A stretch of DNA of 64,000 bases. Origin: Haliotis rubra. Its lineage: Eukaryota. Both the position numbers and the translations under genes were made by a program. A model generated the notes under the pieces. It did not search any database. It was not told where the DNA came from and saw only the letters and a program-made list of their open reading frames with translations. Where the stretch lies: positions 62,001 to 126,000 of the forward strand of contig NW_025767431.1 of assembly GCF_003918875.1 (NCBI RefSeq), read 5' to 3'. Below, piece after piece: positions 1 through 64,000 of this stretch (positions within the stretch are counted from its first letter, which is position 1; the number at the start of each line of letters is the position of its first letter).

Positions 1-824
1 TCTACAAACTCAAAAAAACTAACAGATGCAAGAAAGTAATCAACAACACTAGAACCCCTTTCTCCTACATAAGTAAACTCGCCGCCTTTGTCACCTTCAA
101 TTCTCCCGTTCAATATATACAGACGTCAAATATAACACAAATCCAATAAAATGCGTCCAAATCTATTAAAAGTAGAGTCATGTGACGCCCGCTGCTCGAC
201 AGGGGCATTGTCTTCTTCAATATATACATCATCATTACCAAAGTCTACACTTTGCTCAAAGATTGGATTATTTTCATTAGCTGTGCGAGCATTAAAATCC
301 CCACAAAGTAATACATGTGATGACGTGAAATCAGTCCAATGATCCAATATAGAAGCCTCAAGTTTATCAATAAGGCAACCAGAATTATAATTTCTGTTGT
401 AAAATGTAGAGCCTACAGGCGGAACATACATACACAACAACATGAAGTCATTAGTTAAACCAAATGTAACTTTGGGAAATTTTAAACATATCAAATTGTC
501 TATCTGTGTGTTAAGTTGAAAGCACTTGTTCACAATTTCTTGTCTAACACAAACACAAACACCACCAGAACATCTACCTGATGAAGATAGTTTCACTGCT
601 GGGACAAAGTATGTCTGATATCCAGGTAACCAGTACAAGTTCGCAAACTCAGTGATAAATGTCTCTGTTAAACACACAATATCAAATGACTTGAGATAAG
701 CTATACAGTCAAGGTCATCAAACTTTTTACCACTAATGTTCCATGATAATATTGACAGTTTATTGTTGCCGGTGCGCGAGTAGTTTCCATCCTGTGAGAG
801 AGGATCCTGGGCCTGGCCGCACTG
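1..824 (-). mobile_element. LINE ORF2 N-terminal AP endonuclease domain; degenerate, continues beyond the window
   Basis: Motifs SWNISG, DIVCLTET, GGVCV, YVPP, LLCGDFNAR, NRFG..LLDLC. After an in-frame TGA at 126-128 the frame continues LYILNGR..GEFTY..SSVVDY. Confidence 0.9.
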
Positions 825-1562
825 CTATCTCCTGTTATGAATGTCACTTCGCCTCGTTTGTCGACTGGTTTTCTCTGATCTTCCCGTGTCATGGGGTTGC
901 GCATCATTACGTGGTTTAGTCATCAGTTTACCATTTTTAAAGTAACCGATCAATCCCTGGGCCCTAACATCCTTAAGTTGTTGGCGTTGTCTGGCGGGTA
1001 AATCATTGGACACGCCATAACCGTTACTCTTAAGTGTTGCTCGTGATTTCAGAACCTCGATCTTGTCATCAGAGAGGCGTAGTTTAGCGATGAGCGGTCT
1101 CGGTTTAGAGATGTCAACACGTTGGGGGCCGAGTCGATATGATCGTATGACGTCATCAGCAATCCAGGTCTTAGACTTTACATTATTGTTCAAAATGTTA
1201 AGTACTTTGAACTTACAGTCGTTGTGCGACTCCCCTGTATCCTCTGCAAAGTTGTATACAATAATGTTGTCACGTCTGCTGAAGGCTTCTAGTTTGTCGA
1301 TGTCGCTGTCGAACTGTGATATTTTCTCCTCTACGTTTTCCATCTGGACGGAGATCAAGGAGACGTCCTCGTACATTATGTCCTGATTGTGACGCACATT
1401 TTCCAGATCACTATGGAGGTTTGACAGTTTTTTTTCGAGATCTGTAAACCTGGTGCTTAAATCGCGGACTTCTCTCGAGAGTGAGCTGATCTGGCCTCCA
1501 AGCTCATGCTTCACGTTCTGTACTTCCTTCAATATGGTGTCCCTAACTTCGTCTAGGGTCAC
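825..1562 (-). mobile_element. Non-LTR retrotransposon (CR1/L2-like) ORF1: coiled coil plus L1-type RRM-like domain
   Basis: 245 aa ORF with a heptad-rich N-half, then RRDNIIVYNFAED and PRPLIAKL motifs typical of LINE ORF1. Lies directly upstream of an AP endonuclease ORF. Confidence 0.85.
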
Positions 1563-1569
1563 TGGTCCA

Positions 1570-2609
1570 GTCTTGTAATGATAGAGTTTTCGCTAACTGT
1601 CAAAAGGCCATGCAAACCATAAATTCTTTGCGCTCATTGGGTCTTAACAGTACTGACTTACACCCAGTTACATGTGTTAATATATGGAAAAGAATGGTTT
1701 TACCTACAAGTTTCTATGGTTGTGAAACCATGCCTACGCTATATGGCAAATACATTGATCTGGTGGAAAATACCCAACGATATTTCACTAAATGTATTCA
1801 AGGGTTCAACAGACGTATGCCAACAGATTCTGTATGTGCCAACCTAGGTCTCTGGACAATGGTTGGGTACATTGACAAGTGTAGATTATTATTCCTTAGA
1901 AGATTATGTAATAACGCTTGTAATTCATCAACGGAAACACTGTTCTGTGCATTTTTAGCACTCACTGCTCACTTAAATATTAGCTCACGCAGTATTTGCA
2001 ACACTCTGTTGTGTACAGAACGGAAGTATAATCAATGGAAATTTAGACTCTCCATTAGAGAGGATATGTCCAGATATGCTGTAATCCATCAAACACTGAG
2101 TCTACATAGACTTTACACTCTATTGTATCTGTACCCAGAGTATAAAGACCATATACAACTTACTGTACTAGTCGGTTCTAAAGCCAAATTCTCAAAAGAA
2201 TGTATGCTTTGCAATAAGTACTGCTATGACCACGATGCCCACCTCATTTTGCATTGTGAATCTGTAATGAGCTAAAGATATATTTTTTTATACGACGCTA
2301 CTTGACCTACTGGACGTAGATTATATGCATTAATTGAAATGTTTGATGATGAAGATGCCATTGTACTGTTTTGTGGTGCAAAACTTCACATCCCTGGCCT
2401 TCATGAAACAGCATGGCAAACCATCATACTACATTTTTCGAACTATATCTATTCTTTAAATGATTCCTTGATGTATACTTTCTGAACTATCATTGTTGTA
2501 AATAACCGTGCTTTGTACATATCATATGTACATATATGTAACTGACTGATGTTTGTTTATGTAATCTTCGAATATACTTTTGGAGGAAATAAAGACATTC
2601 ATTCATTCA
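1570..2609 (+). mobile_element. 3' fragment of a CR1/L2-like LINE (post-RT region, 3' UTR, (CATT)n tail)
   Basis: ORF 1610-2275 with LPTSFYGCE and C-x2-C...H-x4-C; AATAAA then CATTCATTCATTCA. Near-identical to 8684-9724. Confidence 0.85.
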
Positions 2610-2689
2610 CTGCCGAAGTGATATAAGTCGCCCAAGTATAGTGATATAAGCTGTTTACGTATAATGTCATGGCTATTTAACTACAGTGC

Positions 2690-2940
2690 CATTAATTTGC
2701 AGAAGCCCGAGGTCTTCCATTAACTTCCCTCCTTCGTCGGGCAGTTAAGCGAAGACCTCGGGCTTCTGCAAATGATAATGCCCTCAAAAATAGCATTACC
2801 CTTACATTATAGCTAAAATACATGGAATTATAATGAAACGGCCCTTCCATTATCAGAAATTTGCGGTCCGCTGCAAATGATATTGGACCGCTCAACCTTA
2901 ACGACGGGCCACTATCAGTTCTGTTGTTAAGTGACGTCAT
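2690..2940. mobile_element. Hairpin-bearing non-autonomous element, present only in duplication unit 1
   Basis: Inverted repeat ATTTGCAGAAGCCCGAGGTCTTC...GAAGACCTCGGGCTTCTGCAAAT at about 2696-2773. Absent at the homologous position near 9808. Confidence 0.55.
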
Positions 2941-3377
2941 AGTGTGCGCTGCTCATACATTACCAGTTGGTCACATCAAGGTGAAAGGATAATCTTACCT
3001 GCTGGTACTGTTCCAGTAGTAACTCCTCATTAATTTTCTAGCATAATGTATGGTGGCTAATCCAGTATAGTGAATTTCGGTTTTACTTTCTGTTTGGTTT
3101 CGGGTTTAAGGAAGAATCAACTAATTCCTAGAAAGCATACAATCAATATGAAAGCAAATACAGTGTATCAAATACTATATTGTGCATATATTGTCAGAGA
3201 GAACTGTTCCAGCTATCACGTGGGAATAAATGATTTGAAGCCACGTTCGTGTACAGAAATATCCATGCATCGAAAAATGTTAGGAGCGTTTGCCAACACT
3301 TGGTTGAGGTTAAGTCCGCATTGAACTGGGGTTTATTGCATCTGAAAGCATTTGCTGCTGATCGCATGTGTGTATCA

Positions 3378-3985
3378 CTTGTTAATTAAAGGCAGGATCG
3401 TGTGTGGCTATTTGTTACTTAAAGGCAGTATCGCGTGTGGCTACTTGTTACTTAAAGGCAGTATCGCGTGTGGCTACTTGTTACTTAAAGGCAGGATCGT
3501 GAATGGCTGTTTGTTACTTAAAGACAGGATCGTGAATGGATATTTGTTACTTAAAGGCAGGATCGTGTGTGACTATTTGTTACTAAAAAGGCAGGATCGT
3601 GTATGGGAATTTGTTACTTAAAGGCAATATCGTGTGTGGCTACTTGTTACTTAAAGGCAGGATCGTGTGTGGCTATTTGTTACCTAAAGGCAGTATCGTG
3701 TGTGGCTGCTTGTTGCCTAAAGGCATGATCGTGTGTGACTATTTGTTACTTAAAGGCAGTGTCGTGTGTGTCTATTTGTTACTTAAAGGCAGTATCGCGT
3801 GTGGCTACTTGTTACTTAAAGGCAGGATCGTGTGTGGCTATTTGTTACCTAAAGGCAGTATCGTGTGTGGCTGCTTGTTGCCTAAAGGCATGATCGTGTG
3901 TGACTATTTGTTACTTAAAGGCAGTGTCGTGTGCGGCTAGTTGTTACTTACAATCAGTATACCGTGTGTCCTACTTGTTACTGAA
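3378..3985. repeat. 33-bp satellite, short array (~18 units)
   Basis: Unit AAAGGCAGGATCGTGTGTGGCTATTTGTTACTT with variants. Confidence 0.95.
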
Positions 3986-5598
3986 AGAAACAGGCGGTGT
4001 GATAACCTAGTGATTAAAGCGTTTCAAGCTCGCGACTTCCTGTCCCATTTCGGATTGAGGTTTGAACATTTTTAACAACATTTTCGATTCAGACATTGTA
4101 CAAATAAAGGCACACGCGAGGACAGACCGGGGTAGCTGAAGGCTGTTTTAATGCATTCTGCGTTGAACACGAATGCACTTCAGACAATTCCTATCCTTGT
4201 AAGGCCAACGTTTATCAATTCAAGTGTGACGTGTTATCTGTTAAGTTGTGAGGGATGATATGTATTATAATAAACACACGCACTTTCTCACGCGCGCTGA
4301 GGTGTATCATGGAAGGCGTGTTACGGTCCAGTGATGAATATTGTTATTGAGCACAGATGACAAAATGAACTGTGTTATGAAATAGACATGGCAGTATGTA
4401 TTCTCTTCATCTCGCTGGTCGTTGAGAATATCAACGAGCATATTTCGTCAACCTTCGCACCGAAATGCTCTCACATCAATCATTACTCAGGTTTATGGTC
4501 CAAAGAATCAGCTGTGTTACATGAGTATATACAGTGAGTGAGTGAGTTTGGTTTTACGCCGCTTTTAGCAATATTCCAGCAGGGGACACCGTAAATGGGC
4601 TTTACACATTGTACCCAGAGTATATACAACATTGATAATCAAATTGGCATATGTAGGAAAGATGTTTATCAAGTTTACCTAACAATTGTATGAATACACA
4701 ACTCTGAGTGTGTCGGTTCGAACTTGTACTAGAATCTGTACGTTACTAAGAAAGTGTAGTCCCAAATATAACATATGTCACATTTGACCACTTTCTAAAT
4801 GACATTGTGTATTCATAGCTTCGGCCGTGGGAGCCGTGCCAATTTACATTTGTCAGAGGGGTACACAGAGTCCTTGGTCTAGACTACCAGTTGTCCTACT
4901 TCCAGTGTGTTAGATGGCTGACTTTGTGTGCTCGCAATTAGGTGCCTGATTCTGAGGCTGTGGATTAGAACCCCTGATGGGACCCAACCCACCAAGAGTA
5001 CTTGAATTTGTACTTTACTGAGATAAACCTCTATGGTATGGTGTGATAAGTACAGTGGGCCGTGCATACATTCCAGGCACTGTACAAACCCTTGACCTTT
5101 ATCACATCTGCTGTACCCTCGATCTAACACACCACGAGTTTAACCGGCGTGAAGGGGAACCCCCTTCTGCTGAATATAGAATGGGTTAAACCCAGAGGGA
5201 ATCAGTAAATCCGAGGAGTATGTGTTGTAAATGAACCCGAGCGGCTTTAGGGTGAGCATCAACAAAAGTTCCATAAATGGTATGTGAGTTTAAGATCACA
5301 ATGATTCTTTATCGTAAGATGTAGATCAAGAATATGTTTAAGACAAACATTTTTCTATATTTGGTATAATTTCTCAGACCAAACGTTTAAAGATCACGTG
5401 ACTACATGTTACGTCATACAAAGATACTCCACACGTTGTCATTCATTTGGAGTCGACAAGGGTTGTCGGACACACGCCACCGACAGCGAGGGGCTCGTCT
5501 TCCTTTCCATAAAGCACATCCATAGCGTATGATTAAATGATCCTTTTCCGAGTTGCCGGCTATTAGAAGCTGAGCTGGGACTTCTGAAACACTCCATC

Positions 5599-7007
5599 AT
5601 GGATCGATTTCTACTGGGGATTCTTGTTGTGACTGTGGTCGTGTCGGTTGAGACAAGGTCAACATGTGGGCGTGGTCAGTTCCTGGACCCAGACTCACAC
5701 ATGTGTGAATACTGTAGCATGGTGTGTGATCACATGGAGATACAGAACACTGCCAGTAAATGCAACAATAATTGTCCAGGTGAGATGTATGAGAGGCTGT
5801 ATCATTACTAGTATCAATATTGATCTTATATATGTCAGTTATGAATGTTTTATCGGATGTATTTATATATACAATGTATCTAGATGTAAATACAATTTAT
5901 GTTCATTAATTGTGATGCATGAAGCAATATACACTCCAATAGGCTCTTGGTCACACGTTACACACAGTCCGTCAACTAACCGGATTAACCGAGTTATTGA
6001 TTAACAGTGTGCTATAAATAACTAAGCTAGACAAGAAAGCATGAATGGATTATAACAACTCTACTGCTTAACCCGGGGAGGTGATCCGACATGTGTGTTG
6101 TTTAACCTGCTTTTCAGCGCAAAGGACGGATTAACCTGAGTGGGTGTGTTTCAACATGCGCCTTGGGATGAACCTAAAACATGGTGGTGAATCTCTTAAA
6201 TGAAAAACACAACTGGACGCTTATTACTTATGTCTACTTCACTGTTTTACTTACAGCTAAACACTGTTAAATCCAAAGCCACTATCATCATATATTATCT
6301 AAGACTATGCTACTTTGTCACCTAGGTCGACACTCGCACATATCTTCGATTGTCACGAGGCATTCAATTTAACTAGGTTTCACTAATTTTAACACAAGGG
6401 AATAAAATTCCCTGTCTTCTTTTAATCACCAATATGTAAGCGAACAGTATGATATATAATTACCTGACCACTATTCACAGATTTCCTTGCAAAGACTACC
6501 TCGACTACAGGATCAACTTGGGTTTCAACGCTTCCAGCTCCAGCTGGTCTGAAAGATGTAGAGACTACATCAAGGACGAATTCACCTTCTAGTCTGGCTG
6601 TGGTCGTACCTGTTGTCTCAATTGCAGCTGTCGTCGTCATCCTTGCTTTATCACTCTACCACAGACAGAGGTTGCACCAGATGTGCTTGAAAGTCCAGTG
6701 TTACTGCCACACCAAACGTCCTGTGCAGGTGGTCGATGGTGGCAATGGTGGACCTGACGACGTCCCAACACCAAATGGTTTGAATATGTATTACGTTGTC
6801 TAATAAGTTGAATACGTTGTGTCAAAGTTGAATATGTTAGGTCATAAGATGAAAACGTTGTGTTATACGTTGAATATGTCAGGTCATAAGATGAAAACGT
6901 TGTGTTATACGTTGAATATGTTCAGTCATAAGATGAAGAAACTTTACTGCGTTGTCATAACCATGGCGATTAAATGTTTCCTCTTTCAAGAGAATAAGCA
7001 TAAGTAG
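5599..7007 (+). CDS. Receptor A1: single-CRD TNF-receptor-like type-I membrane protein (TACI/BCMA/Grindelwald-type)
   Basis: Exon 5599-5779: signal MDRFLLGILVVTVVVSVET + CGRGQFLDPDSHMCEYCSMVCDHMEIQNTASKCNNNCP, phase-1 G|GTGAGA. Exon 6481-6777: ttcacag| S/T stalk, TM VVVPVVSIAAVVVILALSLY, tail with PVQVVD, phase 1. Putative last exon 6991-7007 (ENKHK*) is uncertain; without splicing the frame stops at 6803. Confidence 0.85.
6802..6937. repeat. 42-bp minisatellite in intron 2 of A1 (~3 units)
   Basis: Unit AAAACGTTGTGTTATACGTTGAATATGTTCAGTCATAAGATG. Confidence 0.85.
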
Positions 7008-8203
7008 TCATATGTAAATAAACGATGACAGTGTTCGCGGTAGGAAAAAAAAAGCTTTGCGTTCCTAAATAGCATAGCCCAAGAATTTTTGGGCATGCAC
7101 AGAAGGAGTATGCCCCAACCAGAAAGCGGCGACGTCTCTTGGGGAGTCACTTCCTTGCATTTCAGAGATTGTTGTCATCATTCGTAAATCAAATAAGCTG
7201 AGAAAATGTTTATTTTATTGTTTCCTTGGGGAGCTTATGTACGTTTTTCGGTTACTTGTTCTCAGAACACAAAATGCTTTGCGTGCAGAACACGCAGGTT
7301 TTTTTGCGTTAACGCGAACAAAAATAAATCAGTGATGTATGTGCTACGTCTTTTGCGGCCTCTTCAACGAGCGATATCTCAATGGTCTGATCGTGAATAC
7401 GTTTCCTTCTAGAAATCCTGATGTGTGACGTCACAACGATGGATCGCAACTGACGGTGATCTTCAAAGAAACTATGGAGACATCTTTCACGTTGCATGAC
7501 AGAGGGTCATCTGTGACACAAACAATTCCAGACATTGTATATTTGTGGATCATGGAAATTCTAGGCCACCTGAAGATATTGAAGTACAGTGTCCATGAAT
7601 ACAACGCGAATCATCATCATCATTTTCTTCTTCTTCATGATCATCATAATCATCATCACCACTCGATTCCGATCTCCATATCGTTTTGTATATTTCCTAA
7701 CAAAGAGCTTTTATCTATTCATTCAATTATTGATGTTTGTTCATACAATCAACTTCTTTATTTCTGTAAATAAACAGTTAAAAACAACATAGCGTGTTTT
7801 GTCTTCATTTAATGTGCTAATGTTTCGATAAATCCGCAAAGAAAAGAAATCATTTTTAACTTAACTACCTCCTCGTAGCTAGTCCCACCTGGGAATTACA
7901 CATTTCTAGAAACGGCTACAGTGACCAGCATATCAAACAGACCAACCTTGATGTCAATGGATGGCACAGGTAACGGGATAGATATTCGCCGGATGCATGC
8001 ACACTGTCATTTCCAATATAGCATGTCAATAGTCACCGTTTACATTTGTTATTATCCCCAATCGCGCCTTTAGCGCTAAGCGGGGGGTGTAGTATTAATT
8101 ACTACGTCCGTATGTACGAATTGGAATATCGTAAGAACCATTCACTAGATTCTTTTCATATTTGGTACCTAGGTTCATCACAGTAAAAGAAAGGTCCAGG
8201 TCA

Positions 8204-9724
8204 GCTCTTCTTTTGTAATGTACCACGAAAATAGCTCAGACACATCTGAAGTAAAACAAGGTGTAGGGCAAGGTAGAGTCTTGTCTGCATGGTTCTTCCT
8301 TGTCTCCATAAACGATTTACTATCTGAATGAAGACTAAAGGCCTGTTTATACGGCGACATTTGCACATGTGTATATTTTCGCCGTATAAACAAGCCTTTA
8401 GTAACAATGGTATATGTGTATATGGTATTGATGTACCATCAGTCCTGTTAGCCGATGATACGACACTGTTCAGTACCAATCTGTCTGGGCTGCAGAATTC
8501 ACTTCATATTGTTTCAGAATATGCTTCCAGATGGCGGCTATCATACAATGCATTGAAAAGCACTGTTGTAGTTTTTCGGAAAGGGAAACAATCTTGTCCT
8601 GAGCTCTCATTCTCCCTTTGCGACACCTCTATTAATATACGTCCATCAGTAAAATATGGTGGCATTCTACTCTCATTAGATCTGTCTTGTAATGATAGAG
8701 TTTTCACTAACTGTCAAAAAGGCCATGCAAACCATAAATTCTTTGCGCTCATTGGGTCTTAACAGTACTGACTTACACCCAGGTACATGTGTTAATATAT
8801 GGAAAAGAATGGTTTTACCTACAAGCTTCTATGGTTGTGAAACCATGCCTATGCTATATGGCAAATACATTGATCTGGTGGAAAATACCCAACGATATTT
8901 CACTAAATGTATTCAAGGGTTCAACAGACGTATGCCAACAGATTCTGTATGTGCCAACCTAGGTCTCTGGACAATGGTTGGGTACATTGACAAGTGTAGA
9001 TTATTATTCCTTAGAAGATTATGTAATAACGCTTGTAATTCATCAACGGAAACACTGTCCTGTGCATTTTTAGCACTCACTGTTCACTTAAATATTAGCT
9101 CACGCAGTATTTGCAACACTCTGTTGTGTACAGAACGGAAGTATAATCAATGGAAATTTAGACTCTCCATTAGAGAGGATATGTCCAGATATGCTGTAAT
9201 CCCTCAAACACTGAGTCTACATAGACTTTACACTCTATTGTATCTGTACCCAGAGTATAAAGACCATATACAACTTACTGTACCAGTCGGTTCTAAAGCC
9301 AAATTCTCAAAAGAATGTATGCTTTGTAATAAGTACTGCTATGACCACGATGCCCACATCATTTTGCATTGTGAATCTGTAATGAGCTAAAGATATATTT
9401 TTTTATACGACGCTACTTGACCTACTGGACGTAGATTATATGCATTAATTGAAATGCTTGAAGATGAAGATGCCATTGTACTGTTTTGTGGTGCAAAACT
9501 TCACATCCCTGGCCTTCATGAAACGGCATGGCAAACCATCATACTACATTTTTCGAACTATATCTATTCTTTAAATGATTCCTTGATGTATACTTTCTGA
9601 ACTATCATTGTTGTAAATAACCGTGCTTTGTACATATCATATGTACATATATGTAACTGACTGATGTTTGTTTATGTAATCTTCGAATATACTTTTGGAG
9701 GAAATAAAGACATTCATTCATTCA
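8204..9724 (+). mobile_element. 5'-truncated CR1/L2-like LINE (RT C-terminal part to (CATT)n tail), frameshifted
   Basis: RT motifs KQGVGQGRVLS and LLADDTTL, then WRLSYN..KS. Frameshift near 8720. Same 3' end and 3' flank as 1570-2609. Confidence 0.88.
8338..8398. mobile_element. 61-bp hairpin MITE with TA target duplication, inserted in the LINE RT
   Basis: TA|AAGGCCTGTTTATACGGCGA...TCGCCGTATAAACAAGCCTT|TA. Confidence 0.7.
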
Positions 9725-9968
9725 CTGCCGAAGTGATATAAGTCGCCCAAGTATAGTGATATAAGCTGTTTACGTATAATGTCATGGCTATTTAACTACA
9801 GTGCCATTAATGATTAAAATAGTAACATAGCCTGTTAAAGAATAGCATCATGGTGTATAAATGCAATGTCATTAATAATCAAGAATAGTGATATAAGCTC
9901 TTAGATAATAGTGTCATGGGTGTGGAATTATAGTGATATGGCTGTTCATATGCTGCAAATGGATATTC

Positions 9969-10838
9969 TGTATAGTGTCATGGCCGTGGAAGTATGACCA
10001 TGGAAGAAGATCAAGTATAATGTCATGGCTGTGTAAGTATGGCCATAGAAGAAGTTCAGGTATAGTGTCATGGCTGTGGAAGTATGACCATAGAAGAAGT
10101 TCAAGTATAGTGTCATGGCTGTGGAAGTATGGCCACAGAAGAAGTTCAGGTATAGTGTCATGGCTGTGGAAGTATTACTATAGAAGAAGTTCAAGTATTG
10201 TGTCATCGCTGTTGAGGTAGGACCATAGAAGAAGTTCAAGTATAGTGTCATGGCTGTGGAAGTATGGCCACAGAAGAAGTTCAGGTATAGTGTCATGGCT
10301 GTGGAAGTATGGCCACAGAAGAAGTTCAGGTATAGTGTCATGGCTGTGGAAGTATTACTATAGAAGAAGTTCAAGTATTGTGTCATCGCTGTTGAGGTAT
10401 GACCATAGAAGAAGTTCAAGTATAGTGTCATGGCTGTGGAAGTATGGCCACAGAAGAAGTTCAGGTATAGTGTCATGGCTGTGGAAGTATTACTATAGAA
10501 GAAGTTCAAGTATAGTGTCATGACTGTGGAAGTATGACCATAGAAGAAGTTCAAGTATAGTGTCATGGCTGTGGAAGTATTACTATAGAAGAAGTTCAAG
10601 TATAGTGTCATGACTGTGGAAGTATGACCATGGAAGAAGTTCAAGTATAGTGTCATGACTGTGGAAGTATTACTATAGAAGAGGTTCAAGTATAGTGTCA
10701 TGACTGTGGAAGTATGACCATGGAGGAAGTTCAGATATAGTTTCATGGCTGTGGAAGTGTTACTAGAGAAGAAGTTCAAGTATAGTGTCATGGCTGTGGA
10801 AGTATGGCCATAGAAGAAATTCAAGTATTGTGTCATCA
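9969..10838. repeat. 45-bp minisatellite (~19 units)
   Basis: Unit TATAGTGTCATGGCTGTGGAAGTATGACCATAGAAGAAGTTCAAG. Confidence 0.95.
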
Positions 10839-11329
10839 TTATGTCATGACACTACGTCTTCGAAGTCATGAATCAGTGATTGAAATGAACTGCCTGAGCG
10901 CTGCTCATTCATTACCAGTTGGTCACATCAAGGTGAAAGGATAATCTTACCTGCTGGTACTGTTCCAGTAGTAACTCCTCATTAATTTTCTATCATAATG
11001 TATGGTGGTTAATCCAGTATAGTGAACTTCGGTTTTACTTTCTGTTTGGTTTTCGGGTTTAAGGAAGGATCAACTAATTCCTAGAAAGCGTACAATCAAT
11101 ATGAAAGCAAATACAGTGTATCAAAAAACTATATTGTGCATATATTGTCAGAGAGAACTGTTCCAGTTATCACGTGGGGAAAAATTATTTGAAGCCACGT
11201 TCGTGTACAGAAATATCCACGCATCGACAAATATTAGGAGCGTTTGCCAACAGTTTCTTGGGGTTAAGTCCGCATTGAACTGGGGTTTATTGTATCTGAA
11301 AGCATTTGCTGCTGATCGCATGTGTGTTT

Positions 11330-14300
11330 CACTTGTTACTTAAAGGCAGGATCGTGTGTAGCTATTTGTTACTTAAAGACGGTATGGCGTGTGGTTATTT
11401 GTTACTTAAAGGCAGGATCGCGTGTGGCTATTTGTTACTTAAAGGCAGGATCGTGTGTGGCTATTTGTTACTTAAAGAAAGTATCGCGTGTTTGTTACTA
11501 TCGCGTTGGCTACTTGTTACTTAAAGGCAGGATCGTGTATGGCTATTCGTTACTCAAAGGCATGATCGTGAGTGTATGCTATTTGCTACTTAGAGGCAGG
11601 ATCGTGTTCGACTATTTGTTACTTAAAGGCAGGATCGTGTGTGTCTATTTGTGTCTTAAAGGCAGGATCGCGTATGGCTATTTGTTACTTAAAGGCAGGA
11701 TCGCGTATGGCTATTTGTTACTTAAAGGCAGGATCGTGTGTGACTATTTGTTACTTAAAGGCAGGATCGTGTGTGACTATTTGTTACTTAAAGGCAGGAT
11801 CGTGTGTGGCTATTTGTTACTTAAAGGCAGGATCGTGTGTGACTATTTGTTACTTAAAGGCAGGATCGCGTATGGCTATTTGTTACTTAAAGGCAGGATC
11901 GTGTGTGTCTATTTGTTACTTAAAGGCAGGATTCTGAGTGACTATTTGTTACTTAAAGGCAGTATCGCGTTTGGCTATTTGTTACTTAAAGGCAGGATCG
12001 TGTGTGTCTATTTGTTACTTAAAGGCAGGATCGCGTATGGCTATTTGTTACTTAAAGGCAGGATCGTGTGTGTCTATTTGTTACTTAAAGGCAGGATTGT
12101 GAGTGACTATTTGTTACTTAAAGGCAGTATCGCGTTTGGCTATTTGTTACTTAAAGGCAGGATCGTGTGTGGCTACCTGTTACTTAAAGGTAGGATCGTG
12201 TATGGCTATTTGTTACTTAAAGGCAGGATCGTGTATGGCTATTTGTTACTTAAAGGCAGGATCGTGTGTGGCTATTTGTTACTTAAAGGTAGGATCGCGT
12301 GTGGCTATTTGTTACTTAAAGGTAGGATCGTGTGTGGCTACCTGTTACTTAAAGGTAGGATCGTGTATGGCTATTTGTTACTTAAAGGCAGGATCGTGTA
12401 TGGCTATTTGTTACTTAAAGGCAGGATCGTGTGTGGCTATTTGTTACTTAAAGGCAGTATCGCGTTTGGCTATTTGTTACTTAAAGACGGTATGGCGTGT
12501 GGCTATTTGTTACTTAAAGGTAGGATCGGGTGTGGCTATTTGTTACTTAAAGGCAGGATCGCGTATGGCTATTTGTTACTTAAAGAAAGTATCGCGTGGC
12601 TATTTGTTACTTAAAGGTAGGATCGTGTATGGCTATTTGTTACTCAAAGGCATGATCGTGAGTGGCTATTTGCTACTTAAAAGGCAGGATCGTGTTCGAC
12701 TATTTGTTACTTAAAGGCAGGATCGTGTGTGTCTATTTGTGTTTTAAAGGCAGTATCGTTTGTGACTATTTGTTACTTAAAGGCAGGATCGCGTGTGGCT
12801 ATTTGTTACTTAAAGGCAGGATCGTGTGTGACTATTTGTTACTTAAAGGTAGGATCGTGTGTCACTATTTGTTACTTGAAGGCAGGATCGCGTATGGCTA
12901 TTTGTGTCTTAAAGGCAGGATCGTGTTCGACTATTTGTTACTTAAAGGCAGGATCGTGCGTGTGGCTATTTGTTACTTAAAGGCAGGATCGTGTGTGACT
13001 ATTTGTTACTTAAAGGCAGGATCGCGTATGGCTATTTGTTACTTAAAGGCAGGATCGTGTGTGGCTATTTGTTACTTAAAGGCAGGATCGTGTGTGACTA
13101 TTTGTTACTTAAAGGCAGTATCGTGTTTGGCTGTTTGTTACTTAAAGGCAGGATCGCGTATGGCTATTTGTTACTTTTGTTACTTAAAGGCAGGATCGTG
13201 TGTGACTATTTGTTACTTAAAGGCAGGATCGTGTGTGACTATTTGTTACTTAAAGGCAGGATCGTGTGTGACTATTTGTTACTTAAAGGCAGTATCGCGT
13301 TTGGCTATTTGTTACTTAAAGGCAGGATCGCGTGTGGCTATTTGTTACTTAAAGGTAGGATCGTGTGTGGCTACCTGTTACTTAAAGGTAGGATCGTGTA
13401 TGGCTATTTGTTACTTAAAGGCAGGATCGTGTATGGCTATTTGTTACTTAAAGGCAGGATCGTGTGTGGCTATTTGTTACTTAAAGGCAGTATCGCGTTT
13501 GGCTATTTGTTACTTAAAGACGGTATGGCGTGTGGCTATTTGTTACTTAAAGGCAGGATCGGGTGTGGCTATTTGTTACTTAAAGGCAGGATCGTGTGTG
13601 GCTATTTGTTACTTAAAGAAAGTATCGCGTGTGGCTATTTGTTACTTAAAGGTAGGATCGTGTATGGCTATTTGTTACTTAAAGGCAGGATCGTGAGTGG
13701 CTATTTGCTACTTAAAGGCAGGATCGTGTTCGACTATTTGTTACTTAAAGGCAGGATCGTGTGTGTCTATTTGTGTCTTAAAGGCAGTATCGTGTGTGAC
13801 TATTTGTTACTTAAAGGCAGGATCGCGTGTGGCTATTTGTTACTTAAAGGCAGTATCGTGTGTGACTATTTGTTACTTAAAGGCAGGATCGCGTATGGCT
13901 ATTTGTGTCTTAAAGGCAGGATCGTGTGTGACTATTTGTTACTTAAAGGCAGGATCGTGTGTCACTATTTGTTACTTGAAGGCAGGATCGCGTATGGCTA
14001 TTTGTGTCTTAAAGGCAGGATCGTGTTCGACTATTTGTTACTTAAAGGCAGGATCGTGTGTGTCTATTTGTTACTTAAAGGCAGGATCGTGTGTGACTAT
14101 TTGTTACTTAAAGGCAGGATCGCGTATGGCTATTTGTTACTTAAAGGCAGGATCGTGTGTGTCTATTTGTTACTTAAAGGCAGGATCGTGTGTGACTATT
14201 TGTTACTTAAAGGCAGTATCGTGTTTGGCTGTTTGTCACTTAAAGGCAGGATCGCGTATGGCTATTTGTTACTTAAAGGTAGGATCGTGTGTGACTATTT

Positions 14301-14474
14301 GTTACTTAAAGTCAGGATCGTGTGTGACTATTTGTTACTTAAAGGCAGGATCGTGTGTGACTATTTGTTACTTAAAGGCAGTATCGCGTTTGGCTATTTG
14401 TTACTTAAAGGCAGGATCGCGTGTGGCTATTTGTTACTTAAAGGTAGGATCGTGTGTGGCTACCTGTTACTTAA
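11330..14474. repeat. 33-bp satellite, left part of the large array (~95 units)
   Basis: Tandem AAAGGCAGGATCGTGTGTGGCTATTTGTTACTT variants. Confidence 0.97.
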
Positions 14475-16635
14475 AGGGCAAGTGTACACGAAAATTAACC
14501 TTTTGTCTTGCACTTTTCCCTCATAAAAGTGTTTATCAAGTAGTTTTATATCCAAACCTGTACATATTTCAGAAGTAACTAATTTATTGTTTGCGTTATA
14601 TCAATTCATATTTTCAACATTTACCGAGAGTTCTATGTCCACAATAAAAACACCATGGCTTATGTCCCTTGGAAATGACGTCATTGGTGCCCGAACGATA
14701 AACAAATGACGTCGTTAGACCTTATTAGACCCATTTCATGTGTGGTGCAGGTATAGATAGGTGTGGTTCTTGTGTCTCGATGCGCAGGCTACTGTTTTAA
14801 TCCACCTGTTGCCTAGCCGTCAGCTGGCTTATGTGGTCAGTTGTACACTGTAATGACGTTGCTGTTTTGAAAACGTATACATTGTACTAAATGTGTTACC
14901 ACGTAAACAAATTGTATAACATTCAACCTGAGTCGGTCGCCTTTTCAACAGTATCATTTTTCACAAACATTAAAACGTGCACTACATCTAGCTTGCCATC
15001 TGTGAATGTGCCGGCATTCTACGTTTGTTACTAAAATTCCTACTTAAATCGTACAATATGTCCCTCCTCTTCCACCTTCACTTTGATATCGATACCATAT
15101 CCAAATACATCACGAAGATAAATGCAATTTGCAGTTTTGAACTCTGTTTGAAATTCGTTTTTTCTATGATAGATCTATCATCCGCTCATTGCAGATCAAA
15201 TATACTGAAAATTACTATGCATCGTAAATCTCGCCAGTTTTGACACATTACTAAATCACCATTAACTGCGTTTTGCGTAATTTATTGTATGTCTTAATTC
15301 AAATGTCAAATTTTATTGGGAGAATTGAATTTAAGAAAAAGACGTATCATTGTGATCAGCGGTAGTTTTGTTGTTGTATGATCAAATCACCAATGCTCGT
15401 TCTGAAACATTGTCAATGAACCGAGAATCGCTGGGAATGTTTTGGAAAATACGCAAAAACCAAAGCCATATTACAGAGTGTTTATAAAATCACGTCACAT
15501 GTATGTTGGTTATGTTTCGCCCTTAAAATCAATAAAATTGTATAGTTCAACACCATCTTCCTGACACGAATCCCTGAATTGCTCATATAGTTCAAAATAA
15601 ACTGGCAAGTGGACTTTGTCACCAATTCGAAGTGTTTCAGTGAAATCGAATGAAAAATATCTGATACCGCGCTGGGAAGGACCACATGTTTGAAATGTAA
15701 ACAAAGCCAATAAGATTTTACACTGTGTATCCGTTCGCCTACTCGTTGCATAGACCAGTACAGGGGCCCGTTTCACAAAGCCCTCTTACCGGTACGACCT
15801 CCTAAATCTAGGAGGCTTTTGTGAAACGCGGGCCTGCTCATTAGTTTTAGAACATGTATGGGAAAGGTATCGAGCAAGCGATAGTTAAATAAAATAGGTG
15901 TATTCTTGTGATTTTCTAGATTCATCACAACATATTACAGTTTCTGAAAGCGTGACGCCATGATTGACGCCAACTCACGCACAACGATGATGGTACCTCT
16001 CTTAATTTCTGACTATCTACCTTGGTCACAATGAAAACAAAAAGAAAATAACAACCAGCAGACTGACAGAATTTTTGGACTACTTACATGTCACATTTAT
16101 GCATATACGTTGCTTGAAACAACGAAAATGTCTTCGAAAACTCCGGCGTACTCGTGTCAGTGAACACGCCATTTTGAAAAAGTCGCTTCCCGATAGTGAT
16201 GTCATACGGACGTCAACATTGTTATACACATTTGTTATTTTCACTGAGATGAGGTTATGAATGAAAAAACACACGATCAATCTGTCCTGCTGCTTACATT
16301 TTCTGTTCTTATGCTTCTTTCGAATTTTCACAAACTTTTCTCACGTGATTAATTTCAGTATAATTAATCTTTGATTTGGGACTAGACAGGAGATCAGTTT
16401 AAAATCAAGTGGCACCAATTACGTCATAATCAAAGGGCGGTAACTCTGGCCTGTTTTAGCTCTGCAAACAAAGGCCTCATATTGGCGTTACATATCAGCA
16501 CTTATTTTGAAGGTTATACTAACAATGTAAGAAAAATGAGTGTATATTTTCAAACATTGGTATTAACTAATTAAAACAGTTCACTTTGATTCACATAAGA
16601 ATAAATGTGATTTATTCTTCGTGTACACTTCCAGT
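14475..16635. mobile_element. Non-autonomous TTAA-specific DNA transposon (Kolobok-like) inserted into the satellite
   Basis: TTAA duplicated at 14471-74 and 16636-39. Imperfect TIRs AGGGCAAGTGTACACGAA / TTCGTGTACACTTCCAGT. No transposase ORF. The satellite register resumes exactly after it. Confidence 0.85.
15764..15835. mobile_element. Small PIF/Harbinger-like palindromic MITE remnant nested in the TTAA element
   Basis: GGGCCCGTTTCACAAAGCCCTC...GAGGCTTTTGTGAAACGCGGGCC. Confidence 0.5.
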
Positions 16636-19600
16636 TTAAAGGTAGGATCGTGTATGGCTATTTGTTACTTAAAGGCAGGATCGTGTGTGGCTATTTGTTA
16701 CTTAAAGGCAGGATAGTATGTGACGATTTGTTACTTAAAGGCAGGATCGCGTGTGGCTATTTGTTACTTAAAGGTAGGATCGTGTGTGGCTATTTGTTAC
16801 TTAAAGGCAGGATCGTGTACGGCTAGTTGTTACTTAAAGGGAGTATCGTGTGTGACTAGTTGTTACTTAAAGGCAGGATCGTGTGTGGCTATTTGTTACT
16901 TAAAGGCAGTATCGCGTTTGGTCATTTGTTACTTAAAGGCAGGATAGCGTGTGGCTATTTGTTACTTAAATTTAGGATCGTGAGTGGCTATTTGTTACTT
17001 AAAGGTAGGATCATGTATGGCTAGTTGTTACTTAAAGGCAGGATCGTGTATGGCTATTTGTTACTTAAAGGCAGGATCGTGTGTGGCTATTTCTTACTTA
17101 AAGGCAGGATAGTATGTGACGATTTGTTACTTAAAGGCAGGATCGCGTGTGGCTATTTGTTACTTAAAGGTAGGATCGTTTGTGGCTATTTGTTACTTAA
17201 AGGGAGTATCGTGTGTGACTAGTTGTTACTTAAAGGCAGGATCGTGTGTGACTATTTGTTACTTAAAGGCAGGATCACGTATGGCTATTTGTTACTTAAA
17301 GGCAGGATCGTGTGTGTCTATTTGTTACTTAAAAGCAGGATCGTGTGTGTCTATTTGTCACTTAAAGGCAGGATCGAGTGTGGCTATTTCTTTACTTTAA
17401 AGGCAGGATCGTGTGTGGCTATTTGTTACTTAAAGGCAGGATCGTGTGTGTCTATTTGTCACTTAAAGGCAGGATCGTGTGTGCCTATTTCTTACTTAAA
17501 GGCAGGATCGCGTGTGGCTATTTGTTACTTAAAGGTAGGGTCGTGTGTGGCTACCTGTTACTTAATGGTAGGATTGAGTATGGCTATTTGTTACTTAAAG
17601 GCAGGATCGTGTATGGCTATTTGTTACTTAAAGGCAGGATCGTGAGTGGCTATTTGTTACTTAAAGGTTGGATCGTGTGGCTATTTGTTACTTAAAGGCA
17701 GGATAGTATGTGACGATTTGTTACTTAAAGGCAGTATAGCGTGTGGCTATTTGTTACTTAAAGGTAGGATCGTGTGTGGCTATTTGTTACTTAAAGGCAG
17801 GGTCGTCTGCGGCTAGTTGTTACTCAAAGGTAGGATCGTGTGTGACTATTTCTTACTTAAAGGCAGGATCGCGTATGGCTATTTGTTACGTAAAGGAGTA
17901 TCGTGTGTGACTAGTTGTTACTTAAAGGCAGGATCGTGTGTGGCTATTTGTTACTTAAAGGCAGGATCGTGTGTGGCTATTTGTTACTTAAAGGTAGGAT
18001 CGTGTGTGGCTATTTGTTACTTAAAGGCAGGATCGTGTGTGGCTATTTGTTACTTAAAGGCAGGATAGTATGTGACGATTTGTTACTTAAAGGCAGGATC
18101 GCGTGTGGCTATTTGTTACTTAAAGGTAGGATCGTTTGTGGCTATTTGTTACTTAAAGGGAGTATCGTGTGTGACTAGTTGTTACTTAAAGGCAGGATCG
18201 TGTGTGACTATTTGTTACTTAAAGGCAGGATCACGTATGGCTATTTGTTACTTAAAGGCAGGATCGTGTGTGGCTATTTGTTACTTAAAGGCAGGATCGT
18301 GTGTGTCTATTTGTCACTTAAAGGCAGGATCGTGTGTGGCTAGTTGTTACTTAAAAGGCAGGATCGTGTGGCTATTTGTTACTTAAAGGCAGGATCGTGT
18401 GTGTCTATTTGTCACTTAAAGGCAGGATCGTGTGTGGCTATTTCTTAGTTAAAGGCAGGGTCGCGTGTGGCTATTTGTTACTTAAAGGTAGGATCGTGTG
18501 TGGCTAACTGTTACTTAATGGTAGGATTGTGAATGGCTATTTGTTACTTAAAGGCAGGATCGTGTATGGCTATTTGTTACTTAAAAGGCAGGATCGTGTG
18601 TGGCTATTTGTTACTTAAAGGTTGGATCGTGTGTCTATTTGTTACTTAAAGGCATGATAATATGTGACGATTTGTTACTTAAAGGCAGTATAGCGTGTGG
18701 CTATTTGTTACTTAAAGGTAGGATCGTGTGTGGCTATTTGTTACTTAAAGGTAGGGTCGTGTGCGGCTAGTTGTTACTCAAAGGTAGGATCGTGTGTGAC
18801 TATTTCTTACTTAAAGGCAGGATCGCGTATGGCTATTTGTTACGTAAAGGGAGTATAGTGTGTGACTAGTTGTTACGTAAAGGCAGGATCGTGTGTGGGT
18901 ATTTGTTACTTAAAGGCAGTATCGCGTATGGCTATTTGTTACTTAAAGGCAGGATCGTGTGTGACTATTTGTTACTTAAAGGCAGGATCGTGTGTGACTA
19001 TTTGTTACTTAAAGGCAGGATCGCGTATGGCTATTTGTTACTTAAAGGGAGTATCATGTGTGACTAGTTGTTACTTAAAGGCAGGATAGTATGTGACGAT
19101 TTGTTACTTAAAGGCAGGATCGCGTATGGCTATTTGTTACTTAAAGGCAGGATCGTGTGTGGCTATTTGTTACTTAAAGGCAGTATCGCGTTTGGTCATT
19201 TGTTACTTAAAGGCAGGATAGCGTGTGGCTATTTGTTACTTAAATTTAGGATCGTGAGTGGCTATTTGTTACTTAAAGGTAGGATCATGTATGGCTAGTT
19301 GTTACTTAAAGGCAGGATCGTGTATGGCTATTTGTTACTTAAAGGCAGGATCGTGTGTGGCTATTTCTTACTTAAAGGCAGGATCGTGTGTGGCTATTTG
19401 TTACTTAAAGGCAGGATCGTGTGTGGCTATTTGTTACTTAAAGGCAGGATAGTATGTGACGATTTGTTACTTAAAGGCAGGATCGCGTGTGGCTATTTGT
19501 TACTTAAAGGTAGGATCGTTTGTGGCTATTTGTTACTTAAAGGGAGTATCGTGTGTGACTAGTTGTTACTTAAAGGCAGGATCGTGTGACTATTTGTTAC

Positions 19601-22600
19601 TTAAAGGCAGGATCACGTATGGCTATTTGTTACTTAAAGGCAGGATCGTGTGTGTCTATTTGTTACTTAAAGGCAGGATCGTGTGTGTCTATTTGTTACT
19701 TAAAGGCAGGATCGTGTGTGGCTATTTGTTACTTAAAGGCAGGATCGTGTGTGGCTATTTGTTACTTAAAGGCAGGATCGTGTGTGGGCTATTTGTCACT
19801 TAAAGGCAGGATCGTGAGTGGCTATTTCTTACTTAAAGGCAGGATCGTGTATGGCTATTTGTTACTTAAAGGTAGGGTCGTGTGTGGCTACCTGTTACTT
19901 AATGGTAGGATTGAGTATGGCTATTTGTTACTTAAAGGCAGGATAGTATGTGACGATTTGTTACTTAAAGGCAGGATCGCGTGTGGCTATTTGTTACTTA
20001 AAGGTAGGATCGTGTGTGGCTATTTGTTACTTAAAGGCAGGATCGTGTACGGCTAGTTGTTACTCAAAGGTAGGATCGTGTGTGACTATTTGTTACTTAA
20101 AGGCAGGATCGCGTATGGCTATTTGTTACTTAAAGGGAGGATCGTGTGTGACTAGTTGTTACTTAAAGGCAGGATCGTGTGTGGCTATTTGTTACTTAAA
20201 GGCAGGATCGTGTGTGGCTATTTGTTACTTAAAGGTAGGATCGTGTGTGGCTATTTGTTACTTAAAGGCAGGATAGTATGTGACGATTTGTTACTTAAAG
20301 GCAGGATCGCGTGTGGCTATTTGTTACTTAAAGGTAGGATCGTTTGTGGCTATTTGTTACTTAAAGGAGTATCGTGTGTGACTAGTTGTTACTTAAAGGC
20401 AGGATCGTGTGTGACTATTTGTTACTTAAAGGCAGGATCACGTATGGCTATTTGTTACTTAAAGGCAGGATCGTGTGTGTCTATTTGTTACTTAAAGGCA
20501 GGATCGTGTGTGACTATTTGTCACTTAAAGGCAGGATCGTGTGTGGCTATTTGTTACTTAAAGGCAGGATCGTGTGTGGCTATTTGTTACTTAAAAGGCA
20601 GGATCGTGTGTGTCTATTTGTCACTTAAAGGCAGGATCGTGTGTGGCTATTTCTTACTTAAAGGCAGGGTCGCGTGTGGCTATTTGTTACTTAAAGGTAG
20701 GATCGTGTGTGGCTACCTGTTACTTAATGGTAGGATTGTGTATGGCTATTTGTTACTTAAAGGCAGGATCGTGTATGGCTATTTGTTACTTAAAGGCAGG
20801 ATCGTGTGGGCTATTTGTTACTTAAAGGTTGGATCGTGTGTCTATTTGTTACTTAAAGGCATGATAATATGTGACGATTTGTTACTTAAAGGCAGTATAG
20901 CGTGTGGCTATTTGTTACTTAAAGGTAGGATTGTGTGTGGCTATTTGTTACTTAAAGGTAGGGTCGTGTGCGGCTAGTTGTTACTCAAAGGTAGGATCGT
21001 GTGTGACTATTTCTTACTTAAAGGCAGGATCGCGTATGGCTATTTGTTACGTAAAGGGAGTATCGTGTGTGACTAGTTGTTACTTAAAAGGCAGGATCGT
21101 GTGTGGCTATTTGTTACTTAAAGGCAGTATCGCGTATGGGTATTTGTTACTTAAAGGCAGGATCGTGTGTGACTATTTGTTACTTAAAGGCAGGATCGTG
21201 TTTGGCTGTTTGTCACTTAAAGGCAGGATCGCGTATGGCTATTTGTTACTTAAAGGTAGGATCGTGTGTGACTATTTGTTACTTAAAGTCAGGATCGTGT
21301 GTGTCTATTTGTTACTTAAAGGCAGGATCGTGTGTGACTATTTGTTACTTAAAGGCAGTATCGTGTTTGGCTATTTGTTACTTAAAGGCAGGATCGCGTT
21401 TGGCTATTTGTTACTTAAAGGTAGGATCGTGTGTGGCTACCTGTTACTTAAAGGCAGGATCGTGTATGGCTATTTGTTACTTAAAGGCAGGATCGTGTAT
21501 GACTATTTGTTACTTAAAGGCAGGATCGTGTGTGGCTATTTTTACTTAAAGGTAGGATCCCGTGGCAGGCGTGTATTTGTTACTTAAAGGTAGGATCGTG
21601 TGTGGCTACCTGTTACTTAAAGGTAGGATCGTGTATGGCTATTTGTTACTTAAAGGCAGGATCGTGTATGGCTATTTGTTACTTAAAGGCAGGATCGTGT
21701 GTGGCTATTTGTTACTTAAAGGCAGGATCGCGTGTGGCTATTTGTTACTTAAAGGCAGGATCGCGTGTGGCTATTTGTTACTTAAAGGCAGTATCGCGTG
21801 TGGCTATTTGTTACTTAAAGGCAGGATCGTGTGTGGCTATTTGTTACTTAAAGGCAGGATCGTGTTCGGCTATTTGTTACTTAAAGGCAGGATCGTGTGT
21901 GGCTATTTGTTACTTAAAGGCAGGATCGTGTGTGACTATTTGTTACTTAAAGGCAGGATCGCGTGTGGCTATTTGTTACTTAAAGGCAGGATCGTGTGGA
22001 CTATTTGTTACTTAAAGGCAGGATCGTGTATGGCTATTTGTTACTTTGGGACAGGATCGCGTATGGCTATTTGTTACTTAAAGGCAGGATCGTGTTCGAC
22101 TATTTGTTACTTAAAGGCACGATCGTGTGTGGCTATTTGTTACTTAAAGGCAGGATCGTGTGTGGCTATTTGTTACTTAAAGGCAGGATCGTGTGTGACG
22201 ATTTGTTACTTAAAGGCAGGATCGCGTATGGCTATTTGTTACTTAAAGGCAGGATCGTGTGTGGCTATTTGTTACTTAAAGGTAGGATCGTTTGTGGCTA
22301 TTTGTTACTTAAAGGAGTATCATGTGTGATAGTTGTTACTTAAAGGCAGGATCGTGAGTGACTATTTGTTACTTAAAGGCAGGATCGTGTATGGCTATTT
22401 GTTACTTAAAAGGCAGGATCGTGTGTGTCTATTTGTTCCTTAAAGGCAGGATCGTGTGTGGCTATTTGTTACTTAAAGGCAGGATCGTGTGGGCTATTTG
22501 TTACTTAAAGGCAGGATCGTGTATGGCTATTTGTTACTTAAAGGCAGGATCGCGTATGGCTATTTGTTACTTAAAGGCAGGATCGTGTGTGACTATTTGT

Positions 22601-25600
22601 TACTTAAAGGCAGGATCGTGTATGGCTATTTGTTACTTAAAGGCAGGATCGTGTGTGGCTATTTGTTACTTAAAGGCAGGATCGTGTATTTGTTACTTAA
22701 AAGGCAGGATCGTGTTGGCAATTTGTTACTTAAAGGCAGGATCGTGTGTGGCTATTTGTTACTTAAAGGCAGGATCGTGTATGGCTATTTGTTACTTAAA
22801 GGCAGGATCGTGTGTGGCTATTTGTTACTTAAAGGTAGGATCGTGTGTGGCTACCTGTTACTTAAAGGCAGGATCGTGTATGGCTATTTGTTACTTAAAG
22901 GCAGGATCGTGTGTGGCTATTTGTTACTTAAAGGTAGGATCGCGTGTGGCTATTTGTTACTTAAAGGCAGGATCGTGTGTGGCTACCTGTTACTTAAAGG
23001 CAGGATCGTGTATGGCTATTTGTTACTTAAAGGCAGGATCGTGTGTGGCTATTTGTTACTTAAAGGCAGGATCGTGTATGACTATTTGTTACTTAAAGGC
23101 AGGATCGCGTATGGCTATTTGTTACTTAAAGGCAGGATCGTGTGTGGCTATTTGTTACTTAAAGGCAGGATCGTGTGTGGCTATTTGTTACTTAAAGGCA
23201 GGATCGTGTGTGGCTATTTGTTACTTAAAGGCAGGATAGTATGTGACGATTTGTTACTTAAAGGCAGGATCGCGTGTGGCTATTTGTTACTTAAAGGTAG
23301 GATCGTGTGTGTGGCTATTTGTTACTTAAAGGGCAGGATCGTTTGTGGCTATTTGTTACTTAAAGGGAGTATCATGTGTGACTAGTTGTTACTTAAAAGG
23401 CAGGATCGTGTATGGCTATTTGTTACTTAAAGGCAGGATCGTGTATGGCTATTTGTTACTTAAAGGCAGGATCGTGTGTGGCTATTTGTTACTTAAAGGC
23501 AGGATCGTGTGTGGCTATTTGTTACTTAAAGGCAGGATCGTGTGTGGCTATTTGTTACTTAAAGGCAGGATCGTGTGTGGCTATTTGTTACTTAAAGGCA
23601 GGATCGCGTATGGCTATTTGTTACTTAAAGGCAGGATCGTGTGTGGCTATTTGTTACTTAAAGGCAGGATCGTGTGTGGCTATTTGTTACTTAAAGGCAG
23701 GATCGTGTGTGGCTATTTGTTACTTAAAGGCAGGATCGTGTGTGACTATTTGTTACTTAAAGGCAGGATCGTGTGTGGCTATTTGTTACTTAAAGGCAGG
23801 ATCGTGTTTGGCTGTTTGTTACTTAAAGGCAGGATCGCGTATGGCTATTTGTTACTTAAAGGCAGGATCGTGTGTATGGCTATTTGTTACTTAAAGGCAG
23901 GATCGTGTGTGGCTATTTGTTACTTAAAGGCAGGATCGTGTGTGGCTATTTGTTACTTAAAGGCAGGATCGTGTGTGGCTATTTGTTACTTAAAGGCAGG
24001 ATCGCGTGTGGCTATTTGTTACTTAAAATGCAGGATCGTGTATGGCTATTTGTTACTTAAAGGCAGGATCGTGTATGGCTATTTGTTACTTAAAGGCAGG
24101 ATCGTGTGTGGCTATTTGTTACTTAAAGGCAGGATCGTGTGTGGCTATTTGTTACTTAAAGGCAGGATCGTGTGTGGCTATTTGTTACTTAAAGGCAGGA
24201 TCGTGTGTGGCTATTTGTTACTTAAAGGTAGGATCGTGTGTGGCTATTTGTTACTTAAAGGCAGGATCGTGTCGGCTATTTGTTACTTAAAGGCAGGATC
24301 GTGTGTGTCTATTTGTTACTTAAAGGCAGGATCGTGTGTGGCTATTTGTTACTTAAAGGCAGGATCGCGTGTGGCTATTTGTTACTTAAAGGCAGGATCG
24401 TGTGTGGCTATTTGTTACTTAAAGGAAGGATCGTGTATGGCTATTTGTTACTTAAAGGCAGGATCGCGTATGGCTATTTGTTACTTAAAGGCAGGATCGT
24501 GTATGGACTATTTGTTACTTAAAGGCAGGATCGTGTGTGGCTATTTGTTACTTAAAGGCAGGATCGTGTGTGGCTATTTGTTACTTAAAGGCAGGATCGT
24601 ATGTGGCTATTTGTTACTTAAAGGCAGGATCGCGTGTGGCTATTTGTTACTTAAAGGTAGGATCGTGTGTGGCTATTTGTTACTTAAAGGCAGGATCGTG
24701 TGTGGCTATTTGTTACTTAAAGGCAGGATCGTGTGTGACTATTTGTTACTTAAAGGCAGGATCGTGTATGGCTATTTGTTACTTAAAGGCAGGATCGTGT
24801 ATGGCTATTTGTTACTTAAAGGCAGGATCGTGTGTGGCTATTTGTTACTTAAAGGCAGGATCGTGTATGGCTATTTGTTACTTAAAGGCAGGATCGTGTA
24901 TGGCTATTTGTTACTTAAAGGCAGGATCGTGTGTGGCTATTTGTTACTTAAAGGCAGGATCGTGTATGGCTATTTGTTACTTAAAGGCAGGATCGTGTAT
25001 GGCTATTTGTTACTTAAAGGCAGGATCGTGTATGGCTATTTGTTACTTAAAGGCAGGATCGTGTGTGGCTATTTGTTACTTAAAGGCAGGATCGTGTATG
25101 GCTATTTGTTACTTAAAGGCAGGATCGTGTATGGCTATTTGTTACTTAAAGGCAGGATCGTGTATGGCTATTTGTTACTTAAAGGCAGGATCGTGTGTGG
25201 CTATTTGTTACTTAAAGGCAGGATCGTGTATGGCTATTTGTTACTTAAAGGCAGGATCGTGTATGGCTATTTGTTACTTAAAGGCAGGATCGTGTATGGC
25301 TATTTGTTACTTAAAGGCAGGATCGTGTATGGCTATTTGTTACTTAAAGGCAGGATCGTGTATGGCTATTTGTTACTTAAAGGCAGGATCGTGTATGGCT
25401 ATTTGTTACTTAAAGGCAGGATCGTGTGTGGCTATTTGTTACTTAAAGGCAGGATCGTGTATGGCTATTTGTTACTTAAAGGCAGGATCGTGTATGGCTA
25501 TTTGTTACTTAAAGGCAGGATCGCGTGTGGCTATTTGTTACTTAAAGGCAGGATCGTGTGTGGCTATTTGTTACTTAAAGGCAGGATCGTGTATGGCTAT

Positions 25601-28600
25601 TTGTTACTTAAAGGCAGGATCGTGTGGCTATTTGTTACTTAAAGGCAGGATCGTGTATGGCTATTTGTTACTTAAAGGCAGGATCGTGTATGGCTATTTG
25701 TTACTTAAAGGCAGGATCGTGTGTGGCTATTTGTTACTTAAAGGCAGGATCGTGTGTGGCTATTTGTTACTTAAAGGCAGGATCGTGTGTGGCTATTTGT
25801 TACTTAAAGGCAGGATCGTGTATGGCTATTTGTTACTTAAAGGCAGGATCGTGTATGGCTATTTGTTACTTAAAGGCAGGATCGTGTGTGGCTATTTGTT
25901 ACTTAAAGGCAGGATCGTGTATGGCTATTTGTTACTTAAAGGCAGGATCGTGTATGGCTATTTGTTACTTAAAGGCAGGATCGTGTATGGCTATTTGTTA
26001 CTTAAAGGCAGGATCGTGTGTGGCTATTTGTTACTTAAAGGCAGGATCGTGTATGGCTATTTGTTACTTAAAGGCAGGATCGTGTATGGCTATTTGTTAC
26101 TTAAAGGCAGGATCGTGTGTGGCTATTTGTTACTTAAAGGCAGGATCGTGTATGGCTATTTGTTACTTAAAGGCAGGATCGTGTATGGCTATTTGTTACT
26201 TAAAGGCAGGATCGTGTATGGCTATTTGTTACTTAAAGGCAGGATCGTGTGTGGCTAAAAAGGCAGGATCGTGTATGGCTATTTGTTACTTAAAGGCAGG
26301 ATCGTGTATGGCTATTTGTTACTTAAAGGCAGGATCGTGTGTGGCTATTTGTTACTTAAAGGCAGGATCGTGTATGGCTATTTGTTACTTAAAGGCAGGA
26401 TCGTGTATGGCTATTTGTTACTTAAAGGCAGGATCGTGTGTGGCTATTTGTTACTTAAAGGCAGGATCGTGTGTGGCTATTTGTTACTTAAAGGCAGGAT
26501 CGTGTATGGCTATTTGTTACTTAAAGGCAGGATCGTGTATGGCTATTTGTTACTTAAAGGCAGGATCGTGTATGGCTATTTGTTACTTAAAGGCAGGATC
26601 GCTATGTGGCTATTTGTTACTTAAAGGCAGGATCGTGTATGGCTATTTGTTACTTAAAGGCAGGATCGTGTATGGCTATTTGTTACTTAAAGGCAGGATC
26701 GTGTATGGCTATTTGTTACTTAAAGGCAGGATCGTGTATGGCTATTTGTTACTTAAAGGCAGGATCGTGTGTGGCTATTTGTTACTTAAAGGCAGGATCG
26801 TGTGTGGCTATTTGTTACTTAAAGGCAGGATCGTGTGTGGCTATTTGTTACTTAAAGGCAGGATCGCGTGTGGCTATTTGTTACTTAAAGGCAGGATCGT
26901 GTATGGCTATTTGTTACTTAAAGGCAGGATCGTGTGTGGCTATTTGTTACTTAAAGGCAGGATCGTGTATGGCTATTTGTTACTTAAAGGCAGGATCGTG
27001 TGTGGCTATTTGTTACTTAAAGGCAGGATCGTGTATGGCTATTTGTTACTTAAAGGCAGGATCGTGTGTGGCTATTTGTTACTTAAAGGCAGGATCGTGT
27101 GTGGCTATTTGTTACTTAAAGGCAGGATCGTGTATGGCTATTTGTTACTTAAAGGCAGGATCGCGTATGGCTATTTGTTACTTAAAGGCAGGATCGTGTG
27201 TGACTATTTGTTACTTAAAGGCAGGATCGTGTGTGGCTATTTGTTACTTAAAGGCAGGATCGTGTATGGCTATTTGTTACTTAAAGGCAGGATCGTGTGT
27301 GGCTATTTGTTACTTAAAGGTAGGATCGTGTGTGGCTATTTGTTACTTAAAGGCAGGATCGTGTATGGCTATTTGTTACTTAAAGGCAGGATCGTGTGTG
27401 GCTATTTGTTACTTAAAGGCAGGATCGTATGTGACGATTTGTTACTTAAAGGCAGGATCGCGTTTGGCTATTTGTTACTTAAAGGTAGGATCGTGTGTGG
27501 CTATTTGTTACTTAAAGGCAGGATCGTGTATGGCTATTTGTTACTCAAAGGTAGGATCGTGTGTGACTATTTGTTACTTAAAGGCAGGATCGCGTATGGC
27601 TATTTGTTACTTAAAGGCAGGATCGTGTATGGCTATTTGTTACTTAAAGGCAGGATCGTGTGTGGCTATTTGTTACTTAAAGGCAGGATCGTGTATGGCT
27701 ATTTGTTACTCAAAGGCAGGATAGCGTGTGGCTATTTGTTACTTAAATTTAGGATCGTGAGTGGCTATTTGTTACTTAAAGGTAGGATCATGTATGGCTA
27801 TTTGTTACTTAAAGGCAGGATCGTGTATGGCTATTTGTTACTTAAAGGCAGGATCGTGTGTGGCTATTTCTTACTTAAAGGCAGGATCGTGTGTGGCTAT
27901 TTGTTACTTAAAGGCAGGATCGTGTGTGGCTATTTGTTACTTAAAGGCAGGATCGTATGTGACTATTTGTTACTTAAAGGCAGGATCGTGTATGGCTATT
28001 TGTTACTTAAAGGCAGGATCGTGTGTGACTATTTGTTACTTAAAGGCAGGATCGTGTGTGACTATTTGTTACTTAAAGGCAGGATCACGTATGGCTAGTT
28101 GTTACTTAAAGGCAGGATCGTGTGTGGCTATTTCTTACTTAAAGGCAGGATCGTGTGTGACTATTTGTCACTTAAAGGCAGGATCGTGTGTGGCTATTTG
28201 TTACTTAAAGGCAGGATCGTGTGTGGCTATTTGTTACTTAAAGGCAGGATCGCGTATGGCTATTTGTTACTTAAAGGCAGGATCGTGTGTGTCTATTTGT
28301 TACTTAAAGGCAGTATCGTGTGTGGTTAGTTGTCACTTAAAGGCAGGATCGTGAGTGACTATTTGTTACTTAAAGGCAGTATCGCGTTTGGCTATTTGTT
28401 ACTTAAAGGCAGGATCGCGTGTGGCTATTTGTTACTTAAAGGTAGGATCGTGTGTGGCTACCTGTTACTTAATGGTAGGATTGTGTATGGCTATTTGTTA
28501 CTTAAAGGCAGGATCGTGTATGGCTATTTGTTACTTAAAGGCAGGATCGTATGTGACGATTTGTTACTTAAAGGCAGTATCGCGTGTGGCTATTTGTTAC

Positions 28601-29790
28601 TTAAAGGTAGGATCGTGTGTGGCTATGTGTTACTTAAAGGTAGGATCGTGTGTGGCTATGGTTACTCAAAGGTAGGATCGTGTGACTATTTCTTACTTAA
28701 AGGCAGGATCGCGTATGGCTATTTGTTACTTAAAGGGAGTATCGTGTGTGACTAGTTGTTACTTAAAGGCAGGATCGTGTGTGGCTATTTGTTACTTAAA
28801 GGCAGTATCGCGTTTGGTCATTTGTTACTTAAAGGCAGGATAGCGTGTGGCTGTTTGTTACTTAAAGGTAGGATAGTATGTGACTATTTGTTACTTAAAG
28901 GCAGTATCGCGTATGGCTATTTGTTACTTAAAGGTAGGATCGTGTGTGGCTATGTGTTACTTAAAGGTAGGATCGTGTGTGGCTATTTGTTACTCAAAGG
29001 TAGGATCGTGTGACTTTTTCTTACTTAAAGGCAGGATCGCGTATGGCTATTTGTTACTTAAAGGGAGTATCGTGTGTGACTAGTTGTTACTTAAAGGCAG
29101 GATCGTGTGTGGCTATTTGTTACTTAAAGGCAGTATCGCGTTTGGTCATTTGTTACTTAAAGGCAGGATCGCGTGTGGCTATTTGTTACTTAAAGGTAGG
29201 ATCGTGTGTGTCTATTTGTTACTTAAAGGCAGGATCGCGTATGGCTATTTGTTACTTAAAGGCAGGATCGTGTGTGGCTAGTTGTTACTTAAAGGCAGGA
29301 TCGTGTAGTGACTATTTGTTACTTAAAGGCAGTATCGCGTTTGGCTATTTGTTACTTAAAGGCAGGATCGCGTGTGGCTATTTGTTACTTAAAGGTAGGA
29401 TCGTGTGTGGCTATTTGTTACTTAAAGGCAGGATCGTGTGTGGCTATTTGTTACTTAAAGGCAGGATCGTGTATGGCTATTTGTTACTTAAAGGCAGGAT
29501 TCGTGTATGGCTATTTGTTACTTAAAGGCAGTATCGCGTTTGACTATTTGTTACTTAAAGGCAGGATCGTGTGTGGCTATTTGTTTCTTAAATGCATGAT
29601 CCTGTGTGGCTATTTGTTACTTAAAGGCAGTATCGTGTGTGGCTATTTGTTACTTAAAGGTAGGATCGTGTGTGGCTACCTGTTACTTAAAGGCAGGATC
29701 GTGTGCGGTTATTTGTTACTTAAAGGCAGTATCATGTGCGGCTAGTTGTTACTTACAAGCAGTATAGCGTGTGTCCTACTTGTTGCTGAA
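16636..29790. repeat. 33-bp satellite, right part of the large array (~400 units)
   Basis: Same unit. Highly homogeneous core at about 24.7-27.3 kb, with variant-rich flanks. Confidence 0.97.
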
Positions 29791-30249
29791 TTACATTAAC
29801 TACCTGAGCTCTGCTCATGCATCAGCAATTGTTCACATCAGTAAGGTGAATGGAGACTTAGACACATACTAATCTTACCTGCTGGTACTGTTCCGTGGAA
29901 AAAAGCAATACCTCCTCGTTAATTTACTAGCACGATGTATGGTGGCTAATCCCTTGCAATGAACTCCGGTTTTACTTTCTGTTTGGTTTCGGGTTTAAGG
30001 AAGGAACAGCTAATTCTTAGAAAGCGTACAATCAATATGAAAGTAAATAAATAGTATCAAAAAACCTATATTATGCATGACACAGTTATCACGTGGGGAT
30101 TAATGATTTGAGGACACGTTCGTGTACAGAAATATCCACGCATCGTAACACATTAGGAGCGTGTGGCAACAGTTTATTGAGGTTACGTCGGCATTGAAAT
30201 GGAGTTTATTGTATCTGAAAGCATTTCCTGCTGAGCATGTGCTTTTCAT

Positions 30250-30458
30250 TGCTTACTTAAAGGTAGGATCGTGTGTGGCTATTTGTTACTTAAAGGCAGG
30301 ATCGTGTATGGCTATTTGTTACTTGAAGGCAGGATCGTGTGTGGCTATTTGTTACTTAAAGGCAGTATCGTGTGCGGCTATTTGTTACTTAAAGGCAGTA
30401 TCGTGTGCGGCTAGTTGTTACTTACAAGCAGTATACCGTGTGTCCTACTTGTTACTGA
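30250..30458. repeat. 33-bp satellite, short array (~6 units)
   Basis: Same unit, with the same head and tail sequences as the other arrays. Confidence 0.9.
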
Positions 30459-32245
30459 AAGAAAGAGGCAGTGTGATAACCTAGTGATTAAAGCGTTTCA
30501 AGCTCGCGACTTTCTGTCCCATTTCGGATTGAGGTTTGAACATTTTTAACAACATTCTCGATTCAGACATTGTACAAATAAAGGCACACACGAGGACAGA
30601 CCGGGGTAGCTGAAGGCTGTTTTAATGCATTCTGCGTTGAACACGAATGCACTTCAGACAATTCCTATCCTTGTAAGGCCAACGTTTATCAATTCAAGTG
30701 TGACGTGTTATCTGTTAAGTTGTGAGGGATGATAAGCTGATATGTATTATAATAAATACACGCACTTTCTCACGCGCGCGAAGGAGTGTGACGGTAACGC
30801 TATCCAGTGATGAATATTGTTTTTGAGCACAGATGATAAAATGAACTGTGTTATGAAACAGACATGGCAGTATGTACTCTCTTCATCTCGCTGGTCGTTG
30901 AGAATGGAGTATATACAACATTGATAATCAAAATGGCATATGTAGTAAACGATAAGTCGTTTTCAAGTTACTTAACAATTGTATGAATGCACAACTCTGA
31001 GTGTGTCGTTTCGAAGCTTTGCTAGAAACTGTACGTTACTGAGAAAGTGTAGCCCCAATATAACATTTGTTATATTTGACCACTTTCTAAATGGTATTGT
31101 GTATTCACAGTTCTCAGCCGTGGGAACCGTACTAATTTACATTCGTAGAGGGTACACAAAGTCCGCGGTCTCGACTACCAGTTGTCCGACTTCCTTTTTT
31201 GTAGAAGCTGTGCTGGCTGAGTTGGTTAGATGGCTGACTTTGTTTACTGGCCATTACGTGCCTGACTCTGAATCTGTACTTTACTGAGAAAGTGTAATCC
31301 CAAATATACATATGACCACTTTCTAAATGGCATTGTGTATACAATTAAAACATATTTCTCCTCATTTTAAGTGCATTGGTTGTTAGGTGGTTTATATGTC
31401 AGAGAAGTACTTCCCATCTTAGGAGATAATGAAACCCGTCTTCAACTGCAGTAGACAAACAAAACTGTCAGTAATCATATCCATCTATGATACAGTCACA
31501 ACAATATATAAAGTCTTAAGTCACGAACAATGTTTTGACAGAATACAAGTGTCATACAAATACGTTAGCCAGCCTTCTTTCCCACCTTTCACATGATCAA
31601 CCATATGAAGACTAATCCCGACCCCCCAGTAATGCACACACGTGGGTGTAGATACCTCCATCGATCAACCTCCATGGTATGTACTGAGTGTGATAAGTAC
31701 AGTGGGCCGTGCATACATTCCAGGCACTGTACAAACCCTTGACCGTTATCACATCTGCTGTACCCTCGATCTAACACACCACGAGTTTAACCCGGTACGA
31801 AGGGGAACTCCCTATGCTAAATATAGAATGGGTTAAACCTAGAGTGATACGAGTATAGCAGTAAATCCGGCGAGTATGTGTTGTAAATGAATCCGAGCGG
31901 CTTTAGGGTGAGCATCAACAAAAGTTCCATAAATGGTATGTGAGTTTAAGACCAATACTTGATCACAATGATTCTTTATCGTAAGATGTAGATCAAGAAT
32001 ATGTTTAAGACAAACATTTTTCTATATTTAGTATAATTTCTCAGACCAAACGTTTAAAGATCACGTGACTACATGTTACGTCATACAAAGATACTCCACA
32101 CGTTGTCATTCATTTGGAGTCGACAAGGGTGGCGAGGGGCTCGTCTTTCCTTTCCATAAAGCACATCCATAGCGCTTGAGCAAATGATCCTTTTCCGAGT
32201 TGCCGGCTATTAGAAGCTGAGCTGGGACTTCTGAAACACTCCATC

Positions 32246-33739
32246 ATGGATCGATTTCTACTGGGGATTCTTGTTGTGACTGTGGTCGTGTCGGTTGAGA
32301 CAAGGTCAACATGTGGGCGTGGTCAGTTCCTGGACCCAGACTCACACATGTGTGAATACTGTATCATGGTGTGTGATCACATGGAGATACAGAACACTGC
32401 CAGTAAATGCAACAATAATTGTCCAGGTGAGATGTATGAGAGGCTGTATCATTACTAGTATCAATATTGATCTTATATATGTCAGTTATGAATGCTTTAT
32501 CGGATGTATTTATATATACAATGTATCTATATGTAAATACAATTTATGTTCATTAATTATGATGCATGAAGCAATATACACTCCAATAGGCTCTTGGTCA
32601 CACGTTACACACAGTCCGTTAACAAACCGGATTAACCGAGTTATTGATTAACAGTGTGCTATAAATAACTAAGCTAGACAAGAAAGCATGAATGGATTAT
32701 AACAACTCTACTGCCTAACCCGGGGAGGTGATCCGACATGTGTGTTGTTTAACCTACTTTTCAGCGCAAATGACGGATTAACCTGAGTGAGTGTGGTTCG
32801 ACATGCGCCTTGGGATGAACCGAAATCATAGTGGTGAATCTCTTAAATGTCTACTTCACTGTTTTACTTACAGCTAAACACTGTTAAATCCAACGCCACT
32901 ATCATCATATATTATCTAAGACTATGCTACTTTGTCACCTAGGTCGACACTCGCACATATCTTCGATTGTCACGAGGCATTTAACTAGGTTTCACAAATT
33001 TTAACACAAGGGAATAAAACTCTATCATCTACTGCCTCCTGTAATGTGCTGTCGTCTTTTAATCACCAATAAGTAAGCGAACATTATGGTATATAATTAC
33101 CTGACCACTATTCACAGATTTCCTTTCAAAGACTACCTCGACTACAGGATCAACTTGGGCTTCATCGCTTCCAACTCCAGCTGGTCTGAAAGATGTAGAG
33201 ACTACATCAAGGACGAATTCACCTTCTAGTTTGGCTGTGGTCGTACCTGTTGTCTCAATTGCAGCTGTCGTCGTCATCCTTGCGTTATCACTCTACCACA
33301 GACAGAGGTTGCACCAGATGTGCTTGAGTGTCCAGTGTTACTGCCACACCAGACGTCCTGTACAGGTGGTCGATGGCGGCAATGGTGGACCTGACGACCT
33401 CCCAAGACCAAATGGTTTGAATATGTATTACGTTGTCTAATAAGTTGAATATTGAATGTTAGGTCATAAGATGAAAACGTTGTGTTATACGTTGAATATG
33501 TTCAGTCATAAGATGAAAACGTTGTGTTATACGTTGAATATGTTCAGTCATAAGATGAAAACGTTGTGTTATACGTTGAATATGTTCAGTCATAAGATGA
33601 AAACGTTGTGTTATACGTTGAATATGTTCAGTCATAAGATGGAAACAACATGTAGGTTTTCTATATGTTAAGTATGTGAGAAACTTTACTGCGTTGTCAT
33701 AACCATGGCGATTAAATGTTTCCTCTTTCAGGAGAATAA
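32246..33739 (+). CDS. Receptor A2: near-identical paralog (or allele) of A1
   Basis: Exons 32246-32426 and 33118-33414; putative last exon 33732-33739 (tttcag|GA GAA TAA, GE*). CRD differs from A1 by one residue (S>I); exon 2 differs by 8 residues. Confidence 0.85.
33440..33645. repeat. 42-bp minisatellite in intron 2 of A2 (~5 units)
   Basis: Same unit as 6802-6937, with more copies. Confidence 0.9.
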
Positions 33740-34877
33740 GCATATTAAGTAGTCATATATAAATATACTATGAAAGTGTTCGCGGTAGGAAAAAAAGCTT
33801 TGCGTTCCTAAATAGCATAGCCCCAAGAATATTTGGGCATGCTGAGCAGGAGTATGCCCGAGCCAGAAAGCGGCGACGTCTCTTGGGGAGTCCGGGGTCG
33901 TCACGTCACTTCCTTGCATTTCAGCGATTGTTGTCATCATTCGAAAATCAAATTAGCTGAGAGAATATTTTTTTATTGTTCCCTTGGGGAAATTGTGTAC
34001 GTTTTTCGGTTACTTGTTCTCAGAACACAAAATGCTTTGCGTGCAGAACACGCAGGTAGCAAACACGCAGGTTTTTGCTTTAACGCGAACACTGAATCAA
34101 TGATGATATAATAATTATATAAATTGATTATTCAAAGAGGGATATAAATAAGTGCTGTATGTGCTACGTGTTTCGCGGCCTCTTCAACGAGCGATATCTC
34201 AATGGTCTGATCGTGAATACGTTTCCTTCTAGAAATCCTGATGTATGACGTCACAACGATGGATCGCAACTGACGGTGATCTTCAAAGAAACTGTGGAGA
34301 CAGCTTTCACGTTGCATGACAGAGGGTCATCTGTGACACAAACAATTCCAGACATTGTATATTCGTGGATCAGGGAAATTCTAGGCCACCTGGAGATAAT
34401 GAAGTACAGTGTCCATAAATACAACACGAATCATCATCATCATTTTCTTCTTCTTCATGATCATCATGATGATCATCATCATCCGATTCTGATCTCCATA
34501 TCATTTTGTATATTTCCTAACAAAGTGCTTTTATCTATTCATTCAATTATTGATTTTTGGTCATACAATCAACTTTTTAATTTTTGTAAATAAACAGTTA
34601 AAAACAACGTGGCGTGTTTTGTCTTCATTTAATGTGCTAATGTTTCGATAAGTCCGCAAAGAAAAGAAATCATTTTTAACTTAACTACCTCCTTGTAGCT
34701 AGTCCCACCTGGGAATTACACATTTCTAGAAACGGCTACAATGACCAGCATATCAAACAGACCAACCTTGATGTCAATGGATGGCACAGGTAACGTGATA
34801 GATATTCGCCGGATATACATGTATGTACACTGTCATTTCCACTTTAATATAGCATGCCATTGTCACCGTTTACATTT

Positions 34878-35577
34878 GTTATTATCCCCCACCGCGCGTT
34901 TAGCGCGAAGCGGGGGATATAGTATTAGGCTCCGTCTGTCCATTCGTCCGTACGTCCGTACGTACGTACGAATTGGAATAGCGTAAGAACCGGTCACTAG
35001 ATTCTTTTCATATTTGGTACCTAAGTTCATCACAGTATAAGAAAGGTCCAGGTCAGGTTTGGTGACCTTGACCTTAATTTCAAGGTCACAAGGGGACTTT
35101 AACGTTTAACCTGCATGTTAAGCTATCTCAAGAACCGTTCTCTGGATTTTCTTCATATTCAATACCAAGCTTTATCTAGGGGAGGTGCAGGGCCCAGTCT
35201 ATTTTAGTGACCTTCACATAATTTTCAGGGTCACAGAGACACTTTGAAGGTTTAAGCATGTTAACCTGAATTGTCAGCAAGATATTTCAAGAACGGTTCA
35301 CTGGATTTTCTTCATAGACTTTCAAGACTTCCCTTGAATGTTTTTCAATAAACAATTTCTTTAGTACTATTTTTGCATATTTCATAAACTATGACAAGGT
35401 CAAAGTCAGTCTTGAAAATGTGTGTGTGTTTGAACAACTAATGAGCAAGATATCAAGAGAAGTTTACTGGTCATGTTTTCGTTGACAGTTAACTTCATCT
35501 TAAACTTTCATTACTTTATAAGTTTGATTTGATAATTTGCGGCGGGGGATTATGTCACCTTAGTGACAATGCTTGTT
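34878..35577 (+). mobile_element. Non-autonomous Helentron/HINE-like element; a truncated copy lies at 8048-8203
   Basis: Subterminal inverted repeat ATCCCCCACCGC...GCGGCGGGGGAT, (GTCC)n-like microsatellite, GTGACCTTGA..TCAAGGTCAC palindromes and a 3' hairpin GTCACCTTAGTGAC. Confidence 0.65.
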
Positions 35578-36403
35578 GTATCTATAATGTAAAAATCTCA
35601 GCGACAGTGGTCAGCTGGAACTCCCCGAATGTGACTATTTTCACTGCAGCTAAAGCATAAAAAGATTATCATTTCATGTCAAAGGAAACAACACAGTAAA
35701 AAGATGAGAACTGTCTAGTGGAATACAAAGTACAAGCTATTGTTTGCTAGCACATTCCGAACCTATGTGAAATTGAAATAACTATGCTACTATATCTGGA
35801 TCACTAATGTGATCTATGGTACTAATCCAAGCAACAGCACGACCTTACCTGCAGGTGATTCCGCTGGTTAATCAGTGAAGATTAATCCGCATGTGGTTTG
35901 ATGTCAGTGAGTTATATTTGGAAACACCTCTGACAACATTCCCATAAATAGCTCTGCATGTTCATCGACTGGGATAAGGAGATTAATCTCTGACATGTTT
36001 AACCGCAATCACCGCTGCTACTACCGCTACTATGAAAGCAACTACTTCGGCTGCTGTAACTACTGCTAATGCAACTGCAACTACGTCAACGATTACTACT
36101 TCTGCTACCACAAATAAGTTATCTACAACTAGTGATATCGCTGACAACATCTGTACATGTGATATATTGACAACCTATGTCATTTGTATATAAGAGGTGA
36201 AGCATTCTCCCAATGCTACGAGTCACATGACGCCTTGTCACGTGACATCAGGAATAATGCTGTCAGGGTAATATGGAAATTTCACACTTTCTGACAATAT
36301 GCACCTTGTACATTTAACCAGTAACTGTACATACATCTCTTAAGCCACAGACGCTTACAACTCAATGTGGATCATCTGTGACGGACCATGATCAAAGACT
36401 AAA

Positions 36404-39400
36404 ATGTCGTGCCAACGCTCTGCTATTCTGGTTCTGCTGATTTTGACCAATGTGGCACTGGACCCTGTTTGCAGGGAGGACCAGTACTATGATGTACATG
36501 CAGGGATGTGTGAGTATTGCTCCATCATATGTCAACATGCAGAGATCCAAGGGACGGTGGAGAAGTGTGGGAGGAACTGTCCAGGTAAATTATGTGTTAC
36601 TGTACAGAACCGTAAAACTGTCCAGGTAAATTATGTGTGACTGTACAAACCGTAAAACTGTCCAGGTAAATTATGTGTTACTGTACAGAACCGTAAAACT
36701 GTCCAGGTAAATTATGTGTTACTGTACAGAACAGTAAAACTGTCCAGGTAAATTATGTGTTACTGTACAGAAACGTAAAACTGTTCAGGTAAATTATGTG
36801 TTACTGTACAGAACAGTAAAACTGTTCAGGTAAATTATGTGTTACTGTACAGAAACGTAAAACTGTCCAGGTAAATTATGTGTTACTGTACAGAAACGTA
36901 AAACTGTCCAGGTAAATTATGTGTTACTGTACAGAACAGTCAAACTGTCCAGGTAAATTATGTTACTGTACAGAACCGTAAAACTGTCCAGGTAAATTAT
37001 GTGTTACTGTACAGAACAGTCAAACATCCATACAAATATAGTCGCGATGAAATTGGCTGCTAGTTTATTTGACTTTGTTTTTCTCTACCTCCTTAAATCA
37101 TATGTTGTCGGCATTAAACTATATCCAGTCAATTTCTGACATAACTTGTTTCCTTGTCTGGAAACAAAACCTTGATCACCTTCATGATCAAGAAAGAAAC
37201 TCGTTTCTCCCAGTCGGGACGTTGCAGTGAATGATTCCATCTATTCCTGCACTGCCGGAAGAATAGTTGCGATTAAGATATAGTTAAACTAAAGACATGC
37301 TTATTGACTCTTAGTTTGCCGTATTGCAACATGCATCCCAGGAAGTCTGGTTGCAGAACATTCACTTCGACTTTCACGTTTTGTGATTGGATGAGAGCAA
37401 CCACGTGACAACACAGAGTACCATGAACGATCTATTTGTTCTAAATGCTTATGAATCAGAATGCGGATGAAATCTCACAAGATTAACCTTCTGGTTTGTG
37501 ATTGGTTAACAGCGATCACGTGGTGCAGATATTCAAGATTAATCTTGTCACGTGGCCTGGATGAATAACATAAGATTAACCTGAAAGCGTGACATAGTAC
37601 GCATGGACTTTAGTGAAATCATTATCATATCTACAAAACTGTTGTTACTGTAATGTTATCATGTAATCAACGAGTACGTATACCCATTAAGAACGATTTT
37701 GACTGCACTGGTATGACACATACTTCAGTAAATCCAACACAACATTTGGGCCTTGTCAAACGCTGCAGCGGATTAATCTCGCAACTGGAAAGTCCATGTT
37801 TTATATTTAGAAGCAGCCTTGAGCGGTTAACCGCACAAGGAAGGAAACGGTTTTTTTCGCTTCCAGTAAAGTTACTTTGTGAATTTAACAGTATCGAGAA
37901 TTCTCTCAGGTTATGATGGCATAGATGAAGAATTGTCCACAGAAATAGAAATATATGTAAGAAGTGACTCTGTGGTTTAATGTTGAGTATTAAGGCCTGA
38001 AGCTAGAATGGGAAAATTGATAGAATAGCGGTGGGTTTGCTAAATTTCTCGCCGTTAGTTTGCTTCAAATGTGCTGAACATTTTCGAAAACATAGACTGA
38101 CTTCGATATTTTTGCGGTGATATTGCTGGAATAATGCTATAAGCGGCGTAAAACTAAAACTCACTCACACACTCGATATGTTTTCTTTAAGTTGCTGTGA
38201 TCAAAACCAGTTTACACAACGGTNNNNNNNNNNNNNNNNNNNNNNNNNNNNNNNNNNNNNNNNNNNNNNNNNNNNNNNNNNNNNNNNNNNNNNNNNNNNN
38301 NNNNNNNNNNNNNNNNNNNNNNNNNNNNNNNNNNNNNNNNNNNNNNNNNNNNNNNNNNNNNNNNNNNNNNNNNNNNNNNNNNNNNNNNNNNNNNNNNNTG
38401 TTTCTGACCCTAAGGATATGTCACCACTAAGGCCACGAAGACATCGTCAACAACGGCGTCTTTGTCGTCTCCATCGCTACCCTCACCATCATCATCAGGC
38501 TGGTTACCCTGGCAGACATCCCTTGTCACCCTCACATCAGTTGTAATCACAGGTTGTGTCACGGCGCTTGTCGTCGCCAACAGAGAGTCAGTCAGGCGGT
38601 GTATTAGACGGACCCGAAACACGTGTAACCATGGCAACCACGCGCTGTATCCTGTGGAAGGAGGCACCCATGGTTCAGAATGTACGTTACGTTGGGTGTA
38701 CCCAAATTCGTTTTTCAGAGTTTGTTTTGCAACTAATTCTTTGCATTATCCAGAACACTAAACTTTCCAAATATTAGCGAGAGACTGAATGGGTGAGTGA
38801 GCATAGTATATAAAGGTGAGGTGAGGTGAGGTGAGGTGAGATGAAATTGGGTTTTACGTCGTGCTGAGAATATCCCATCATATGACGACGTGCATGCGTG
38901 TGTTTGTGTATGTGCGGCTGCTTGTACTAGCCCAGACTTAAGCTGGTTTTATAGTGCTAGCCATGAATACCCTACTCAGACACATTATACTGACTCCGAG
39001 CCGACCAGTCCTTGTTGTATCCATTAATGCCGAGCGCCAGGCAGGGGCCAACAAGTACCATATTTTAACATCTTTTGGTATGACGCGGTCGGGGATTGAA
39101 CCCGCGACCTTCCGCTCTCCGGGCGGACGCTCTAACCACTACACCACGGAGGCGGTCAGTATATTAAGAACTTATTTGAGCAAAATCGCAGTGAGGTAAC
39201 CAGAAATGGGCTTTACATTGTTCCCAGTAGGGCATCGAACTCAAGTGACTAACGAACACCTCAACCACTAGGCTAACCCACAGTGCCTATATACATACAG
39301 GTAAGCGTGGTTTGATGTACCACTACTTAGGACGTTATTTCATTAATCCGAGCATGTCAGTTGATTTCGGAGGAAGGCCCGGTTTGACCAAACCTGCTTA

Positions 39401-39790
39401 TTATAACCATTGCCATAGTCTGTCTCACAGTCCCTGAACCACATTATTTACCCTACTGCTAATCTGAATCTCTGGTCTCCCTGGGACTCCTTTTCCATTT
39501 ATATGGGTTTGTTTGTTATACTATCAAAATTATATATATTCAGAGACTGAGCGTTAGTCTACCATTGCCACTGCCCAACACGAACGCACGGTTGTTAGAT
39601 AAAGAGACCTAAGGGAAGCAACTCCCTTAGATAAATCAGTGTCTGGACCATCTCTGGTACGAGAATTAAAAGACTTGTAACAGAAGCAATAAAGGTAAAT
39701 CATGTTGTATGAAATGCTGCAAACAAACACATTTGACATATTTCAATCTGTCTTGCAGATACCATGGTAACCGAGCAAGAGAGAGTTTAA
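36404..39790 (+). CDS. Receptor B: single-CRD TNFR-like type-I membrane protein
   Basis: Exon 36404-36584: signal + CREDQYYDVHAGMCEYCSIICQHAEIQGTVEKCGRNCP, phase 1; 181 nt as in A and E. Exon 38415-38681: GYVTTKATKTSSTTASLSSPSLPSPSSSG stalk, TM WQTSLVTLTSVVITGCVTALVVA, donor T|GTACGT. Exon 39759-39790: tcttgcag|, YTMVTEQERV*. Intron 1 spans an assembly gap. Confidence 0.82.
36575..37024. repeat. 41-bp minisatellite (11 units) containing the exon-1 splice donor of B
   Basis: Unit AACTGTCCAGGTAAATTATGTGTTACTGTACAGAACCGTAA. Confidence 0.92.
38224..38398. other. Assembly gap (175 N)
   Basis: Run of N ending 16 nt before exon 2 of B. Confidence 1.
38815..39157 (-). mobile_element. tRNA-derived SINE, nested in an older SINE
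   Basis: Reverse strand begins GACCGCCTCCGTGGTGTAGTGG (A box) ...GGTTCAATCC (B box) and ends in a (CTCAC)n tail. Inverted copy at 44049-44398. Confidence 0.85.
39416..39561. mobile_element. MITE with 9-bp TSD (Mutator-like), copy 1
   Basis: TSD CCATTGCCA at 39407-15 and 39562-70. Imperfect TIR TAGTCTGTCTCACAGTCCCTGAA / TTCAGAGACTGAGCGTTAGTCTA. Confidence 0.8.
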
Positions 39791-41039
39791 TGCGCAACTG
39801 TATATCTGACGCAGTCAATGGCCATGGACATATCGGCGCATATCGAAAGCCGGTTCCATTGGAACATGAGTTCCATTGAAACCTTCCGAGAATACTTTTT
39901 GAGAAACAACGACCATACAATTAACCGGCGGGTTTTGTTCACTGGCTTCGCAACAAAGCACTCGGCACGTTCGTTTTGTGAATGACATTCCATTTGATAA
40001 GAAATATGAATGAGTGTCATGTGACTGTACATCACGTGATACACTGGGCGTGGACATGTCACAGCTATCCCAGACATGTGTCATCCTGATAGGCTCAAGT
40101 AATGACGTCCGACATTTTTTTAGTAAGCATTCTGTATTGAGGACACTGTCAGTTCACTTGTGTGTCATTACCTCCACATCACGCTGGTTTTACAAATAAC
40201 ATTTGAAATAATTCTGTAAATAAATATGTGTACTTCTATATCGCTAAATTCCATAAACCAAATGCATGCTTAAAGTGCATACAAATAGACCGTTCATTAT
40301 TACTCCGGATAACCCAAGCTGCCTGTGAGGCGCAAGAAGGTTATAGTCACATGACTTATCCCACCGGGTACCCATTTTCTGCTGGGTGAACAGAGGCAAT
40401 TTTGAACAAACTCACATGCCTAACGTGAGACTACATGAATCACATGTGCTTCGTTGTTTGGCAGGACTGAAGTCCAGAGACATGTTGAGTAAACATGAAA
40501 ATTAATGTTGTTGTTATGCAGTCAGACCCGAATTGTAAGATTTGTAACGTCACAACGAAGAAATGACGTGGCACTTAAAGATCACATTGCATTTTGCTTT
40601 AAACGTGAAATACGTTTTAAATCATTCCACAAGTCTATATAAATAAGAAAGAAGATTCAGTGAAAGTTACCCCTTCGTCTATTGCCACCTCAACCCTGAA
40701 GAGAAGCCGACGGCTGAAACAAGCTATTCACATACGGGTCAATTAACGGAAGCGTACATATAATGTCCATGTTTGGCTTGACGGAAGATATACGCCCACC
40801 TCCTGTGTCGGCCGAGACTGTAAGGACTTACTGGGTGTCTCATATCAAGAGATCAAATAAGAGAGATAACATATTTATTGTGCAAACCTTCCATACAGAG
40901 ACAGTGACAATATTCTATAAACTACATAAACAAGATATATAATGAATCATATATATATACATATGATGAGTAACAAAACATATTATAATAATAATACAAA
41001 TGTGTATAATAATAATGGCCTAGGACAATCAGATCTTCT

Positions 41040-41410
41040 TTGTTTAAAGTTGTACATGTGGTAGCAAATAATTTCTACACTATTTGGATCATTATTTCTA
41101 AAAAGAGGTTAAATTTTCCAGTGGTAGTAAGGCTGAGAAATTTATTAATTTTAGAGGATAGGGAGTTAAATAAGGACTTTCTTGCATCTGAATATTTAAT
41201 GAAACACATGAAATGGTGTTCTTCATCCTCAAGGACAGAGCATTTATCACAGAGACGGTCCTCCAAAGGTGTAGGTGGTCTTGTTCGTCTACCCAGTTCA
41301 ATTTTTAGCCTGTGATCACTCAGTCTTAGTTTTGTGAAGTGGATACGGTGTTTTTTTTATCTTGCAGTGTTGCAGGTATGTTTCAAAGTTGATTTCAGAT
41401 TTAATTTTTC
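41040..41410 (-). mobile_element. Degenerate L2/CR1 LINE 3' fragment
   Basis: ELGRRTRPPTPLEDRLCDKCSVLEDEEHHFMC, a C-terminal zinc-knuckle-like motif. Confidence 0.75.
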
Positions 41411-42189
41411 TATCAATGTGTTGTGTCTGTGGCGTGTGCTTCCTGTGAGATAGTATACGCTTACCCTTTTAGTGAACACCTAGTGTTTGCAAAGATTCCA
41501 GCGATCAAGTCTGACACATCGTATCACAATTGCATAGATCGATGATCATGCTGTTAATCACTGGATTGTTTGGTCCAGACTCGATTATTTACAGACCTCC
41601 GTATAGCTGGAATATTGCTGAGTGCGGCGTTAAACGACAGACCAAACAACAAACCAATCTGGCATAAAGTATTTTAAGGAACATATCTCGCTTCTAAACA
41701 TGGAGTGATTGGACAAAATCTGTTATATGTTTTGGTTTGGGTATATAATTAAAGAATGGAAACACTAGACACTGTTAAGTTCTTATTGTTGTTTTTAATA
41801 TATGTATATTCATGACATTTGCCGCGGTCGTTGGTTGGTTATTGACAGGTAGGCATATAAAACGTAAGCGATTTCTGACATCTGGTGTTCTCCAAACAGA
41901 TACTGAGTAAATAAAAACTTCACAATTTATATTTGTAATTACAAATATGAATTGTTATGTTAGACAGTTTTCAGGTATCATAATGTTAAACCCCAAGTAT
42001 CGACTCAAGAAAAAGTCATCACAGCACATTCAAGTCAATCCAAACATCGTGCACCTCACAATTGTGCTAAAACGTGTTTTTCACGTGCCATTGATCACGT
42101 GATCTATTGCACGTGCATTCGGTCGCACATGTTCCCATCAACTGTACAAAGTTAAAAAAACACTTTAAAGCACTAACGAGAACAGTCAA

Positions 42190-42900
42190 TTCTTATGTCG
42201 TGCCTCTCAAATGTGCAGCGTGAACGTTGGCATGCTGGAAGCGGGAACGTCAGTAAGTGACGTTGTGATGACTGTTTATGATTTACAGACTCGACTGCAA
42301 CAAACTGGCACCATTGCTGATCGCCTAGTCTGTCTCACAGTCCCTGAACCACATTAATTTCCCTACTGCCAAGCCCTCTCTGCAGTGCTAAAGCCCTAAA
42401 TAAAGCAAGTCTAGATTTCCTCAGGTTCTGAATCTCTGGTCTCCCTAGGGCTCCTTTTCAATATAAATGGGCTTGTTTGTTACTATCAAAATTATATATA
42501 TTCAGAGACTAAGCCTTAGTCTACTGATCGCCCTAGGCCAGGTCAACCACGTGTGACGTCACAGACGGAGGATCGTCAAATTGTGTTACGTCACCTCCGT
42601 AATCGATTTCTGACGTCTACAGGAACCAGACATGAGCTGTTTAGGGGTCGACTGTCGTCTCAAACCATCCAAAACCGGCTGCGAGCTGCTCGCCTTCGTG
42701 TTCAACGACCATATCGCGGAACCATTTTGACGCCATTACATCGACGTTGTACGTCAACGTTTGCTGTGGGCCCGACACCTCCGATGGACTCTGAGAGACT
42801 GGAATCGAGTTGTCTTCAGTGCTGAATCAAAATTTACCCTCAGATTCGCTGATGGTAGGATCGAGCATATCTGTGCACTCTCGGGAACCAACCACAGAAA
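42190..42900 (+). pseudogene. Tc1-family transposase remnant, interrupted by a MITE
   Basis: RPGQPRVTSQTEDRQI..RNRFLT..SSQTIQNRLRAARLRVQRPYRG..LTPLHRR, then W.RVVFS.ES. Frameshifts present. Confidence 0.8.
42326..42523. mobile_element. MITE with 9-bp TSD (Mutator-like), copy 2
   Basis: TSD CTGATCGCC at 42317-25 and 42524-32. Same termini as 39416-39561. Confidence 0.82.
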
Positions 42901-43043
42901 TTGCAGGATCTTGGTGCTGCTTTGCAGAAATAATTTTTAAATTGGTTATTTCCATTTTTGAAGTTAGATTTTTCAATCCTTTCTGAACATTCATAGGTTG
43001 AGTGTGCATCAACATTTGTGGCTATTGTTGTAAATGTATAAGC

Positions 43044-43049
43044 AACACA

Positions 43050-43093
<44 letters not shown>
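43044..43093. repeat. (CA)n microsatellite
   Basis: Direct reading. Confidence 0.95.
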
Positions 43094-43096
<3 letters not shown>

Positions 43097-43119
43097 TATA
43101 TATATATATGTATATTTAT

Positions 43120-44560
43120 ATATAATTTATTCACTTTTGAGGAATCAGTGTAGAGGATTTCTAAACAGTAAATGGAAAGAAGACCTGAACGCATGAAAGT
43201 TCGCAAAGTTACAATTTGAATATGCAATATACTTTGAGGTTTCGTGATACGTCTGTACGTTATTATTTCTTTTTGAAAGGTTAAAAAGCTTGGTTTAGTA
43301 ATTTTTCTATTAAATTTGGAAAGGAGAGATTTTGTTATCATGATAACAACATTCAAAGGATTATTATGTTTACCCTTTAAGCCAAACAGTACATGTTCTT
43401 CACTGAAGGTGATTCTGCCGTGGAATTTCCAATTCATTCTAATAGCTATTCCCATATATCAACAGAATATAAACATTTACATAAGATATGTGAAACTGTT
43501 TCATCTGGTTCGTTACATAAGATACTAGCTGCTGATGGTACATTACCAATCTTTAATAGATAACTGTTTATACTCAGGATGTGGTGTAAAGCTTTCAGTT
43601 GAAACCACCTTAATTCATTACATGGAGTAGACCTTTTTACCCCCAAATTATAGTTTATTCATTCTGAATCAGTATATGTTTGCCTTAGGTAATTTTTTGT
43701 GAAAATAGGCTCATGCAGAATTGTATAAAGTACCTTACATCCAGATTTATTATGTATTTTTTGAGATGTGAATGGCAAATTTTGGTCCTTGAGAAATCTT
43801 CACTAAATGATTCTTATTAATATTTTGTGAATAACTCAACATAGCTTGTTTAATTTTTTGATAGGTCACGAAATTGGTTCTAATTCTATATTTTTTTACA
43901 AATTCATCAAACTCCATGTTCATTAATAAAATCATTCAGAAATGTTATACCCTTTTTATGCCACTGTGCAATATATACATGGACATACCATCAATTTTTA
44001 TGGAATTGTTATACCAAACTGATTTGCTCATAATATCTTCAATAGTTTGACCGCCTCCGTGGTGTAGTGGTTAGAGCGTCCACCCCGGAGAGCGGAAGGT
44101 CGCGGGTTCAATCCCCGACCGCGTCATACCAAAAGACGTTAAAATATGGTATTTGTTGGTCCCTGCCTGGCGCTCGGCATTAATGGGTGCAACAAGGACT
44201 GGTCGGCTCGGAGTCAGTATAATGTGTCTGAGTGGGGTATTCATGCTTCACTGCGGCATGGTATCTCAGTGGGCTAGCACTATAAAACCAGCTTCAGTCA
44301 CGGCTAGTACAAGCAGCCGCACATACACACGCATGCACGTCGTCATATGAGCGAAATATTCTCAAGCACGACGTTAAACCCAATTTCACCTCACCTCAGT
44401 AGTTGCTTCTTTAGTGGCAAAACAATTCAGGTTCAAGCTTCATAATAGCAGTATCTCTTTACAAAAGGTGTTATGAATATTTGGAGTAATATTTTCATAA
44501 ATATATGAACTATCAGCCAATTCATGACATTTATATTCACTACTGTTTAAAAAAATATGA
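43120..44560 (-). mobile_element. Degenerate L1/Tx1-clade LINE ORF2 3' part, interrupted by a SINE
   Basis: ELRWFQLKALHHILSINSYLLKIG..CNEPDETVSHILCKC (zf-RVT-like); VWYNNSIKIDG upstream; multiple stops. Confidence 0.75.
44049..44398 (+). mobile_element. tRNA-derived SINE
   Basis: A box TGGTGTAGTGG, B box GGTTCAATCC, tail CACCTCACCTCA. Same family as 38815-39157. Confidence 0.88.
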
Positions 44561-45863
44561 TAGCCCACTCTGATTTGCAGGAATAATGGCATCGACTCCC
44601 CAATAATGTGTTTACATGCATCAGACAGCCCATGAGGAGGCGTTGCTTGGCAGTTGTGAACGCACGAAGTGGCCATATACACTACTGAACGTTTGAAACA
44701 TCAGATTTAATTTCTTGTGATTTGACACTTTGTTTACGCCTTTTATTGATAAAATTTGTAACCACATGTAACCGGCTTTTGGCATTGTGATTATTCTCAG
44801 TTCATCCTATAGAACTTAACAAATAAATGATAACCTCTATACCATATTCTTAAGTCCTTTCTTTTATATATTATCTAATATATGATTGTGAAGTTTCTAG
44901 TTTGACTCAGTATATGTCCTTCCCTTCCGTACAATGGACACGTGTACTGTAAATGCTGGCTAAGGAAAAATTCTCAATTTAAGATATTTTAAATGTTAGT
45001 GATTGGTAAAGTGTCTATTCTGGAGTTGTAACTTATCAACTTCAATTCCCCTGCGTGAGCCACGTGTAAATAGACAATAGAAGCGCCAAATCCCTTTCAA
45101 CGTTCATAAAAATTCTCTGCCAACACCGGAGTCGATTGTACTTTTTTTACTATATCGTGAGACTGTATTTGTTTCAGCAGTATTACAGCTGTAGGATTTT
45201 TTGTAAACAAATGAGTCTGGACTTGACTATATTGACTACCACCATGCGATAAGATGACAGAGCATGTGTTTATGAAACTGGTGTTCGCGAAACGGTGAGC
45301 GTACCCTGCCCCACGGGAGGCACCCGTCATAAAAATATGCAAAGTCTAGTCAATTGTTCAACTGAAATAATTCGGGAACGTACACAGGTACAGTTAATAA
45401 CAAGTCTCAGATATCGCGTCCATTGTCCATAAATGGCAAACAAGAAGTGACAATTACACGGCTGGATAAATGAAAGTCAGTTACAGACAGTGATATATCT
45501 TGACACCAGATATATATAATTATAGTATGACGTGTCTCACACATCAGTGAAACAGCCCCTTCACTCGTGAAGCAGGCGTTGACGTTCTCATCGTATTGAT
45601 TAGGATCACCTTTAGATGTAAACACCGCTATGTGAAACTGCTGCAACTTCACATACCACTGCATTGCAGGAAAATAACACGATCTGTTTATAATGATATA
45701 GCTATGTGTATATTACTGTCTTGAGATTAAAACCAGTGCATAGACGGTTTATCCTCACTGTGTAGGCAGCCTGTAGAGGACTATAGACACTATGCTTGGC
45801 GACTTCAATGATGTAATCATAGGCCTACAATTTCGTATACAGATTCAGGTGACCTACTTTGTA

Positions 45864-45934
45864 GGGGATTCCCCTTCGGTGTGTTAGGCATACAGGTTTC
45901 GGGCACGTCGGATTTGTTTTGATGGAAATTTCCC
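45864..45934. promoter_or_regulatory. Two NF-kB/Rel-type sites upstream of receptor C
   Basis: GGGGATTCCCC at 45864-74 and GGAAATTTCCC at 45924-34, about 550-620 bp before the ATG. Confidence 0.5.
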
Positions 45935-46257
45935 AACAGAGAATTCGAACAGAAACATTGTGATCACGTGATAATGGAAACGTACTGACGTTTTCAACCC
46001 GAACGTTGTAATAATTGCTCAGGTGGAATGGAAATTTACTCGTGTAAATATTTCACCATGCATATTGATCAAGTGGCTCACAGTACAGGAAGATACTGCC
46101 ATCCATCCGGGAATACAGATTACCTGGCTGTAATAACAGAGACAGAAAAGAAGCTGTGTACCAAGAGAAATGTCATGATGCCTTCACAACCCATTCAGTA
46201 CCTTTATTATTCCAAATGTTTTGGAAAGTAGTATGTACATTAGGTACATACATTTAC

Positions 46258-46407
46258 ATGACTGACTGACTGACTGAGTTTGGTTTTACGCCGCTTTTAG
46301 CAATATTCCAGCAACATCACGGCGGGGACACCAGAATATGGGGATTCGAACCCGGGTCTTCGGCGTGACGAGCCAACGCTTTAACCACTAGGCTACCCCA
46401 CCGCCCC
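46258..46407 (-). mobile_element. Short tRNA-derived SINE; other copies at about 4533-4617, 57162-57305 and 60487-60652
   Basis: Reverse strand GGGGCGGTGGGGTAGCCTAGTGGTTAAAGCG...GGTTCGAATCCC...GCGGCGTAAAACC with a (CAGT/CACT)n tail. Confidence 0.85.
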
Positions 46408-46486
46408 TTACATGAATGAATACATATTACGTCATGAACGAAACTAGAATTTCCATGAGAAACCGAAAATAAAACTACCCAGCAAA

Positions 46487-49400
46487 ATGGTGGCACATGC
46501 CACGTTATTAATTCTTCTTCCTTGTCTGGGGAGAATTGCCTGTGTCCAAGGTAATTATATACGTTCAAGAATAACTTTGTAAACATTAATTCAGATTAAG
46601 ATTTTTTGTTGTATAGAAAGACACAGTCAGTGTTACATTAACCCTATCTGTGTTGTTGTGAGGGTGTACCAAGGTAGGAAAGATACACCACAATGTATTA
46701 CGTATCTGTTACCAGTGGTAGGTCGACTGTTAAATATGAAACGTTCACGAACTGTAACATGTATTCTTGAACATACACGTGTGGAACACTTGAACAATCA
46801 GACACTGACGAAATGACATATACCTCACTGTTTATCATACCCCTCATAAACGCTATAATCATATTGAATAACCATTACGTACTTACGTTGCTTTTCTGAA
46901 TTTTCATTATATATCAGTAAACTATTTAGTACTTTGAATATAAAAGATAAACGATCCGTATAATTTGACATTTCGTAATCGGACCTCAATAAGCTATTGA
47001 TACATATTTATGGATAGTTGTACTGGCTCCTTGTCATTCACTCGGTGCAATGGTTCACAGTCTTGTCGGTTTATTATTGTTGTTTTGCTATCATTTCTCA
47101 TAATGGCATGGATTATAACTGACATGAAATGTTCCAGTGTGTCCCCGAGACTTCTATTACAGCACCGACACCGACAGGTGTGAAAGCTGTGCAGAATTGT
47201 GCCACCAAGCAACGGTCAGAAAAACAGAAAGTACATGTCGAAGACTGTGTCCCGGTGAGACGTCTCAAAGCATCCAACATCCAACCTCGATCTTAAAGTG
47301 AAAGTGCAATTAACCGTATTCATTAACAAACATCCCTCAACGATAATATATCCGTCACTTTTTTATATGTATCACAAATGCAATTTGTATATTGACAATA
47401 ATATGTGTTATGAAATAGGGATATGTTCATTCAGTTTAGATAACTACAATACAAGACATTATGTTGAGTATTGTAACATTTTGTTGATGTCCTGCAACAC
47501 ACTGTGTAGCGGCCACAAAATTTCCGAGTCCAGTGCTGGGATTCGAACCCCGGACCTTCTGATCCCAAGTCGGACGCCTTGTACACATGTCCAAACAGGT
47601 TAACCCTGTCGGCAAGCTGAGAAGGTAAGGATGTCATCTGTGGGATGACTCCACACTACCAGAGATCATATAATATGGTATCTGACACTACACACTGTGC
47701 TCTCTACCTGTTTATCATTTGTAGTGAGATGTTTGTGTCTTCAGTGGTAAGTGACACATGGTGTTTGTGTTTGTAGTAGGAGACACAGAAGTAACAAAGA
47801 CGTCCTTGACACTGAAGAAAGCGTTACATGGCAACAACACGCCATCAGTGAACAAACTGAACTCAACTGAAGAACGGTTACCACACACACTGGACGACAG
47901 TCAAGGTAATCTGGCGTTACATTTAAGTAAATCCTATCTATTAATCCGGAAGATAATATTGTCATCTGAATATTTTAATCCGGAAGAAACACCAGTCTCC
48001 TGTTGTCATCTCTTTGGGGTGTTTTGATTTACGTGGATGTACGCATTCTGATTCACCTTTTAGCATACTTTTCACTGACAGTTTTAGGCGTTTCGTAGCT
48101 CGTGAGTTGTTACCCAGACTAACATATAATCCCAGAAGTAAAGTTATCGTATCTAAAGATCAGCCTGGATCAGACAATGTCGAAGCGTAGCGCAACACAC
48201 CCCAGGTACCAGGCTGATCTAAACATGTCCTTGGAAACTGGTTTTACACAGTAACATAATCATGTCGGCGAGCAAACCGGACTTTAACTGTCCTTTCCCG
48301 ACATAATTGGTAAAATTACAACTGCTATAGTCACAATATGTTTGAAAGACTGCCACCTTTGGCAATGTTCATGAATCATTACGAAACAGTGAACACTTGT
48401 TCCAGATATAGATGGGAATGTAGGCACGAGAGCTGAAATCACCCCTGTCATTCAGTCAGTTGACTGTGTACCCCTTTTACTTGTAATTGTACAACTATAT
48501 TTTGAGTAAAAGTAAATATTCTCGCCAATGGGCCAAATGTTTTCCGGCCATGGGCGAGATATTTTAACATCGCTCTAAATTAGCCAAATCAAGTCAAAAT
48601 GAGTTGAATTTGTGTCATGATACTTATATACATACTTTCGTTTATTTACAACCTCCAACAAATGAATTCTGAGCGAAACTAAACATTCTCGCCCATGGGT
48701 TTAAATTTTGATTTTTCGAGAAATAAATGTTTCATTTTTTCATCCTTTTCATATATTCATGACAACTGCATGTTTTATTCGTCAAATCCTTTCTCAGAAA
48801 GGGGCCACAGTGCGGAGAGTTTCTGGACTTTTGTGAGTCCAGAATTAAATTGTGACGTGTTAATATATTTCAGTTACCATATACACAGTGTGTACGTTAA
48901 TGTTGCTCATCATGATCATGTGCTGTGTATCGGCTGTACTTCTAATGTCTGGACGATATCCATCTTGCTGCTGCTGTAAACGAAGAGCACTTTGTTTGAA
49001 GTATCGAAGGACCGGAAGTGGAGGTAAGATCGATTACCAACCATGAGTAGTCACAAGTCTTGCCTACTCTGCATTCATGATCAGCTCTGAGACAGTAATG
49101 CATGATAACAGATACGAAAACATAATCAAATATAGTAATCGTTACTCCGGTGTCCAGTTAATGTCCCTTAGAAAGATATGTGTAAATGAGTAAATATATT
49201 CTGTTGAATATATATGGCTGATCAAGCTGGTTTGGCTCTTTGCCAACAGAGAGCCCTTCACACGCAGCCAAGAGAACAATGTGTGTTTTTTCATCAAAAT
49301 GTAAATAGGAAATGTTATGCAATGAAGTAATGAGACTGTCTAACACCTAGTGGATGCCGCATAGTATATATACCTTTGAGACATGGTGGCCTGGTTTGGT

Positions 49401-49810
49401 CATTCTAATGTTGTTTTCGCAATGCTTGTTCTGAGGTCTATCCATTGTACGATCGAGAATAAGTGCAGAAAGTGGAGAATCATAAAATTCATAGGATTAG
49501 ACCAGTATACAGCCTCAGGCCTACCCAGGCCAACAAACTAGACCTCTCCATTTTTTATCAGTCCAGTAAAATCATTCGTTTCTGCACCTCTGGCATTAAT
49601 GTGATAATTATCTTTAGGAAAATACATTGCAAATATGCTGATCTCACTGACAAAATGTCGTTCTTGCTTCTTAAGTATTGTACCAATTAAAGTTGATCGA
49701 CACCCGATTATTCTCGGTGCCCTATGTTTGGTACCTTCCAATCTGTGGACTAACATTGGGGGAGAGTACATTGGGAGGTTAGGGACCGTACACAAGTAAT
49801 GGCTAAAAGG

Positions 49811-49845
<35 letters not shown>

Positions 49846-51899
49846 GGGGACGGGTCTTCGAGGGTCGGGGAGGATGATTTAAGGGGGCCCACTCATTGTG
49901 TTCTGGGGAGGTAGGGGGTCATCAATTTTGTACACATGTACTAGGGGATGGGGGGGGTTGTCAGCAATTTTGTACATATAAATATTTCAAGATCGTGCTT
50001 GAAATTATAGGAAGGGGGGGTAATTGATTTTGTACATGAAATGCAGGGGGGAGGGGGCTCCTACTTTGTACATAAATTTAAGGGAGGGTCGTTAACATTG
50101 AACAGGCCTCTCCATAAAAATCATCATCCCCCCCTGGCCATTAATTATGAACGCTCCCTTACCAGCAAAGAAAACAGCCCTTCTAACACTCTGAGGAATG
50201 CAGAAGCCTGCGGTATTAGGCAGATAAACGTTCTTATAGTGTTCGACCTGGCAGTGCCTCCATGGAGAAATCCCATTCGCTCATTGTGCTGCCTTGAGCT
50301 GCGTGTAGTGAGCCCAACCAGGTATCATCATCTGCATCGTTTATCCGCATCAACGTTATGAACATATTTTACTGAAAAAAGTTCTAGTAAAAAAAAATAT
50401 AATATTCACCCTGAGACTGCATATATTTGCTTCAGGGTCTTTAAGTTTATCTACATGTACTCTAATCTTTAACGTAAGCATTAAAGGAGCCATCGCGGTC
50501 ACGGTTGAAGTCATACATATGCATTTGCTTTTGTCTAAAACCTTTCCTCTGTCTTGTAATTCTTTCAGAATTTGAAGAAGTGAATGCACAGAAGCAGCAT
50601 GATGGTGGGACACTAATAATGCAGATCCCCTTGGGTAATTAGAAGATAAAGCTACTCTGTTTTCAATTTTGCGGTCCTTTATCGTTGATTTAAGACCGCT
50701 AAATGTAATTTAAAACCGAACGCGTTAGCGTGAGGTTTTAAATTAAACATTTAGCGGTCTTAAATCAACGATAAAGGACCGCAAATTTGAAAACAGAGTA
50801 GCTTTATCTTCATTCTAGCACGACTGATAAGCGTTTAAAAACCGAACTGTTTGGCGCGCAAGAACACAAGGCGCAAAGGGGCCTTTTTCCTGGAAATCGC
50901 TTTGGAACCGTCCCGTTGAGGGACAGGTTGTGTAATGAACAAAATCAGTTATTTTCAACAACATAAATGCTATATTTCAGGAACCAGTATGCTTGTATTT
51001 GTAACAAGTAGCATACATAAATAAATAAAAATACAGTTTATACTGTGAGCAAGTACAATTATTTGATTTTTCTCAAGCGAATTATTGATCTCCCCTACTG
51101 TATGACAATCGACTCGCCCAAATGCAAGCCGTGAACTCGCTAAGTTTAGTCGCCGCCAACTTTATTCACGGAAATAATTGTTGATAACCACCCTACTATT
51201 CCCAATTTGGAAAAGACCTGACATGCCACGTTTTATGTGGGATACATGGACAGTGGAAGTGGAAGGACTGGGCATTACGGCCGGGACGGAAGCTGTCAGG
51301 TTAGGACGTGTGGGCCGACGTGTGTTGTCGACGTCAACACACGTAGATCTGGACCCGCTTTGAATATACTGCCGCTTTTGCGCTGCTGACGGATTTTCCA
51401 GCTTCGTGGTTTCTTCTCTGGGATTAGGGTCAAGAAATTCTTCTTCAAACCATTCGCTTTTTACTTAAAAACACCAAAGATGCTGCCGAGATAGAAATTG
51501 CCGATGTCCGACATGTTTGTTTACAAACAATAGGGTCAACGAGTTCGTTGTATTCATACGCGATGAATCGGTCACTTTAATTAGCGGTCCTTAAACTGTC
51601 ATTTAAGTACGGTTTTGATGAGCTCTCAGCCAATCAGAATCGAGTATCACACATTGTCGTGCTATCTTATCGATTTTGAAACGTACTTTTACGATAAATT
51701 TAGTTTTTATAGTTTAGCGTCTCGAATTTAATTCATGGTTGGATGTCCGTTTTTCTCTATCCATTTAATCCAATATATTTCACTGTAACTGACTTTTAAA
51801 AAATTATTTGTTTGTTTGTCTTCAGGTTCTGTTGACAGTGCATTGTTACTATTGCCCATAATATCTCCGATAAAACTGAATGGATACGTTCTACCCTGA
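46487..51899 (+). CDS. Receptor C: six-exon single-CRD TNFR-like type-I membrane protein, essentially missed by the ORF track
   Basis: All introns are phase 1, GT-AG. Exons: 46487-46550 (MVAHATLLILLPCLGRIACVQ); 47138-47254 (VCPRDFYYSTDTDRCESCAELCHQATVRKTESTCRRLCP); 47777-47905 (stalk; TAGTAG tandem acceptor); 48874-49023 (TM VTIYTVCTLMLLIMIMCCVSAVLLMSG, then CCCCKRR); 50569-50634 (EFEEVNAQKQHDGGTLIMQIPL); 51826-51899 (GSVDSALLLLPIISPIKLNGYVLP*). The last two exons are less certain. Confidence 0.85.
49782..50158. mobile_element. PIF/Harbinger-like MITE with TTA TSD
   Basis: TTA|GGGACCGTACACAAGTAATGGC...GCCATTAATTATGAACGCTCCC|TTA, with internal G-runs and (TG)n. Confidence 0.7.
50642..50811. 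repeat. Near-perfect 170-bp palindrome, probably the end of a ~1 kb non-autonomous element extending to ~51665
   Basis: GAAGATAAAGCTACTCTGTTTTCAA..GCGGTCCTTTATCGTTGATTTAAGACCGCTAAATG is mirrored at 50748-50811. TAGCACGAC at 50816 is inverted at about 51656-51664. Confidence 0.9.
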
Positions 51900-53344
51900 A
51901 ATCAAATACTAGTAACACAAGTTACGAACGATGAAAATAACAATTTTATCATAATGCAAATGCCAGTGGGATCAACATTCAATTAACGCATTCTCACCAT
52001 CGCGGAAAGTATGCCGTCAACACCGAAAGTTAATGCTGGGCCATGTCACCGACTGACCATTTTCAGCCAGTTTCTTGGCCTATGTCTATGAACATACTCT
52101 CAACTGTTGCATGTACCTCGAATATGGCGTCCTACAGTCCATTCATCGGTACAAAGATATGACTTCCGTCCATCCATCGGTACAAAGACATGACTTGCCA
52201 GGGTTAAGTCATCCAATTTACCAAATGCTGATATGATGCACACTCTTTTATCCTGCGTATTAATTGAAAACAAACATTTCAAGTCTGTCCTGTCTGCCGA
52301 TGAAAACATCTCCTTCCAAACGTCGAAGTATCCAATATGCATCATCCGATTCAGAATAACAGTGCACCACTAAAAACTCCCTTTCCTAGCACAGATCGTT
52401 TTCTTTTCCTTTCCGGACACTTGTGAACAGAAGAAGGTCGGTTGTTCCGTAACGCTAATCACATCAAGGTCAGGGTCATGGACTATTGTTTAAAAACATT
52501 TGTTCACAATAAATTTCTCGTTGAATAACCCCCACTTGTTGCATAATCTGTTTATACTCTTGTTGTGAGTTGGCATTGTATAAATCGTTAGATTTTCAGC
52601 ATTTTCACTCTATAATGACGTGAAGCTAACGACGGCAAAACTGCTTGGTGAACAGTTTGAGGTAAACCGCACGCATTTGACTACTTATGAGGTATCCTGC
52701 ATCACGTACTATGAAATACATAATGTCGATAATAATGAAACTCAAATGATTCTCCATGCTTAACTTTAGAAAATTTTCACAATTCTGTCATATCCCTAGA
52801 TAAATATATGTTTATTATTCGATTATCGTGGAATCATTATTGACTGTGTTAATGGAGTTTGGTTTCATACGCGTAGGAATTGACAAAATGCATCTTTGCC
52901 TCTAACATAAAGGATGAATGAAAGAATCTTTCAATCTTCATCTGTTCAAATTTGACCATAGGCAATGAAAACAATAGACTACTCGTGGCGAGGAGAGACG
53001 GATTTTCTGTCCTTCGTGAATTAAATGTTGCCAAAGTTCGAGAGTTACAAAATTGAATTCACAAATAATCCGTCTTCCTCGACATTCGTAAGCTGTTGTC
53101 TATTGACTAGTGTAATATGAGGAGGCATGTCCTGTTATTCACGCCATGTGACTGTGCTGCAGTCTGAGTCAGAAGCACGGGTTAATGACAAGACACCAAA
53201 TTTAGCATCAACAAGGAAATACCAGTACGGATCTCGAAACCATTTTAAGAGTAATTGCACTGGTAACCTCGTCATTAGACGATGCAGTAGGTATATACAC
53301 TGAAACAGTTACTCTGCAACTGGTATGTTACATCCTTATTGGGA

Positions 53345-55050
53345 ATGGTTGTCATGGTAGCTCCAGATTGTCATCCTTTGATCTAGCAGGTAGGTAGTGT
53401 GAAACAGGTACCAAGCATGTGTGATAACACAACTAAGAAGTGGTTGTACAGGTAGTTTCATGATTGTCATCAGTGGATCTAGCAGGTAAGTAGTGTGAAA
53501 CAGGTACCAAGCATGTGTGATAACACAACTAAGAAGTGGTTGTACAGGTAGTTTCATGATTGTCATCTGTGGATCTAGCAGGTAGGTAGTGTGAAACAGG
53601 TACCAAGCAGTGTACCACATCATGTGTGATAACACATCTAAGAAGTGGTTGTAACAGGTAGTTTCACATGATTGTGGTTGTCAGTGGATTGTAGCAGGCG
53701 ATAGCAGGTAGTGAAACAGGTACCAAGCATGTGTGATAACACATGTAAGAAGTGGTTGTACAGGTAGTTTCATGATTGTCATCAGTGGATCTAGCAGGTA
53801 GGTAGTGTGAAACAGGTACCAAGCATGTGTGATAACACATCTAAGAAGTGGTTGTATAGGTAGTTTCATGATTGTCATCTGTGGATCTAGCAGGTAGGTA
53901 GTGTGAAACAGGTACCAACCAAGCATGTGTGATAACACACATCTAAGAAGTGGTTGTATAGGTAGTTTCATGATTGTCATCTGTGGATCTAGCAGGTAAG
54001 TAGTGTGAAACAGGTACCAACCAAGCATGTGTAATACCACATCTAAGAAGTGGTTGAACAGGTAGGTTCATGATTGCCATCTGTGGATCTAGCAGGTAGG
54101 TAGTGTGAAACAGGTACCAAGCATGTGTGATAACACATGTAAGAAGTGGTTGTAGGTAGTTTCATGATTGTCATCAGTGGATCTAGCAGGTAAGTAGTGT
54201 GAAACAGGTACCAAGCATGTGTGATAACACATCTAAGAAGTGGTTGTATAGGTAGTTTCATGATTGTCATCTGTGGATCTAGCAGGTAAGTAGTGTGAAA
54301 CATACCAAGCATGTGTGATAACACATGTAAGAAGTGGTTGTATAGGTAGTTTCATGATTGTCATCTGTGGATCTAGCAGGTAAGTAGTGTGAAACAGGTA
54401 CCAAGCATGTGTGATAACACATGTAAGAAGTGGTTGTACAGGTAGTTTCATGATTGTCATCTGTGGATCTAGCAGGTAAGTAGTGTGAAACAGGTACCAA
54501 GCATGTGTGATAACACATCTAAGAAGTGGTTGTACAGGTAGTTTCATGATTGTCATCAGTGGATCTAGCAGGTAAGTAGTGTGAAACAGGTACCAAGCAT
54601 GTGTGATAACACATCTAAGAAGTGGTTGTACAGGTAGTTTCATGATTGTCATCAGTGGATATAGCAGGTAAGTAGTGTGAAACAGGTACCAAGCATGTGT
54701 GATAACACATGTAAGAAGTGGTTGTACAGGTAGTTTCATGATTGTCATCAGTGGATATAGCAGGTAAGTAGTGTGAAACAGGTACCAAGCATGTGTGATA
54801 ACACATCTAAGAAGTGGTTGTACAGGTAGTTTCATGATTGTCATCAGTGGATATAGCAGGTAAGTAGTGTGAAACGCAGGGTGCATGTGTGATAACACAA
54901 CAGAAGTGGTTGTACAGGTAGTTTCATGATTGTCATCAGTGGATCTTGCAGGTAAGTAGTGTGAAACAGGTACCAAGCATGTGTGATAACACAACTAAGA
55001 AGTGGTTGTATAGGTAGTTTCATGATTGTCACCAGTGGATCTTGCAAGTA
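53345..55050. repeat. 96-bp minisatellite (~18 units)
   Basis: Unit CAGGTAAGTAGTGTGAAACAGGTACCAAGCATGTGTGATAACACATCTAAGAAGTGGTTGTACAGGTAGTTTCATGATTGTCATCAGTGGATCTAG. Confidence 0.95.
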
Positions 55051-56891
55051 CGTACAGTGAAACAGTTACTCTGCATGTGGAACAATGATCCGTGTACCAT
55101 AAATAACATCGAATCACACATGTGTAACTATCTGGGGGACCGGGCAACAACACGTCAACATTGATTCCAGAAATACACCTCTGTCTATGCTATAATGCCA
55201 ATGTCGTAATCAACTCACAATAACATACGTTCTGGTACTGCCATGTTCCCTGGCACTCTCAGGGACAGAAACGACGGTCTGTAGAGACTGGGGATATACG
55301 TGCGATGGCTGACTCTAGGTCCTCGTGTCCAGATAGGAAAACAGGACATTATACCAGGACTGTTCATGAGGTGTCACAAAGGTGATCATTCAGAGGTACG
55401 TCAACCATTGATTGGGTTGTACAGAACTTTAGCTATCATACAATACCTATGTTTTCAACTACGTGACAGACCTATGGGCTGTCGTCAGTCAGAGTTGGTG
55501 AAGATAGTTAACCTTTTCAACTTCTAAAAGAAGTATGTCTGGATCCATACTTCTTCATGCATTTCATTGTTTGCTATATAGAATTAAATGTAAATGTGAA
55601 GATTATATTTACAACAACATAGATATGTATCGGGTCCTGTCTGCATCAAAGAGAGTTGTGACCATCGTCCCTTACCACTGACCTCATACATTTACATTGT
55701 ATATAGCAGTGCAGATGGACTGTGAGACATTATTTTATTTTAAATCTCTCTTACGATAAAAACAGTAAAGAAACTCGAAAGATAACACGAGTTGCTTATT
55801 GTAAGTATATAGAATTTAAAAATATGGTCACAAAGTACACAGATACTACAAAGTATATGTACATGTACAACTGACCTACCCTGTGTTGACAGGATAAATC
55901 TGTCGCCAACACATCACTACTTTATCATGATTCAGTAATTCAGGATATACCCGGACATGTATAATGGCTTTTAGAAATAGGGATTTTGTGTATGGTTGGC
56001 GAAAGGGGCTTGTGGCTAATAGAACATTGATTCAGATGATTCCAATACATAAAGTTTAGGTGCTATTTGATTACACACAATTAAGAATTACCAAACAGCT
56101 AAAAGTATGTTTGATGATAGTTGATTTAAAGTATTGAAAACAGACAGACAGACACACAGACATTAACAAAGGCAATAATGAATTTATGGGCAGCATATAA
56201 CGCTCATCTTTCCGCGAACACCAAGTATCATTTACTGTAGACTGAATATGTTATTTACTGTAGACTGAGTATATCATCTACTATAGATGAAGTATATCAC
56301 TGACAGCTGATGAAAGATACCGTTTACTATTATCATGCGTATACATAGCAGATATTATCTGCTGTAGATGGAGTATATAATTTACAGTCGTAACTGTAGA
56401 TGAATAGCTTATTGAATGAATTACATGTTGTAGATACAGACAATAGATGGAGTATATTATATTACTGTAAATGGAATATTTCGTTAACAAAAGACTGACA
56501 ATAACATGTACTGTACACTAACTAAATTTATGTATGCAAGGACTGTTAGTCAGTCACTAATGCAATTTAAGATTACATAGCAGGCCATACTATCAGGCGC
56601 ATACCATTGAAACTTTGTGCATAAGTTGCAAAGCTTTATGCGCAGATCCCGAGGGTTTGCATTTTAGCAAGTACACCGTCAAGCCCGGGCTTCATCTGGT
56701 AGCTACGCTGCATAGGAAACTGCGTGATTCACGCGCACATCCCGTGTTCATTCATAAAGTTCAGCGCATTGTCAGGTCACGTGATTCACCGCTCATTGCG
56801 TATGGCCCAGTCTATCGTCGGGCGCTCCACACTCGTGTTATCGATGTCACTTGTGTATCGCGTACATATCTCCTAGTGAAGTAACAGATGA

Positions 56892-59798
56892 ATGGATATA
56901 ATAGTACTAGTACTACTGAGTGTGTGTGGTCAGGTAGTGTCTGTGACACTGCGACAGTGTCCGGACTCGTCTGTGTGGAGCGTTGACTTGCACGACTGTG
57001 TGCCTTGTAAGGAACTATGTGGACGTGGGAGTAAGTACATGTAATACTACGTTTCACCTGTTTTGATTTCTTGTAATATGTCCATATACGTGATTGGACA
57101 TCTGGATATGTGTGAATTATTAGGCGTGTATGTCGCATGTGAAAATGTTAACGCCCTAATGTGGGTTGGGTAGCCTAGCGGTTACAGCTCTTCGCTTGTC
57201 ACGCCGAAGGTCCGGTTTCGAATCCCAACATGGGTACAATGTGGTGTCACCCGCCATGATATTTCTTGAATATTGCTAACGAATACATAAAACCATGTTC
57301 ACTCATTACTGGTTCCTTATTGCATACATTTAAAAGGCCCCAACACCCTTTCCCTAATCATAAACAATGCGCACGTGTTTACATTCGTTTTGAAAACTTT
57401 CCTTTAACCTGTTATAGAATAGACGTAAAACAATCCGAGATGTGTCGGCCTCGGTTGGTGTTCCAATGGATCACGTGTAATGTTAGTTGTAACATAACTA
57501 CAAGTGTAGGCTTGGCAAGAAACAATCACCATAGTTCCTACAGGGCATCCCACACACACCGGCTCAGCGATGACTTAACATAACACCACTGCCACAGGCA
57601 AATTTGCATATCACGTGACCGGACTTTTCTCTTGTTTGTAATCAAACGCGCATATTCATAATAAGAAGAGACTGGACTCACGAAAGCTTTTCGGCGCTCT
57701 CTTCATAATGTTTTACATTGTTACATATATATTCTTCCACAACTGCGACAGTAAGGTCTATGACAGTACATATTTAGATATCAAACTGGCTGCATCGTTT
57801 GCTCTCCATCAGCCTCGATGACAGCACGTGGAGCCGTACAACCTATGTAAACAAAGGATCGCTACGCAAATCGAAATAGTGTTACATGTTTTAGGATATT
57901 TTCTCAATGAAACTAAACCATTCTATCAAAGATGTTTGATTAGTTGTGTAGACTCGTCAAAAATAAAAGAGTTGAGAAATATGTAAATTATATTGAATGG
58001 ACGGTGCAAGATGTGACGAATCGTCACATTTTTCTGGCCTGTGGCAGAGATACTATGCTGGCTTGTCGCATGGAACTCTGGGTAGAGAGTGAGCATCCCA
58101 GGTACAAAGTACACAGGAAACGTACACGTAGAATGGCAAAATGCTGTCCTCGGGACACACCTGAAACTTCCGCGTCTAAAAATAGCGCATACGTGTTTAT
58201 AGTGAATGCGCGGGCGTTGGCAAATGGTAAAGACTCCTGAAGCTCTAAATGTATATCTACATTGACTATCTGTGCTGCTTGGGAATAATATTGAGCTGCT
58301 CCTCATCTTAACAAATTGTGGTTGAATGTATGGGGAGAGTCCATTTAGAGTACATGTCTTGTCAGCAAGCTAGTTCTTGAATCTGAGGGAAAGCACAAGA
58401 TCCATGTGACACTCGTACACTCACAGCACTAAAATATTAGTCTTTGTCATTCATTCATTGTCTTTGTCATTCATATTTTCTTTCATTCATTCATTTGCCA
58501 GAAAAAGATACAGCCAGTTCACCTCAGAAGTCCCAACAATTCCGTCGACATGGAAACGGCAGACATAAACGCGATGATTATGATTGTGGCGACTTCAACT
58601 ACTACGACCCCGCCATACACGGATGTACGCCGTGTGACCACCTGTGTGACTACCACGAACACCAAGGAACTACAAAGCGTTGCATGGAGAAATGTCCAGG
58701 TAGTATGTCTTCGTGGTACCTATAGCTTCATGTTAAAGTTACGTAAAACATTTTCTTCTGAAATAAGCATGTTCTAATTTATAGATAATATATAGATACT
58801 TTTTACGAGTATTATGTGTATATGCAAAGTATATTGAAAATCATCCCCAGGTCATTCCGATTTCTTTAATTGACCATAAGCGTTATAATAGGTTGTTATA
58901 TATATGTAAATACTAGTTAACAGTAGTGAACAGGCATGGCTATTTTTGCGTGTTAACAGATTACTATGTAAAGGATGGGACCTACGGCCAGTTCACAAGA
59001 AGAGAGGTCTACAAAGGATACGAGTCCTGATGATTCCAAAGGAGACGCTACCTTGACTGTAGTATTGATTATATTTGCGATAGTGTTTGTCCTGTGTACT
59101 GGCGTTATGGTTTGGAAACGGAATCAGATTTGGCAGTTCCTGGAGAGACAGTGTACAACCGATGAGGAGAAAACCTCGGTGCCATGCTGCCAGGAACAGG
59201 GAATCTGCGAGTCTGCCAATTCCAAAGTGAGTAGTAGTTAGTTTTGTTATACTTGGGGGAGGACAAAAACCTATGATCGTGGGTTCGAACCTTAAACTGA
59301 CCTGCACTAACTGTACCAAGGTCTGTCTGGACCATACCCAATGTGAGTGTAAGACATGAACAAATGTGTACCGAAACTGAAACTGTAGTAATCTTGACTT
59401 GGCACACATTCTAGACCTTCTGTATTAGGTATATTTGATTCAGGGTCAGTAGGACAGTCGATATATTCTTGAGAACTTTTAATTTATGAATTTCAGCCCC
59501 TTTGACCCACTCCCTAGGACCAATATGCCAGCCAGTTACAGAAACTCGCCACGAGAACAAAGCAGACCAGTACCTATACACAGAGACGTTTGCTGAGATT
59601 GACCTACGGTATGCTGTATTGGATGAACCGTTCTCACAGACCACAACACCATCCCTAAACAAACCTGTTCCACGGATCACCCCAGTCAGACTGCCTCCAT
59701 CTATCACCCAACCATCCCTAAACAAACCTGTTGCACGGATCACCTCAGTCAGACCCTCTCCAACTATCAACCACCCCAACGCAAACCGTATCTGCTGA
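56892..59798 (+). CDS. Receptor D: TNFR-like protein with one partial and one complete CRD; frameshifted as assembled
   Basis: Exon 56892-57030: MDIIVLVLLSVCGQVVSVTLRQCPDSSVWSVDLHDCVPCKELCGRG, A|GTAAGT. Exon 58502-58699: linker ending RHKR + CGDFNYYDPAIHGCTPCDHLCDYHEHQGTTKRCMEKCP. Exon 58960-59226: DYYVKDG, an extra base near GGG 58977-79, then stalk and TM LTVVLIIFAIVFVLCTGVMVW. Last exon from 59497, ending PL* at 59505 or, in another phase, a Pro-rich tail to 59798. Confidence 0.72.
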
Positions 59799-59924
59799 TG
59801 GCACCAACCTGACAACCTACCCCAGTCACTCCACAATCCCCAAAGTTGTTGATACTGATAGTGATGATACACACTCGTGAGGAGGAAAGTGACGAAGGCA
59901 CCTGTTAACATCGAACATGAACTA

Positions 59925-60187
59925 AATGAAAACCAAGTTCTACGGATAGTCAACTTCTTTATTGCAAGGAGTGCGAAGTTTCGGTGTAGGTACTAACACC
60001 GTTTTCAAGCGAAAACCAGGTTCTATGGATAGTCAACTTCTTTATTGCAATGTGTGCGACGTTTCGGTGTAGGTACTAACACCGTTATCAACTCGCACTC
60101 ATTGCAATAAATAGTTGACCATCCATAGAGCTTGGTTTTCCTTCATCTATACTTCATCTTCAACTTCTAAAATGCCTCTCAAAGAAG
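59925..60187 (-). mobile_element. Penelope-like pseudo-LTR fragment with degenerate hammerhead-like cores
   Basis: Two tandem ~84-bp repeats plus an inverted partial copy. Minus strand reads TTGA(A/T)AA-CGGTGT-loop-ACACC-GAAAC..AATAAA. Flanked by the 12-bp duplication GAACATGAACTA (59913-24, 60188-99). Confidence 0.65.
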
Positions 60188-62163
60188 GAACATGAACTAG
60201 TTTGTATTTTATGCCCCTTGTCAATCTTATACTCAAACTTGAAAACCAGTTGCGATACACGTTAAAGGATAAAACCTAAAGTAATTAAATTGATGGAATT
60301 GATTCAGACTAGTTTAAGTTGCTTCTGATAGAAAAACACCGTTTTGTGTTACTAGCTCATACTGTGATTGCTCGTGTTTACGCTCGCATGTACGTCTTTC
60401 GTTTTTCTTATTTGAAGGATGACAATCTCAACTTTACGTATGTATCTTGAGTGAGTGAGTATGGTTTAACGTATATATCTTTAGTGGGTGAGTGAGTGAG
60501 TATGGTTTTACGCATCTTTTTGCAATATTCCAGACATAACCAGGCGCGGGACACCAGAAATGGTGTTCACATATTGTACCCATGTGGGATTCGAACCCGG
60601 GCCTTCTGCGCGAGGAGCAGACGCTTTAACCATTCGGCTACCCCAACGCCCCGTATATATCTTGAAGTGATATGTATATGATTACCAGTGGAAGTTCTAT
60701 TGTTTTATATACACACACCTGCTTTTATACGATTTTGCGATGTTCCTATATTTGTTGAGGAGTGTGATGCTCTATTTTAGGTGCAGATATACCTGCGTTG
60801 AATAACATAGTGTGTAAGTGCTTCACTGAATGTCTGTGTTGTTTGCAAAGTAGATGTTATTAGTTACATGATAGATGGTGACCTATTGTCTTGTAGCGTG
60901 ATGGCATTACCTTGACTGTACAGTTACTGGGTGCATTGCACATGTACATGTAATTAATGTAAAACTATCCATGGGTAAGAATGTTGTTGAAATATTCTAC
61001 ATTCTGTATATAAGCACAGACGAACATATCAGCTGAATATGTCTTACATATGTTACTTCATACATAACTTGTGTTCAAACACATACCTGTTGTTAAGAGT
61101 ATATTCATCCAGTGTTGGGAGAGTGTGTGAGTGAGTGAGTTGGGGTAACTCCTTCTCCGTCGAGTAACAATATCTTAACATGTAGGCCTATTTTTTAGAG
61201 CCAGTATAATATTAAATAATACGTAGCTATGAACACAGGTAAATTACAGAACGGATATTGTAGCGTCGAGTTTGGGACGTATTTTGGAATGACGTAAAAT
61301 TGCAGAATATCATCTCTGGTAAAACTAGTTCCCAGCTAAAGCCCAACTCCGCCGATAGTTTTCTAACTGCTCATATGTGAAAAGTGATTCACTGGCTGCA
61401 GAGTGCGTGTTGCTTTGCAAATACTCCATGTCTCATACACTCTGTCAACAAAGAATATGGTGACATGCACTTCATAAAGTACTTCTGTATGATGTCATGT
61501 TCATTCATCACGTGCACGTATAAACGCATTAATACGTTGAATATCACGTTATTTGTGATATGATGTATTTCACTTATAATTTACAACTGTTGACATTTTC
61601 CCTTGAATTCTAAATATTGTTACAAACTTGTTATAAAATTAACATTTTTAATAAAATTATTTTGTAAATTTCCATGTTTTACTTAATTTCATTTTAGATT
61701 GCGAGAAAGCTCGTAGAATTGCCAGCAGAACTATTTTTGACAAACACTGATTTAATTAGGTATGCATACACAGAAAGTATTCACCCAGGTCTGAGGGTAG
61801 CGAAATATACAACACACACTAAATTGCTTTTTTGTGCATACATATCGAAGTTGCTTTTTGGAATTTAAGTTTGCAGTGATCCAGCAACTATTTTAAACCA
61901 TGTAACGCTTGATATATTTTTGTTCTATTTTTAAAGCGTATATTTTATGTTTGTCCGGCTTGGAGTGTTCAACTTAATAGCTGATAGTTATATCCATGCC
62001 GAAGGTATACTATGGTATTTGAACGGCCCGCCACGATTACGTATTATACCACGTGGGTTATCAAACCATGTGACTCTCATTCAAGTTCAGATCACTCGTG
62101 TTTACATGACTATCACAACTGTCAAACAGCGGTCAGAGCACGCTAAACGTGTATGTATTGAGC

Positions 62164-62344
62164 ATGAAAGTCACCAATCTCAGCAGGATCTGCTTTATCT
62201 TGTGTGGAATCATCGTCCTTCTGTCCTCGGTGTTTGCGGAATGTCCTGTTGGCAACATTTTGAATAACCTGTCTCAGACGTGTGTACGCTGTGTTGATGT
62301 CTGCGACCTCGCACGTGATCCTGGCTGTCTCAGTCGATGTCTGG
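62164..62344 (+). CDS. Receptor E exon 1 (signal peptide + CRD); remaining exons not identified, probably beyond the window
   Basis: MKVTNLSRICFILCGIIVLLSSVFAECPVGNILNNLSQTCVRCVDVCDLARDPGCLSRCL, then phase-1 G|GTGAGT. 181 nt as in A and B; Cys spacing 12-2-3-7-3. Confidence 0.82.
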
Positions 62345-63441
62345 GTGAGTGCGTCAACCATTATTGTCTTGTTATTACGCCATCTGACGTTTAAGTTTTT
62401 ACATTCATGATATAATCTGTATATTCCGCATTTTCCATTAACATCCACGGATGAAGTTGACCTAGAAAACTGGTGTGTGAAACATGACGAAATGGCGTCA
62501 TCGTTTCGTTTTCTGGCACGGTGGCAAGTATTTTGGCGACTACGCTAGGTTGTTGATTATTGGTTGTGATGGTAACTAATCATTTATAGGCTATCGGGAT
62601 TTACACTTTTCGTTCAGTGACAGATTTGTCAACAATTGGGAGAAAATGATAGAGGTAAACATTTTTACACATTATATTTTGTCTAATTTATTCACGATAA
62701 ATACTGATATTTTATTGAATATAAAATATAAAATCAAAATACTCTGCAAAATGACAATTATGTCAGTCGAACGTATTGACTGCTCAATGTAGTGGGAATG
62801 CCCAGAATTCCCTGATGTAAACAACTGACATGACTAGACACAAGCCTCGCTATCGAAATGCACCGAATGACCCTCGTTGCTACTACGTGCCGTGATACAA
62901 TTCGTCGAATGAGACATGACGAAAGCAAAGCTTCTAATCTAGGTTACTACGCACTTGTAAGTGCATGACACATTTCAAAGCGTATTTATACATACCATTA
63001 GCGTTTTCACGTATACACTGAATGTATGGTCTTAATAACTGTCTGTGGTAGAAATATGTTGCAGGAAACAACAGTGGATAGTGGATAGTGGATAGGCGAG
63101 CGCGTTGTCTGAAAACACATACTTTGAAAGTCACATGCAATTGCATTGAGATAGGTGATTGAACCTGTGGAAAATTTAGAAATTTGGGGCTGTAGCATTA
63201 CAGTAAGGATGGAAGAGACATGGTCCTGGGACTGTGATACGTACTGGCTGAGTGAATAGTGATGCCTCTTGTGTAATTTGGCCATTTGACTTGTTTATTG
63301 TGATGTTTGGCTCTGTAAGCACGAGGCCAACCAATCATCATTTTGAAGTGATCATAAACGAACTTGTATAATTTGAGTGATTACATTGAGTTGTTTGTGA
63401 TCATGTTCATTAAATAACATAGCCTATTATTTAATTAGTTA

Positions 63442-63665
63442 CCACGAAGATCGGGTTGGAATTGATCTTGTCGTAAGTCACTAACGGGATCGGGTAGTCA
63501 GGTTCACTGACTTGGTTGACACATGACATCGTATTCCAATTGCGTAGATCGATGCTCATGCTGTTAATCACTGGGTTGTCTGATTCAGGCTCGATTATTT
63601 ACAGACTGCCTCCATATAGCTGGAATATTGCTGAATGCGGCGTAAAACTAAACTCACTCACTCAC
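63442..63665 (+). mobile_element. SINE-like repeat; related copy at about 41490-41655
   Basis: Shared GTAGATCGATG.TCATGCTGTTAATCACTGG..ACAGAC..ATAGCTGGAATATTGCTGA.TGCGGCGT and an (ACTC)n tail. Confidence 0.75.
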
Positions 63666-64000
63666 TTCGTTTATGTAGAAGTGTAACCCTACACGTTCAG
63701 GTTTGTGTTCTATAAATGTCAGTGGGTTCTAATTGATGATTGATGACAGATAAACCCAAGCCTTACATATGCCACCGATTATAACAGTTGTCAAACAAAA
63801 CGCCAAATCTATTGTGGGGCTAGCCCAACATGTCATTAATAAATGTGACGCTACGCAAATACACACAGCAACATGTCTCTAGACAATATTTCTTAATGCC
63901 CCTTACGTTTTGAGGATAGGCTCGGTATATAAAAGACTATATTGTCCCAATGCCAGGTTCAAAGTACAAGGTATTTCACCAGGAATATAAATGGAAACGG

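What the first reader, a model, noticed from the sequence alone, without database searches (positions are those of the whole stretch)
5599..62344. Tandem cluster of six diversified single-CRD TNF-receptor-like genes (TACI/BCMA/Grindelwald type) in an invertebrate
Seen: six + strand loci share a signal peptide and a CRD with C-x12-C-x2-C-x3-C-x11-C-x3-C-P (x7 in E). All have a phase-1 intron directly after the last Cys+1 residue, and the first coding exon is 181 nt in A1, A2, B and E. Where visible, an S/T stalk, one TM helix and a short tail follow. Known (recalled, not searched): TACI CRD1 has spacing 12-2-3-7-3 and BCMA 12-2-3-8-3, with an aromatic-D-x-L ligand hairpin; Drosophila Grindelwald has 2-3-11-3. 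Here the hairpin reads FLDPDS, YYDVHA, YYSTDT, YYDPAI, ILNNLS, so the Cys scaffold is fixed while the ligand-contact loop varies. Inference: an expanded family of death-domain-less TNFRs with different ligand specificities. Short split exons would make it easy for annotation to miss.
Basis: partly seen in the sequence, partly recalled or inferred. Interest (0 to 1): 0.92.

Follow-up and report, generated by a model that had tools for sequence, protein, structure and literature searches.

The report
Abalone cluster of small TNF-receptor-like genes
This stretch of blacklip abalone DNA holds a tandem row of six small membrane-receptor genes whose cysteine-rich domain belongs with fly Grindelwald and human BCMA/TACI TNF receptors. 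The genes are real and mostly already annotated as 'uncharacterized', so this is a lineage-specific expansion of a known receptor kind, not a new kind.

Summary
Six + strand exons carry C-x12-C-x2-C-x3-C-x11(x7 in E)-C-x3-C, each followed by a phase-1 GT donor (6 matches against 0 in 200 shuffles).

The window is Haliotis rubra contig QXJH01000716.1. A1, A2, B and C match RefSeq 'uncharacterized protein' models residue for residue, so annotation did not miss them. E is also annotated and runs past the window end. D is disrupted in this assembly.

The assembly gap lies inside B's first intron, 16 nt before the acceptor, so no reading frame crosses it.

The TNFR reading is supported:
- CRD profiles hit BCMA (E 1.6e-6 to 5.6e-5), TACI and Grindelwald in the PDB, and human TACI in a 1.8-billion-protein library.
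- The AlphaFold model of the x11 CRD fits Grindelwald best (Z 5.0, 40 of 41 residues). The x7 CRD fits BCMA best.

- D and E are two-CRD genes with a furin-like site between the CRDs.
- The hairpin keeps an aromatic-aromatic-Asp motif; only the following residues vary.
- The cluster continues for at least 135 kb beyond the window.

A preprint already reports grnd-like receptors in molluscs, and the scan's first readers noted the same family elsewhere on this contig. Ligand binding and TRAF signalling are inferred, not shown.

The parts
5599..7453 (+). Gene A1 = LOC124259290 isoform X2 (172 aa). Exons 5599-5779 (signal peptide + CRD), 6481-6777 (S/T stalk, TM, tail with PVQVVD) and 7413-7453. 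All introns are phase 1.
   Evidence: The spliced translation equals XP_046549356.1 exactly. Sequence read.
32246..34273 (+). Gene A2 = LOC124259279 (172 aa), a recent duplicate of A1. Exons 32246-32426, 33118-33414 and 34233-34273.
   Evidence: Exact GT-AG mapping of P0001. The duplication spans 3776-8204 against 30249-35056. Exon 1 differs at 1 of 181 nt, against 3.3-5.2% in the introns.
36404..39790 (+). Gene B = LOC124259301 (159 aa). Exons 36404-36584, 38415-38681 and 39759-39790. Intron 1 holds a 41-bp minisatellite (36575-37025) and the assembly gap 38224-38398.
   Evidence: Exact mapping of P0004. Gap and acceptor read. Gene span.
46487..50642 (+). Gene C = LOC124259299 (177 aa). Exons 46487-46550 (signal), 47138-47254 (CRD, 117 nt, phase 1-1), 47777-47905 (stalk), 48874-49023 (TM + CCCC juxtamembrane cluster) and 50569-50642.
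   Evidence: Exact mapping of P0166.
56892..59877 (+). Gene D, a two-CRD type that is disrupted in this assembly. Exon 1 (56892-57031) has the signal peptide and a four-Cys partial CRD1. Exon 2 (58502-58699) has a basic RHKR site and a full x11 CRD2. The stalk/TM exon follows from about 58960 to 59226, and the tail exon from 59499. At the A-run 58970-58972 the reading frame is offset by one base relative to the H. rufescens and H. cracherodii orthologues. RefSeq calls only a 185-aa product from 58975-59798.
   Evidence: tblastn with P0006 and P0151, sequence reads and called genes.
62164..64000 (+). Gene E = LOC124259263 (290 aa). Exon 1 (62164-62344) has the signal peptide and an x7 CRD1. The gene continues to window-equivalent 65802, so the RRRR site, CRD2, TM and tail lie beyond the window end.
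   Evidence: P0169 and its locus. tblastn of P0011.
38224..38398 (.). Assembly gap, inside intron 1 of gene B. No coding frame crosses it.
   Evidence: The gap letters were not filled or looked up.

Best explanation
The window holds the left part of a large tandem cluster of small type I membrane receptors of the TNF-receptor superfamily in Haliotis rubra. Each gene encodes a signal peptide, one CRD (A1, A2, B, C) or two CRDs (D, E), a Ser/Thr-rich stalk that is probably O-glycosylated, one TM helix, and a 44-140-residue tail without a death domain.

The CRD is a beta-hairpin pinned by one disulfide (Cys1-Cys2), followed by a helix-loop-helix carrying C-x3-C...C-x3-C. With an 11-residue inter-helix loop it matches the Grindelwald C2 module. 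With a 7-residue loop it matches BCMA/TACI.

Inferred mechanism: three receptor CRDs dock in the grooves of a trimeric TNF-family ligand. They would do so through the conserved aromatic-aromatic-Asp hairpin and the inter-helix loop. The variable residues after the Asp would set ligand preference. Clustering of the tails would then recruit TRAF adaptors through PxQxxD or (P/S/A/T)x(Q/E)E-type motifs, feeding JNK/NF-kB-type pathways.

Shown here: gene structures, homology and fold class. Inferred only: ligand binding, TRAF recruitment, and processing at the furin-like site in D and E.
For: Exact agreement of A1, A2, B and C with RefSeq proteins through GT-AG, all-phase-1 introns.

A profile of the six window CRDs found 153 proteins at E<=0.001 among 1.84 billion. 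Of the best 150, which were the ones listed and examined, 104 carry the Cys pattern, and one of those is human TACI at E 3.6e-4.

Pfam on the 104 relatives (E<=1): BCMA-Tall_bind 34, TACI-CRD2 21, TNFR_c6 11, Fn14 6, BaffR 3.

A profile of 145 CRDs against the PDB: BCMA 5.6e-5, TACI 8.5e-5, Grindelwald 0.021, with all six Cys aligned. The x7-type profile built around E's CRD1, with the unidentified P0142 left out: BCMA 1.6e-6.

AlphaFold model of the A1 CRD: pLDDT 87.5, hairpin plus helices. Best structural match is Grindelwald, Z 5.0, 40 of 41 residues, rmsd 2.5; BCMA is next at Z 3.2. In the E CRD1 model, all ten entries listed at Z>=2 are BCMA (best Z 3.3) or Grindelwald (Z 3.0-3.1).

Atlas neighbours: molluscan 'TNFR-Cys domain' clusters, Fn14, TACI, BAFF-R and BCMA.

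TRAF2-type motifs are enriched in the tails of 80 relatives. (P/S/A/T)x(Q/E)E occurs in 30 against 15.7 expected (z 4.4), PxQxxD in 7 against 1.5, and PxQx(S/T) in 14 against 4.6.

The CRD exon of A1/A2 is conserved above its introns.
Against: The window's own proteins reach no Pfam family even at E<=10.

Foldseek E-values are not significant, as expected for about 40 residues but still weak. Z 3-5 is in the range the tool's notes call common.

The disulfide connectivity of the model could not be read, because no coordinates were available.

The Leu of the BAFF/APRIL-binding DxL motif is not conserved. The second hairpin disulfide of Grindelwald is absent.

The TRAF motifs are short, and the shuffle control does not remove shared ancestry. 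No expression, binding or signalling data exist here.

dN/dS between A1 and A2 is about 0.86 on only 15 changes, so constraint outside the CRD is not demonstrated.
Confidence: 0.8

Rival explanations
1. The proteins are small cysteine-rich membrane proteins unrelated in function to TNF receptors. Their Cys spacing and hairpin-plus-helical-hairpin shape would be convergent, as in other C-x3-C...C-x3-C helical hairpins.
For: Scorpion OmTx helical-hairpin toxins appear at E 0.024-0.09 in the same PDB search. Vanabin-2 and CBM_14 each match 11 of 104 relatives weakly. The structural Z-scores are modest.
Against: TNFRs fill 13 of the top 14 places in the profile search and the top 12, aligned over the whole domain including the hairpin. 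Human TACI is retrieved from 1.84 billion proteins. The architecture (signal peptide, CRD, stalk, TM, short tail) is that of Grindelwald/BCMA-type receptors.
Confidence: 0.07
2. They are true TNFR-fold proteins, but several copies are decoys, non-signalling, or decaying duplicates rather than a set of receptors with distinct ligands.
For: D has lost two Cys of CRD1 and has a one-base frame offset relative to its orthologues; only its 3' part is annotated. A1/A2 dN/dS is about 0.86 outside a conserved CRD exon. C lacks a recognisable TRAF motif.
Against: A1, A2, B, C and E have intact reading frames and splice sites. Orthologues of C, D and E are kept in H. asinina, H. rufescens or H. cracherodii. 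The D defect may be an assembly error.
Confidence: 0.13

Closest known systems
Drosophila Grindelwald (Grnd; PDB 6ZSY/6ZT0; Palmerini et al. 2021, PMC8024323)
   Same: Single-CRD type I receptor without a death domain. Beta-hairpin followed by a helix-loop-helix with C-x3-C-x11-C-x3-C, the same spacing as Grnd Cys57/61/73/77. Best structural match of the A1 CRD model (Z 5.0, model 1-41 on Grnd 37-78). A conserved aromatic residue sits at about the place of Grnd Phe46. Grnd binds Traf2 through its tail.
   Different: Grnd has 8 Cys (an X2 hairpin with two disulfides); the abalone CRDs have 6 (one hairpin disulfide). Sequence similarity is weak (E 0.021). The Egr-contacting His66-Asn67 positions hold other residues here (the 'IQ' of a conserved EIQGT loop). 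Drosophila has one Grnd gene; abalone has a large tandem family, some members with two CRDs.
Human BCMA (TNFRSF17) and TACI (TNFRSF13B)
   Same: Six-Cys CRD with spacing 12-2-3-8-3 (BCMA) or 12-2-3-7-3 (TACI CRD1). E's CRD1 has exactly 12-2-3-7-3. The aromatic-aromatic-Asp hairpin is shared (YFD in BCMA, FYD in TACI). They are the best sequence hits (E 1.6e-6 to 8.5e-5). Short tails signal through TRAFs (established knowledge).
   Different: BCMA and TACI have no signal peptide (type III, from memory); the abalone proteins have one. The Leu of the DxL motif is not kept. Most abalone CRDs have an 11-residue, not a 6-8-residue, inter-helix loop. Whether the second module is nested (C2) or D2-type was not determined.
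Fn14 (TNFRSF12A)
   Same: Single CRD with one hairpin disulfide plus a nested helical C2 module (A1-C2), the combination that the abalone six-Cys pattern most resembles. Appears among the top fold and profile hits.
   Different: Spacing differs (2-8-2 rather than 3-11-3, from memory), and profile E-values are only 0.6-0.7.
grnd homologues of molluscs and annelids in the preprint 10.1101/2024.07.27.603686
   Same: Single-CRD Grindelwald-like receptors found by a custom HMM in Mollusca (Crassostrea virginica, Mizuhopecten yessoensis), Annelida (12 paralogues in Capitella teleta), Brachiopoda and Cnidaria.
   Different: In the main text Haliotis is cited only for its TNF ligand, and the supplementary species tables were not readable here. 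The tandem genomic cluster, the two-CRD members mixing x7 and x11 CRDs, and the furin-like site did not come up in the term searches of the main text; the paper was not read in full. Whether their HMM picks up these exact genes could not be checked.

Membership tests
TNFR superfamily, small-CRD class (BCMA/TACI/BAFF-R) | Six-Cys CRD: hairpin disulfide (C-x12-14-C), then C-x2-C-x3-C-x6-8-C-x3-C | tested here: met
   E CRD1 is 12-2-3-7-3, identical to human TACI CRD1. The other five have the same pattern with an x11 loop.
TNFR superfamily, small-CRD class (BCMA/TACI/BAFF-R) | Significant sequence-profile similarity to solved BCMA/TACI CRDs | tested here: met
   BCMA 1.6e-6 and TACI 0.003 with the x7-type profile, which is mostly Haliotis sequences plus two of unidentified origin. 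BCMA 5.6e-5 and TACI 8.5e-5 with 145 CRDs. Human TACI 3.6e-4 in the 1.84-billion-protein library.
TNFR superfamily, small-CRD class (BCMA/TACI/BAFF-R) | Match to Pfam BCMA-Tall_bind / TACI-CRD2 at the curated threshold | tested here: not met
   The window's CRD exons hit no TNFR Pfam model even at E<=10. Among the 104 pattern-bearing hits, 34 and 21 match at E<=1; the strongest TACI-CRD2 score is most likely from the human TACI entry among them.
TNFR superfamily, small-CRD class (BCMA/TACI/BAFF-R) | DxL motif at the hairpin tip that contacts BAFF/APRIL | tested here: not met
   Asp is kept in 88% of 145 CRDs, but the +2 position is G/V/H and others. In the window it reads DPD, DVH, STD, DPA and NNL.
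TNFR superfamily, small-CRD class (BCMA/TACI/BAFF-R) | Binding of a trimeric TNF-family ligand | not testable with these tools
   No complex prediction or assay was available.
Grindelwald | C2 helix-loop-helix module with C-x3-C-x11-C-x3-C | tested here: met
   Spacing 3-11-3 in A1, A2, B, C and D CRD2 and in 120 of 144 CRDs counted in the relatives. The Grnd consensus is from PMC8024323.
Grindelwald | X2 hairpin with two intercalated disulfides (8 Cys in the ectodomain) | tested here: not met
   Only one Cys pair flanks the hairpin, giving 6 Cys per CRD.
Grindelwald | Overall fold superposes on the Grnd ectodomain | tested here: met
   VIA-align Z 5.0, rmsd 2.5-2.6, 40 of 41 residues; it is the top hit, clearly above BCMA at 3.2. 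Z is modest in absolute terms.
Grindelwald | Intracellular Traf2-binding region | tested here: inconclusive
   PVQVVD in A1/A2, TEQE in B and TDEE in D. The motifs are enriched in 80 relatives against shuffles, but they are short and no binding was tested.
Death receptors (TNFR1/Fas type) | Cytoplasmic death domain | tested here: not met
   No Death-domain Pfam hit appears among the 25 families most often matched by the 104 relatives, nor for A2's protein P0001. The tails are 44-55 residues in A, B and C.

The most novel reading that the evidence does not exclude
The abalone family links fly Grindelwald to vertebrate BCMA/TACI. One profile reaches both. Single genes (D, E and their orthologues) carry a BCMA-like x7 CRD and a Grindelwald-like x11 CRD side by side, and amphioxus has intermediate x9 members. 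That would mean the BAFF/APRIL-receptor type of CRD predates vertebrates and B cells. In molluscs it would have expanded, together with the TNF ligands, into a diversified innate cytokine-receptor network encoded in clusters hundreds of kilobases long.
Probability: 0.4. Interest if true: 0.65.

Novelty: new member of a known kind. Interest (0 to 1): 0.5.

Why it matters
Molluscs have no adaptive immunity but have greatly expanded TNF ligands; the preprint reports up to 27 paralogues in one species. Which receptors pair with those ligands is largely unknown.

A family of at least eight, probably many more, small Grindelwald/BCMA-like receptors in one abalone cluster gives named candidates for those ligands in a farmed species troubled by Vibrio and herpesvirus disease.

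The family also gives sequence-level evidence that Grindelwald and the vertebrate BCMA/TACI CRDs are homologous. The Grindelwald structure paper could describe that relationship only as topological resemblance 'in spite of poor sequence similarity'.

In practice, five or more 'uncharacterized' RefSeq loci can be renamed.

Tried and rejected
- Pfam on the window's CRD exons gave nothing relevant.
- Foldseek against the PDB and Swiss-Prot ranked TNFRs at the top, but with non-significant E-values. I therefore relied on profile searches and VIA-align.
- The word-indexed protein search with a 16-sequence alignment returned only 7 hits and no named TNFR.
- I first modelled C and D with the signal peptide just upstream of the CRD exon. 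C's candidate (47050) has in-frame stops; the true signal exon is at 46487.
- For D I looked for a phase-compatible acceptor that would join the CRD2 exon to the TM frame. I found none with a proper polypyrimidine tract, so I report a frame offset.
- I considered that A1/A2 might be an assembly duplicate. I rejected this because they differ by 3-5% with indels and both have separate RefSeq loci.
- Other long ORFs in the window are satellite read-throughs or retrotransposon fragments, not ligand genes.
- Disulfide connectivity could not be read because model coordinates are not exposed.
- The Grindelwald alignment itself was not printed, because it ranked below the five alignments shown.
Full report
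**1. Observation**

A six-frame search for C-x10-14-C-x2-C-x3-C-x5-13-C-x3-C finds exactly six matches, all on the + strand, at 5665, 32312, 36470, 47140, 58585 and 62242. Two hundred block shuffles of the window gave none.

Each match is followed, one residue after the last Cys, by G|GT, a phase-1 donor. The first coding exon is 181 nt in four genes: A1 (5599-5779), A2 (32246-32426), B (36404-36584) and E (62164-62344).

**2. The gap**

The N run 38224-38398 lies inside intron 1 of gene B (36585-38414). It ends 16 nt before the acceptor AG at 38413-38414. The RefSeq protein of B maps exactly onto 36404-36584 / 38415-38681 / 39759-39790 with GT-AG introns. No reading frame has to cross the gap, and A1 and A2 have no extra exon in the equivalent intron. 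I cannot exclude that the scaffold join itself is wrong. I did not look up or fill the gap letters.

**3. Source and gene models**

Homology searches and exact look-ups place the window on Haliotis rubra contig QXJH01000716.1 (GCA_003918875.1); window position w equals record position w + 62000.

| Gene | RefSeq locus | Length | Exons in the window |
|---|---|---|---|
| A1 | LOC124259290 isoform X2 | 172 aa | 5599-5779, 6481-6777, 7413-7453 |
| A2 | LOC124259279 | 172 aa | 32246-32426, 33118-33414, 34233-34273 |
| B | LOC124259301 | 159 aa | 36404-36584, 38415-38681, 39759-39790 |
| C | LOC124259299 | 177 aa | 46487-46550, 47138-47254, 47777-47905, 48874-49023, 50569-50642 |
| E | LOC124259263 | 290 aa | 62164-62344, then on to window-equivalent 65802 |

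- Every intron in A1, A2, B and C is phase 1. The CRD exons of C (117 nt) and D (198 nt) are symmetric 1-1 exons, the arrangement that allows module duplication.
- All five genes are named 'uncharacterized protein'. Annotation did not miss them; it failed only to name them.
- E has two CRDs separated by RRRR.

D is different. Exon 1 (56892-57031) encodes a signal peptide and only the first four Cys of CRD1, before a consensus A|GTAAGT donor. Exon 2 (58502-58699) encodes RHKR and a full x11 CRD. Relative to the intact 316-318-aa orthologues of H. cracherodii and H. rufescens, the reading frame is then offset by one base at the A-run 58970-58972. RefSeq calls only a 185-aa product from 58975. 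D is either a decaying copy or carries assembly errors.

**4. Duplication history**

A1 and A2 lie on a duplicated segment (3776-8204 against 30249-35056). The two copies are separated by an 18.4-kb satellite of 33-bp units.
- Aligned sites are 94.8-96.7% identical in the flank and introns, but 180 of 181 in the signal-peptide/CRD exon. This points to constraint or gene conversion on that exon.
- Exon 2 changes at the intron rate, and overall dN/dS is about 0.86 on 15 changes.
- Further members lie on the same contig in the same orientation, at window-equivalent 154846 and 176956 (LOC124259278, 263 aa) and at 195820 and 197267.
- First-reader notes of this scan report still more clusters downstream, and TNF-ligand arrays elsewhere in the genome. 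Those notes are unchecked, apart from the CRDs I saw.

**5. What the domain is**

The window's own sequences reach no Pfam model. Profiles do much better:
- A profile of the six CRD exons puts TACI, BCMA and Fn14 in 13 of 15 PDB hits (E 0.012-0.7).
- The same profile finds 153 proteins at E<=0.001 among 1.84 billion. Of the best 150, 104 carry the Cys pattern. Spacing 12-2-3-11-3 dominates (101 of 144 CRDs) and Pro follows the last Cys in 94. One of these hits is human TACI, at E 3.6e-4.
- Pfam on the 104, at E<=1: BCMA-Tall_bind 34, TACI-CRD2 21, TNFR_c6 11, Fn14 6, BaffR 3.
- A profile of 145 CRDs, with human TACI excluded, scores BCMA 5.6e-5, TACI 8.5e-5 and Grindelwald 0.021, with all six Cys in register.
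- A profile of the short-loop class to which E's CRD1 belongs scores BCMA 2.8e-8. It still scores 1.6e-6 after removing a sequence of unknown origin.

**6. Structure**

- AlphaFold2 on the A1 CRD with the 145-row alignment gives pLDDT 87.5: a beta-hairpin followed by helices carrying Cys3/4 and Cys5/6.
- Foldseek ranks BCMA, Fn14, Grindelwald and TACI at the top, but without significance.
- VIA-align puts Grindelwald first (Z 5.0, 40 of 41 residues, model 1-41 on Grnd 37-78, rmsd 2.5), clearly ahead of BCMA (Z 3.2) and TACI (Z 2.1).
- For the E CRD1 model (pLDDT 78), all ten entries listed at Z>=2 are BCMA (best Z 3.3) or Grindelwald (Z 3.0-3.1).
- Palmerini et al. describe Grnd as an X2 hairpin with two disulfides plus a C2 module, Cys57-x3-Cys61-x11-Cys73-x3-Cys77, with Phe46 packed between the modules.

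The abalone x11 CRDs share the C2 spacing and a conserved aromatic residue at about that place, but they have only one hairpin disulfide. That A1-plus-C2 combination is formally closest to Fn14.

**7. Conservation**

Across the 145 CRDs:
- The hairpin reads aromatic (Y 78%, F 18%), aromatic (Y/F/W 86%), Asp (88%). The five residues that follow are variable.
- An I/L precedes Cys4, and a Thr (78%) sits in the inter-helix loop (EIQGT).

So the scaffold and the Asp of the BCMA/TACI DxL motif are kept, while the Leu position and the hairpin tip vary.

**8. Tails**

- No death domain is present.
- A1 and A2 carry PVQVVD (PxQxxD), B carries TEQE, and D carries TDEE.
- In 80 relatives with a TM helix, TRAF2-type motifs exceed shuffles. 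(P/S/A/T)x(Q/E)E occurs in 30 against 15.7 (z 4.4), PxQxxD in 7 against 1.5, and PxQx(S/T) in 14 against 4.6. The TRAF6 motif is not enriched. Shared ancestry is not controlled, so this is suggestive only.
- C has a CCCC juxtamembrane cluster, a possible palmitoylation site.

**9. Distribution and literature**

- Relatives come from four Haliotis species, other gastropods (Gigantopelta, Nucella, Babylonia), bivalves (Mercenaria, Ruditapes, Potamilus, Solemya) and amphioxus, where the spacing is x9. None is named as a TNFR.
- Atlas neighbours include molluscan clusters auto-named 'putative TNFR-Cys domain-containing protein'.
- A preprint (10.1101/2024.07.27.603686) already reports 115 grnd homologues across invertebrates. 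These include molluscs, and annelids with up to 12 paralogues. In its main text Haliotis is cited only for its TNF ligand, and my term searches found no mention of tandem clusters or two-CRD x7+x11 members. I did not read the paper in full, and its supplementary tables were not available here.

**10. Verdict**

The mechanism (TNF-ligand binding, TRAF signalling) is plausible but inferred.

It is a lineage-specific tandem expansion of a known receptor kind, in genes already modelled by RefSeq. The more interesting residue is the sequence-level link between Grindelwald and BCMA/TACI, and the two-CRD genes that combine both loop types.

Noticed in passing
window 11333-29773 (also 3379-3987 and 30253-30461): An 18.4-kb satellite of 33-bp units (about 560 copies, 82-90% matches) with strong G-over-C and T-over-A skew. 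It separates the A1 and A2 duplicates, and shorter arrays of the same unit lie upstream of each copy. The long 'ORFs' there are artefacts of the repeat.
   Followed up: partly
window 36575-37025: A 41-bp minisatellite (11 copies, 94% matches) begins inside the last 10 nt of exon 1 of gene B. It repeats the exon end plus the GTAAAT donor eleven times, creating ten extra copies of the splice-donor context in intron 1.
   Followed up: no
window 6803-6937 and 33456-33646: A 42-bp minisatellite lies just after exon 2 of A1 and A2, with different copy numbers in the two duplicates (3.2 against 4.5).
   Followed up: no
window 9970-10836 and 53346-55069: Two further tandem arrays: 45-bp units x19, and 96-bp units x18 (also read as a 284-bp period). 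They lie between receptor genes.
   Followed up: no
window 126-677 (-) and 8328-9390 (+): Fragments of non-LTR retrotransposons: an endonuclease/exonuclease/phosphatase domain (E 2.9e-6) and a reverse-transcriptase fragment (E 6.8e-5).
   Followed up: partly
window 59499-59877: The cytoplasmic tail of D and its orthologues contains tandem peptide repeats of the type H-S/P-T-I/T-P-K-Q-T, mirrored by a 63-bp DNA repeat at 59648-59773. Their function is unknown.
   Followed up: no
L003 (record 206771-260566; window-equivalent 144771-198566): More family members lie on the same contig and strand. LOC124259278 (263 aa) has two CRD exons about 22 kb apart. A 234-aa gene has two CRDs at window-equivalent 195820 and 197267. 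The cluster therefore extends at least 135 kb beyond the window.
   Followed up: partly
all introns of A1, A2, B and C: Every intron is phase 1, and the CRD exons of C and D are symmetric 1-1 modules. This is consistent with growth of the family and of the two-CRD genes by exon duplication.
   Followed up: yes

What the first reader, a model, noticed from the sequence alone, without database searches (positions are those of the whole stretch)
6715..59625. Divergent cytoplasmic tails suggest paired activating and inhibitory receptors
Seen: A1/A2 tails contain PVQVVD. The B tail, formed across the 38681/39759 junction, reads SEYTMV. The long D tail frame contains PVTET and LRYAVL. C has a juxtamembrane CCCCKRR. 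Known: PxQxxD is the minor TRAF2-binding consensus, PVQET is the CD40 TRAF site, (S/I/V/L)xYxx(I/V/L) is the ITIM consensus, and juxtamembrane Cys clusters are often palmitoylated. Inference: one ectodomain scaffold is coupled to TRAF-recruiting versus phosphatase-recruiting outputs. Short motifs occur by chance, so this is tentative.
Basis: partly seen in the sequence, partly recalled or inferred. Interest (0 to 1): 0.7.

Follow-up and report, generated by a model that had tools for sequence, protein, structure and literature searches.

The report
Abalone mini TNF-receptor tail motifs
Six neighbouring blacklip-abalone genes encode small TNF receptors of the fly Grindelwald / human BCMA type; the short tail motifs are really there and the TRAF-type docking box is a feature of the whole family, but nothing supports paired activating and inhibitory receptors.

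Summary
All five motifs sit at the stated coordinates.

Spliced RNA contigs and two orthologs confirm the D tail frame. They also show that the assembly has four small indel errors in D, so the window's D frame is wrong after about 59630.

The genes belong to an expansion of at least 51 modules of single-CRD TNF receptors. An exhaustive PDB fold search returns only Grindelwald, BCMA, Fn14 and TACI.

- **TRAF box:** TRAF1/2/3/5 docking consensus occurs in 23 of 72 family tails, against 9.2 expected. A's PVQVVD is therefore probably a real TRAF box.
- **PVTET:** it fails that consensus.
- **ITIM-like matches:** they are not enriched. B's has no relative to test.
- **D's LRYAVL:** it is part of an old, conserved tyrosine box. 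That box sits beside a TRAF box in the same tail in a relative.

Ectodomains differ widely (A versus B 49%), and the one near-identical pair, A1/A2, has the same tail. The paired-receptor reading is therefore not supported.

This scan has already reported the same family, TRAF boxes and an ITIM-like tail on neighbouring DNA of this genome.

The parts
5599..5779 (+). A1 exon 1: signal peptide plus six-Cys CRD
   Evidence: 98% identical to P0001 residues 1-60.
6481..6777 (+). A1 exon 2: stalk, TM and tail, with PVQVVD at 6720-6737
   Evidence: Colinear with the RefSeq A2 model.
7413..7453 (+). A1 last exon (EILMCDVTTMDRN, stop).
   Evidence: Copy of the A2 exon that the RefSeq model uses.
32246..32426 (+). 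A2 exon 1 (signal peptide plus CRD)
   Evidence: Identical to P0001 = LOC124259279.
33118..33414 (+). A2 exon 2: stalk, TM and tail, with PVQVVD at 33357-33374
34233..34273 (+). A2 last exon (EILMYDVTTMDRN, stop)
   Evidence: The joined translation equals P0001 exactly.
36404..36584 (+). B exon 1 (signal peptide plus CRD)
   Evidence: Model equals P0006 = LOC124259301.
38224..38398 (.). Assembly gap, inside B intron 1
   Evidence: A TAA at 38411-13 in the TM frame separates it from exon 2.
38415..38681 (+). B exon 2: stalk, TM and tail; ends ...GSE plus the first base of Tyr
   Evidence: No other copy in the genome.
39759..39790 (+). B last exon ((Y)TMVTEQERV, stop). SEYTMV spans 38675-38681 plus 39759-39769.
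   Evidence: This is a RefSeq model only; I could not check it against RNA.
46487..46550 (+). C exon 1 (signal peptide)
   Evidence: Colinear with H. asinina P0019.
47138..47254 (+). C exon 2 (CRD)
47777..47905 (+). C exon 3 (stalk)
48874..49023 (+). C exon 4: TM plus CCCCKRR (48966-48986). Donor GGAG|gtaaga; the last exon was not found.
   Evidence: The H. asinina ortholog has RYCCKRR.
56892..57030 (+). D exon 1: signal peptide plus four-Cys first module
   Evidence: The RNA contig piece ends at 57030 and joins 58502. Orthologs have 10 more residues here, including two Cys.
58502..58699 (+). D exon 2: RHKR site plus full CRD
   Evidence: RNA contig piece 58502-58699.
58960..59226 (+). D exon 3: stalk, TM and start of tail. 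Assembly indels at 58969/70 (one letter too many) and in the A run 59224-26 (one A too few).
   Evidence: tables 3, 4 and 8.
59497..59880 (+). D exon 4, coding part: PVTET at 59532-46 and LRYAVL at 59604-21. Assembly indels at 59630/31 (-2) and 59769 (+4). The stop codon of the frame set by run X1's differences is at 59878-80.
   Evidence: RNA contig piece 59497-59959. With X1's differences the ORF is 329 aa and colinear with orthologs.
62164..62346 (+). E exon 1 (signal peptide plus first module). The gene continues past the window's end. Outside the finding's range.
   Evidence: 72% identical to H. asinina P0005. The next CRD is at contig 126114-126236.

Best explanation
The window holds six + strand genes (A1, A2, B, C, D and the start of E). 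They belong to a large abalone expansion of small type I membrane receptors whose single cysteine-rich domain has the Grindelwald/BCMA/Fn14/TACI fold.

They most likely bind members of the equally expanded abalone TNF ligand family. This is inferred.

Where the tail keeps it, they most likely signal through a TRAF1/2/3/5-type docking box, Px(Q/E)E or Px(Q/E)xxD, about 12-40 residues below the membrane. A's PVQVVD is one such box. Binding itself is inferred.

Tails follow a loose common plan: a proline box, then in some lineages a tyrosine box (L-[RK]-Y-[AP]-x-[LV]; in D, EIDLRYAVLDEPL).
- A keeps a consensus TRAF box.
- B has PVEGG and D has PVTET at a similar distance from the membrane. Neither fits the TRAF consensus, and the tails are too short and too diverged to show that these sit at the same position as A's box.
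- C has only a short tail with a cysteine cluster that is probably palmitoylated.

The tyrosine box is conserved, but its partner is unknown. Because Y-x-x-hydrophobic is also the endocytic sorting signal, and Grindelwald must be internalised to signal, I rank sorting above phosphatase recruitment.

The genes are diverging paralogs, not activating/inhibitory pairs.
For: **Species and gene models**
- A2, B and D match RefSeq proteins of Haliotis rubra on one 556,514-bp contig.

**Family**
- A profile of the six CRDs finds 155 proteins at E <= 1e-3. Every one I looked up is from a gastropod and unnamed.

**Fold**
- The AlphaFold2 model has pLDDT 82.6: a hairpin followed by helices.
- Against 48,161 PDB representatives, only five chains reach Z >= 2: Grindelwald 4.8 (44 residues aligned), BCMA 3.9 and 3.0, Fn14 3.0, TACI 2.5.
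- The Foldseek top ranks name the same set.
- Profile against PDB sequences: TACI E 0.0012, BCMA 0.015, Grindelwald 0.09.
- The spacing C-x3-C-x11-C-x3-C equals Grindelwald's C2 module (PMC8024323).

**Genome**
- At least 51 CRD matches, most on the window's own contig.
- At least 33 TNF domains.
- Six TRAF MATH domains, one of them TRAF2/3-like.

**Tails**
- TRAF consensus (PMC6125299) occurs in 23 of 72 tails, against 9.2 in shuffles (0 of 2000 as high) and 8 for the mirror pattern.
- PxQxxD alone: 9 against 1.3.
- The tyrosine box recurs in Haliotis, Nucella and Gigantopelta: 3 against 0.014 expected. This pattern was chosen after looking.
- D blocks NSKTPLTHSLGPICQP and EIDLRYAVLDEPL are invariant in three Haliotis species.

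**Expression**
- D is expressed as a spliced four-exon mRNA.
Against: - No Pfam TNFR model reaches its cut-off. All matches to solved TNFRs are weak in absolute terms (Z < 5, E >= 0.001), as expected for a 45-residue domain.
- No ligand or TRAF binding has been shown. The one complex prediction (TRAF2/3-like MATH domain with the A2 tail) gave no answer.
- A and B have no detectable ortholog in other annotated abalones and no further paralog.
- A1 and A2 have diverged almost neutrally: pN/pS 0.86, with intron divergence equal to pS. A and B may therefore be young, drifting copies.
- The shuffle test ignores shared ancestry among tails.
- I did not check expression of A, B or C.
Confidence: 0.6

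Rival explanations
1. One reading: the cluster is a paired system in which one ectodomain scaffold feeds TRAF-recruiting (A, D) and phosphatase-recruiting (B, D) outputs.
For: - Motifs are present.
- B's junction matches RefSeq.
- LRYAVL is conserved in three species and as IPYTEV in the E type.
- ITIM signalling has been reported in an oyster receptor (PMC11841013, abstract).
Against: - Ectodomains are 32-49% identical. The only near-identical pair shares its tail.
- No TM segment carries a charged residue.
- ITIM matches are not enriched.
- TRAF and tyrosine boxes sit together in one tail.
- PVTET fails the consensus (PMC6125299).
- B's motif has no relative to test.
Confidence: 0.06
2. Only the D/E subfamily carries a true ITIM. 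A TNFR-type receptor would then recruit a phosphatase after tyrosine phosphorylation, with no pairing involved.
For: - EIDLRYAVLDEPL is invariant in three Haliotis species. E has EICIPYTEVDGP. Both fit (S/I/V/L)xYxx(I/V/L).
- The box is old.
- Oyster ITIM precedent (PMC11841013).
Against: - The same residues fit the YxxPhi sorting signal. Internalisation is needed for Grindelwald signalling (PMC8024323).
- To my knowledge, no TNFR is known to use an ITIM.
- An earlier follow-up in this scan, on a neighbouring gene (s1-335118), rated an inhibitory paired receptor rather unlikely and noted that a tyrosine in that tail is normally a phenylalanine. I did not test this.
Confidence: 0.12
3. The motifs in A and B are chance matches in young, drifting duplicates that have no signalling role (decoys or dying genes).
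For: - pN/pS 0.86 between A1 and A2.
- No orthologs or further paralogs.
- Window-only chance values are about 0.05.
- In A1 the tyrosine of the last exon is a cysteine.
Against: - Family-wide enrichment of the TRAF box.
- A's box differs from Gigantopelta's by one residue.
- The only change inside PVQVVD between A1 and A2 is synonymous.
- Reading frames and splice sites are intact.
Confidence: 0.2

Closest known systems
Drosophila Grindelwald (PDB 6ZSY/6ZT0; PMC8024323)
   Same: - Single CRD made of a hairpin plus a C2 helix-loop-helix, with C-x3-C-x11-C-x3-C spacing.
- Best structural match (Z 4.8, 44 of 48 residues aligned).
- Type I membrane protein whose tail binds Traf2.
   Different: - About 25% identity.
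- The abalone hairpin keeps the Tyr/Phe-x-Asp of BCMA/TACI, which Grindelwald lacks.
- Dozens of copies rather than one.
- Tails are unrelated in sequence.
Human BCMA, TACI (CRD2) and Fn14
   Same: - Small single functional CRD and short tail.
- Signal through TRAF boxes of the Px(Q/E)E type.
- A profile of the abalone CRDs hits TACI at E 0.0012 and BCMA at E 0.015.
   Different: - The helical half is longer: 11 residues between Cys4 and Cys5, against 7-8 in my reading of BCMA/TACI.
- The Leu of the DxL ligand-binding hairpin is not kept.
- Pfam models for these families are not reached.
Grindelwald-like homologs surveyed across invertebrates (bioRxiv 10.1101/2024.07.27.603686)
   Same: The same kind of receptor is reported in molluscs (oyster, scallop) and annelids, with lineage-specific expansions.
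   Different: - The largest expansion reported there is 12 paralogs, in Capitella. H. rubra has at least 51 CRD matches.
- In the passages I read, tails and their motifs are not analysed.
Vertebrate paired receptors (KIR, SIRP, PILR and similar; my own knowledge)
   Same: Clustered, fast-evolving receptor genes with differing tails.
   Different: True pairs have near-identical ectodomains. The activating partner has a short tail with a charged TM residue for an ITAM adaptor. Neither is seen here.

Membership tests
Small single-CRD TNF receptors (Grindelwald/BCMA/TACI/Fn14 type) | Six-Cys CRD: hairpin module plus helix-loop-helix module with nested disulfide spacing C-x3-C-x11-C-x3-C | tested here: met
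   Five Cys invariant and the sixth in at least 90% of 62 members. The model shows a hairpin then helices. Spacing equals that given for Grindelwald in PMC8024323.
Small single-CRD TNF receptors (Grindelwald/BCMA/TACI/Fn14 type) | Fold matches solved members and nothing else | tested here: met
   Only 5 of 48,161 chains reach Z >= 2, and all five are Grindelwald, BCMA, Fn14 or TACI. Absolute Z is low (2.5-4.8).
Small single-CRD TNF receptors (Grindelwald/BCMA/TACI/Fn14 type) | Significant sequence match to the curated family models | tested here: inconclusive
   No Pfam hit over cut-off. The best was BCMA-Tall_bind at E 7e-4, below the gathering score, on a relative. Profile against PDB: TACI E 0.0012.
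Small single-CRD TNF receptors (Grindelwald/BCMA/TACI/Fn14 type) | Type I topology: signal peptide, ectodomain, one TM, cytoplasmic tail | tested here: met
   Hydrophobic leader and one TM segment after the CRD in A, B, C and D. Based on a hydropathy scan only.
Small single-CRD TNF receptors (Grindelwald/BCMA/TACI/Fn14 type) | Binds a TNF-family trimer | not testable with these tools
   At least 33 TNF domains are in the genome. No pairing was attempted.
Small single-CRD TNF receptors (Grindelwald/BCMA/TACI/Fn14 type) | DxL motif at the hairpin tip (BCMA/TACI/BAFF-R) | tested here: inconclusive
   Asp is present in at least 90% of members. The Leu position is variable.
TRAF1/2/3/5 docking site | Px(Q/E)E, Px(Q/E)xxD or Px(Q/E)xT in an accessible tail (PMC6125299) | tested here: met
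   This holds for A only: PVQVVD fits Px(Q/E)xxD. Family enrichment is 23 of 72 against 9.2. B (PVEGGT) and D (PVTET) do not fit. Binding is not shown (one search gave no answer).
Paired activating/inhibitory receptors | Near-identical ectodomains joined to different tails | tested here: not met
   CRD identity to A: B 49%, C 32%, D 37%. A1 and A2 are near-identical, but so are their tails.
Paired activating/inhibitory receptors | Activating partner has a charged TM residue for an ITAM adaptor | tested here: not met
   The TM segments of A, B and D have no charged residue.
Paired activating/inhibitory receptors | Inhibitory partner has a conserved ITIM | tested here: inconclusive
   D's match is conserved. 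B's cannot be tested. There is no family-wide enrichment.

The most novel reading that the evidence does not exclude
The conserved tyrosine box of the D/E subfamily (EIDLRYAVLDEPL / EICIPYTEVDGP) is a working ITIM. Some mollusc TNF-type receptors would then recruit an SH2 phosphatase. To my knowledge, that output is unknown for any TNF receptor.
Probability: 0.1. Interest if true: 0.7.

Novelty: new member of a known kind. Interest (0 to 1): 0.3.

Why it matters
- **Signalling:** abalone, a farmed mollusc with recurrent disease problems, has dozens of mini TNF receptors. Many of their tails carry the docking box that human CD40, Fn14 and LMP1 use for TRAFs, which gives a concrete, testable route from the expanded TNF ligands to NF-kB/JNK.
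- **Immune receptor claims:** an attractive short-motif reading (paired receptors) dissolves once relatives are compared.
- **Annotation:** RefSeq LOC124259265 is truncated to 185 aa. Homopolymer and other small indel errors in the assembly break a gene that reads and orthologs show to be a 329-aa receptor.

Tried and rejected
- **Complex prediction** of the TRAF2/3-like MATH domain (L003) with the A2 tail: 'no answer' (scores 0.47, 0.00, 0.00). This counts neither for nor against binding.
- **Pfam** on single exons and on ten family members: nothing over cut-off.
- **The look-up of encoding contigs** for P0001: nothing on record.
- **Word-based protein searches** with A exon 2, B (P0006) and a D ortholog (P0010) gave no orthologs for A or B. 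They see only proteins of 0.55-1.75 times the query length, so longer or shorter relatives cannot be excluded.
- **Own-genome searches** with B exon 2 and A exon 2 found only themselves.
- **BLASTP of B against the neighbouring gene product P0014** aligns the CRDs only. A by-eye likeness of ...TMVTEQE to ...VVMTEQE was therefore dropped.
- **One TRAF review** (PMC3697994) did not contain the motif strings. PMC6125299 did.
- **tRNA scan:** ARAGORN found no tRNA gene, so I do not call the high-copy repeats tRNA-derived.
- **Reads for A and B:** I could not lay reads on these genes because the single read-laying run went to D.
- **Joined exon models:** none of my own joined models was sent to a search tool. 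Exons were searched singly by reference, and spliced proteins only as database ids returned by the tools. Joined translations were made only inside local scripts to compare frames with those proteins.

Full report
**The gap first**

The N run is at 38224-38398. It lies between B exon 1 (36404-36584) and B exon 2. In the frame that encodes B's stalk, TM and tail there is a TAA at 38411-38413. The acceptor AG is at 38413-14. Exon 2 therefore starts at 38415 and cannot extend into the gap. Exon 1 ends in phase 1 (CCAG|gtaaat), and exon 2 completes that codon. The joined model equals RefSeq LOC124259301 (P0006, 159 aa). The gap thus sits in an intron of the accepted model. Whether the flanks are continuous, or whether a small alternative exon hides in the gap, cannot be known.

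**The observation**

The organism is an abalone. My three-exon A2 model is letter for letter 'uncharacterized protein LOC124259279 [Haliotis rubra]' (P0001). B and D also have RefSeq models on the same 556,514-bp contig. The window is contig C2541, 62001-126000.

*Gene A.* A1 and A2 are a recent segmental duplicate. They show 15 differences in 519 coding bases, 3.3% in intron 1, and pN/pS 0.86. Their PVQVVD is therefore one observation, not two. It splices after ...RPN into a 41-nt exon (A2 34233-34273; A1 7413-7453). The motif lies upstream of that splice and stays.

*Gene C.* Four exons are colinear with H. asinina P0019. The cysteine cluster directly follows the TM. The ortholog has RYCCKRR. 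The last exon was not found.

**Gene D and the reads**

As assembled, D cannot be joined into one frame. After the CRD exon the frame hits a stop before the TM. The strong donor at 59227 leaves the tail exon out of frame. RefSeq therefore annotates only a 185-aa protein that starts at Met 58975 and uses a weaker donor at 59230 (P0152).

I laid four runs on 56800-60000.
- Two RNA-like runs cover only the exons and show zero depth in the unique parts of the introns.
- One 1159-nt contig lies on 56809-57030, 58502-58699, 58971-59226 and 59497-59959. That is a spliced four-exon mRNA.
- Both DNA runs show one letter fewer at 58969/70, and the RNA contig that spans exons 2 and 3 (X9) has ten letters where the window has eleven.
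- Both DNA runs show an extra A in the run 59224-26. The RNA contigs carry one extra letter at that joint.
- All four runs show two letters fewer at 59630/31.
- Three runs (X1, X4, X9) show four more letters behind 59769.

With the differences from the best DNA run, the four exons give one 329-aa frame. It is colinear end to end with the H. asinina ortholog (78% identity) and the H. cracherodii ortholog (69%).

Conclusions for D:
- The rest of the window's frame (…TTPSLNKPVPRIT…) is an assembly artefact.
- The first module of D really lacks ten residues, including two Cys, relative to orthologs. The RNA joint 57030/58502 confirms this.

**What the genes are**

Pfam finds nothing. A profile of the six CRDs finds 155 proteins at E <= 1e-3 among 1.8 billion representatives. 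Every one I looked up is an unnamed gastropod protein, from Haliotis, Gigantopelta, Nucella or Babylonia.

Fold evidence:
- A 62-sequence alignment gave an AlphaFold2 model with pLDDT 82.6: a hairpin followed by short helices.
- An exhaustive alignment to 48,161 PDB representatives returned only five chains with Z >= 2: Grindelwald (Z 4.8, 44 residues), BCMA (3.9 and 3.0), Fn14 (3.0) and TACI (2.5).
- Foldseek ranks the same set first, without significance.
- The sequence profile reaches TACI at E 0.0012.
- The language-model look-alikes are mollusc clusters and TACI/BCMA/BAFF-R/Fn14.
- The Cys spacing of the helical half equals that described for Grindelwald (PMC8024323).

Grindelwald-like receptors in molluscs have been surveyed in a preprint (10.1101/2024.07.27.603686). 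The genome holds at least 51 CRD matches, most of them on this contig between 9.7 and 393 kb. It also holds at least 33 TNF domains and six TRAF MATH domains, one of them TRAF2/3-like.

**The tails**

Within the window alone the motifs are marginal. By shuffles of the four tails, p is about 0.05 for PxQxxD and about 0.04 for two ITIM matches. I therefore extracted 72 non-redundant tails from family members that have one TM after the CRD.

*TRAF box.*
- The TRAF1/2/3/5 consensus of PMC6125299 (Px(Q/E)E, Px(Q/E)xxD, Px(Q/E)xT) occurs in 23 tails.
- Shuffles give 9.2 +/- 2.8, with none of 2000 reaching 23. The mirror-image pattern occurs in 8 tails.
- The box lies a median of 28 residues from the membrane.
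- Instances include PVQET, PVEET, PIQET and, in Gigantopelta, RPTQVVD, one residue away from A's RPVQVVD.
- A's box is thus very probably a real, inherited docking box.
- D's PVTET has Thr where the consensus demands Gln or Glu. It varies among orthologs (PETEA, PATET). B has PVEGGT, which also fails.

*ITIM-like matches.*
- They occur in 9 tails against 5.2 expected, and 119 of 2000 shuffles reach that.
- D's match is nevertheless not noise. EIDLRYAVLDEPL is invariant in three Haliotis species, and the E type has EICIPYTEVDGP.
- L-[RK]-Y-[AP]-x-[LV] recurs in Nucella and Gigantopelta: 3 against 0.014 expected. This pattern was chosen after looking.
- In Gigantopelta it shares a 41-residue tail with the TRAF box. 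The two boxes are therefore parts of one tail plan, not alternative outputs.
- B's SEYTMV has no relative at all.

**Paired receptors**

- CRD identity to A is 49% (B), 32% (C) and 37% (D).
- The only near-identical ectodomains, A1 and A2, carry the same tail.
- No TM segment has a charged residue.

The defining features of paired receptors were tested and not met.

**Mechanism**

- *Shown:* the fold class, the membrane topology by hydropathy, the expression and splicing of D, and the enrichment and conservation of the motifs.
- *Inferred:* binding of TNF trimers, TRAF recruitment by the proline box, sorting (or SH2 docking) by the tyrosine box, and palmitoylation of C's cysteine cluster.

A complex prediction of MATH domain with A2 tail gave no answer.

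**Relation to earlier notes**

After reaching this reading I looked up the scan's notes. Neighbouring stretches of the same contig had already been reported as clusters of the same receptor kind, with TRAF-type motifs and with an ITIM-like tail judged unlikely to be inhibitory. They agree with what I found independently here.

Exons were searched singly by reference. Spliced proteins were used only as ids returned by the tools. Joined translations were made only in local scripts.

Noticed in passing
58969-58970, 59224-59226, 59630-59632, 59769: Four small indels in the assembly relative to the DNA and RNA-like runs laid. They break gene D, so RefSeq LOC124259265 is cut to 185 aa and given a wrong C-terminus.
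   Followed up: yes
11333-29773 (also 3379-3987 and 30253-30461): An 18.4-kb satellite with a 33-bp unit (about 560 copies, strong GC skew) lies between A1 and A2. Shorter arrays of the same unit lie upstream of each copy.
   Followed up: no
36575-37025: A 41-bp tandem repeat (11 copies) starts in the last codons of B exon 1. It repeats the exon-intron junction AACTGTCCAG|GTAAAT, giving 11 look-alike splice donors.
   Followed up: no
6803-6937 and 33456-33646: A 42-bp tandem repeat lies just after the read-through stop of A1 and A2, with different copy numbers (3.2 and 4.5).
   Followed up: no
53346-55069: A 96-bp tandem repeat, about 18 copies, lies between C and D.
   Followed up: no
57121-57334, 57549-58083, 59903-60000: Very high-copy repeats in D's intron 1 and 3' flank. 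Summed contig depth is up to about 900,000, against about 130 for unique sequence.
   Followed up: no
126-2275 and 8328-9390: Retrotransposon-like open frames (endonuclease/reverse-transcriptase type). A roughly 220-aa frame is present twice (1610-2275 and 8692-9390).
   Followed up: no
56892-57030: D's first module has four Cys. Orthologs in H. asinina and H. cracherodii have ten more residues with two further Cys. The RNA joint 57030/58502 shows the short form is real.
   Followed up: partly
62164-62346: Start of a sixth gene (E), of the D type: a first module here and a second CRD just past the window's end. Its H. asinina ortholog has IPYTEV in the tail.
   Followed up: partly
7413-7453 vs 34233-34273: The last exon of A2 has a tyrosine (ILMYDVT) where A1 has a cysteine (ILMCDVT).
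   Followed up: no
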